Part shown: piece after piece, positions 1-28,293 of the stretch
How positions within the stretch are numbered: position 1 is the stretch's first letter
Layout of the letters: each line of letters begins with the position of its first letter
Assembly: GCA_035905735.1 (NCBI GenBank)
Contig: JAMIGL010000023.1
Coordinates: 1-28,293, forward strand
Reading direction: 5' to 3'
DNA length: 28,293 bases
DNA from: Minisyncoccota bacterium
Lineage (GTDB): Bacteria > Patescibacteriota > Minisyncoccia > Phycocordibacterales > UBA9973
Notes under the pieces: model-generated
What the model saw: only the letters and a program-made list of their open reading frames with translations
The model's database searches: none
Told to the model about the DNA's origin: nothing
Translations under genes and position numbers: made by a program

Positions 1-1271
1 CGATGTGTCGGAACCGTCACTACCGGCAATGTGTATACCTTGAGAAACTCTTCTTCGCTTGTTTTTGCAGTACCGGTCATTCCAGAGAGTTTCTTGTAAA
101 ATTTAAAGTAGTTTTGGTATGTAATAGAAGCAACAGACCGGCTTTCTTGTTCGATTTTTACCCCTTCTTTTGCCTCAATCGCCTGATGAAGCCCTTCGCT
201 CCATCGTCGCCCCGGCTGCATACGGCCGGTAAACGGATCAACAATGATGACTTCGCCATCCTTGATTACATAATCCTTGTCTTTGGTATATAACGCTCGT
301 GCACGGATGGCAGTTTCAAGATAGTGAACATATTTGATACCTTCCTGGGTGTACATGTCCTTGATACCAAGAAGTTGCTCAGATTTGGTAATACCATCAT
401 CAGTAAGCTGAATCGCCTTGAGCTTCTCATCAACGGTATAGTCCGTACCGGGAACAAGTCCGGCAACGACTTTTGTGATTGTTTTGTACAGTGATTCAGA
501 ATCAGCAATCGGCGATGAAATGATAAGCGGTGTGCGACTTTCGTCGATCAAGATAGAGTCGACTTCATCCACCACAACAAACGCATGGCCGCGCTGCACG
601 ATATCGTCTTTGGTGGAGACAAGGTTATCACGAAGATAATCAAACCCAAACTGACTGTTGGTACCATAAGTAATGTCTGCAGCGTATGCTTCCTTGCGAG
701 ACACCGGCCGCATCAATTCTTTTTCAATCTTGAACACCCCTTCGCTACTGGTTGTCTCAACTTCTATCTCATGTGTCGGATCAAATACAAATGACTTTTG
801 CTGATCATTGACGACACCGACTGACAAACCAAGGAAGCTATAGATGGCGCCCATCCATGTTGCATCGCGGCGCGCAAGATAGTCGTTCACCGTCACCACA
901 TGCACTCCTTCTCCGGTGAGTGCATTGAGATAGACCGGAAGTGTTGCCATCAAGGTCTTACCTTCACCGGTTCGCATCTCTGCTATCTTGCCATCATGGA
1001 GCACCATACCACCTATCAGCTGCACATCGTAATGACGCTTACCTGTAACACGCTTTGATGCTTCACGCACGAGTGCGAATGCACGAGGAAGCAATGCTTC
1101 GAGTGATTCACCTTCGGCATATCGAGCCTTGAGCAATGCTGTTTCTCCAGGAAACTGCCCATCAGTCAAAAGACCGATTTCTGCCTCAAGTTCATTGACC
1201 TTTCGAACCAATACCTCGTACTTCTTGAGCTGTCCTTTGTCAAATAATGACTGGATAAATGAAAATGCCAT
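1..1271 (-). CDS. secA: Preprotein translocase subunit SecA, 5' part (runs off the window start; absent from the ORF track)
   Basis: Translation from ATG at 1271 gives [19 protein letters not shown]...[29 protein letters not shown]...[15 protein letters not shown], containing the SecA Walker A motif and DEAD-motor motifs. Confidence 0.97.
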
Positions 1272-1279
1272 AGAAGTGC

Positions 1280-1288
1280 ATACTAGCA
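1280..1288 (-). promoter_or_regulatory. Extended -10 element (TGc-TAGTAT) 8 nt upstream of the secA ATG
   Basis: Minus strand reads gTGcTAGTATgcacttctATG. Confidence 0.55.
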
Positions 1289-1309
1289 CAAAAGCCCTCG
1301 CTCCGAAAG

Positions 1310-1341
1310 CACAAAACCGCCCCCTGTCGGACGGTTTTGTG
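1310..1341 (-). terminator. Stem-loop terminator downstream of the H1-like peptide gene
   Basis: CACAAAACCG...CGGTTTTGTG inverted repeat. Confidence 0.6.
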
Positions 1342-1368
1342 TAAGTGGAAAGAGAGTGAGGAGAAGAA

Positions 1369-1476
1369 TTATTTCTTCTTTTTAGCAACCTTCTTTTTTG
1401 CTGCCTTCTTTGCAACCTTTTTCTTGGCTACCTTCTTTGCAACTTTCTTTTTAGCTACTTTCTTTTTTGCTGCCAT
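1369..1476 (-). CDS. 35-aa histone H1-like / protamine-like Lys-Ala-Val repeat peptide ([35 protein letters not shown])
   Basis: Open frame from ATG 1476 to TAA 1369. It has 20 Lys, and synonymous codons vary between repeats. It has its own promoter and terminator and is below the ORF-track size cut-off. Confidence 0.85.
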
Positions 1477-1563
1477 AAAATGAATGTTTTAATCTTGATA
1501 ATACTTCTGTGATGATCGACCACATTGTTTGTGATTGAACGCGTTACCACCACATGTACATTC

Positions 1564-1592
1564 ATTATCTCGCATGCGCATCACGCATGCAA
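1564..1592 (-). promoter_or_regulatory. sigma70-type promoter TTGCAT-17-GATAAT for the H1-like peptide, with a GCATGCG-N5-CGCATGC inverted repeat over the spacer and -35
   Basis: Hexamers at 1587-1592 and 1564-1569, inverted repeat at 1572-1590, AT-rich upstream region. Confidence 0.6.
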
Positions 1593-1609
1593 TATTTTTT
1601 TTATAAAAC

Positions 1610-1618
1610 TGTGGATAA
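1610..1618 (-). promoter_or_regulatory. DnaA box (TTATCCACA)
   Basis: Perfect 9-mer consensus, read as TGTGGATAA on the plus strand, in an AT-rich intergenic region. Single copy. Confidence 0.45.
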
Positions 1619-1750
1619 CTATGCAAAATTTTTTTCTTACTTTTTATAAATGCAATCAATTTGCGTTTATAAAATAACACTCATAAAAATATGATGAAAC
1701 CAAAGGATTTTGCGATATCATCCATAAAATAATTGCATATGTATACAAAA

Positions 1751-1782
1751 GAAAAATCTTCGCGATACAGCGAAGATTTTTC
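1751..1782 (-). terminator. Intrinsic terminator of rnpB
   Basis: GAAAAATCTTCGC/GCGAAGATTTTTC 13-bp inverted repeat followed by a T-run on the minus strand. Confidence 0.8.
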
Positions 1783-1788
1783 ATATTT

Positions 1789-2102
1789 GTTGTACTCGTA
1801 AGCCGAATTCTGTTCTCACGATCATTTATCTAGCTCCTCAATTACTTTCGGAGTCAAGCGGCACTCTGACTTTCATCAGCACGACCTTGCACAGAAGTAA
1901 GGATTTAGCCGTTTCATTTCTCTTGTTACCAAGAAAACTTATCCTGAAGGATACCTCTGCATTTCTGCTCGGGCGTCTCTGTTCGCACCTCGGAGCTTGC
2001 GCTCGACGGGTATTACCCGCTACCCTGCTGCACCATTACTGATGCCTGTGTTCGGACTTTCCTCACCTACTCTTACGAATAAGCGCGATCGTTCGGTACA
2101 AC
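1789..2102 (-). ncRNA. rnpB: RNase P RNA
   Basis: Universal motifs GAGGAAAGUCCGAAC and ACAGAAUUCGGCUUA (P4 pseudoknot); P1 GUUGUAC/GUACAAC; P2 ACGAUCG/UGAUCGU; P8/P9 hairpins; AACAGAGA and UGAAACGG conserved regions. Confidence 0.96.
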
Positions 2103-2108
2103 ACTCCT

Positions 2109-2136
2109 ATTATGCACATACAAAAACCCCTGGCAA
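2109..2136 (-). promoter_or_regulatory. rnpB promoter TTGCCA-16-CATAAT; the -35 lies inside the nrdA terminator hairpin
   Basis: -10 at 2109-2114 lies 6 nt before the P1 5' end; -35 at 2131-2136. Confidence 0.65.
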
Positions 2137-2151
2137 TGCCAGGGGTTTTTG
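2121..2151 (-). terminator. Intrinsic terminator of nrdBA
   Basis: CAAAAACCCCTGGC-aat-GCCAGGGGTTTTTG perfect 14-bp inverted repeat. Confidence 0.85.
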
Positions 2152-2162
2152 TGAACTAATTT

Positions 2163-3887
2163 TTACGCCTCACAGTTTAAACACATGGTATCCTCGCTCA
2201 GAATCGTTACTTTTGGCTTCTTGGATTCTTGCTCCTGGAGCTTCTTGCGGCCGAATTGCTGTGCGGCATTCATCGAGTGCTGGTAGTACAAAGTCTTGAT
2301 ACCTTTCTCCCATGCATACAGATACAGCGCATTGAGATCCTTGGTTGCAATCGCCGGGTCAATCATGATATTGAGCGACTGTGCCTGATCAATGTATTTT
2401 TGACGATCAGCAGCTTGTTCGATGATGACCTTCTGATCGATTTCACTGAAAGTCCTGAAGACATTCTTTTCATGTGTAGTGAGAAAGTCGAGGTGCTGCA
2501 CCGACCCGTCATTATCACGAATACTGTTCCACACATTGACTGTGTTTTGTCCTTTCTCATCGAGAAGCTTTTCAAGGATAGGATTCTTGAGCGTTACCTT
2601 CATCTTGTCCACATCTTTCACGAAAATATTGGACATGAGCGGCTCAATACCCTGAGAAACTTGTCCCAAAATAAATGCAGAAGAAGTTGTCGGCGCGATG
2701 GCAAGAAGTGTCGTATTGCGACGACCATACCCCTTGAGGACTTCTGGTTCGCCGTATTGTTGAGCCATGTCAGCGGATGCCTTGTATGCCCTTTCTTTGA
2801 TGAGTGTGAAAATTTCGTTATTCAACACTGACGCTTCGGCACTTTCAAACGCAATATTGTTCTCCTGAAGAAACGAATGCCAGCCAAGAACTCCGAGACC
2901 AAGCGCGCGATGCTCTTTGGCAAACTTATGTGCACGCTGCATGAAGTAAAATGCCGACTGTTTCTGCATATCCTCACTATCACGGAAACCTTCAAGCCGC
3001 TCCACAAACTCCCCGATCACCGTATCAAGAAACATCGTCAACGTTTCAACGGCATCAGTGTCTTTCCATTCGTGATAATGCCGAAGGTTTATCGAAGAAA
3101 GACAACAGACAAACGAAAGTTCATCATTCGTCGGGAGACAGATTTCGGAACACAGGTTGCTACCATGAATACGCATACCCTTGTCCTTGTACACATCAAC
3201 AGTGTTGTTGTTGACAGTATCACTAAACAGAATATACGGGTACCCAATCTCAGTACGGCGCTGAATGACCTTTGCCCAAATCTTGCGCTTGTCTTGATCA
3301 CCTTCGACCATAGCCTTGAGCCATTCATCACCTACCGTCACCGCATATGTCGACTCTTGAATCGGATGACCTTCCTTGCCGATATTCAAGAATTCTTCGA
3401 TGTCCCCGTGCTCAAGAGGAAGATAGGGCGCGCAGTGACCACGACGAACAGTACCCTGACTGACAATATTAATAAGCTCATCAAAAAGCTCCATAAAGTG
3501 AACAGACCCGGACGAATGACCATTACCCTTGATTTCAGATCCGCGGGGACGAAGATCTCCAAAATATGCCGATGTACCTCCTCCATATTTTGTCATCATT
3601 CCGACCTCTGCATGAGTGTAAAGAATCCGAGACATATCATCCGCAACATAACTTCCGAAACAACTGATGGGAAGCCCTCGAGTTTGGCCATAGTTTGCCC
3701 AAATAGGAGTCGCAAGCGAGTAATACCCCTTTGACATATAGTCATAAAATTTATCAGCAAAGCCAGGCTTCTGAAGGCGTCGCTCCGCGTTCTCTGCAAT
3801 TTCACGAATGCGCTCCTCTGCACTCTGCCCATTCATAAGGTATCCTTTTGCCAAAAATTTTCTACTGTTTTCGTTTAACCAATACAT
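2163..3887 (-). CDS. nrdA: Class I ribonucleotide reductase alpha subunit, short form without an ATP-cone (NrdAi-like)
   Basis: LPISCF, SNLCSEI (N-C-E active site), APTTSSA, TLYY tyrosine pair and C-terminal CLNC; 574 aa. Confidence 0.95.
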   Translation of the reverse strand: MYWLNENSRKFLAKGYLMNGQSAEERIREIAENAERRLQKPGFADKFYDYMSKGYYSLATPIWANYGQTRGLPISCFGSYVADDMSRILYTHAEVGMMTKYGGGTSAYFGDLRPRGSEIKGNGHSSGSVHFMELFDELINIVSQGTVRRGHCAPYLPLEHGDIEEFLNIGKEGHPIQESTYAVTVGDEWLKAMVEGDQDKRKIWAKVIQRRTEIGYPYILFSDTVNNNTVDVYKDKGMRIHGSNLCSEICLPTNDELSFVCCLSSINLRHYHEWKDTDAVETLTMFLDTVIGEFVERLEGFRDSEDMQKQSAFYFMQRAHKFAKEHRALGLGVLGWHSFLQENNIAFESAEASVLNNEIFTLIKERAYKASADMAQQYGEPEVLKGYGRRNTTLLAIAPTTSSAFILGQVSQGIEPLMSNIFVKDVDKMKVTLKNPILEKLLDEKGQNTVNVWNSIRDNDGSVQHLDFLTTHEKNVFRTFSEIDQKVIIEQAADRQKYIDQAQSLNIMIDPAIATKDLNALYLYAWEKGIKTLYYQHSMNAAQQFGRKKLQEQESKKPKVTILSEDTMCLNCEA

Positions 3888-3920
3888 ACTATTTCTTGAA
3901 TTATTTAATAAAACCTTATG

Positions 3921-5192
3921 TTAGAACAGATCATCACTCGTAATACTCTTGCCTTTTTTGTTATAGTTGATGGATTTCTTGTTAAAGAAGTCTCCATGTT
4001 TTGTCCCAATAACTTCATCATAAAACCATTCTGACTCCTTCAAGAGTGCGTCATCCGTAGTGAATATCTTGCGAATACCAATGCTTTGGAGCGAGTTATT
4101 GAATCGCTGCTTGATGAATTCGATAACAACGGCTTTGGAAAGGAACTCAAGCTCACCTTTTTCAAAAATCCAATCGACAACCTGCTGTTCGGACTCAAAT
4201 GCTTCCTCACACAACCTAATCACTTCTTCTTCAAATGCAGCATCAAACCATTCAGGATGCTCTTGTTTGATAATGTTAATTAGATCAATACCAAAGAGTC
4301 CATGGATCTGCTCTTCTTTCGACGTTGCCTCAACCGCATTTGATATCCCTTTGAACAAATTTTTATACTTGTTAAAGGACATAATGATCAAAAACTGGGA
4401 GAACAGTGATACATGCTCGATAAACAACGAGAACAATAGTACCGACTGGCTGTATTCCTTGTTGTCTTCACTGCGGGCGTTAGTGAGGGACTTTTCGAGA
4501 TAGTTGACACGTTTCATTAATACAGGAATCTCTCCAATCGAATTGAACACTTCATTGAGTCCCAATATTTCAAGAAGGTGTGAGTATGCATCGGTATGCC
4601 GCACCTCACTTTCTGCAAAGGTAGATCCAACCGCACCCACCTCAGGTTTCGGGATCTTTTTGTACATGTCACCCCAAAATGTTTTTACGGCGACTTCAAT
4701 CTGCGCGATTGCGAGCATTGCATTCCTGATGGCATTTCGCTCTTTTTCGTCGACATTTACCTTAAAATTCTGTACGTCACCGACAAAGTTAAACTCAGTG
4801 TGAATCCAGTAGGAATGACGGATAGCACTGACATACTCATAGAGCTCAGGATATTCGTACGGTTTGAGATAGACACGCTTTTTAAAGATATCTCGCTTGC
4901 GCTCTTTGGTACGCTGTTCACGATATAGAATGTACGCTTTTGCAACCTCAAAATCTCCCCGTGCCGCGATTTCTCGTTCAACAATGTTCTGAATCGACTC
5001 AACATCAGGAACCACACCTTCTCCATAGGTACTCTCCACCGATGCAATCACCCGATCAGCAACTTCAGAAAGCGCCACCTGGTCAATCGGAGTATGTACT
5101 GCTTGATATGCTTTAGAAATGGCTGTTTCGATACGAGTTCGATCAAATGCCACCACCGAACCGCTTCGTTTTTTGACGAGATTGATTACCAT
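3921..5192 (-). CDS. nrdB: Class I ribonucleotide reductase beta subunit with an N-terminal ATP-cone (NrdBi / class Id-like)
   Basis: N-terminal VKKRSGSVVAFDRTRI...VESIQNIVE...AKAYILYR ATP-cone. Ferritin-like ligand motifs IAQIEVAVK, ESEVRHTDAY, FIEHVSLFSQF and KEEQIH. Confidence 0.95.
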   Translation of the reverse strand: MVINLVKKRSGSVVAFDRTRIETAISKAYQAVHTPIDQVALSEVADRVIASVESTYGEGVVPDVESIQNIVEREIAARGDFEVAKAYILYREQRTKERKRDIFKKRVYLKPYEYPELYEYVSAIRHSYWIHTEFNFVGDVQNFKVNVDEKERNAIRNAMLAIAQIEVAVKTFWGDMYKKIPKPEVGAVGSTFAESEVRHTDAYSHLLEILGLNEVFNSIGEIPVLMKRVNYLEKSLTNARSEDNKEYSQSVLLFSLFIEHVSLFSQFLIIMSFNKYKNLFKGISNAVEATSKEEQIHGLFGIDLINIIKQEHPEWFDAAFEEEVIRLCEEAFESEQQVVDWIFEKGELEFLSKAVVIEFIKQRFNNSLQSIGIRKIFTTDDALLKESEWFYDEVIGTKHGDFFNKKSINYNKKGKSITSDDLF

Positions 5193-5240
5193 AGATACTC
5201 TATATTTCCACTTACTAATAAAAAAGTATGTTCATTATAC

Positions 5241-5280
5241 AAAAAAAATTCTCCCAACAAGAATCTTGTGCGGAGAATTT
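5241..5280 (-). terminator. Intrinsic terminator, probable end of the 16S-DUF192 transcript; TATAAT at 5234-5239 follows directly
   Basis: AAATTCTCC...GGAGAATTT stem with an inner ACAAGA/TCTTGT extension, then a T8 run on the minus strand. Confidence 0.65.
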
Positions 5281-5377
5281 GAGTAATGAAAATGAATTTG
5301 GTTGATTGTAAAGACGAGTGTTCACAGACCATTATGCGACAGTCTTTTTGATGCGTCATAAAAAAATTTTTCAAGTA

Positions 5378-5866
5378 TTATTCAAGAGAGAATTTGAGAC
5401 CTTCTGTGATGCCGAGCTCTTGTGCCTGCCCCGCTGCGATTTCAAGTACATATTTCACCGGAGAAGGCGGGTACCAAACGTCGGGATAACTTTCCGGGGT
5501 GACAAATAAGGCACTACCGACAACCCTCATCGAGTCATCAATCCATATGATATCAATAGGGTATGCCATGTCTTTCATCCAAAAACCATGAAATGCGGAT
5601 GTTTCAAATACAAATAACTTGCCAGTACCCGTCGGAAGTGACAAGGTGCCAGAAAGTCCTACAATACGCTCCTCCTCTGTATCTGCAATACTAACAGGGA
5701 TAATTACTTCGCCATTTAACATAATGAACCTTCCCGACTCAGGTCTATCAACCTTCGCTGGGTCAACCTTACCTTTGGTAAGAACGGCAAAGAGCACTCC
5801 AAAGAGTGCTCCTGTGACCAGTAGTATGAAAATTGCAGTACGAATGCGTGTATCCTTGATAACCAT
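5378..5866 (-). CDS. DUF192 family protein with an N-terminal membrane anchor
   Basis: IADTEEERIVGLSG...GKLFVF...FWMKDMAYPIDIIWID...KYVLEIAAG matches the DUF192/COG1430 pattern. Confidence 0.88.
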   Translation of the reverse strand: MVIKDTRIRTAIFILLVTGALFGVLFAVLTKGKVDPAKVDRPESGRFIMLNGEVIIPVSIADTEEERIVGLSGTLSLPTGTGKLFVFETSAFHGFWMKDMAYPIDIIWIDDSMRVVGSALFVTPESYPDVWYPPSPVKYVLEIAAGQAQELGITEGLKFSLE

Positions 5867-5867
5867 G

Positions 5868-5905
5868 TTATTTGAGCAAAATCAGCTTTATTTTGCCTCG
5901 ATCTA
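5868..5905 (-). other. 3' arm of the pre-16S processing stem
   Basis: UAGAUCGAGGCAAAAUAAAGCUGAUUUU (5878-5905) is complementary to leader 7705-7732, and CUCAAAUAA (5868-5876) to leader 7742-7750. Confidence 0.75.
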
Positions 5906-6065
5906 CCAATCATATGCTCTATAGATACACACGATTGGATTTGCGCACGCTAACCCTTGTGCAGGGAGTGAATATTGAGTCATTCACCACAACCTTTTTC
6001 GATTTACATCGAATCAACCGTATCAATCTATATAATATCCCGAAGGATACGATATAGACATCTCA

Positions 6066-7680
<1,615 letters not shown>

Positions 7681-7704
7681 AGACACTTATAAATAAGTAT
7701 GTCT

Positions 7705-7750
7705 TAGACCGAGGCAAAAGAAAGATGACTTTCAGTTGCCTCTCAAATAA
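7705..7750 (-). other. 5' arm of the pre-16S processing stem
   Basis: Pairs with 5868-5905: about 28 bp with two mismatches, plus a separate 9-bp helix. Confidence 0.75.
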
Positions 7751-7794
7751 AATAAACAGGTTATTTTGGATTGTTTTGCATTACGTACTATACA

Positions 7795-7808
7795 ATTTTC
7801 AAACAACT
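7795..7808 (-). promoter_or_regulatory. boxA antitermination-like site in the rRNA leader
   Basis: AGTTGTTTGAAAAT resembles the Firmicutes-type boxA (GTTCTTTGAAAA). It is preceded by a small GCTC...GAGC hairpin, and nusB is present in the window. Confidence 0.55.
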
Positions 7809-7832
7809 TGCTCGAACTTGTGAGCGACCCCT

Positions 7833-7860
7833 ATTATATACGGCAAGGATTGAAAGTCAA
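7833..7860 (-). promoter_or_regulatory. rRNA promoter TTGACT-16-TATAAT
   Basis: Near-consensus hexamers with the 16-bp spacer typical of rrn promoters, about 150 nt upstream of the 16S 5' end. Confidence 0.85.
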
Positions 7861-7866
7861 GCAATA

Positions 7867-7899
7867 GAAAAAGCCCAATTTCTAAGGGAAATTGGGCTT
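7867..7899 (-). terminator. Intrinsic terminator of the 7916-8458 ORFan
   Basis: AAGCCCAATTTC/GAAATTGGGCTT 12-bp inverted repeat with a T-run on the minus strand. Confidence 0.8.
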
Positions 7900-7915
7900 A
7901 AAATAAAGGTTTTTC

Positions 7916-8458
7916 TTAATACACAGATACAGCAGTTCTTTGAGGCATTTCAACCGGACCAGTAGTACTTTTCAAGGCAATAATGTCTTCAAGGATATCA
8001 ATACTAAACGGGGCACTTTGATGGAAGAAAAAGAGGGTAGCTCCACGTCCATCCATAATGGATTTGGTATGCCTGTTTATTTTCCAGGGCCATGGAAAGT
8101 CAGCGGATTGATGTTCATCAATCAAATCTTTCAACATGTTGCGTTGACTATATTCATTCATCTGCCCAAGGAATCCGAGGACTCTTTTAGGAAATCCATC
8201 TTTTTTATCTTGTATACCAGCTTTTAAAAGTTTGAATACTTGATTTCCAAGTTTTTGATTTCTAAAACTAACCAATGTATCACCTTTGCTGTTTAACACT
8301 TTGAAATAATCCAAACCATTACGCTTGGTTATCCCTTTGGTTGGATCATCGAATATATGCAACCTATTCCAGTAGGTATACAACAATACTTCAAGGCAGT
8401 TTTTTACTTTTCCTTCAGAAAGGACATTCGTTGAAGAAACTTTTTCAATTTGTTTCAT
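7916..8458 (-). CDS. Hypothetical protein (AT-rich ORFan, ~180 aa; start placed at MKQIEK)
   Basis: Long open frame in an AT-rich background, followed by a terminator. No recognisable motif. Confidence 0.65.
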   Translation of the reverse strand: MKQIEKVSSTNVLSEGKVKNCLEVLLYTYWNRLHIFDDPTKGITKRNGLDYFKVLNSKGDTLVSFRNQKLGNQVFKLLKAGIQDKKDGFPKRVLGFLGQMNEYSQRNMLKDLIDEHQSADFPWPWKINRHTKSIMDGRGATLFFFHQSAPFSIDILEDIIALKSTTGPVEMPQRTAVSVY

Positions 8459-8535
8459 AAAAAGAGTTTTTTTGTTTGAAAGTAAAATATCACATATTTT
8501 AAAAAAGTAAAGCACCCTGATGTAGAGTGCTTATG

Positions 8536-8649
8536 TTACATATTTTCCAATTTCTCTGACCTATATCTAGCCCGAAATACGATAATTCCTTCATACATAT
8601 ACAAAAAGAAAAATGTAACTTCCTTACAAAAACTCCATATCTTTTTCAT
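8536..8649 (-). CDS. Possible 37-aa small ORF (MKKIWSFVRKLHFSFCICMKELSVFRARYRSEKLENM)
   Basis: ATG-to-TAA frame followed directly by an AAGCACUC/GGGUGCUU hairpin plus U-rich tract (8501-8532). No homology evidence. Confidence 0.25.
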   Translation of the reverse strand: MKKIWSFCKEVTFFFLYMYEGIIVFRARYRSEKLENM

Positions 8650-8737
8650 ATCAGTAGTGTTTGTTTCAGTAAACTCCTATTTTCAGAGAAAATCAACTAG
8701 GATTCCTCAAAAAATAATTTGGTTCTCAATTTAAATA

Positions 8738-11023
8738 CTATTTCGCAACTTTCACTGCATCATCGAACTTGATCGACAGAAGCTTCGATCCTGCATCGGC
8801 ACCAAGGGTTACACCATAGAGTACAGACGCTCGGGACATGGTCTCGCGGTTGTGGGTGACGACAATGAGCTGTGAATACTCAGCGAGGCGTTCGATCATG
8901 TCGCCGTATTTGCGACTATTTGCCTCATCAAGTGCCGCGTCGGTCTCATCAAGGACGAGAAACGGTGGTGGGTTGACCTGCGATATCGCAAAAAGGAGTG
9001 CGATGGAGACCAGTGATCGCTCACCACCTGAGAACATATGGATTTCTTTTACCTTCTTTTCGGGTAGACTGACATGAACATCAATGCCCCGCTCAAAGAG
9101 CTGATCATCAGCATCACCAGAGTGTTCCATTTCTTCCATCAATTCTTCTTCTGACATCTTTCGCTTGCGCTTCTTTTCAAGGGTGATTGAGAGAAATGCA
9201 TTGCCACCACCAAACATAGACTTGAAGAATTCGCCAAAACGGTCATTGATAATCTTGACGCCATTGGTAAAGCGCTCATCAAGCACCTTTTTAAGCTCAA
9301 TGATCAGTGACTCAAGGTTGCGAATACTACCTTCGGTATCTGCAAGCTCACGAGCCAGGAACTCATCGCGCTCACGCGCTGACTCATATTCACCCAACAC
9401 ATCATTCCCGATCCCTGAATGCTCATCAAGTCTAATCTTGAGCCGATCGATATCGCGCCTCAATGTATGCAAATCTATCTCGGGTACTACGGAGGCATCT
9501 TTGAGTGTGTGCAAAAACGTCGGACCAAACATAAATCCTGCTTCCTTGAGCTCAGCATCAAACTGTTCCTTACGGGAAATGAATGCGCTCTGAGAAACCT
9601 TGAGTATCTGTTGTTCGGCATCACATTGCGTGAGTTCATTTTGCAGTTCATAACGGGCACGTGTTGCAATACGAGCATCTATCAATGATGCTTCGCGGGC
9701 AGACTCGGCTGTGCTGATTTGTTGTTGAATACTGTCTTCACGCGTAATGAGAGCCGTAAGTCCCACCGCAAGACTTTCAAGTTCAAGCGCCGTGTCTTTG
9801 AGCAGCTGTTGATCAGGTTCTACATGCGGCTCAACTTCCTCAGTTTTCGGTTCGCGAGATTTGAGCTTGGAAAGGATTGGCTCGATACGATCCATTGCCT
9901 GGCGAGCATCATCAAGTGACTGCGCACTTCGTATTGCCGCAATAAAAAATTCGATATCAGAAATAATCTGATGATATTCACTCGGTGCAAAAATGATGGA
10001 TGGATGCGTGACTTGCTTCTGCGGTGCGCGTGCAATGTGTCGATGCGCCTCAAGCATGCCTTCGAGGCGACCCATCTTTTGCTCGATGGCACGACGTTCA
10101 TCACGAACGCCCGAAAGCTCGGTGCGGAGCTTTGAAAGCATGCCGATACGCTCATCGTCCTGTGCCGACTGTTCGACCGGAAGCTCAGCGAGCTTTGATT
10201 CAATCGCGTGCTTGCGGTCGTTGATGAGATGGATTGCTTCACGAAGACGCATGTCCTCCTGTCCGAGCTGTGTGCGCTCCGTTGCAAGGAAGCGCACAAG
10301 TGCATCCTCAAGCTCGGTGCGGATTGCACGACCCTTCTCAATCTTTTCAACCTGCTTTTGCAAAAACTTAAGATGCGGTGCAAGCTCACGGCGAAGTGAC
10401 TGGACTTCCTTGAGTGTTGTCATTGCCCTGGTGAGCTTGGACTCGCTTTCTTTGATGCGGAAATGATAGATCTTGAGCCCGAGCGCATCCTCGAGCATTT
10501 CGCGGCGCTCACGGGGATTTGCCCGAAGAATGCCATCTGCTTCACCCTGTGAAATGATATGGTGACTGGATGTGCCAATATTGATTGACGAAAGAAGCTC
10601 ACTCATTGCCTTGAGCTTGATTTCACTACCATTCATCGAGTAAGTACTCGTTCCGTCAGCAAACAACTCACGGGTGAAGGTTACCGTATCAAAGAGTAAT
10701 GGTGACTTTCCCGCCTGCTCCCGGAGGGTGGGCAGGCCTTCACCAGTCTGGAAACCAAACACTTTGTCACTGTTATCAAATGTGATTGATACAGCCGCAC
10801 GGCTCATTTTGGTACCAGCACCCCGGAAAATAAGATCAGCACCGACCTTGCCGCGCATACTTTTCATGGACTGTTCACCAAGTACGAAACGGAATGCTTC
10901 GACAACGTTTGACTTGCCGGAGCCATTAGGACCGACCACTGCAGTCACTGGCGTAGTAAAAGAGAGCGTTGCTTTTTTAGCAAACGATTTGAAGCCGCTA
11001 AGCTCAATGTGCTTGAGACGCAT
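8738..11023 (-). CDS. smc: Short SMC-family ATPase (~761 aa) with no recognisable hinge domain
   Basis: MRLKHIELSGFKSFA start, Walker A GPNGSGKS, Q-loop IISQGE, signature FSGGERS, Walker B/D-loop LVLDETDAALD and H-loop VVTHN. Confidence 0.9.
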   Translation of the reverse strand: MRLKHIELSGFKSFAKKATLSFTTPVTAVVGPNGSGKSNVVEAFRFVLGEQSMKSMRGKVGADLIFRGAGTKMSRAAVSITFDNSDKVFGFQTGEGLPTLREQAGKSPLLFDTVTFTRELFADGTSTYSMNGSEIKLKAMSELLSSINIGTSSHHIISQGEADGILRANPRERREMLEDALGLKIYHFRIKESESKLTRAMTTLKEVQSLRRELAPHLKFLQKQVEKIEKGRAIRTELEDALVRFLATERTQLGQEDMRLREAIHLINDRKHAIESKLAELPVEQSAQDDERIGMLSKLRTELSGVRDERRAIEQKMGRLEGMLEAHRHIARAPQKQVTHPSIIFAPSEYHQIISDIEFFIAAIRSAQSLDDARQAMDRIEPILSKLKSREPKTEEVEPHVEPDQQLLKDTALELESLAVGLTALITREDSIQQQISTAESAREASLIDARIATRARYELQNELTQCDAEQQILKVSQSAFISRKEQFDAELKEAGFMFGPTFLHTLKDASVVPEIDLHTLRRDIDRLKIRLDEHSGIGNDVLGEYESARERDEFLARELADTEGSIRNLESLIIELKKVLDERFTNGVKIINDRFGEFFKSMFGGGNAFLSITLEKKRKRKMSEEELMEEMEHSGDADDQLFERGIDVHVSLPEKKVKEIHMFSGGERSLVSIALLFAISQVNPPPFLVLDETDAALDEANSRKYGDMIERLAEYSQLIVVTHNRETMSRASVLYGVTLGADAGSKLLSIKFDDAVKVAK

Positions 11024-11030
11024 GACTGAA

Positions 11031-11039
11031 AGTATACCA
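11031..11039 (-). promoter_or_regulatory. Extended -10 (TGg-TATACT) 7 nt upstream of the smc ATG (leaderless-type)
   Basis: Minus strand reads aaTGgTATACTttcagtcATG. Confidence 0.7.
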
Positions 11040-11041
11040 TT

Positions 11042-11071
11042 AAAAAAGCAGTCCATTTATATGGACTGCTT
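11042..11071 (-). terminator. Intrinsic terminator of the secreted ORFan
   Basis: AAGCAGTCCAT-ttat-ATGGACTGCTT plus a T6 run on the minus strand. Confidence 0.85.
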
Positions 11072-11096
11072 GTACTTTTTTTTATTTTCTTAATAA

Positions 11097-11705
11097 TTAA
11101 TAATCGCTCAGCCCTCTGAATGAATCAGATGCTGATGCTTGCCCAAACACTGGCTGCATACCACCTCCCAGCATACCATTCCTAGCACCAATGATAGTAC
11201 TCGCTGTTCTGATAACATTTGTTAAAAGTGCAGCTTTTTGCTCATCAGTAGCTCTTGGTCGTGAAGCTCGTTGTGCAGCTTTTTGACGTTTTGCTTCAGC
11301 TTTTTTTGCCTGCCTCATCGCTTCTTCATTTTGTTGATGAAGTTTTGATTCTTCAGCGAGTTTTGCTTTCAACTCTTTTGCTGAAAGTGCAGGCACTAGA
11401 AACAATCCGTCAGTCACTGAAATGTATGGCTTACCATTAAACGTATACACAACTTCGCCTATTTTAAGACGATGTGGTACACGATTTATGATGGATCCGT
11501 TTGAATCATATTCAACGGCCTCACAATCAGATGGCGAAGTGATCGTATCTCTGGTTGTACCATCAAGTACAATAGAGGGAACATAATCACGAAAGACTAG
11601 TGATATATGCCTTTCAGCAATAGTCACTTGCTTACTCTTTTGAGCAAATGTTGTGGTTGTTGTGATTATTAAGATCACAAAGAACGAAAATAATACCTTT
11701 TTCAT
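11097..11705 (-). CDS. Hypothetical secreted protein (~202 aa) with a signal peptide, a coiled-coil segment and a Gly-rich tail
   Basis: MKKVLFSFFVILIITTTTTFA-Q has Sec signal-peptide shape; the gene has its own promoter and terminator. Confidence 0.75.
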   Translation of the reverse strand: MKKVLFSFFVILIITTTTTFAQKSKQVTIAERHISLVFRDYVPSIVLDGTTRDTITSPSDCEAVEYDSNGSIINRVPHRLKIGEVVYTFNGKPYISVTDGLFLVPALSAKELKAKLAEESKLHQQNEEAMRQAKKAEAKRQKAAQRASRPRATDEQKAALLTNVIRTASTIIGARNGMLGGGMQPVFGQASASDSFRGLSDY

Positions 11706-11746
11706 ACGTGAAAATTTTATAGGTGTTTTGAATGATTTCTGTGTAT

Positions 11747-11775
11747 ATAATAGCATATTATGCTATAAAAGTCAA
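11747..11775 (-). promoter_or_regulatory. sigma70 promoter TTGACT-17-TATTAT with an overlapping palindrome ATAGCATA-T-TATGCTAT (11750-11766)
   Basis: Direct reading; 8-bp perfect inverted repeat covering the spacer and -10. Confidence 0.7.
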
Positions 11776-11806
11776 TACCCCTCCCTGAGTCTCAGGGAGG
11801 GGTATT
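11774..11806 (-). terminator. Terminator hairpin after rnc
   Basis: AATACCCCTCCCTGAG-t-CTCAGGGAGGGGTATT perfect 16-bp inverted repeat. Confidence 0.8.
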
Positions 11807-11821
11807 TCGAGAAGGTATGGA

Positions 11822-12511
11822 CTACCAACCTTTTGCCTCAAGGGCGGCGCGGGCGGCACTTTGCTCGCCTTCTTGCTTGGAGCGCCCCTTGCCTTCGGCA
11901 ATCTTCTTGTCACCAAAATAGATACCGATCATGAACCATTTGTCGTGATCAGGACCAGTCTCCGCTACAACCTTGTACGAAGGAGTGATATTGAGTCGCT
12001 CTTGGGCTTCTTCCTGGACAAGACTTTTGGCATCTTTCCAGAGTTTCTTTTTGATGATTTCCGGAAGACGAGGAATCAAACTGTTGGTCACAAATGTCAC
12101 ACAAGCCTCATATCCTTGGTCCAGATAGAGCGCACCAACAAATGCTTCATATGCATTGGCAAGGATGGTCTGTCGAGCACGACCAACGTCTTTTTGCTCT
12201 CCTTTTGAAAGGAGAAGATAGTCATTCATCCCAAGCTCATTTGCCGCCTCACCCATAATGATGGCATTCACAAGCGCACTTCGATACGCAGTAAGGTCAC
12301 CTTCTGCATGGGTTGGATATTGACGGAACAAATAGTCCGTAATGATAAGCTCAATAACCGCATCACCGAGAAATTCATATCGCTCATTGTGCTCAAGACC
12401 TGAACGAGGGTTTTCGTTGATGTATGAACGGTGGGTAAATGCACGAGCAAGGATAGACTTGTCAGCAAACGAAATACCAAGCGAGCGTTCAAACGGGGTG
12501 AAATCTTTCAT
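11822..12511 (-). CDS. rnc: Ribonuclease III
   Basis: HNERYEFLGDAVIEL signature, ANAYEAFVGALYLD, and a C-terminal dsRBD (DAKSLVQE...GKGRSKQEGEQSAA). Confidence 0.97.
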   Translation of the reverse strand: MKDFTPFERSLGISFADKSILARAFTHRSYINENPRSGLEHNERYEFLGDAVIELIITDYLFRQYPTHAEGDLTAYRSALVNAIIMGEAANELGMNDYLLLSKGEQKDVGRARQTILANAYEAFVGALYLDQGYEACVTFVTNSLIPRLPEIIKKKLWKDAKSLVQEEAQERLNITPSYKVVAETGPDHDKWFMIGIYFGDKKIAEGKGRSKQEGEQSAARAALEAKGW

Positions 12512-12571
12512 AGGATGGTTGTACTACTCGCGTATGCGGACGATATCCCCATGCGCCAATAGTCAGTAAAG

Positions 12572-13471
12572 TTACTTGTTGATAAGTTCGATCGCCTTTG
12601 CAATCAGCGGCAATATATCATCATAGATGGTCAAGTCAACCACCTCATGCAGTTGGAACCATGCGGCCTTGTCGAGCCCACCACTACTTTGCAGCTTGAG
12701 TTCCTGATAGTCAGCCTTTGCAAGGAAGAATGCGACCTGCTTGCGAATCTTGCCTTCCACCGGATGAAATGCCATGTATTCAATGTCGCCAAGCTTGTCC
12801 TGTAGAGTGATATCAATACCAAGCTCTTCTTTGATCTCACGCACGGCACCATCCTCGATACTCTCATCCGCCTCTACGCCACCCTTTGAGAGGGTCCAAT
12901 AGCCGAATACATCGTGTACCAATGCGAGATACACCACACCGTCATGTTTTGCATAAATGATGGCACCAGCTTTTTGCTCAATCGGAATCTTGGAGAGGTC
13001 TTCCTCGACGACAGGTTTTGGGCCTTTTTGTTTCGTCGTCTGATCTTTGCCAGGCTCACCGATTTCTTTGTACACAGCACCAAGGACTCCATTGACGAAC
13101 TTGCCACTGTTTTCTCCACCGAATGTCTTTGCAAGTTCAATAGACTCATTGATGGCAACCTTGGGAGGCACTTGTTCACGATCGCCAAACAGAAGCTCTG
13201 CGAGCCCCATACGAAGGACATTGCGATCAATATTTGAAATTTTGTCGAGTGGCCATTCAGGGGCTGCCTTGATAATGATGTCATCGATGATTGCACGCTT
13301 GCGCTCAACAAGCTCAGCAAGACCATAGATAAAGGCGGTATCGTTGTGACCAGGAGCAAACTCGGCAATATTTCGATCTACAGTCGCGCGCATAGCCTCG
13401 GGGTATCCGGTGAAATCCCATTCGAACAGTGATTGAAGAACGATGGACCTTGAAAGGTGCCGATTTGCCAT
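12572..13471 (-). CDS. nusB: Transcription antitermination factor NusB fused to a C-terminal NUDIX hydrolase
   Basis: NusB motifs RHLSRSIVLQSLF, IDRNVLRMG and VAINESIELAKTFG...FVNGVL; intact Nudix box GGVEADESIEDGAVREIKEELGI. Confidence 0.93.
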   Translation of the reverse strand: MANRHLSRSIVLQSLFEWDFTGYPEAMRATVDRNIAEFAPGHNDTAFIYGLAELVERKRAIIDDIIIKAAPEWPLDKISNIDRNVLRMGLAELLFGDREQVPPKVAINESIELAKTFGGENSGKFVNGVLGAVYKEIGEPGKDQTTKQKGPKPVVEEDLSKIPIEQKAGAIIYAKHDGVVYLALVHDVFGYWTLSKGGVEADESIEDGAVREIKEELGIDITLQDKLGDIEYMAFHPVEGKIRKQVAFFLAKADYQELKLQSSGGLDKAAWFQLHEVVDLTIYDDILPLIAKAIELINK

Positions 13472-13480
13472 AATTATTGA

Positions 13481-13732
13481 TTATTTTTTAGCTTTTTTGC
13501 TTGGAGCCTTTTTTACTGCTTTCTTTGCGGCTGGCTTTGCTTGCTTTTTCATGACTTTCTTGACAGGGTCACCCATGACTGAGCGTCCTTTGTACATGCC
13601 ATCCTTGCTTGCGCGGTGGCGGAGGTGCACTGCGCCAGTCTTGGTGTCAGTGCTGATTGCAGCATCTTTTAATGCGTGATGTGAGCGACGGTTGGCCGTG
13701 TGTGCTCGTGTGTGTCTCATTCGTACTACCAT
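13481..13732 (-). CDS. rpmF: 50S ribosomal protein L32, Cys-free, with a Lys/Ala-rich tail (83 aa)
   Basis: MVVRMRHTRAHTANRRSHHAL...HLRHRASKDGMYKGR; position directly upstream of nusB-rnc. Confidence 0.9.
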   Translation of the reverse strand: MVVRMRHTRAHTANRRSHHALKDAAISTDTKTGAVHLRHRASKDGMYKGRSVMGDPVKKVMKKQAKPAAKKAVKKAPSKKAKK

Positions 13733-13771
13733 ATGACAAATATCATACACTAGTAGTAAAAAAAAGTAAAT

Positions 13772-13797
13772 AAAAAGCCCGGGGTATACCCGGGCTT
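13772..13797 (-). terminator. Intrinsic terminator of the NUDIX-like ORF
   Basis: AAGCCCGGG-gtata-CCCGGGCTT with a T-run on the minus strand. Confidence 0.8.
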
Positions 13798-14363
13798 CAC
13801 AAGCGTTCCATTTCAATCTGTCTCATAAATTGCCTATATGCAATTCGCTGAGGATGTATGCGAACCTTCCCTTCAATAAGCGGCTGTTCTTCAAATATTT
13901 CATGCAGAAGTGATCGGCGTACCCATATTGGGGGTAGATTCTTTTCTGAAAGCATTTGATCATCAGTACGTAGCGGACCATTTGATCGTCGTACTATCAT
14001 CACATACTTGTGGAATAATACATCGGTACTTTTTTTGCCTGTATTAGGAACAGAAAACGTACCGACCTGCTCAGGGACTTCGAGTGCTTGAACACCGGCT
14101 TCTTCAAGTAAGTTACGAATTGCAGTGTGCTCTGGATCTTCTGACATATCGAGAATATCCCCTTTTTGATGGGATTGATTTCGTATATATGGAATCAACA
14201 ACACCGCATCTTTTGATTCGTCAAAAAGAATCGTAATCACCCCAAATGTTTTTCGCAAGCTTGTTGTTGCGAGAAATCGTAGTTCGGCAGATTGTGGCAA
14301 ATTGTTACGGAACAACTCTAGTTCTGTGAGATTGTTAATAATCTCTTCATCAAGTGCTGTCAT
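13797..14363 (-). CDS. Hypothetical protein with a degenerate NUDIX-like motif
   Basis: KGDILDMSEDPEHTAIRNLLEEAGV resembles GX5EX7REUXEEXGU, with X6 spacing and RE changed to RN. Confidence 0.65.
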   Translation of the reverse strand: MTALDEEIINNLTELELFRNNLPQSAELRFLATTSLRKTFGVITILFDESKDAVLLIPYIRNQSHQKGDILDMSEDPEHTAIRNLLEEAGVQALEVPEQVGTFSVPNTGKKSTDVLFHKYVMIVRRSNGPLRTDDQMLSEKNLPPIWVRRSLLHEIFEEQPLIEGKVRIHPQRIAYRQFMRQIEMERL

Positions 14364-14386
14364 AGAGTGCTGTTTTATTTAAACCA

Positions 14387-14414
14387 AATGTACCAGTAAA
14401 CAATATTTTGTCAA
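14387..14414 (-). promoter_or_regulatory. Promoter TTGACA-16-TACATT (with TGg extension) for the NUDIX-like ORF, divergent from thrS
   Basis: Direct reading of the hexamers. Confidence 0.7.
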
Positions 14415-14437
14415 GCATTCGAAAAACCTTTATTTGA

Positions 14438-14446
14438 TGGTATAGT
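14438..14446 (+). promoter_or_regulatory. Extended -10 (TGg-TATAGT) 6 nt upstream of the thrS ATG (leaderless-type)
   Basis: gaTGgTATAGTtttgggATG. Confidence 0.72.
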
Positions 14447-14452
14447 TTTGGG

Positions 14453-16192
14453 ATGCAACACGACATTTCACATCTTCGCCACTCACTCGCCCACCTCCTT
14501 GGCGCGGCGACGCTCAAGCACTACCCGGATGCCAAGCTTACCCTCGGACCTGCGATTGACGACGGTTTCTACTACGATTTCAAATTCTCAGGCCCCGTTG
14601 GCGCAGACGAACTCGCAGCCATTGAGACAACCATGCGTGAGCTCCTCCCTACCTGGAAAACAGTGACCCACAAAGAAGTCTCGAAAGACGAAGCGCTTGC
14701 ATATTTCAAAGGAAATGAGTTCAAAGAAGAACTCATCAACGAGATTGCGGAACGTGGCGAAACGATAACCCTCTACACCATGGGCGACTTTACCGACCTG
14801 TGTCGCGGTGGACATGTCGATGACTTGAGCACTATTGATCCAGAAAGTTTCAAACTTGACCGTATCGCGGGAGCATACTGGCGAGGAAGTGAAAAAAACG
14901 CAATGCTTACCCGTATCTATGGCTTTGCATTCGAATCAAAAGACGCGCTTGCCGCATACCTTACGATGCGCACAGAAGCTGAAAAGCGCGACCATCGCAA
15001 GCTTGGGAAAGAAATGTCCCTCTTTGCATTTGATGAAGATGTCGGCGGTGGACTTCCACTTTGGCTTCCAAACGGTGCGGCAATGATTGAGGAGCTTGAG
15101 CGTCTCGCAAAAGAATCAGAGTTTGAACAAGAGTACGTCCGTGTACGCACTCCACACCTTGCAAAGGAATCCATGTATCTGACATCAGGACACCTCCCGT
15201 ACTACGAGGACTCAATGTACCCACCGATGGAATACGATGGCGGCAAGTACTACTTGAAGGCAATGAACTGCCCTCACCATCACAAGATCTTTGATGCAGA
15301 ACAGCGAAGCTATCGAGACCTCCCACTTCGCCTTGCAGAGTACGGTACGTGCTATCGTCATGAGAAAAGTGGTGAGCTGTTTGGTCTCATGCGCGTGCGC
15401 GCACTTCAGATGAACGATGCGCATATCTACTGTACCGAAGAGCAGTTTGCCGAAGAATTTGGCAAGGTGAACGACCTCTACCTTCGCTATTTCAAGATAT
15501 TTGGTATTGAAAAATACGTCATGCGACTGTCAAAACATGACCCGGCAAAGCTTGGCAAGAAATATGTTGACGAACCGGAACTTTGGAAAAAAACAGAGGC
15601 AATGGTCAGACAAACACTCGTTGATGCAAACATTCCATTTGTTGAAGTTGAAGACGAGGCTGCATTTTATGGACCAAAGATTGATGTGCAGGTATGGAGT
15701 GCTATCGGGCGTGAGTTTACACTCGCGACCAACCAGGTCGACTTTGCGGTACCGGCACGTTTTGGTCTCACCTATACCGACAACGAAGGCAACCAGCAGA
15801 CACCGCTGTGTATCCACCGCGCACCACTTGGTACCCATGAGCGTTTTATCGGATTTCTCACCGAACACTATGGCGGTGAATTCCCGACATGGCTCGCACC
15901 GCTTCAGGTTGCAATCATTCCCGTAAAGGACACTCATATAGCCGAAGCAACAAAGCTGCATCAGAAACTCCGATCTACCATGGTTCGAAGCGAGGTCTAT
16001 ACTGACAACAACAGTCTCGGCAAGCGTATTCACGCTGCAAAGACCATGCGTCCACCGTATGTGCTCGTACTCGGTGACAAAGAAATAGCATCCGGTACCT
16101 ACACACTCGAACTCCGAGATGGAAGCAAAATAGAAGTTGACCTTGATGCACTTCTTGAAAAGCTGCACAAAGAAATAAGCACAAGAGCATAA
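14453..16192 (+). CDS. thrS: Threonine-tRNA ligase lacking the N-terminal TGS domain
   Basis: Editing domain RHSLAH and DLCRGGH; catalytic MNCPHH, YRHE, MNDAH and IHRA; C-terminal anticodon-binding domain. Confidence 0.97.
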   Translation: MQHDISHLRHSLAHLLGAATLKHYPDAKLTLGPAIDDGFYYDFKFSGPVGADELAAIETTMRELLPTWKTVTHKEVSKDEALAYFKGNEFKEELINEIAERGETITLYTMGDFTDLCRGGHVDDLSTIDPESFKLDRIAGAYWRGSEKNAMLTRIYGFAFESKDALAAYLTMRTEAEKRDHRKLGKEMSLFAFDEDVGGGLPLWLPNGAAMIEELERLAKESEFEQEYVRVRTPHLAKESMYLTSGHLPYYEDSMYPPMEYDGGKYYLKAMNCPHHHKIFDAEQRSYRDLPLRLAEYGTCYRHEKSGELFGLMRVRALQMNDAHIYCTEEQFAEEFGKVNDLYLRYFKIFGIEKYVMRLSKHDPAKLGKKYVDEPELWKKTEAMVRQTLVDANIPFVEVEDEAAFYGPKIDVQVWSAIGREFTLATNQVDFAVPARFGLTYTDNEGNQQTPLCIHRAPLGTHERFIGFLTEHYGGEFPTWLAPLQVAIIPVKDTHIAEATKLHQKLRSTMVRSEVYTDNNSLGKRIHAAKTMRPPYVLVLGDKEIASGTYTLELRDGSKIEVDLDALLEKLHKEISTRA

Positions 16193-16194
16193 CT

Positions 16195-16221
16195 AAAAAA
16201 TCCCCTTCATGGGGATTTTTT
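16195..16221. terminator. Bidirectional terminator between the convergent thrS and capA genes
   Basis: AAAAAATCCCC-ttcat-GGGGATTTTTT. Confidence 0.85.
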
Positions 16222-17242
16222 ATTGGGAAAGCTTTTCAATCAATGATTTGCCCGCCCCCGAAGGATCGACTCTTGGCACACCAGATGGCGAGAGGACAAC
16301 CGAGTCAACAGTGTAGCTGACAGGTTGGTGGTCCGCATTAAATGCAACACTGACTATACCTGAAGTACCCAGAAGACCACGCGTTACAAGCCGTCCACCT
16401 CCGACAAAGTTGCCCATACTATAGGCAATAAGGCGATCTTTATACCATTCTACCTTGCGCAATACATGCGGCCCCGAACCAAGCACAAGATCAGCACCTG
16501 CATCAATCGCCGTGTATGCAAGAAGCTGTACGTTACCGCGGTTTTCACTTCCCATATACTCAGTCTCACCAGTCACCAGTGTCTTGTCAGCACCTTCTGC
16601 GCCCGCATGAAATACCACAACGACAATATCATTTGTTTCGCGAAGCTTGGTAACTTCACGCTTGATAAATCCATAATCAAGTATCGTGTTCCAAGGCTTC
16701 GTACTCGAGAGTCCGAGCACCCCAATACGAACACCATCGACCATCATGCTATGCGTCGCATTTGTACTAGCTACATATGGTATCCCAACACGCTCAAGCT
16801 CTGCTCGTGTGTCTCTGAGTCCTCCTTCACCAAAATCATACGCGTGGTTGTTTGCAAGGCTGACCATATCAAAACCAGCATCGGCAAGCGCATCGGCAAA
16901 TGACCCATCACCTGCAAATGCATGACACATACTGCTAACAAAATATTCGCACTTGGACACATGCCCATCAGTCGCAAACGTACCCTCAAGGTTACCAATC
17001 ATCAAGTCGGGCTTCTGAGTAAGCTCTCGTACTCCGGCAAAGACTTGCTGGTTGTACACTCTATCAGCGGGAACCATATCACCCACCCATCCGATCGTGA
17101 GCAGTCGGGGCGCTTCGGCGACAGGGCGACTCACCGAAAATGCCGAGAGAACAGGAAGCGGTACCGCATGAAGTGACAGTGCGGCAACACCATAGGCAAT
17201 ACTCGCAAAAAGTCCCGTTATCAAAATCAACCGAGGCTTCAT
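16220..17242 (-). CDS. CapA/PGA_cap family metallophosphoesterase-like membrane-anchored protein
   Basis: VGD, GNLEG, LANNHAYDFG, VFHAG, GSGPHV and YSMGNF motifs; N-terminal hydrophobic segment; ATGA overlap with the rnr stop. Confidence 0.85.
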   Translation of the reverse strand: MKPRLILITGLFASIAYGVAALSLHAVPLPVLSAFSVSRPVAEAPRLLTIGWVGDMVPADRVYNQQVFAGVRELTQKPDLMIGNLEGTFATDGHVSKCEYFVSSMCHAFAGDGSFADALADAGFDMVSLANNHAYDFGEGGLRDTRAELERVGIPYVASTNATHSMMVDGVRIGVLGLSSTKPWNTILDYGFIKREVTKLRETNDIVVVVFHAGAEGADKTLVTGETEYMGSENRGNVQLLAYTAIDAGADLVLGSGPHVLRKVEWYKDRLIAYSMGNFVGGGRLVTRGLLGTSGIVSVAFNADHQPVSYTVDSVVLSPSGVPRVDPSGAGKSLIEKLSQ

Positions 17243-19188
17243 ACCAATGCGTAGTCAATGAGTCGTCGATCGAGATCGGTCGACATCACTTTAAAGCGAA
17301 TACTATCTCCAATACGAAAACTCTTGCCTGTCCGACGACCAATAATCGCAAGCTCGCGGTCGTTGTACTCAAAGAAGTCATTGCCAAGATCGCGCATGCG
17401 AACCATACCTTCACATTTGGTTTCCTTGTCCTCAACAAAAATACCGTTTGGTGAAATACCGGTCACAACACCATCAAACACCTGTCCGATGCGATCACTC
17501 ATGTACTCAACCTGCTTGTATTTGATCGATGCACGCTCTGCATCCGCTGCTTCCTTTTCACGGGTCGATGAATGCAGACAAACCTTGTCATAGTACTCCC
17601 ACATTTCTTTGGGGATCTTGTGATGCTCGAGATATGCCTCAAGCAATCGATGTACGATAAGGTCAGGATATCGACGAATCGGGGACGTGAAATGTGTGTA
17701 GTACTTGAATGCGAGACCGTAGTGACCGATGTTTTTGGTCGAATAGATCGCCTTCATCATAGAGCGCACGATAGCGGTCTGAATGGTTTCTTTTTCAGGC
17801 TTGCCCTCGAGTGACTGGACGAGCTTGTTGAGCTCCTTTGACGGAATGACACCGTTTTCATCAACCTTTACGTTGTAGCCGACACGCTTGAGAAACATGT
17901 GCAGATCATCCATGCGATCAGCATCAGGCGCATCATGAATGCGGTAGACAAAGACCTCATCCGCATGACTCTCACGTGTCGCAATATGCTCAGCAACCTT
18001 TCGGTTTGCGAGCAACATCAACTCCTCAATCATGTGATGTGTCTCTCCGCGTGTTTTCTTGTAGACCCCGATTGGGTGACCAGTCTCATCGAGCTTGAAT
18101 TTCACTTCTTGGGTATCAAGTGAGATCGCACCGTTTTGGAAACGTTCTTGTTCTAAATATTTTGATACGGCAAGTGCTGCTTGGAGCTCCTTGAGATACG
18201 GACCGTTTTTGGTATCGAGCACCTGCTGTGCACTTTCGTAGCTGTAGCGCTGCTTGGAATGAATGACAGTCTTGCCAAACCATTCACTTACAATCTTCAT
18301 CTGTGGTGTGAAAATAAATACTGCAGAGAATGTGAGGCGATCAACGTTTGGATTCAAACTACAGAGATCGTTTGAAAGCGTCTCAGGAAGCATCGGGATC
18401 GTGCGATCCACGAGATAGACCGATGTAGCACGCTCTGCCGCCTCCACATCAATAGCATCCTTGGGACGAACATAGTGCGACACATCAGCGATATGAATAC
18501 CAATCTCCGTGTTGCCATCCGGAAGAAATGTCACCGAGATAGCGTCATCAAAGTCTTTTGCATCCTCAGGGTCGATAGTGAACACTACCTGATCTCGGAA
18601 GTCACGGCGACTCGCCTTGTCTGCATCAGGAATACCGCGAGCACTGATGGCTTCAGCCTCCTTCCACACGGCATCGGGGTATTTGTTGTCAAAGCCTTTC
18701 TCCAGTGCAAGCGAGAGCATCTCGGCATTGTTCTCAAACGGCTTGCCGAGTACACGAACAATCTCACCCACTGGTTCTTTCATCGGATCCTGCCAACCAG
18801 AAATGCGGCAAAACACTTTGTCACCCTGCTTTGCTTCACCCACCTTGTCTTCTGGAATAAAAATACTGGTATACATGCGACCATCACTTGTCGCAAGGCA
18901 GTGGTTGCCATTTTGGAATGTGAGCGTGCCGCTATAGCCGCTTTTTGCGCGACGGACGATATCTACAACCTTGCCGGTCGGATTCATATCGGAAAGTATC
19001 GTGACTATTTCTGCAGACACGACATCCCCATGAAATGCACGGTTGAGTGCTTCGCGAGGGATTTCGATGGTAACACCCAGATCACGGAGCTTCACATAGC
19101 CGATACCTTTTGGAGAAATATTGATGACACCTTCAAATTGCGCACCTCCTTTGAGTACCGAAAGATCTGGTTGTGGTTTGTTTTTCAT
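17239..19188 (-). CDS. rnr: Ribonuclease R (cold-shock domains, RNB domain, S1 domain)
   Basis: FTIDPEDAKDFDDA active site, IEELMLLAN, HFTSPIRRYPDLIVHR and a C-terminal S1 domain. Confidence 0.95.
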   Translation of the reverse strand: MKNKPQPDLSVLKGGAQFEGVINISPKGIGYVKLRDLGVTIEIPREALNRAFHGDVVSAEIVTILSDMNPTGKVVDIVRRAKSGYSGTLTFQNGNHCLATSDGRMYTSIFIPEDKVGEAKQGDKVFCRISGWQDPMKEPVGEIVRVLGKPFENNAEMLSLALEKGFDNKYPDAVWKEAEAISARGIPDADKASRRDFRDQVVFTIDPEDAKDFDDAISVTFLPDGNTEIGIHIADVSHYVRPKDAIDVEAAERATSVYLVDRTIPMLPETLSNDLCSLNPNVDRLTFSAVFIFTPQMKIVSEWFGKTVIHSKQRYSYESAQQVLDTKNGPYLKELQAALAVSKYLEQERFQNGAISLDTQEVKFKLDETGHPIGVYKKTRGETHHMIEELMLLANRKVAEHIATRESHADEVFVYRIHDAPDADRMDDLHMFLKRVGYNVKVDENGVIPSKELNKLVQSLEGKPEKETIQTAIVRSMMKAIYSTKNIGHYGLAFKYYTHFTSPIRRYPDLIVHRLLEAYLEHHKIPKEMWEYYDKVCLHSSTREKEAADAERASIKYKQVEYMSDRIGQVFDGVVTGISPNGIFVEDKETKCEGMVRMRDLGNDFFEYNDRELAIIGRRTGKSFRIGDSIRFKVMSTDLDRRLIDYALV

Positions 19189-19189
19189 G

Positions 19190-19262
19190 AGCCACCTCCG
19201 AGAATCGAACTCGGGACCTACGGTTTACGATACCGTTGCTCTACCAGATGAGCTAAGGTGGC
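19190..19262 (-). tRNA. tRNA-Thr(CGU), CCA not encoded
   Basis: Cloverleaf GCCACCU/AGGUGGC; D arm GCUC/GAGC; anticodon arm ACGGU-AUCGUAA-ACCGU; T arm CCGAG-UUCGAUU-CUCGG; discriminator U. Confidence 0.96.
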
Positions 19263-19290
19263 TGTTACTATGTGATATATACCAATTATA

Positions 19291-19328
19291 CCCTATCCAG
19301 CTCTCATCAATGCTACAGCTGGATAAGG
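19291..19328 (-). terminator. 12-bp hairpin after the giant surface-protein gene; TATAAT (19285-19290) of the tRNA promoter follows immediately
   Basis: CCUUAUCCAGCU/AGCUGGAUAGGG pairing; no clear U-tract. Confidence 0.45.
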
Positions 19329-19393
19329 TGGCTTTGTCACTACTGAATATGTGTATCCTACAGTATTTTAGGAGATTTTGAAATAGAGTTCAC

Positions 19394-22300
19394 CTACCGA
19401 CCCTCTATAACCTTCCTCGTCACCGGCCCCAGATTCCCTGTACTTCTGATGCTGTTTGCGAGTTGGAGCTTTCTGAGTGCAGCTTTGGTCGCAAGCCCGA
19501 AGTATGCTGTTTCATTGCCTGGTGAGCCTGGACCAGCAGGTGCGATGATGAAGCCGTTGGTATTGAGATAGCGTTGGAGTGTGGTGACATCAGGGCCGGT
19601 CATACCAGGATAGAGATCACGGGTGAATGAGGTGGGTGTAGAAGGAATAGTTGGGGCAGATGATGGACATGGTGCACCGGTGTTGGAGTTGAAGCGGTGG
19701 CCAGGAGCACAGGAAGGAATAGTTGTCCGAGGAGCAATGAACCCGACAACTGTTTGCTGTGGAGGAGTTGATGGAGGGAGAGAGGGTTCGGTGGGAGTCG
19801 CAACACTGAACGAGATCGTGTAGTCAGTCGCATTGGTGTTTGCTTGCGCGTCGGCGCACTTCACATAATATAAGTATGACGTGCCGTTAGTGAGGCCAGT
19901 GACGGATGAAGAATGTGTCGTGTTTGCAGTCGTTGAAAAGGAGGTCATAGAGCCGTACGCGGTTGCGGCAGACGTGCTGTATTTGCACGTTGCAGTTTCA
20001 TTCGTTGAAAGCGAGATGTTGGTGCCGGTGGTGCCAAATACGAGAGTGCCTGACGGTACCCCTGCTGAACGCACCGGTGCCGTATTGTCGACGGTGACGC
20101 TGAAGGATGAAGCGGTTGCAGTGTTCCCTGCCGCGTCGCGAACAACCGCACTCAAGGTATATGCACCATCTGAAACAGTGGTACTGTCCCAGGCGATGCC
20201 GTAGGGTGACGTGGTGTCCTCGGACTGAAGGTTTGAACCGTCGAGTTTAAATTGGACACCGACAACACCGATATTGTCGGAAGCGGATGCGATAATGGAG
20301 ACTGAGGAGCCTGCGACGGTTGCAGCGTTTGCGGGTGCGGTGAGGGAGACGGAAGGGTTCGTGATGTCGGGGTCGTACAGAGTTGTAGCTGTATCTAAAG
20401 AAAATTCTGCAGGAAGATCATATGTACTACTATCAAGCAGTGCTGGTTCTGGCGTTGTATAGTTTGAATATACCCCCGAACCGATCGATACGGTTATAGG
20501 TAAAGCAGCGGCAGTGCTTAGATTGACCGTTGCTGTACCACCACTAACACTGACTGAACTGATTGAAACAGCAGAGCCATTTCCCTTCACTGTTATATAG
20601 CCAGTACCAGAAAGGAGTGTTACGGGTAAATTTGTATCAGTAAAGTTCAATAGTATCGTTGTTCGAGCTGAATCATACGTCGCCGATGAGAGCTGAGGGC
20701 CGGTTCCATCGGTGCCACCATAAAAATACTTGCTGATAGCAGCCCAAAATCTATCACCGACTTTAGTAAGAGCTTCATCGGTTCTATAATGAACACCATC
20801 ATCCGTTGGAATATCATACAGAGTGGGACCCTGGATCGCATTCGTATTCGTCGCCCAGATATTTTTCTGTGCCAAGCGGATTTTATCGGCATTAGCACTT
20901 GTGGCTCCTCCATAACGGTTCCCGATCTGCGCCACCACTGTCCTGATTCCTTGGTTGGTATATACCGTATCAATGAACGTATTGAGTTGAGATTGATAGG
21001 TTGCAGTTGAATTTCCGTTTGATGCATCGGTCTCTCCCTGGATCCAGAGAATTGCTTTCGCTCCACCGACAGCAAGTATCCTACGGTACATCGAGCCAAA
21101 CAAGGTGGCTGGGTCAGAAAGATTACCGCCGGGCTGCCATTGACTTATCGCTGTCGCCCCACGAGCAGCCGGGACGAATGCAATCGGCACATTCTGGCTT
21201 GCAAGAAAACGAGTCGCTATTTGCATATAAATAGTACCGCCGATAGTTGCACCATCTGCAGGCGCATCCCTACTTACAAGATCAACCTGATTCGTATAAT
21301 CATCCAATGGATCAACCAATTCCTTCCATTGATCATCATTGCCGAACATGGTTGCTTTATAGGTAGGATTCGAATATGCCTGATTATTCGTCCCGGCCCC
21401 CATCGCATTACTCTGTCCTGCCACGATGAATATATCGCCGATACCAACATAACTCTTGCTATTTGAAATCGAAGTGTCATTCGTAAAACGCACAGTCAAT
21501 GTCCCCTGTCCTGCATTTTGGTTTAAAAGCGTTCCAGAAAATATTCCTCCGCTAGGACTTGTAACAATGGTCGCATACACTCCCCCATTCCAGGACGCTT
21601 CAATAGAAGTAGGTGTACCTCCATATGTTCCCGTAATAGCAATAGAGGCCTGATTACTTCCATTACGTTGTATTACTTGGTAAGAACTCGGAGAAATAAT
21701 ATTTATGGAAGGACTAGCGTTTAAGCTTGCGTATTCAAGTCCACTTCCCGCATTATAGAGAGTCGTTCTATCTACACTATTGAGCACACGCTTCCATACT
21801 CCTACTGCATCAATCCGGCCGTTCATGAGACTCGATATACCTTGACTTGCAGAACCCAAGGCAAAGGCGGCCGTACCATTGAATACTCCGGACGAATACG
21901 CACTAGAATTCACCGTGCCATTATTCACTTGGATATTGATCGTATTGCTGACTGAGTCATGCCAGGCGACGACGTAATACCAGGTGTTTATTGAAGGAGA
22001 ACCCAGGGCGTCGGCAAATATACTTGCACCAGAACTCCCGTCTGAACTGACAAAAAACTGAAAACGGTCATTCACTAAATTATATTGGATGAGATATTCT
22101 CGTTGATTTACTCCATTTGAATCATACTTCGAAACAACGGTTCTATTATCGGTCTTGTCTCCCATATAGACCCACCCCGAAAGAGTGAAGTCAATATCAC
22201 CCATACTAAGCCTTGCATTATCGGCAACGCTTAAATAATTACTCCCTGAAAAATTTGCAGCTGTATTAATCTTGCCTGCCGCCGAACCAACGCTTCCCGT

Positions 22301-23721
22301 ATCAGCCAGGTTGCTCCCAGTAGTACTATCAGCACGAGTACCGCTCGTCTCATTGAGATTCCAAAATCCAACAAGGCTGTTTGACAAGCCAATTGGCGTT
22401 GCAGCGCTCGTGCCTGAAGGAGTGCTCGTACCGATGCCATTAACAGCGCTTACTCTGAAATCATACGACGCACTGTTGGTAAGTCCTGTCACAGTTGCTG
22501 ATGTAGTGGTCGAAACTCCATCAGAAAAAGTAGACCAACTTGGATTACTCGTCAGCTTGTATTCAACTATATAATCACTGATCGAAGAACCTCCATTTGA
22601 GACTGGTGTCATCCATGACAGAGATGTCGTTGCGTCACCAACAATAGTAATAAGAGATGTTGGCGAACCTGAAACTGTAGGCAACGTAGGAGTTGCAGTA
22701 CTAGTACTCGATACAGCACTTGTTCCAATACTATTAATTGCCGAAACCCTAAAGTCATAACTTGCGCCATTGGTCAGACCAGTAACAACTGCAGAGGCCG
22801 TCGCACTTGTTCCATCAGAAAAGGTTGTCCAACTACTGTCTGCACTTAATTTATATTCGACAATATAGTCACTGACAGCTGAACCATACGATGAAGGAGC
22901 TGTCCATGACAATGCCACCTGTGCATTTTCCCCATTGGCAACGAGCGAAGTTGGGGAAGAAGGGGCAAATGTTTCCACTCCGTTTCCTGAATTATACAAA
23001 GACGTACGCTCACCAGCCGAAAGCACACGCTTCCATACTCCTACTGCATCAATCCGGCCATTCATAAGGGCGGATGCTCCATTATTGGCTGCTCCGATGG
23101 AAAACGAGGCTGTTCCGTCAAACACCCCTGTCGAGTGAGCACTAGAATTCACCGTGCCATTATTCACTTGGATATTGATCGTATTGCTGACTGAGTCATG
23201 CCAGGCGACGACGTAATACCAGGTGTTTATTGAAGGAGAACCCAGGGCGTCGGCATTTATGGTCGCAGTACCAGTACCTGTTCCACTAGGGCTCACATAA
23301 AACTGGAAACGATCTACAGACTGATTGTACCAAAACAAGTATTCAATCTGGCTTGTCGATGACAAATATTTTGAAGCGATAGTCCTACTAACACTTTTGT
23401 CTCCCATATAGACCCACCCCGAAAGAGTGAAATCTACATCACCTGAACTCAGGGCTGTATTATCTGAAATCGAGAGATGGTTTGATCCTGAAAATAAGGC
23501 TGCATTACTAATTTTTCCCGTCGCTGAACCAACCGAACCGGTATTGCTGAGAGTGTTTGATCCTGATATATCAGCACGAGTACCACTTGTTTCATTCAAA
23601 TTCCAAAAACCGACAAGATTGTCGGTGAGTGCCGCATGGGTTGTACTAGCTGGAACTAAAAAGAATACCCCCCCAGAATAAGTATTGCTATAAGAAACCG
23701 AAAAGGCTTAAGAAATTTCAC
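19394..23721 (-). CDS. Giant secreted surface protein (~1442 aa if the frame is restored): signal peptide - LamG - FN3 x2 - LamG - SGNH/SASA O-acetylesterase - Ig-like - FN3-like - Pro-rich linker - PG-binding domain; frameshifted at a G7 run
   Basis: The 1401-aa ORF 19394-23599 has no plausible start of its own. GTG at 23721 gives MKFLKPFRFLIAILILGG, which joins VFFLVPASTTHAALTDNLVGFWNLNETSG if one G is added. Esterase motifs are GQSN, QGE and DGVH. The C-terminus reads DLYPGMTGPDVTTLQRYL...YFGLATKAALRKLQ. Confidence 0.85.
21783..23431 (-). repeat. Intragenic direct repeats between the two LamG domains
   Basis: Identical blocks: 21900-22016 = 23139-23255 (117 bp), 21783-21820 = 23022-23059 (38 bp), 22155-22189 = 23397-23431 (35 bp). 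Confidence 0.9.
23668..23674 (-). repeat. G7 homopolymer in the signal-peptide coding region
   Basis: CCCCCCC on the plus strand; G8 would fuse the two frames. Confidence 0.9.
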
Positions 23722-23727
23722 TTATCA

Positions 23728-23736
23728 ATTTTACCA
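23728..23736 (-). promoter_or_regulatory. Extended -10 (TGg-TAAAAT) 6 nt upstream of GTG 23721 (leaderless-type)
   Basis: Minus strand reads gTGgTAAAATtgataaGTG, preceded by a T9 run. Confidence 0.7.
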
Positions 23737-23758
23737 CAAAAAAAAATAGTTGTACTCA

Positions 23759-23790
23759 TAAAAATATCCCCTGAAATGGGGATATTTTTA
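23759..23790 (-). terminator. Intrinsic terminator ending the ribosomal protein block after rplE
   Basis: TAAAAATATCCCC-tgaaat-GGGGATATTTTTA. Confidence 0.85.
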
Positions 23791-23810
23791 TTACAAAATG
23801 AGTAGTAGGT

Positions 23811-24347
23811 TTATTTCTTGAACGGAATACCGAGATGTTCAAAGAATGCGACGGCTTCTGCCTTGGTCTTTGCGGTGGTCACGATGGTGATCGCAAGTCC
23901 AAAGACATCGCGGAGGTCTTCGTCAGATGTTTCTGGAAAGATAGTGTGCTCCTTGATCCCGATAGTCATGTTACCGATAGCATCAACTGCTTTCTTGTCG
24001 ATACCACGGAAGTCCTTGGTACGAGGAAGTGCAACATGGATGAGCTTGTCGATGAAATGCTGCATGCGTGCACCACGGAGGGTGACTGCAACACCTACAG
24101 GATCCCCTTCACGAATCTTGAAGCTTGCCACTGACTGCTTTGCAGCACGGACAGTCGGACGCTGACCGGTGATACGAGCGAGACGATCCATGACCATGTT
24201 GTTGGTCTCACGATCTTTCTTCATGCGAGTACCGGTACCAGATGCGATCACGATCTTTTGGAGACGAGGTGCGGCAAGCTTGCTCTTGTATGCAAATTCC
24301 TTGAGTGCACTGACGGTTTCTTCTTGTTTTTTCTTGGTGAGTTCCAT
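23811..24347 (-). CDS. rplE: 50S ribosomal protein L5
   Basis: PRLQKIVI, ITGQRP, FKIREGDPVGVAVTLRG, PRTKDFRG, GLAITIVT. Confidence 0.97.
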   Translation of the reverse strand: MELTKKKQEETVSALKEFAYKSKLAAPRLQKIVIASGTGTRMKKDRETNNMVMDRLARITGQRPTVRAAKQSVASFKIREGDPVGVAVTLRGARMQHFIDKLIHVALPRTKDFRGIDKKAVDAIGNMTIGIKEHTIFPETSDEDLRDVFGLAITIVTTAKTKAEAVAFFEHLGIPFKK

Positions 24348-24348
24348 A

Positions 24349-24594
24349 TTATTTTACTCCTTTCTTAGATTTCTTTTCATCAGCAAGCTTCACGTTTGAT
24401 GCGTGGATTGATGCCTCGACTTCAACGATTGAACCTTTCTCAGACTTACTGCGAGCTTTGACATGGTGCTTGACCTTGCCGACACCACCGATGATGACGC
24501 GCTCTTTTTCGCGAAGCACTTTCACAAGGGCACCTTTCTCACCTTTGTGCTTGCCAGCGATCACTATTACGTTGTCTCCTTTTTTGAGTTTCAT
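24349..24594 (-). CDS. rplX: 50S ribosomal protein L24
   Basis: MKLKKGDNVIVIAGKHKG KOW motif and EASIHASNV. Confidence 0.96.
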   Translation of the reverse strand: MKLKKGDNVIVIAGKHKGEKGALVKVLREKERVIIGGVGKVKHHVKARSKSEKGSIVEVEASIHASNVKLADEKKSKKGVK

Positions 24595-24602
24595 ATATGT
24601 AT

Positions 24603-24974
24603 TTAAATTACTTCAGGGGCAAGTGAGGTGATCTTTTGATATCCGAGCTCACCTATCTCGCGAGGGATTGGACCAAAGATGCGACCTGCTTTTGGCTCTT
24701 TTTTACCCTTTTCGAGGATGACCACCGCATTGTCATCAAAGCGGATGTATGAGCCGTCCTTGCGGCGGAATGCCTTGGTCTGACGAACAACTACTGCATA
24801 GCAGACGTCTTTCTTTTTGATGTTCTTGCGAGGTTCTGCGACCTGCACTGAGAGCACCACAGTATCTCCGATAGCTGCATAGCGCTTGCGTGAACCGCCG
24901 AGCACCTTGAAGACCTTACCGATTTTACCGCCGGCGTTGTCTGTGATTTTAACGATTGATCCTGGTTGCAACAT
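24603..24974 (-). CDS. rplN: 50S ribosomal protein L14
   Basis: DNAGGK, AVVVRQ, DGSYIRFDDNAVVI, RIFGPIPRE, KITSLAPEVI. Confidence 0.98.
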   Translation of the reverse strand: MLQPGSIVKITDNAGGKIGKVFKVLGGSRKRYAAIGDTVVLSVQVAEPRKNIKKKDVCYAVVVRQTKAFRRKDGSYIRFDDNAVVILEKGKKEPKAGRIFGPIPREIGELGYQKITSLAPEVI

Positions 24975-24978
24975 AGTA

Positions 24979-25218
24979 TTATTTTACGATAGTAAAGCGC
25001 TTGTCCTTTGAAAGCGGACGAACCTCTTTGATAGACACTTCAGCACCGACAACTGCTGCGTTCTCTTCATCATGCGCCTTGAACTTCTTGGTGATTTTCA
25101 AGAACTTCTTGTACTTCGGATGCTTTACAAAGCGGGTAACCGCAACAACCGCAGTCTTCTCCATTTTGTTGGAAGTGACGACGCCTTTGAGTATTTTGCT
25201 GTTGGTTTCGGTTGTCAT
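24979..25218 (-). CDS. rpsQ: 30S ribosomal protein S17 (start at MTTETN)
   Basis: [18 protein letters not shown]...HPKYKK...AHDE...RPLSKDKRF. Confidence 0.96.
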
Positions 25219-25249
25219 AATAGGTGTAGGTTTCTTATAGTACTTATTT

Positions 25250-25441
25250 TTACGCGTTTGTCGAGCGGGCTTGGTTTTGCGCAGTGAGTGCCCGTGCAAT
25301 GTTCTTGCGAGTCTCACTATATGCCTTGCCGATCTTGCCTGATGCTCCCTTGACGGTCATCGCATGAAGCGATGCGCGAAGGGTTGCAATCTCGGTAGCG
25401 AGCTCAGCAGGAGTTTTGGTTGTGTAGGTAGTCTTTTTCAT
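25250..25441 (-). CDS. rpmC: 50S ribosomal protein L29 (start at MKKTTY)
   Basis: [13 protein letters not shown]...RKNIARALT; syntenic position. Confidence 0.9.
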
Positions 25442-25445
25442 AGGA

Positions 25446-25862
25446 TTATACTCGTTCAACAAAGCGGGTCTTGACCGGAAGCTTGGTACCAGCCTTACGA
25501 AGTGCTTCGCGTGCAGTTGGAGCATCCACACCTTCTACCTCAAAGAGGATACGGCCTGGCAATACTTCGATGGTATACCCCTGAAGTTCACCCTTACCCT
25601 TACCCATCGGCTGCTCTGCGGCTTTCTCGGTAAATGGACGATCAGGGAATACACGGATCCACATGCGACCAACCTTGGTGAGGTGACGTGATGCTGCCTT
25701 GCGGGCTGCTTCAAGCTGGTTTGAAGTGAGACGACCGAGACTTTCGACTTTGAGACCGTATGAACCAAATGATACCTGTGTACCACGAGTCTCAACACGA
25801 TCACTCATGTCGGTACGCTTCTTTTGCCACTTTCTGAATTTTACTTTCTTTGGGAATAACAT
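25446..25862 (-). CDS. rplP: 50S ribosomal protein L16 (start at MLFPKK)
   Basis: MLFPKKVKFRKWQK, NQLEAAR, WIRVFPD, MGKGKG, GRILFE. Confidence 0.97.
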   Translation of the reverse strand: MLFPKKVKFRKWQKKRTDMSDRVETRGTQVSFGSYGLKVESLGRLTSNQLEAARKAASRHLTKVGRMWIRVFPDRPFTEKAAEQPMGKGKGELQGYTIEVLPGRILFEVEGVDAPTAREALRKAGTKLPVKTRFVERV

Positions 25863-25866
25863 AAGC

Positions 25867-26535
25867 CTATTTCTTTGCGTCCTTATTAAACACCTGACCC
25901 TTGTAGATCCATACCTTGATACCGATGTCACCGTATGGCATGTGCGCACGCTCACGAGCATAGTCGATGTCAGCACGGATAGTCTGAAGCGGGATTGAGC
26001 CACGCTTGATGACTTCTGAACGAGAGATTTCCGCACCACCGAGACGGCCACCAACGTAGAACTTGGCACCCTGGATACCGCGGACAGTCATCACCTTTTC
26101 GACGAGCTGCTTCATGATACGACGGTATGGCATACGCTTTTCGAGACCTTCAGCAATCATGAATGCCACAATCTTTGCATCAGCTTCTGGATTTGCAACT
26201 TCAACGATTTCGAGTTTGATATCATCATTTACCGCAAGCTTTGCGCGCTTGAGCTGCTTGATGAGGTCGACTTTGAGCTTGGTGATACCTTCACCACTGC
26301 GACCAATGATCATACCAGGACGTGAGGTACGGATGATGATGCGCACAGCTTTCTGACTGCGCTCTATTTCAACACTTGAGACATAGTATCCACGGAGACG
26401 CTTTTCGAGGTATTCGCGCACTGTCACATCAACCTTGAGGTTGTCGACAAATGCTGCATCTGTAGCAAACCAGCGTGATTTCCAATCACGGAGTGTTACG
26501 AGGCGATGTGCGTATGGATGGACTACTTTAGACAT
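25867..26535 (-). CDS. rpsC: 30S ribosomal protein S3
   Basis: KVHP, WKSRWF, RPGMIIG, GRLGGAEISR, PLQTIRADIDY, GIKVWIYKG. Confidence 0.98.
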   Translation of the reverse strand: MSKVVHPYAHRLVTLRDWKSRWFATDAAFVDNLKVDVTVREYLEKRLRGYYVSSVEIERSQKAVRIIIRTSRPGMIIGRSGEGITKLKVDLIKQLKRAKLAVNDDIKLEIVEVANPEADAKIVAFMIAEGLEKRMPYRRIMKQLVEKVMTVRGIQGAKFYVGGRLGGAEISRSEVIKRGSIPLQTIRADIDYARERAHMPYGDIGIKVWIYKGQVFNKDAKK

Positions 26536-26538
26536 ATA

Positions 26539-26907
26539 TTATTTTGCTACTTTTTTACTAGCTGACTTTTTTGCTGCTTTTGGCTCTACTTCCGCAAGTG
26601 TCACCGTCACATGACTGGTGCGCTTGTTGATCGGCTTGCCGACACCCATAGCTCGAGGCATCATGCGCTTGAGCACAATCCCTTTGTTGACCTCGACGTT
26701 CTTGACCATGAGCTTTGACGCATCAGCACCGAGCACTACTGCGTTTGCAGCTGCACTCTGGATGAGCTTTTGCATTGGTTCAGCACCGCGCTTTGCCATG
26801 AATGAAAGCGCTGTATCAGCAGCAGCAAGAGTCTTGCCCTTAACAGCACCTGCAATGAGGCGAACTTTGCGAGGACTCTGACGATAGTTGGTAAGTGATG
26901 CTTTCAT
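26539..26907 (-). CDS. rplV: 50S ribosomal protein L22
   Basis: RQSPRKVRL, SAAANA, KRMMPRAMG, KRTSHVTV. Confidence 0.97.
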   Translation of the reverse strand: MKASLTNYRQSPRKVRLIAGAVKGKTLAAADTALSFMAKRGAEPMQKLIQSAAANAVVLGADASKLMVKNVEVNKGIVLKRMMPRAMGVGKPINKRTSHVTVTLAEVEPKAAKKSASKKVAK

Positions 26908-26924
26908 AAATAATGTTTAGAATA

Positions 26925-27269
26925 CTATTTCTTTTTAGTGTCAGTGGTGGACTTTGCTGCTTTTGCTGCAGTGATTTCGGCTTCCTTTTTCTTCTGGTCG
27001 ATATCCTTCTGCATCTTACCGCCGTGACGAGTGAACTTGCGAGTCGGAGAAAATTCACCGAGACGATGACCTACCATATCTTCGGTAACGAGTACTTCGA
27101 TATGCTGTTTGCCATTGTGGACACCAAAGGTGAATCCGACCATTTCTGGTGCGATCTGGCTGTCACGTGACCATGTCTTGATAACCCCTGCTGAGAGAGG
27201 CTGTTTTCCTTCAATTTTCTTGAGGAGTTTTGGGTCAACGTATGGACCTTTGGCGAGTGATCGAGTCAT
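26925..27269 (-). CDS. rpsS: 30S ribosomal protein S19
   Basis: [39 protein letters not shown]. Confidence 0.98.
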
Positions 27270-27305
27270 AACTAGAATAAAAAATGCCCGTTTTGAGCTC
27301 CGAGT

Positions 27306-27333
27306 ATCTTAGCAAATTACAGCGCAATGTCAA
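27306..27333 (-). promoter_or_regulatory. Internal promoter TTGACA-16-TAAGAT (with TGc extension) driving rpsS-rplE
   Basis: Consensus -35 and extended -10 about 35 nt upstream of rpsS. Confidence 0.75.
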
Positions 27334-27354
27334 ATCTATTTATATCTCTCAAAC

Positions 27355-27443
27355 TATGTGTCAAAAAATGAACGCATATTCGCCTGCTGGCGAATTGCTG
27401 TGCTCGACCCAGTCGGCCTGTGCAAGTCATTTTTTGACACATA
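27355..27443. mobile_element. Candidate MITE (85 bp, TGT...ACA ends, TA on both sides)
   Basis: Perfect 17-nt inverted repeats TATGTGTCAAAAAATGA (27355-27371 and 27427-27443); internal hairpins ATTCGCC/GGCGAAT and CGAC/GTCG; no ORF. Confidence 0.55.
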
Positions 27444-27463
27444 ATTTGTTCGAATTTGCTGTT

Positions 27464-27859
27464 TTATACCATCAATACAAGGATTTTTGGCAAAAAGATG
27501 ACAAGTCCGACAACAACTGCACCAATCACCGTCAAAAGCACCGCTCCAGCAGCCACATCCTTGGTGTCACGCGCATACGGGTGGAAGTCTGGGCTCGTGA
27601 GGTCTATATCGATCTCAATAGCCGTATTGAAGCCCTCAGCGACCAATACGCTCGTAATAGCAAGCACCAGGAGCGCCCACTCGGCTTCGCTGATGTTGAG
27701 ATACAAGCCAAGCCCTATCGCAACCACTGTTGCAAGCGCATGCACCCATGCATTGTGCTGTGTTTTAAATATCACACTGATCCCCCTGATCGCATGTCTG
27801 AAACTCTGTGCCCGAGCAATAATCGAAAAGCGCTTTTTTTCTGAGAGTTTTGGTTGCAT
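27464..27859 (-). CDS. dgkA: Prokaryotic diacylglycerol/undecaprenol kinase family protein
   Basis: SFRHAIRGI, AEGFNTAIE and KDVAAGAVL motifs; three hydrophobic helices; 131 aa from MQPKLS. Confidence 0.93.
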   Translation of the reverse strand: MQPKLSEKKRFSIIARAQSFRHAIRGISVIFKTQHNAWVHALATVVAIGLGLYLNISEAEWALLVLAITSVLVAEGFNTAIEIDIDLTSPDFHPYARDTKDVAAGAVLLTVIGAVVVGLVIFLPKILVLMV

Positions 27860-27865
27860 GGTGGA

Positions 27866-27871
27866 AGTATA
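27866..27871 (-). promoter_or_regulatory. -10 hexamer TATACT 6 nt upstream of the dgkA ATG (leaderless-type)
   Basis: Minus strand reads agtTATACTtccaccATG. Confidence 0.6.
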
Positions 27872-27903
27872 ACTTGCCTCCAGCACCCGTGCACGCAAGC
27901 AAC

Positions 27904-27931
27904 CAAAAACCGCTCGGGTGAGCGGTTTTTG
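27904..27931 (-). terminator. Intrinsic terminator after rplB
   Basis: CAAAAACCGCTC-gggt-GAGCGGTTTTTG 12-bp inverted repeat with T-runs. Confidence 0.85.
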
Positions 27932-27961
27932 TGGAGTAAAAAAGTGAGAAGTTTAGAGAGA

Positions 27962-28293
27962 CTATCTCTTGCCGGTCTTGCGTCGGGTGACCACAAGGTG
28001 GTTTGAGTATTTCTTTGGCGTACGAGTGCGGACACCGTATGCCTGCTTGCCGTGACGGGTCTTTGGACCACGACGCAGACCAATACCCTGGACACCTTCA
28101 CCACCACCGTGTGGGTGGTCCACAGGGTTCATAGCGGTACCTCGGACAGTAGGACGGATACCCTTCCAACGTGAGCGACCAGCTTTACCGTATTTCACGA
28201 GCTTGTTCTCTTCGTTTGACACTTCACCGATAGACGCCCATGCAGTGTCGATCACCTTTCGAATCTCGGTTGAAGGGAGCTTGATCTGTGCGT
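27962..28293 (-). CDS. rplB: 50S ribosomal protein L2, 3' part (start lies beyond the window)
   Basis: [10 protein letters not shown]...[32 protein letters not shown]. Confidence 0.98.

Follow-up and report, generated by a model that had tools for sequence, protein, structure and literature searches.

A pyrimidine directly before the start codon, U far more often than C and with purines nearly excluded, is the sole strong position-specific signal adjoining the start codons of a Nomurabacteria-like genome (an uncultured MAG of 386 kb). The signal peaks in highly expressed genes, and its conservation across Nomurabacteria/Paceibacteria, while the adjacent bases drift, indicates purifying selection. 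In some 25–40% of genes a second signal is present: an extended −10 element, TG(C/G/A)TA(T/C)A(C/A)T, lies 6–9 nt before the ATG, with no evident −35. The two signals overlap and do not divide the genes between them; roughly one start in four fits neither. How start codons are found without pairing between the Shine–Dalgarno (SD) and anti-SD sequences is an open question across large parts of the bacterial tree. Here is a clean natural case, for the anti-SD has gone from the lineage and is not merely sequestered. It offers two testable replacements for the SD, namely (near-)leaderless promoters and a near-obligatory Y(−1) in highly expressed genes.

Loss of the anti-Shine–Dalgarno sequence

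What does the 16S rRNA of this organism offer to an mRNA? Its tail reads GGAUUAACUCAAAU and contains no anti-SD; in the 3′ tail GGAUUAACUCAAAUUGAG, ACUCA stands where CCUCC is expected. The identical tail recurs in 12 genomes of the same genus, and CCUCC-less tails of other kinds occur in 10 further families of the order. The combination of a CCUCC-less tail and a lack of SD motifs extends over the whole order and many families of the class. GGAG, GAGG or AGGA occurs at −18 to −4 in 5% of starts, compared with 11% of internal ATGs and 56–65% in E. coli, and G is depleted at −13 to −6. The ribosomal protein cluster of the window (the whole stretch of DNA analysed, 28,293 nt), with its spacers of 1–20 nt, has no SD of the GGAGG type at a normal distance from the starts. 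A preliminary description of the window had taken the anti-SD to be missing and the SD to be unused, and on both counts it was right.

Tsurumaki et al. (2022, RNA, PMC9297842) describe Parcubacteria that lack the anti-SD and are poor in SDs, and Estrada et al. (2024, PLoS One, PMC10783764) assign Campbellbacteria and Wolfebacteria to a category iv, SD-scarce and without the CCUCC core. Those genomes share the CCUCC-less tail and the absent SD with ours, but the available text of the two papers reports the loss, whereas the replacement of the SD, the −1 context and the leaderless promoters, undescribed in that text, are described here.

Has another pairing taken the place of the old one? GAGTT, the complement of the AACUC in the tail, shows no enrichment ahead of the starts of the genomes G000, G013 and G016, which rejects a re-coded SD:anti-SD pair serving a sizeable share of genes, as in category iii of Estrada et al. 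(2024), organisms rich in SDs whose core is altered. Enrichment of GAGTT was confined to ribosomal protein junctions, in other species of the genus.

Bacteroidia also initiate independently of the SD, with a Kozak-like context of A(−3), A(−6) and A(−12/−13) (Baez et al. 2019, NAR, PMC6847099). In both groups initiation without an SD is tuned by single start-proximal bases. However, Bacteroidia keep and sequester their anti-SD and favour A(−3)/A(−6), whereas the signal here is a pyrimidine at −1. A context of their type was rejected: genome-wide, A(−3) at 0.32 and A(−6) at 0.36 are at the background of 0.31. A(−6) is high only at ribosomal protein junctions, where upstream TAA stop codons are a confounder.

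The base at position −1

The preliminary description listed 20 starts preceded by T, which it called leadered, and six exceptions, which it considered leaderless. T at −1 was confirmed for all 20 (table 1), and since most of these starts are the first ATG of their ORF the list is not circular. The six exceptions likewise have the bases claimed for them: C at smc, rnr, DUF192 and the membrane-protein ORF at 27859, called dgkA-like here after the putative name first given to it, G at thrS, and A at the giant gene. At smc, thrS, the dgkA-like ORF and the giant gene a −10 box does lie 6–7 nt upstream. The start of rnr does abut tRNA-Thr, leaving no space for a promoter or leader, and that of DUF192 does fall within the 16S flanking stem.

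Table 1. Start sites and RNA features in the window, with the bases and boxes found upstream of each start.
Feature	Position	Strand	Remarks
secA start TATG	ATG 1271; region 1269..1288	-	T(−1); extended −10 TGCTAGTAT (1280-1288) 8 nt upstream
K/A-rich peptide (H1-like in the preliminary description) start	1476		T(−1)
nrdA start TATG	3885..3888, ATG 3887	-	T(−1); no −10 box close by
nrdB (ATP-cone fused) start TATG	5190..5193, ATG 5192	-	T(−1)
16S trailer	5860..5947	-	predicted RNA duplex with 16S leader 7682-7764, −47 kcal/mol
DUF192 start	AUG 5866-5864	-	C(−1); inside predicted 16S leader/trailer pairing; Pfam DUF192
16S rRNA	6066..7680	-	Rfam RF00177, 1354 bits
ORF 8458 start	8458		T(−1)
smc start C-ATG	ATG 11023; region 11021..11039	-	TGGTATACT (11031-11039) 7 nt upstream; leaderless type; Pfam SMC_N begins at residue 14 of longer ORF
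ORF 11705 start T-ATG	11703..11719	-	TAAAAT (11714-11719) 8 nt upstream
rnc start TATG	12509..12512, ATG 12511	-	T(−1); no box
nusB-NUDIX fusion start TATG	13469..13472, ATG 13471	-	T(−1); no box
rpmF start T-ATG	13730..13747, ATG 13732	-	TATGAT (13742-13747) 9 nt upstream; Pfam L32p
ORF 14363 start	14363		T(−1)
thrS start G-ATG	ATG 14453; region 14438..14455	+	TGGTATAGT (14438-14446) 6 nt upstream; leaderless type
capA (PGA_cap) start TATG	17240..17243, ATG 17242	-	T(−1); overlaps rnr stop (ATGA), hence operon-internal
rnr start C-ATG	ATG 19188	-	directly adjoins tRNA-Thr 19189-19262
tRNA-Thr(CGU)	19189-19262; region 19186..19262	-	ARAGORN and Rfam
Giant gene start A-GTG	GTG 23721; region 23719..23736	-	TGGTAAAAT (23728-23736) 6 nt upstream; putatively leaderless; 1401-aa surface-protein ORF follows
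Ribosomal protein cluster rpsS-rplV-rpsC-rplP-rpmC-rpsQ-rplN-rplX-rplE	23811..27270	-	T before every ATG: rpsS 27269, rplV 26907, rpsC 26535, rplP 25862, rpmC 25441, rpsQ 25218, rplN 24974, rplX 24594, rplE 24347
Membrane-protein ORF start C-ATG	ATG 27859; region 27857..27871	-	TATACT (27866-27871) 6 nt upstream

If the window favours T so strongly, does the genome? At 371 first in-frame ATGs (ORFs picked by codon bias; such crude start calls dilute, and could distort, percentages at −1) the preceding base was T in 54%, C in 24%, A in 15% and G in 7%. With T at 199/371 against a local T content of about 30% (binomial p = 2e-21), the enrichment exceeds what local AT content predicts. T precedes 22% of internal ATGs. 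Position −1 carries 0.28 bits and every other upstream position at most 0.12. The identical crude pipeline gave 25% T(−1) in E. coli, where annotated starts gave 22% and ribosomal protein genes 1/28. Within genes UAUG is not specially avoided, at 0.83 of expectation versus 0.85 in E. coli, which counts against the reading favoured below. As a general rule, on the other hand, ‘20 of 20’ fails: 46% of starts genome-wide have a base other than T, and three-quarters of these are without a leaderless-type box.

Some starts in the window were picked by eye, and upstream regions are A+T-rich, so one might suspect chance, local composition or a biased choice of starts. But the blind first-ATG rule returned the same result, T amounts to 25–29% at −2/−3, position −1 is depleted of A, E. 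coli as a control shows no such bias, and the signal is conserved in 80 species. We regard this explanation as refuted, its residual likelihood being negligible.

Which genes carry the signal most strongly? In 26 translation genes the base is T in 22 and C in 4, with no purines (85% U). Over the quartiles of codon bias T(−1) runs 0.49, 0.44, 0.54 and 0.67, and Y(−1) climbs from 0.65 to 0.92 (p = 8e-4). Orthologous ribosomal protein starts of 30 same-genus species gave T 84%, C 15%, A 1% and no G. At such starts (232 same-genus, 173 wider) position −1 holds 1.2–1.3 bits, most neighbours no more than 0.6. Among 80 Nomurabacteria/Paceibacterota the base is T69 C9 A2 before rpsC and T57 C23 before rplP, and in 10 other families T precedes about 34/43 ribosomal protein starts. 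C(−1) occurs at operon-internal ribosomal protein genes too (rpsG, rpsM and rpsN here; rplV and rplP in relatives). We conclude that the enrichment of U(−1) is real, position-specific and conserved.

U(−1) is strongest at operon-internal genes with spacers of 1–20 nt. No transcription start is expected there, which argues for a signal at the level of RNA. Could it instead be part of a preferred stop–start junction, used in termination–reinitiation within packed operons? Packing is dense, and many ribosomal protein junctions have the form TAA-N(1-12)-T-ATG. However, among co-directional genes T(−1) is similar at gaps of up to 15 nt (53%), 16–60 nt (67%) and more than 60 nt (60%), and it also precedes the operon-first genes nrdA, rnc and nusB. 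Reinitiation is, we think, very improbable as the cause.

Promoters set against the start codon

TAnnnT occurs 51, 34, 31 and 30 times at 6, 7, 8 and 9 nt from the start, over a background of about 8 per position, and so accompanies about 38% of starts (E. coli control, 0.04 vs 0.05). The commonest upstream 5-mers are TATAC, ATACT and TGCTA, and 92 ORFs have TGnTAnnnT 6–9 nt upstream. A large class of leaderless-type promoters, as first supposed, is thus present. A −10 box about 6–8 nt before the start codon reportedly marks genes of Actinobacteria and Deinococcus–Thermus, and is said to have been described by Zheng et al. in 2011 and to define ‘group C’ of GeneMarkS-2. The TAnnnT/TGnTAnnnT peak is common to that leaderless architecture and ours; here, it belongs to Patescibacteria whose ribosome is wholly without an anti-SD. 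A literature search found no published link of leaderless mRNAs to Patescibacteria.

Do the box and the U divide the genes between them? T(−1) stands at 54% with TAnnnT at 6–9 nt and at 53% without it (Fisher p = 0.91), which speaks against a strict division into two modes. Nor are the exceptions leaderless as a rule, since a box at 6–7 nt accompanies just 25% of non-T starts and 21% of T starts, and the operon-internal ribosomal protein genes with C(−1) point the same way. The label ‘leadered’ does not suit all 20 T starts either, for a box precedes secA (8 nt), ORF 11705 (8 nt), rpmF (9 nt) and rplN (TAAAAT, 6 nt upstream of its T-ATG); secA is probably a U(−1) gene with a leader of just 1–2 nt.

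That leaderless genes are free of the U preference found support in one class of this genome. In this strictest class, where the distance between TGnTAnnnT and the ATG is exactly 6 nt, the base at −1 is C20 T5 G5 A0 (n = 30), and T(−1) at 5/30 contrasts with 36/62 at distances of 7–9 nt (p = 2.7e-4). In relatives, however, the shift from U to C at 6 nt was not seen (T 18/42), and the effect may be species-specific or one of sampling.

By a rule established for the RNA polymerase of E. coli, transcription prefers to start at Y(−1)R(+1). A pyrimidine before the A of ATG might then mark leaderless transcription starts, as the frequency of TAnnnT and the Y(−1) at 25/30 of the starts with an extended −10 at 6 nt would have it. 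But T(−1) is indifferent to the box and peaks at operon-internal ribosomal protein genes 1–20 nt apart, and the cleanest leaderless class has C, not T. A promoter origin of the signal is therefore improbable, if a little less so than reinitiation. The only two public RNA-labelled runs holding this DNA look like DNA; read-start pile-ups are absent from them, and they gave no transcription start sites.

Recognition of the −1 pyrimidine

The reading that we favour, and hold to be rather probable, is a lineage-wide start-codon context in which the signals overlap, and not a two-state code. Operon-internal and short-leader mRNAs would initiate without help from an SD; U(−1) would pair with A37 of fMet-tRNA, adding a fourth pair to the three of the codon, and so stabilise the initiation complex at the correct AUG, C being tolerated while purines would clash. 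Promoters 6 nt from the ATG would yield truly leaderless mRNAs in which −1 is untranscribed, so that the base there would show the promoter's own preference, C in this genome. Those at 7–9 nt would yield leaders of 1–3 nt still ending in U. Of the preliminary description as a whole, the facts of sequence, the U(−1) enrichment and the leaderless-type class remain; the strict two-way code, the ‘leadered’ label and the link to anti-SD loss do not.

Does the initiator tRNA suit this role? The tRNA-fMet, at C14:289-360, has a C1xA72 mismatch, the anticodon loop CUCAUAA and, as had been asked of it, A37. To our knowledge A37 is universal in bacteria. Since E. coli nevertheless has no genomic U(−1) bias, some other factor must cause the dependence of this lineage.

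The pairing itself, which the preliminary description had put forward as possible, is no novelty: it was shown in E. coli by compensatory mutations of A37 (Hollerer & Jeschek 2023, NAR, PMC10018350), a paper that cites Esposito et al. 2003 for evidence from chloroplasts. Anti-SD loss, too, is already published. The quadruplet U(−1):A37 of the Ganoza/Eckhardt model and the case here are alike in the U 5′ of AUG and the A37 of the initiator tRNA. The E. coli effect, however, is small and its genomic bias nil (22–25% T), whereas here U(−1) dominates (54% genome-wide, 84–85% in ribosomal protein genes); and the published model has no C as second choice, whereas here C comes second and purines are excluded in ribosomal protein genes.

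Watson–Crick pairing with A37 leaves C as a clear second choice (15–24%) unexplained. Might the ribosome, not the tRNA, select the pyrimidine? Without an SD helix to hold the mRNA in place, a small base might fit best at the P/E-site kink, or against a neighbouring part of the 16S rRNA or of a protein, which predicts U > C >> A, G through sterics and not base pairing. The consistent second place of C, with purines at 0–1% in ribosomal protein genes, agrees with this better than pairing alone does. However, U exceeds C four- to six-fold, and the A37 interaction has the support of compensatory tRNA mutations in E. coli (PMC10018350). We consider selection by the ribosome unlikely.

A bolder version of the pairing model is doubtful too, though slightly less so. 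In it the main start determinant of internal and short-leader cistrons in Nomurabacteria-type Parcubacteria would be a quadruplet codon, (Y)AUG, recognised by A37 of fMet-tRNA, and in most species of the genus the AACUC tail would in addition pair with GAGUU 5–6 nt before the AUG of several ribosomal protein cistrons. If true, a natural bacterium would have quadruplet recognition as its primary mRNA determinant, and GAGUU/AACUC would be a re-coded, operon-restricted Shine–Dalgarno pair.

Gene finders tuned to the SD will misplace starts in these genomes, and start calls in thousands of CPR MAGs would gain from a Y(−1) term combined with one for the −10 box.

Is U(−1) then a consequence of losing the anti-SD? 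Patescibacteria that have retained CCUCC show it just as strongly (G416 78%, G163 67%, G091 57%), and so it is not specific to the loss. Since the bias is found in Patescibacteria that carry CCUCC yet do not use the SD, it suggests that SD-independent initiation predated, and permitted, the loss of the anti-SD.

The base directly before the start codon

Do the starts of the window reflect a property of the whole genome? In the preliminary description T had been given as the base directly 5' of the start codon, T(-1), at 20 starts, and every -1 base listed there is correct. Circular choice of those starts is ruled out because most are the first ATG of their ORF. Genome-wide, 396 ORFs were called by length and codon bias, with the first in-frame ATG as start. 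The base at -1 of 371 starts is T in 54%, C in 24%, A in 15% and G in 7%; T stands at 22% at internal in-frame ATGs and at 25–29% at positions -2 and -3 (T(-1) excess, p = 2e-21). Position -1 carries 0.28 bits of information and every other upstream position at most 0.12 bits. At the 114 starts without a nearby alternative start, T(-1) is likewise 54%. The same pipeline applied to 100 kb of E. coli gave 25% both at starts and at internal ATGs; at annotated E. coli starts T(-1) is 22% (n = 112) and at E. coli r-protein genes 1/28. The observation stands, with strong statistical backing, although it was described as more regular than it is: U(-1) is more frequent than local AT content predicts, yet it is preferred rather than obligatory. 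An origin of the pattern in base composition is contradicted by specific counts.

The 26 translation genes of this genome have T at -1 in 22 cases, C in 4 and a purine in none. Over quartiles of r-protein-like codon usage T(-1) climbs from 0.44–0.49 to 0.67, and a pyrimidine at -1 from 0.65 to 0.92 (p = 8e-4). Selection against UAUG inside genes was not seen, the Markov-corrected TATG ratio being 0.83 versus 0.85 in E. coli. There is a second start-proximal bias: throughout the genome, genes are strongly A-rich over the two to three codons that follow the ATG (+4 to +10), with A at 46–48% from +4 to +7.

How well is the -1 base conserved? Nine r-protein genes were compared at their orthologous starts across 30 species of the same genus (70–90% DNA identity): the -1 base is T in 84%, C in 15%, A in 1% and never G. 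This corresponds to 1.32 bits, and adjacent positions drift at 0.2–0.6 bits. Among 80 Nomurabacteria/Paceibacterota species the counts are T69, C9 and A2 for rpsC and T57 and C23 for rplP; ten other families have T(-1) at about 34 of 43 r-protein starts. From this conservation we conclude that the -1 pyrimidine, mostly U, is under purifying selection at junctions of 1–20 nt. Since no transcription start is expected at such junctions, the signal acts on RNA. Specific counts contradict a pure promoter origin, in which the -1 base would follow from the Y-1/R+1 rule of transcription starts, and they likewise contradict termination–reinitiation as the source of the pattern.

Leaderless-type promoters and the two-mode split

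If starts with U(-1) are leadered, are the others leaderless? The motif TAnnnT forms a sharp peak before the starts of this genome, in 51, 34, 31 and 30 genes at 6, 7, 8 and 9 nt, over a background of about 8 per position. Read together, the upstream 5-mers with the strongest enrichment give an extended -10 element, TG(C/G/A)TA(T/C)A(C/A)T; a -35 element is not visible. With TGnTAnnnT at 6–9 nt before 92 ORFs (at least 80 codons), the leaderless class does exist, as a candidate class defined by promoter spacing. The TAnnnT peak rises 3–4-fold above background in 7/7 sampled genomes with a clearly CCUCC-less 16S tail but reaches only about 1.5-fold in G360 and G405; it is weak in most CCUCC-keeping members of the taxonomic class, and two genomes of the phylum with CCUCC tails also show it. 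We take the leaderless class to be the known ‘group C’ leaderless architecture, of which our literature search found no published description in Patescibacteria. The AAAGGTC leader motif is absent upstream of starts in this genome. Two public runs labelled RNA-Seq, examined over 8300–28293, are probably DNA, with fragmentary contigs and no 5'-end pile-ups.

Within the window, four of the six starts lacking T(-1) have a -10 box 6–7 nt upstream, as had been described: smc, thrS, a dgkA-like membrane-protein ORF and the GTG before the giant gene, an ORF for a 1401-aa surface protein. Of the other two, rnr adjoins tRNA-Thr directly, and the AUG of DUF192 lies within a predicted long-range helix of the 16S leader and trailer, so that rRNA processing could both free and unmask the DUF192 mRNA. 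A DNA contig from a different wastewater sample lacks one base of the T10 run at the giant-gene promoter (‘left out 1’ at 23738); this promoter-proximal homopolymer therefore differs in length between populations.

The label ‘leadered’ does not hold throughout, because 4/20 genes so described carry a -10-like hexamer 6–9 nt upstream. Nor does the strict partition survive genome-wide: T(-1) occurs at 54% of starts that have a box at 6–9 nt and at 53% of those lacking one (p = 0.91), and a box at 6–7 nt is found in only 25% of non-T starts versus 21% of T starts. C(-1) also occurs at operon-internal r-protein genes. Where a strict extended -10 lies exactly 6 nt from the ATG, the -1 base is C20, T5, G5 and A0; at 7–9 nt T(-1) is 36/62 (versus 6 nt, p = 2.7e-4 for T and 7e-5 for C). 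With 6-nt spacing the A of the ATG would be the expected transcription start, and C in place of T there fits selection of U(-1) solely where it is transcribed. Smaller samples of relatives did not reproduce the effect (T 18/42 at 6 nt), so the missing preference for U(-1) at this spacing is only a suggestive refinement of the two-mode idea.

The 16S tail and words complementary to it

Initiation without a Shine–Dalgarno (SD) helix is borne out. The 16S 3' end reads ...GGAUUAACUCAAAUUGAG, with ACUCA in the position of CCUCC, and SD-like words precede 5% of starts versus 56–65% in E. coli by identical measurement. The tail is identical in 12 genomes of the genus; ten other families of the order also have CCUCC-less tails, but different ones. 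The anti-SD state is a mosaic within the class, and 137/301 genomes sampled across the phylum have the canonical tail. Two papers have published anti-SD loss, one in a subgroup of Parcubacteria (PMC9297842) and the other in Campbell-/Wolfebacteria (PMC10783764).

Is U(-1) linked to this loss, as had been proposed? All 16 other Patescibacteria sampled (100 kb each) have T(-1) above the internal control, and T(-1) is high despite CCUCC in G416 (78%), G163 (67%) and G091 (57%), where SD motifs are absent too. The proposed link is wrong; SD-independent, U(-1)-type initiation looks, from these genomes, older and wider than tail loss. In G099 GGAGG precedes rplP and rplN, both with A(-1), and SD-less genes have T(-1). 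Three Paceibacteria (G163, G406 and G416; L057–L071, L159, L160 and L162) combine a canonical CCUCC tail with a lack of SD motifs, SD regex matches being 6–11% and at or below the internal control. In this they look like Bacteroidia, in which the anti-SD is kept yet unused.

Could the altered tail have an SD word of its own? In 25/30 species of the genus (L121–L148) GAGTT lies 10–11 nt before the ATG of rplP, rplN, rplX or rplE. It precedes 44 ORF starts at this distance, and any word of the same composition at most 18. GAGUU(A) is exactly complementary to the altered tail, (U)AACUC, at SD-like spacing; its duplex with the tail has an energy of -4.9 to -7.2 kcal/mol versus -8.7 for GGAGG:CCUCC. 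GAGTT may act as a re-coded SD confined to one operon, or may be a site for unrelated processing or regulation. This lead qualifies the ‘SD-free’ label for the genus. It is missing from r-protein ATGs of the present genome and its nearest relative, and shows no genome-wide enrichment in three genomes of the genus; in this genome, G013, G016 and G034 a GAGTT 10–11 nt upstream does not raise the share of ATGs that are ORF starts. For this genome a re-coded SD is rejected, as its starts are preceded by no excess of GAGTT, GAGT, AGTTA, TTGAG or further words complementary to the tail (GAGT 13 vs 17 background). In ten other families, whose 16S tails differ, no word complementary to the tail stands out either at r-protein junctions or in 100-kb samples. 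In G035 (L157), from another family of the order, rplP, rplN and rplX start as GAGT-ATG, with GAGU abutting the start codon.

Initiator tRNA and gene content of the window

What might U(-1) do? Pairing of U(-1) with A37 had been proposed. The idea of such quadruplet pairing is decades old, and compensatory mutations in the tRNA have demonstrated it in E. coli (PMC10018350). Inspection of the initiator tRNA found A37, and IF3 and bS1 (four S1 domains) are present. The anticodon stem of this tRNA ends in just two G-C pairs, with an A-U before them; bacterial initiator tRNAs typically have three consecutive G-C pairs. Pairing is plausible, given A37 and a real U(-1) context. Without an SD helix, the weak extra pair would gain enough importance for fixation in highly expressed genes, which is the most economical reading. 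Alternatively, the ribosome would itself select a small -1 base: C is consistently second and purines are excluded, which hints at a steric component and keeps this explanation alive beside U(-1):A37 pairing. The components are of known kinds; -1 pyrimidine dominance in an SD-less lineage is the new element and warrants experiment.

The window (28.3 kb) is one contig of a 386-kb MAG of 46 contigs, about 71% complete; its DNA occurs in wastewater metagenomes among public runs, and by RpsC comparison the nearest relatives are labelled Candidatus Nomurabacteria or Paceibacterota (Parcubacteria/CPR). Pfam and Rfam confirmed the gene names: secA, RNase P RNA, nrdA, an ATP-cone–nrdB fusion, DUF192, a stand-alone 16S, smc, rnc, a nusB–NUDIX fusion, rpmF, thrS, capA, rnr, the surface protein and the rpsS–rplE portion of the r-protein cluster. 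No clear hint of an alternative genetic code emerged when each stop codon in turn was read as sense, and under table 11 the r-protein genes terminate cleanly. The rRNA genes are unlinked, with neither a tRNA nor a 23S gene after the 16S within the window.

Features of the window and of the initiator tRNA, with upstream hexamers of genes described as leadered
Feature	Position	Observation
ATP-cone–nrdB	3921-5192	unusual fusion; ATP-cone on small, not large, ribonucleotide reductase subunit
16S trailer	5860-5947	predicted to pair with leader
16S	6066-7680	1615 nt; ~67-nt insertion near 5' end relative to Rfam model
16S leader	7682-7764	predicted to pair with trailer; helix covers DUF192 start codon
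nusB–NUDIX	12572-13471	unusual fusion; NUDIX domain C-terminal
tRNA-Thr, rnr, capA	17239-19262	zero spacers; rnr ATG directly 3' of last tRNA base; capA ATG/rnr stop overlap ATGA
Giant-gene candidate start	23721	GTG; -10 box TGGTAAAAT
T10 run	23737-23747	immediately upstream of that -10 box
r-protein genes	23811-27270	GAGTT missing at ATGs
Initiator tRNA	G000:C14:289-360 (outside window)	C1xA72 mismatch, A37
secA		TGCTAGTAT (extended -10), 8 nt upstream of ATG
ORF 11705		TAAAAT, 8 nt upstream of ATG
rpmF		TATGAT, 9 nt upstream of ATG
rplN		TAAAAT, 6 nt upstream of ATG; operon-internal

Follow-up and report, generated by a model that had tools for sequence, protein, structure and literature searches.

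A tRNA-Thr gene abutting the RNase R start codon in a CPR bacterium, and a possible tRNA-processing route to leaderless mRNAs

How is a gene expressed when a single base separates its start codon from the end of a tRNA gene? This question is raised by a window of 28,293 nucleotides (the whole stretch of DNA that we analysed) from a Paceibacteria-type CPR bacterium of wastewater, in which a tRNA-Thr(CGU) gene directly precedes rnr, the gene for RNase R, and rnr is followed by a capA-like gene. An earlier note on this DNA had proposed that RNase Z-type cleavage after the tRNA discriminator creates an essentially leaderless rnr-capA mRNA, and that the layout couples RNase R supply to tRNA processing. 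Below, we describe the junction, compare it with the corresponding loci of related genomes, and consider which enzymes could make the tRNA 3' end.

The junction of tRNA-Thr(CGU) and rnr

The junction is made up of the following features.

19190..19262, minus strand: tRNA-Thr(CGU) gene (ARAGORN; Rfam RF00005; sequence read; comparison with the nearest relative, G031)
19189..19189, minus strand: C74, the sole base separating the discriminator from the start codon (sequence)
19186..19188, minus strand: rnr start codon ATG (sole in-frame start before CSD1; N-terminal homology with relatives)
17239..19188, minus strand: rnr (RNase R), 649 aa, CSD1-CSD2-RNB-S1 (TIGR02063; Pfam; dN/dS against G031)
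16220..17242, minus strand: capA-like (PGA_cap) gene (ATGA overlap with the rnr stop at 17239-17242)

ARAGORN and Rfam placed the tRNA at the same interval. ARAGORN called the anticodon CGU (CGT in DNA letters), and the RF00005 score of 65 bits (E 3e-12; threshold 29) identifies the gene as a tRNA. Reading of the sequence gave G1 at 19262 (the 5' end), an acceptor stem of GCCACCU/AGGUGGC and the discriminator U73 at 19190. C-A-U-G follows U73, so that no CCA is encoded. The tRNA ends one base before the rnr start, as the earlier note had seen, and the gap is thus within the zero to a few bases that mark tRNA punctuation. This one base, the C at 19189, is probably either kept on the tRNA or used as a 1-nt leader of the rnr mRNA. 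The tRNA gene is identical to that of G031 at 72 of 74 bases, and its orthologues across the genus share 77-97% identity.

CATG directly after a discriminator is in itself not rare in this genome, because C74-A75 is near-universal. The ATG found here opens a gene of 649 aa and is its conserved start, not a chance occurrence. No other ATG, GTG or TTG is present in the rnr frame between the upstream in-frame stop (12 codons up, within the tRNA) and codon 32, which lies within CSD1, and the N-terminus of the protein (..PDL..GAQFEG) aligns with the N-termini of its relatives. For a true start further downstream, which the earlier note had allowed for, there is thus no candidate before codon 32, and the ATG at 19188-19186 is the only usable start up to there. 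The product matched the RNase R equivalog TIGR02063 with 672.2 bits (cut-off 597.85) and the Pfam domains OB_RNB, CSD2, RNB and S1; the N-terminal HTH, corresponding to profile positions 1-67, is missing. Apart from an uncalled 75-nt match on a G058 contig, we found no other RNase R-like match in the 61 genomes searched, which included this one and G031. The coupling of capA to rnr by ATGA was confirmed (overlap at 17239-17242), and capA follows rnr in 25 of 30 genus loci.

Comparison of rnr in this genome and in G031 gave a dN/dS of 0.023 at a dS of 1.14, and the gene is under purifying selection. The junction GGCUC-AUG is identical in the two genomes, although rnr differs at 15% of its bases. 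A dN/dS this low at such a dS, together with an unchanged junction, indicates that the arrangement is old and that the gene is expressed.

The region upstream of the tRNA, from which transcription would have to come, holds three further features.

19355..19360, minus strand: TAGGAT, predicted ancestral -10 box of the tRNA-Thr promoter (sequence only)
19285..19290, minus strand: TATAAT, possible second -10 box (from its sequence; 22 nt before the tRNA 5' end, within the insertion)
19263..19332, minus strand: 70-nt insertion or duplication directly 5' of the tRNA (alignment with G031, which is without it)

TTCAAA lies 16 nt upstream of TAGGAT, at 19382-19377 on the minus strand. TAGGAT is kept before tRNA-Thr(CGU) in many genus members, and G031 has TTGAAA-17-TAGGAT. 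The TATAAT was missed by a two-hexamer promoter scan. The insertion consists of 61 new bases (19323-19263) and a repeat of the first nine tRNA bases, GCCACCTTA (19332-19324), and contains a hairpin in which 19325-19317 pairs with 19302-19294. It does not appear to be a repeated MITE, as no further copy was found in the genome or in the relatives' loci compared. The sequence upstream of the tRNA is wholly different between this genome and G031. Partial tRNA copies flank tRNA-Thr(CGU) in two other genus members (G016 and G006).

Promoters and tRNAs as alternatives in front of rnr and other genes

The 3' end of the 16S rRNA in this organism is GGAUUAACUCAAAU; it contains no CCUCC, and the anti-Shine-Dalgarno (anti-SD) sequence is thus absent, a loss that has been published for a Parcubacteria subgroup (PMC9297842). 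SD-like words were not enriched upstream of genes, and TAnnnT boxes peaked at -12 from start codons. A U at position -1 did not serve as a mark of leadered starts: in a crude test on 571 ORFs, T occupied this position in 52% of those without a -10 box and in 47% of those with one.

We read the rnr locus in 30 genus genomes. An extended -10 box, TGnTAnnnT, precedes rnr in 28 of 28 loci without a tRNA, and the distance from its end to the ATG is 6 nt (18 loci), 9 nt (8 loci), 10 nt (one locus) or 11 nt (one locus). The tRNA-rnr junction is present only in the remaining two, this genome and G031. Neither has such a box, nor did we find any TAnnnT box within 22 nt before the rnr ATG in either, so that the layout of a promoter-driven leaderless gene is missing from both. 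By its promoter geometry, rnr is predicted to be leaderless in the 28 relatives, with the AUG at the 5' end of the transcript or no more than about 5 nt from it, and in this genome and G031 the tRNA seems to have replaced the leaderless promoter of the other genus members. Since all 28 relatives appear to be leaderless at rnr, an mRNA that starts at the AUG or one base before it would be the form normally translated in the genus. With one base separating the discriminator from the sole possible start, there is no space for a promoter or ribosome-binding site, as the earlier note had seen, nor for a terminator. Together with the comparison, this supports the view that rnr here lacks its own promoter and ribosome-binding site and would have to ride on the tRNA transcript. 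In four wastewater runs labelled 'RNA-Seq cDNA', which probably represent DNA, a 150-nt contig reached across the junction by 15 nt only.

The discriminator-C-ATG junction is not confined to rnr. A strict version of the pattern gave 35 matches in 51 genus genomes and 3 in a reversed control. We read 30 junction loci; a real tRNA end was present at 27, and an ORF of at least 90 aa opened at 17 of those, against about 0.4 expected by chance. Across the genus the junction also occurs at miaA, prfB, rsmI, trhO and other genes, and those checked with Pfam and NCBIfam were full-length (MiaA, RF2, RsmI, TrhO, a pseudouridine synthase, a HAD hydrolase and an EamA transporter). This genome contains a second case, tRNA-Leu(CAG)-C-ATG-miaA. 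Genus-wide, tRNA-Leu ends 0-7 nt before the miaA ATG in 18 of 30 loci; in the remaining 12 the nearest 38 nt hold no tRNA, and TGnTAnnnT-N6-ATG is seen in most of these. Spacings in between were not encountered among the 30 loci. This gap may in part be due to deletion bias in streamlined genomes and not to a need for an AUG near the 5' end. Beyond the family, tRNA-Leu lies within 10 nt of miaA in 5 of 20 other families of the order.

At prfB, the same tRNA-Thr(CGU) adjoins the gene as C-ATG in three genomes (G014, G030 and G019) and as CCA-T-ATG in a fourth (G022), and in four others (G062, G001, G018 and G031) prfB is instead preceded by a TGgTACAGT box of its own, 7-10 nt upstream of the ATG. 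As prfB was not found in the assembled 71% of the genome of this window, G031 was used for its context. Of the roughly 40 tRNAs in a genome, just a few are used in such junctions (2-3 in the two genomes counted). With the tRNA next to rnr in two of 30 loci and the same tRNA next to prfB elsewhere, we conclude that the junction is a clade-wide expression architecture and not the specific link between RNase R supply and tRNA processing that had been suggested. The earlier note had also held variable tRNA-rnr spacing among relatives to count against its mechanism; the spacing at rnr does vary in this way, and the mechanism is not refuted by it.

Nuclease inventory, a probable route to the rnr message, and its rivals

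RNase Z prefers U-rich trailers in B. subtilis. Here, no match to RNase Z (TIGR02651) above cut-off was found in any of 121 genomes of the order or in any of 6 genomes of the genus, and all 65 tRNA genes of this genome and G016 have C at position 74, a rule that differs from the U-rich trailers of the B. subtilis substrates. Of the B. subtilis-type RNase Z pathway, this leaves the missing encoded CCA, without the RNase Z gene or the U-rich trailer. Of the enzyme pair used in tRNA punctuation, RNase P at the 5' end and RNase Z at the 3' end, only the former was found, its RNA being encoded in the window (Rfam). RNase Z-type cleavage, as first proposed, is thus disfavoured; of the two genes that the earlier note had listed for checking, cca, for the CCA-adding enzyme, is present in the genome and rnz was not found. 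The inventory includes RNase Y, RNase J and RNase III; RNase E/G was not found, and no RNase PH or PNPase domain turned up in a search of five genomes, of which four are 98-99% complete. RNase R thus appears to be the only 3'-5' exonuclease that can be recognised. Were the tRNA 3' end made by an exonuclease, the rnr message would be destroyed, not released.

The genus also encodes an aCPSF1-like MBL/beta-CASP/RMMBL protein of 455 aa, which is kept in 51 of 59 near-complete genomes of the order. Archaeal aCPSF1 cuts between C and A within single-stranded CA (PMC3553952), a specificity that would suit the C74-A75 rule. We compared three genomes in which no beta-CASP protein was found: all 33 tRNAs carry C74 in G037 and likewise all 33 in G084, and the rule is lost in G043 alone. 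In G108, where the protein is present, 36 of 37 tRNAs have C74. Because C74 is kept in G037 and G084, it does not track the beta-CASP protein, which is a weakly supported candidate for the 3' nuclease beside RNase Y and RNase J.

We think it probable that the three genes share a transcript and that a cut at the tRNA 3' end by an enzyme other than RNase Z gives rise to a leaderless rnr-capA mRNA. In this model, tRNA-Thr(CGU), rnr and capA would be made as a single RNA from the tRNA promoter, and RNase P would trim the tRNA 5' end. An endonuclease would cut at the 3' end, either after the discriminator or, more likely, after the encoded C74, leaving a 5'-monophosphate rnr-capA mRNA that starts with AUG or C-AUG; the CCA-adding enzyme would complete the tRNA end. 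The rnr message would then be read by the leaderless route, and capA by termination-reinitiation at the ATGA. The part of the earlier proposal in which tRNA maturation yields a leaderless rnr-capA mRNA thus gains from the comparison, through the predicted leaderless state of rnr in all 28 relatives and the recurrence of the junction, and the part that named RNase Z as the cutter is not supported. A more far-reaching version, which we regard as doubtful, holds that in this SD-less CPR order punctuation is a regular alternative to a promoter, that the nuclease cuts after C74, and that RNase R acts on a precursor of which its own mRNA is part, forming an autoregulatory loop. RNase R, as the cell's only 3' exonuclease, would in that version be the probable trimmer of tRNA 3' ends.

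The transcript might instead not be cut by an endonuclease at all. A tRNA-rnr-capA chimera would then be translated through SD-independent internal initiation, after which RNase R would degrade the message from 3' to 5' as far as the acceptor stem and free the tRNA; every transcript would be an mRNA first and a tRNA later. This would make use of what the inventory offers, since RNase Z, RNase E/G, RNase PH and PNPase were not found and RNase R is the sole recognisable processive 3' exonuclease, and the ribosomes of this clade do without SD pairing. There is also a precedent in Mycoplasma genitalium, whose RNase R is described as maturing tRNA 3' ends in one step (PMC12320835, PMC4014445). However, a stable acceptor stem would lie directly 5' of the AUG, within the footprint of the ribosome's mRNA channel, and the supply of the tRNA would be tied to mRNA decay. 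In 28 relatives the rnr AUG is predicted to be at the start of the transcript or at most about 5 nt from it, which points to initiation that depends on the 5' end, and junction spacings are either 0-7 nt or promoter-sized, with nothing between. We therefore consider an uncut chimera rather unlikely.

Two further explanations would take the meaning out of the abutment. A promoter for rnr could lie inside the tRNA gene, where the D-arm TGGTAGAGC resembles an extended -10 box close to the genus consensus TGnTAnAGT, but this would-be box ends in C where all 28 rnr promoters of the relatives have T, its transcript would start about 50 nt before the AUG, inside the tRNA, and the promoter scan was empty there. 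The related idea of a true start downstream draws on the SD-like AAAGGAGGT at codons 13-15, yet no further in-frame start occurs before codon 32, which is inside CSD1. We rejected AAAGGAGGT as an SD, as it reads AAAGGCGGC in G031 and the 16S rRNA is without an anti-SD. An in silico fold of the precursor allows the 5' strand of the tRNA to pair with GGAGGUG at rnr codons 13-16, a stretch that is not kept in G031. An internal promoter or a downstream start, with an abutment of no consequence for expression, is on these grounds very improbable. Least credible to us is that rearrangement at a tRNA hot spot left the junction behind as a neutral or mildly harmful by-product, with rnr poorly expressed or silent. 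The differing upstream regions of this genome and G031, the 70-nt insertion and the partial tRNA copies in G016 and G006 do speak of rearrangement, but the purifying selection on rnr (dN/dS 0.023 at dS 1.14) with an unchanged junction, the lack of a second RNase R-like gene match in 61 genomes (the uncalled 75-nt match in G058 apart) and the keeping of the same junction type at miaA, in the genus and beyond, all argue against it.

Significance and comparison with known systems

If the route through an endonucleolytic cut is correct, a lineage that lost Shine-Dalgarno pairing sets its starts in two interchangeable ways, by a promoter 6 nt before the ATG or by tRNA excision, and the latter, thought to be a mitochondrial peculiarity, occurs in free-living or episymbiotic bacteria. 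Sister species that carry either state at the same gene would constitute a natural experiment. The results also raise a question of enzymology, namely by which nuclease tRNA 3' ends are formed where, as in this order, RNase Z, RNase E, RNase PH and PNPase are missing. For annotation, such starts in CPR genomes may be wrongly placed by gene callers that look for a ribosome-binding site or for some distance between a tRNA and the next gene. In the limited collection of literature that we searched, we found no description of bacterial tRNA-abutted leaderless genes.

In the E. coli tRNA-tufB operon, tRNA and protein gene lie on one transcript, and the leader after the tRNA carries an SD. In Thermococcus kodakarensis, a tRNA-Lys lies within the 5' UTR of the TK0306 mRNA (PMC4247193). 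Both resemble the proposed arrangement in that a tRNA and a protein gene share a transcript, and both differ in keeping a leader after the tRNA, where here 0-7 nt remain. Closer in enzymology is Propionibacterium acnes, which also has no RNase Z homologue and in which RNA-seq mapped endonucleolytic cuts between the two Cs of CCA, after C74, with a nucleotidyltransferase presumed to repair the tRNA end (PMC3848588). A cut after C74 is what we infer here; the P. acnes work did not report a connection with leaderless mRNAs downstream (PMC3848588). Mycoplasma genitalium, according to two papers citing Alluri and Li 2012 (PMC12320835, PMC4014445), is similar in its reduced genome and in having RNase R as sole 3' exonuclease and one-step tRNA 3' maturase. 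By contrast, CCA is encoded in all Mollicute tRNA genes (PMC4014445), whereas most tRNA genes here are without it, and exonucleolytic trimming cannot release a downstream mRNA. Promoter-derived leaderless mRNAs are known in Actinobacteria and Deinococcus (PMC3898074, PMC4633059, PMC4007540). Their 5'-terminal AUG, lack of an SD and -10 box about 6-7 nt upstream match the predicted state of rnr in the 28 relatives, and their 5' ends are initiated by transcription (5'-triphosphate), whereas the 5' end at the junction would be processed (5'-monophosphate).

The nearest parallel in layout is the tRNA punctuation of animal mitochondria, known as the Ojala-Montoya-Attardi model. Mitochondrial punctuation is treated in PMC12242768 and the model is cited in PMC4633059. 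There, as at the rnr junction, tRNAs directly flank coding sequences, and in both systems tRNA excision from a polycistronic precursor would set the 5' ends of leaderless, SD-free mRNAs, which for rnr is our reading of the locus. The mitochondrial 3' enzyme is RNase Z, which was not found here. The present case also differs in that it concerns a bacterium with ordinary promoters, in which only a few tRNAs are used in this way and the same gene in sister species has a -10 box 6 nt before its ATG.

The tRNA-Thr–rnr–capA junction

The earlier note had observed that a tRNA-Thr gene without an encoded CCA ends one base before the start codon of the RNase R gene (rnr), and that capA is coupled to rnr by ATGA. 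Both observations proved correct on reading the sequence.

19262–19190, minus strand: tRNA-Thr, anticodon CGU (ARAGORN; Rfam, 65 bits)
19190, then 19189, then 19188–19186, minus strand: discriminator U73, C and ATG (sequence reading)

The ORF from this ATG encodes 649 amino acids with CSD1, CSD2, RNB and S1 domains, and scores 672 bits against the RNase R equivalog model (cut-off 598). The start assignment is firm because the frame is closed 12 codons 5' of the ATG, within the tRNA, the next in-frame start (codon 32) lies within CSD1, and the N-terminal motif ..PDL..GAQFEG is common to relatives. The rnr stop overlaps the start of a PGA_cap (capA-like) gene, and the pair is kept in 25 of the 30 same-genus loci that we fetched for comparison. 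A threonyl-tRNA synthetase gene (14453–16192, plus strand) is convergent with this unit, with the same neighbour in the nearest relative, G031. In an in silico fold of the precursor (19139–19262, minus strand; MFE −37.6 kcal/mol), GGAGGUG in rnr codons 13–16 displaces the tRNA 3' strand as pairing partner of the 5' acceptor strand; this predicted pairing is probably accidental, since the stretch is not conserved in G031.

Promoters and tRNAs upstream of rnr and miaA

The window comes from a 387-kb, 71%-complete wastewater MAG (G000), and the stretch was also found in many independent metagenome runs. The 16S rRNA of G000 ends in ..GGAUUAACUCAAAU in place of ..GGAUCACCUCCUUA, and its genes show no enrichment of SD-like words in front of them. 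For TAnnnT boxes, the commonest position of the first base is −12 relative to the start codon, a spacing typical of leaderless transcription; counting G000 and the near-complete relative G016 together, such a box ends 5–8 nt before the first ATG in 32% of long ORFs. Absence of the anti-SD motif has been reported for a Parcubacteria subgroup, with no mention of leaderless mRNAs or tRNA junctions (PMC9297842).

Among the 30 genus loci, a tRNA is found at rnr only in G000 and G031 (96% amino-acid identity), so the tRNA–rnr spacing that the earlier note proposed to check in relatives is not generally conserved; this does not overturn the proposed mechanism. Each of the 28 tRNA-less loci carries an extended −10 box (TGnTAnnnT) whose end lies 6 nt from the rnr start in 18 loci, 9 nt in 8, 10 nt in one and 11 nt in one; G000 and G031 have no such box there. 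The proximity of these boxes to the ATG suggests that rnr messages in the genus have little or no leader, and in the two species the tRNA occupies exactly the place expected for the promoter. A dN/dS of 0.023 at a dS of 1.14 between G000 and G031, together with an identical GGCUC|AUG junction, indicates that the arrangement is old and that rnr is under strong purifying selection. Both a silenced rnr and an assembly accident are excluded.

A second case in G000 is tRNA-Leu(CAG)-C-ATG-miaA. Searching 51 genus genomes with a strict pattern (T-arm, 12 bases, CATG) gave 35 matches; the reversed control gave 3. Inspection of 30 matched loci revealed 27 real tRNA ends, 17 of which open ORFs of at least 90 amino acids (approximately 0.4 expected by chance). 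Full-length junction genes, checked with Pfam and NCBIfam, encode MiaA, RF2, RsmI, TrhO, a pseudouridine synthase, a HAD hydrolase and an EamA transporter, and G016 (98%-complete, two contigs) has three junctions among 38 tRNAs. The discriminator-C-ATG junction is a clade-wide design. At miaA, tRNA-Leu ends 0–7 nt before the ATG in 18 of 30 genus loci. The remaining 12 are free of tRNA genes for 38 nt, and the majority carry TGnTAnnnT-N6-ATG. Elsewhere in the order, 5 of 20 further families likewise place tRNA-Leu within 10 nt of miaA. A given gene thus alternates between a promoter at −7 and a tRNA at −1, and this alternation argues most strongly for tRNA excision supplying the 5' end otherwise given by a promoter. 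At one tRNA-Leu(CAG)/miaA locus (L151, from G003), the encoded CCA and the start codon have an A in common (..GGGCA-CC-ATG), so tRNA and mRNA cannot both retain this base.

Surroundings of tRNA-Thr(CGU)

In other species the tRNA-Thr(CGU) orthologue sits elsewhere, mostly upstream of prfB, which it adjoins by an identical C-ATG junction in G014, G030 and G019 and by CCA-T-ATG in G022; prfB has its own TGgTACAGT box 7–10 nt 5' of the ATG in G062, G001, G018 and G031. The RF2 encoded by genus prfB (L079, L178–L181) is one uninterrupted ORF of about 289 amino acids with a short N-terminus; its match to TIGR00020 starts only at profile position 111 and, at 347 bits, does not reach the cut-off of 370. 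A putative tRNA-Thr promoter (−10 TAGGAT) is conserved in relatives, and in G000 an insertion that duplicates nine nucleotides of the tRNA 5' end brings in a TATAAT.

19263–19332, minus strand: 70-nt insertion directly 5' of the tRNA, absent from G031

A 9-bp hairpin and the TATAAT lie within its 61 new bases, with tRNA bases 1–9 (GCCACCTTA) directly repeated on either side; no second copy of the insertion was found in the G000 genome. Regions upstream of the tRNA are wholly different in G000 and G031, and partial copies of its 3' half, resembling att-site remnants, lie about 20 nt 3' of the intact tRNA in L038 (G016) and L054 (G006). This tRNA has the appearance of a hot spot for rearrangement or integration.

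tRNA 3' processing and the probable origin of the rnr message

We propose that excision of the tRNA would supply the 5' end of the rnr mRNA in place of a promoter. The earlier note's view that an essentially leaderless rnr–capA mRNA arises by tRNA 3' processing is the best explanation of the DNA comparisons and, in our judgement, probably correct. Two parts of that interpretation found no support. One is the RNase Z step: no RNase Z exceeded the family cut-off in 121 genomes of the order. The other is a special tie between tRNA processing and the supply of RNase R as an adaptation peculiar to rnr: junctions of this type are general in the clade, and only two species have one at rnr. RNase E/G was also looked for and not found, nor were RNase PH or PNPase domains across five genomes, of which four are 98–99% complete. 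RNase P RNA, RNase III, RNase Y, RNase J, RNase R and the CCA-adding enzyme (which the note had listed for checking alongside RNase Z) are present, as is an aCPSF1-like β-CASP protein.

L033:690–2057 (locus from G031), minus strand: 455-aa MBL/β-CASP/RMMBL protein; partial copy on G000 contig C43

This protein is closest to archaeal aCPSF1 (without KH domains) and to Cas14 of type VII CRISPR, and is encoded, at 46–61% identity, by 51 of the 59 order genomes that are near-complete. Archaeal aCPSF1 cleaves C|A (PMC3553952). All 65 tRNA genes of G000 and G016 have C at position 74, directly after the discriminator, 45 of them have A at position 75, and only about a fifth encode the full CCA. A candidate cut after C74 would leave N73-C|AUG junctions exactly leaderless, with the mRNA starting at AUG. 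A link between C74 and the β-CASP protein was not upheld: G108, which has the protein, has C74 in 36 of 37 tRNAs, but G037 and G084 keep C74 in 33 of 33 tRNAs each, and G043 has lost the rule, with the protein found in none of these three. C74 may instead matter for recognition by RNase P; the rule might reflect a nuclease determinant, contact with RNase P or partial repair of CCA.

It is also conceivable, though unlikely, that the transcript serves as mRNA first and the tRNA is matured later. This alternative draws on RNase R being the only recognisable 3' exonuclease; a speculative idea with the same basis is that the precursor carrying the rnr mRNA is itself a substrate of RNase R. Our preferred reading, excision that exposes the rnr AUG, accords with the alternation seen at miaA. 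A literature search found no paper describing tRNA-abutted leaderless genes in bacteria.

Two known systems resemble this one in part. In M. genitalium, RNase R matures tRNA 3' ends (PMC12320835, PMC4014445) and is, as here, the sole recognisable 3' exonuclease. In P. acnes, which likewise has no RNase Z, cleavage after C74 was mapped (PMC3848588), whereas here such a cut is proposed from DNA.

Follow-up and report, generated by a model that had tools for sequence, protein, structure and literature searches.

The DNA analysed (the window) was a stretch of 28,293 nucleotides, contig JAMIGL010000023.1 of assembly GCA_035905735.1, from a Minisyncoccota bacterium. The relatives of its ribosomal protein L5 are named Paceibacterota, Minisyncoccia or Patescibacteria, in agreement with the assignment to a CPR bacterium made in an initial reading of the sequence alone (the sequence-only reading). 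Downstream of rplE on the minus strand lies a gene for a giant surface protein whose reading frame is broken at a G tract within the signal peptide. The features of this locus are listed in order of position.

19394 to 23632, minus strand: mature protein body, an open frame translated without an internal stop; its stop codon is at 19394-19396
23633 to 23721, minus strand: region encoding the signal peptide (30 residues when ON, cleavage predicted between THA and ALTDN); split by the G7 frameshift
23656 to 23658, minus strand: premature TAG, the end of the 21-codon OFF-frame peptide
23668 to 23674, minus strand: poly-G tract; G7 is the OFF length found here, G8 is ON and G9 is also OFF
23708 to 23710, minus strand: TAA closing the long frame at its upstream side
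23719 to 23721, minus strand: GTG start codon of the full-length gene; the same start is used in the annotated ON allele and the starts of the orthologs are equivalent
23728 to 23736, minus strand: extended -10-like box TGgTAAAAT, ending 6 nt before the GTG; leaderless-type
23738 to 23746, minus strand: T9 run in the promoter spacer, directly upstream of the -10 box; a second length-polymorphic tract
23759 to 23790, minus strand: 13-bp hairpin plus U-run, intrinsic terminator of the rplE operon, from fold energy and a terminator-like scan
23811 to 24347, minus strand: rplE (ribosomal protein L5), the upstream neighbour, identified with Pfam and used as the anchor for retrieving other strains

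Pfam searches gave the domain order LamG_3, two FN3 domains, LamG_3, a SASA/SGNH esterase, Big_7, an FN3-like domain and PG_binding_1. Surface exposure was indicated by the combination of a signal peptide carrying a conserved cleavage motif with LamG, FN3 and esterase domains and a C-terminal PG_binding_1 domain. The domains suggest a secreted, wall-bound (peptidoglycan-bound) lectin/esterase, both the localisation and the role being predictions from this architecture.

In the window, the frame opened by the GTG at 23721 on the minus strand comprises 21 codons, reads VKFLKPFRFLIAILILGGYSF, runs through the G7 tract and ends at the TAG at 23656-58. The codons after the GTG are K F L K P F R F L I A I L I L, CTG GGG GGG, TAT TCT TTT TAG, such that the last G of CTG together with GGG GGG places the G7 tract in codons 16 to 18 of the signal peptide. 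The long frame consists of 1,437 codons to the stop at 19394. Since this frame is closed upstream by the TAA at 23710-23708 and no ATG, GTG or TTG occurs in it upstream of the TTG at 23599, the gene body has no start of its own before that TTG, which lies well within the first LamG domain and gives rise to the call of a 1401-amino-acid (aa) protein. An internal start that could rescue the OFF allele was considered and rejected, as the earliest candidate is this same TTG 23599, whose product would have no signal peptide. The 1401-aa 'TTG-start' protein in the databases is an artefact of the OFF allele. The sequence-only reading had described a G7 tract that puts the surface-protein open reading frame (ORF) out of frame, the stop at 23708-23710, the lack of a start before the TTG in the LamG domain and a T9 run just upstream of the -10 box; all of these features were found, with the G7 tract at 23674-23668 and the T9 run at 23746-23738. 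Homopolymers of a slippage-prone length are thus present both in the 5' coding region (G7) and in the promoter spacer (T9), and both rank among the longest runs of the genome.

The addition of one G to the tract fuses a typical signal peptide to the LamG/FN3/SASA-esterase/PG-binding protein. This fusion with the 1401-aa ORF, predicted by the sequence-only reading, exists in nature. A protein of 1442 aa (P0124), found as a member of the database cluster of the 1401-aa product, is encoded in full with a G8 tract in GCA_964517945.1, whose genome is 99.7% identical to that of the window. The N-terminus of P0124 is MKFLKPFRFLIAILILGGVFFLVPASTTHAALTDN and matches the predicted fusion exactly, with MKFLKPFRFLIAILILGGVFFLVPASTTHA followed by ALTDNLVGFWNLNETSG. 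The gene lies on contig CAZFFL010000002.1 directly after rplE, as in the window. Over a 270-nt alignment, the only differences between the two loci were G8 for G7 and T8 for T9; over 8,882 aligned bases there were 22 substitutions and 2 indels, and the indels were the two tracts. A search for fragment proteins derived from the N-terminus of the gene (query P0124:1-107) found none.

Orthologs from three other species of the genus (G014, in which the gene also follows rplE, G002 and G036) and the homolog P0015 were inspected. The motif (H/Q)A-A(L/I)TD(N/S), in which the hyphen marks the cleavage site, was retained in the homologs after a hydrophobic leader and in one frame with LamG. A G run was sought at the same place, and none was present in the signal-peptide region of G014, G002, G036 or P0015, which instead had A7, A8 or T7 runs there. 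As the homologs are encoded in a single frame, the ancestral gene was in frame, and the tract is confined to the species of the window; it is young and may be accidental, to judge from these comparisons.

On the minus strand, the order of elements is T9, GTGG, TAAAAT, TGATAA and the GTG at 23721. A strict sigma-70 two-hexamer scan detected no promoter at the gene, and the promoter assignment was based on the extended -10 box and the conservation of its spacing in orthologs. A TAnnnT box was located 6 to 7 nt before the start in all five of the orthologous or homologous genes inspected, and this conserved spacing supports a leaderless design, as had been proposed from the window for GTG 23721. 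The T run is flanked by the extended -10 box on one side and by a weak -35-like AGTACA on the other, and the spacer is 17 nt long with T9 and 16 nt long with T8. T9 was private to the strain of the window, T8 being present in all other strains, and was one of only two runs of 9 in the genome. It is possible that the length of the T run affects promoter strength. The terminator hairpin of the rplE operon had a fold energy of -21.4 kcal/mol (z = -6.25; 0 of 200 shuffles as stable), indicating that the giant gene is its own transcription unit.

The giant gene is accessory. Strains with an identical L5 protein (L031 and L025) do not carry it, and rplE is followed there straight by a virD4-like gene. 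Two G5-to-G4 deletions have disrupted a different gene of the locus in a sister strain. The 3' flank in the window consists of tRNA-Thr and RNase R, and that of L029 is virD4-like; this difference could reflect a chimeric join.

A census of tract lengths was made from three sources, namely, Logan contigs aligned to the window, contigs retrieved by means of the exact L5 protein and a G7-specific 31-mer search. Lengths were read from consensus contigs. The 31-mer search used two sampled words, and its results are informative for the runs among the matches listed. The alleles were distributed as follows.

G7/T9: the window and Logan's independent assembly of its probable source run (X1)
G7/T8: SRR26192725, SRR26192739, SRR26192750, SRR26192775 and X2 (one activated-sludge/wastewater study); X8 (freshwater)
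G7, detected as words alone: runs of at least two further DNA studies (aquatic, groundwater) and at least two RNA-seq runs (X29, X30)
G8/T8: X6, SRR12712865, GCA_020049755.1 and GCA_964517945.1
G9/T8: GCA_020047435.1

Variation in tract length across samples, as anticipated by the sequence-only reading, was thus evident at the level of consensus contigs, with G8 in four assemblies and G9 in one; some of these G8 and G9 assemblies possibly come from the study of X6 and are perhaps not fully independent. G7 was the commonest allele, and the independent DNA studies in which it was seen number at least five. Within one study, all of the four runs SRR26192725, -739, -750 and -775 had G7, and the majority state was therefore stable at that scale. 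An exact-pattern scan for the tract with a variable number of G residues gave no match in JGI metagenome or GTDB genome contigs.

The frame was toggled by tract length in genes that were otherwise identical, with G8 yielding the 1442-aa product and G7 or G9 an early stop. In every alignment (2.4 to 8.9 kb), indels were confined to the G tract and the T8/T9 run. Comparison of the giant gene of the window with those of L029 (4.3 kb), L030 and L032 (4.05 kb each) detected 0 substitutions, and all of the 22 to 25 single nucleotide polymorphisms (SNPs) separating the window from the other assemblies fell within the ribosomal-protein genes. These flanking SNPs defined three haplotypes: A, that of the window; B, with 12 SNPs; and C, with 16 SNPs. 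G7 was present on all three, and haplotype C carried G7 (X8), G8 (X6, L029, L030 and L034) and G9 (L032). The occurrence of several lengths alongside more than 4,000 unchanged neighbouring sites indicated that at least two tract changes took place while those sites did not change. A rough inference from these counts would put the mutation rate of the tract at least approximately 3 orders of magnitude above that of an average site.

Genes for mismatch repair were sought in the genus, a check that the sequence-only reading had suggested. Neither MutS_V (PF00488) nor MutL (DNA_mis_repair, PF01119) was found in any of 41 genomes, i.e., that of the window (70.7% complete) and 40 others; completeness was 90% or more for 30 of the 41. 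Run on 14 control genomes, the same searches gave hits in 11. Long G/C runs were rare in the 386.6-kb genome of the window, with two runs of 7 or more versus approximately 21 expected from base composition. This depletion was genome-wide and grew with run length: 175 runs were observed versus 308 expected for a length of 5, 16 versus 71 for a length of 6, 1 versus 17 for a length of 7 and 1 versus 4 for a length of 8. Of the codons for glycine, GGG was used least (14.9%), CTG was a minor codon for leucine (11.4%), and Gly-Gly was encoded as GGGGGG in 2 of 455 cases versus approximately 10 expected. Given the rarity of these codons and the avoidance of GGGGGG, encoding of L-G-G-V by a G8 tract is not forced by coding needs.

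On the basis of the length alleles observed, the frame changes that they cause, the lack of differences elsewhere in the gene and the failure to find MutS or MutL, we consider it likely that the locus contains a slipped-strand ON/OFF tract that is OFF in the window, i.e., a hypermutable tract in an accessory surface-protein gene. Slipped-strand mispairing during replication would add or remove single G residues, with no MutS or MutL found to correct the changes. In a G8 variant (CTG GGG GGG GTA, encoding L-G-G-V), one frame joins the leaderless GTG, the signal peptide and a mature protein of 1,412 residues, and the gene is ON. In G7 and G9 variants, translation ends 4 to 10 codons past the tract, leaving the body with neither a start nor an export signal, and the gene is OFF. 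Populations of the species would then include both states of this secreted lectin/esterase, which is predicted to be peptidoglycan-bound. We infer replication slippage as the cause of the length changes; these would be reversible within a lineage, and the site may be used as an adaptive switch, with a benefit such as escape from recognition by phage or host. The role in host attachment proposed in the sequence-only reading is putative.

It is less probable, although a serious consideration, that the tract is a non-adaptive hotspot, in which a chance G8 in a dispensable gene slips often in the absence of mismatch repair and the G7 and G9 alleles represent recurrent loss of function on the way to gene loss. 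OFF alleles are in the majority, as such a process would produce, but the OFF genes are undecayed, with 0 substitutions and 0 other indels over at least 4 kb. The pseudogene alternative in the sequence-only reading, a fixed G7 with decay of the ORF, was contradicted by the existence of G8 and G9 alleles and by the 0 substitutions relative to the ON allele. The gene is missing from strains with an identical L5 (L031 and L025), and the damage to the sister-strain gene, with its two G5-to-G4 deletions, fits a locus undergoing loss; on a single haplotype, however, both -1 and +1 alleles occur around a retained ON allele, and the slippage mechanism is inherently reversible. Although the tract is not conserved in orthologs, as expected of an accident, it persists by means of the rare codons CTG, GGG and GGG in a genome that has otherwise purged long G runs, and the signal peptide of a surface protein is a classical site of contingency tracts. 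On balance, we regard the hotspot explanation as unlikely and the ON/OFF tract as the better account of these data.

Expression of G7 alleles by recoding appeared very improbable. If the ribosome slipped by -1 on G GGG GGG, or if RNA polymerase slipped, a G7 gene would yield the G8 product, and G7 would then be a functional state of low expression. The tract in the GTG frame forms a formally perfect X XXY YYZ heptamer of the type that is shared with programmed -1 frameshifting (e.g., dnaX and IS elements), and that part of the suggestion made from the window was upheld. A downstream stimulator and a conserved two-frame arrangement were not found. The 106 nt from 23680 to 23575, beginning 6 nt upstream of the tract, had a minimum free energy of -22.8 versus a shuffle mean of -23.4 (z = +0.18), and 110 of 200 shuffles folded as well, arguing against a stimulatory structure. 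The in-frame G8 in four assemblies and the single-frame orthologs indicated that a programmed shift is not conserved at this gene, which distinguishes the locus from programmed frameshifting systems. In favour of recoding, G7 is common and G7 words were present in RNA-seq contigs. In addition, the 27 tRNAs identified in the 70%-complete genome did not include a tRNA-Gly(CCC), such that decoding of GGG may be slow. Most documented cases of efficient transcriptional slippage involve A/T runs of at least 9, and a G7 tract is short for such a process. A low-level leak by recoding is possible.

The other long G/C run of the genome, a G8 (C45:7916-7923) encoding T-G-G-G in the membrane domain of an ABC transporter, served as a control for sequencing and assembly. 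This run was G8 and in frame in nine assemblies, in a look-up that finds in-frame copies only; the nine included SRR26192725, in which the giant gene has G7, and SRR12712865, GCA_020049755.1 and GCA_964517945.1, in which it has G8. The constancy of the control indicated that these datasets resolve a G8 run correctly and ruled out a technical artefact. The idea, also present in the sequence-only reading, that the true sequence is G8 everywhere is hardly credible. In its favour, indels in the region are confined to its two longest homopolymers, one Logan contig pair differs elsewhere by two G-run indels and a pilin gene in another genome of the genus is likewise one G short. Against it, two assemblers both gave G7 for the probable source run, G7 was found in at least five independent studies, the tract exists in three lengths, the control G8 was assembled correctly in the same datasets and up to 8.9 kb was aligned without any other indel. 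As judged from these assemblies, the tract is a real and fast-mutating ON/OFF site, sequencing error is very unlikely and the data establish a hypermutable site.

In its genome biology, the present case resembles the poly-G/C contingency genes of Campylobacter jejuni and Helicobacter pylori. These species have small genomes without a MutS/MutL pathway, and in them G/C runs of approximately 8 or more, located 5' in genes for surface structures, vary between and within populations. Tracts of this kind are counted in dozens in their genomes, in contrast to the two G/C runs of at least 7 in the genome examined here. The present tract is also at the short end (7 to 9) and is not common to the orthologs of sister species. 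Among known systems, the closest parallel is pilC of Neisseria gonorrhoeae, which, in the account of Jonsson et al. (1991) given in PMC5354566, is switched ON and OFF by frameshifts in a homopolymeric G tract of the signal peptide. Like the gene described here, pilC in that account has a poly-G tract within the signal-peptide codons of a surface or adhesion-related protein, and the gain or loss of one G shifts the body out of frame. Its change is attributed there to RecA-independent slipped-strand mispairing, which is also the probable mechanism in the present case. The two systems differ in that the host here is an uncultivated, ultra-small member of the Paceibacteria (CPR) from wastewater or freshwater and that of pilC a host-restricted pathogen. 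Furthermore, the protein here (LamG/FN3/SASA-esterase/PG-binding) is unrelated, its mRNA is apparently leaderless and the system is known from sequence alone.

Within the CPR, a hypervariable gene with 9-mer repeats has been described for a Gracilibacterium (PMC6851277). As in the present case, variation of the slipped-strand type affects a gene for a CPR surface or extracellular protein and was detected in metagenomic data; the change there is in the copy number of an in-frame 9-nt unit and alters the protein, as opposed to an ON/OFF frameshift in a homopolymer (PMC6851277). A full-text literature search for phase variation combined with Patescibacteria, CPR or Saccharibacteria returned no report of homopolymer switching, the nearest being that same study (PMC6851277). 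A homopolymer switch is apparently undescribed in CPR bacteria, although the type is known elsewhere.

Long G/C runs were also present in other members of the genus, with 26 of 40 other genomes having runs of 8 or more and some having G13 or G14. Approximately 27 of these tracts were inspected. At least nine occupied the short spacer of a divergent gene pair, bAvd-like (PF22296) and reverse transcriptase (PF00078), in DGR-type cassettes. A type IV pilin leader contained a G8 (G011:C1:12041-12048), and its start frame needs G9 to reach the FTLIELL mature part. Other tracts were found in N-terminal hydrophobic segments of exported proteins or just upstream of starts. Homopolymer switches may, on the strength of these positions, be common in the genus. 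We propose, tentatively, that a genus without detectable mismatch repair possesses a homopolymer 'phasome' of which the present tract is one visible member, in which surface display, and perhaps DGR mutagenesis, would be toggled stochastically and the promoter T8/T9 and coding G7-9 tracts would provide two layers of control.

CPR bacteria, or Patescibacteria, are mostly uncultivated, and a life in attachment to other cells is assumed for them. Little is known of the importance of individual proteins among their many giant surface proteins, or of the regulation of these by so few regulators. An ON/OFF tract that segregates in populations would mark the display of this lectin/esterase as costly in some situations, e.g., recognition by phage, host or predator. 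The ratio of G7, G8 and G9 could serve as a cultivation-free marker and be tracked in metagenome time series that are already available. Loss of MutS and MutL in these tiny genomes would have the same consequence as in Helicobacter and Campylobacter, and the phasome, if the reading is true, would be the first system of contingency loci to be described in the CPR.

The gene for the giant LamG surface protein is an accessory cassette (window 19413-23810; L029:10538-15007 in the stretch from the ON-allele genome). In two strains with an identical L5 protein (L031, 3597-3680, and L025), rplE directly adjoins a virD4/TraG-like gene, and in L029 the giant gene lies between the two, together with a terminator, a promoter and a 3' terminator of its own. 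The giant gene was 100% identical between strains, whereas the flanking ribosomal genes differed by about 0.3 to 0.7%, and because of this disparity a recent spread of the gene by recombination is suggested.

Variation in rplE was compared among strains that were matched by the exact L5 protein. Twelve SNPs were located inside 124 nt (window 23862-23985), all spaced at multiples of 3 nt, and a further 4 were present in the 3' part of the gene at 24216-24246. All 16 were silent for the L5 protein, as follows from the retrieval of every strain by that exact protein. These clusters look like imported recombination tracts defining the flanking haplotypes A (that of the window), B and C.

The window and L029 also differed at the 3' end of the giant gene. 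Homology stopped 19 nt short of the stop codon (window 19394-19413 versus L029:14936-14954), such that the protein ended in ...VTRKVIEGR in the window and in ...VTRKFILTY in L029. Downstream, the window had a tRNA-Thr(CGT) gene (19189-19262) and RNase R, while virD4-like and LTD genes were present in L029. This differing flank could be due to either a rearrangement or a chimeric join.

Sister strains, whose L5 protein was 99% identical, had a 408-aa ORF of unknown function behind rplE in place of the giant gene. Two G5-to-G4 deletions cut this ORF into three in one Logan contig (L011:2155-3379 versus L012:2155-3381), and no substitutions were detected between these two stretches over 3.5 kb. 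The broken ORF reflects either decay via homopolymer indels or a contig error.

The two LamG modules of the giant gene are an internal duplication, with 86% identity across 234 nt (window 21783-22016 versus 23022-23255), and short-read contigs from several sequencing runs ended at about 23402, close to a smaller repeat. These internal repeats and contig breaks explain why the whole gene was found in few public assemblies. In the first 60 nt of three orthologs (L005, L007 and L009), the signal-peptide region had A7, A8 or T7, encoding Lys and Phe, where this species has a G run; the T7 of L007 was at +50, nearly the same place as the G tract at +47.

Across G000, the genome of the window, G/C homopolymers were scarcer than predicted from base composition, and increasingly so with length, the observed/expected ratios being 0.57, 0.22 and 0.06 for lengths of 5, 6 and 7. 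This depletion is consistent with slippage-prone runs being selected against in this genome, in which neither MutS nor MutL was found. The only other long G/C run, close to the N-terminus of an ABC transporter of 607 aa, was in frame and invariant in 9 public assemblies.

G000:C45:7916-7923 (L019, L055), G8 of the ABC transporter gene, encoding T-G-G-G

Elsewhere in the genus, poly-G/C runs of 8 to 11 recurred in 9 genus-mates between divergent bAvd-like (PF22296) and reverse transcriptase (PF00078) genes of DGR-type cassettes, 13 to 50 nt from either start. Another G8 was detected in a pilin gene of a further genome, G011.

L050, L051, L054, L056, L058, L061, L066, L068 and L071, poly-G/C runs in the short bAvd-like/reverse transcriptase spacer
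L063:1466-1560 (G011:C1:12041-12048), type IV pilin gene (N_methyl motif) with G8 in leader-peptide codons

No mention of the spacer runs was found in the literature searched; they may act as promoter-spacer switches or represent a conserved element of a different kind. The pilin gene has a TATAAT box 6 nt upstream of its ATG, and the frame from this start hits a stop past the G8, while a G9 would connect the start to the ...AFTLIELLVV mature part. Read from these frames, the pilin gene is a candidate for a second locus of the genus that would be OFF by one G.
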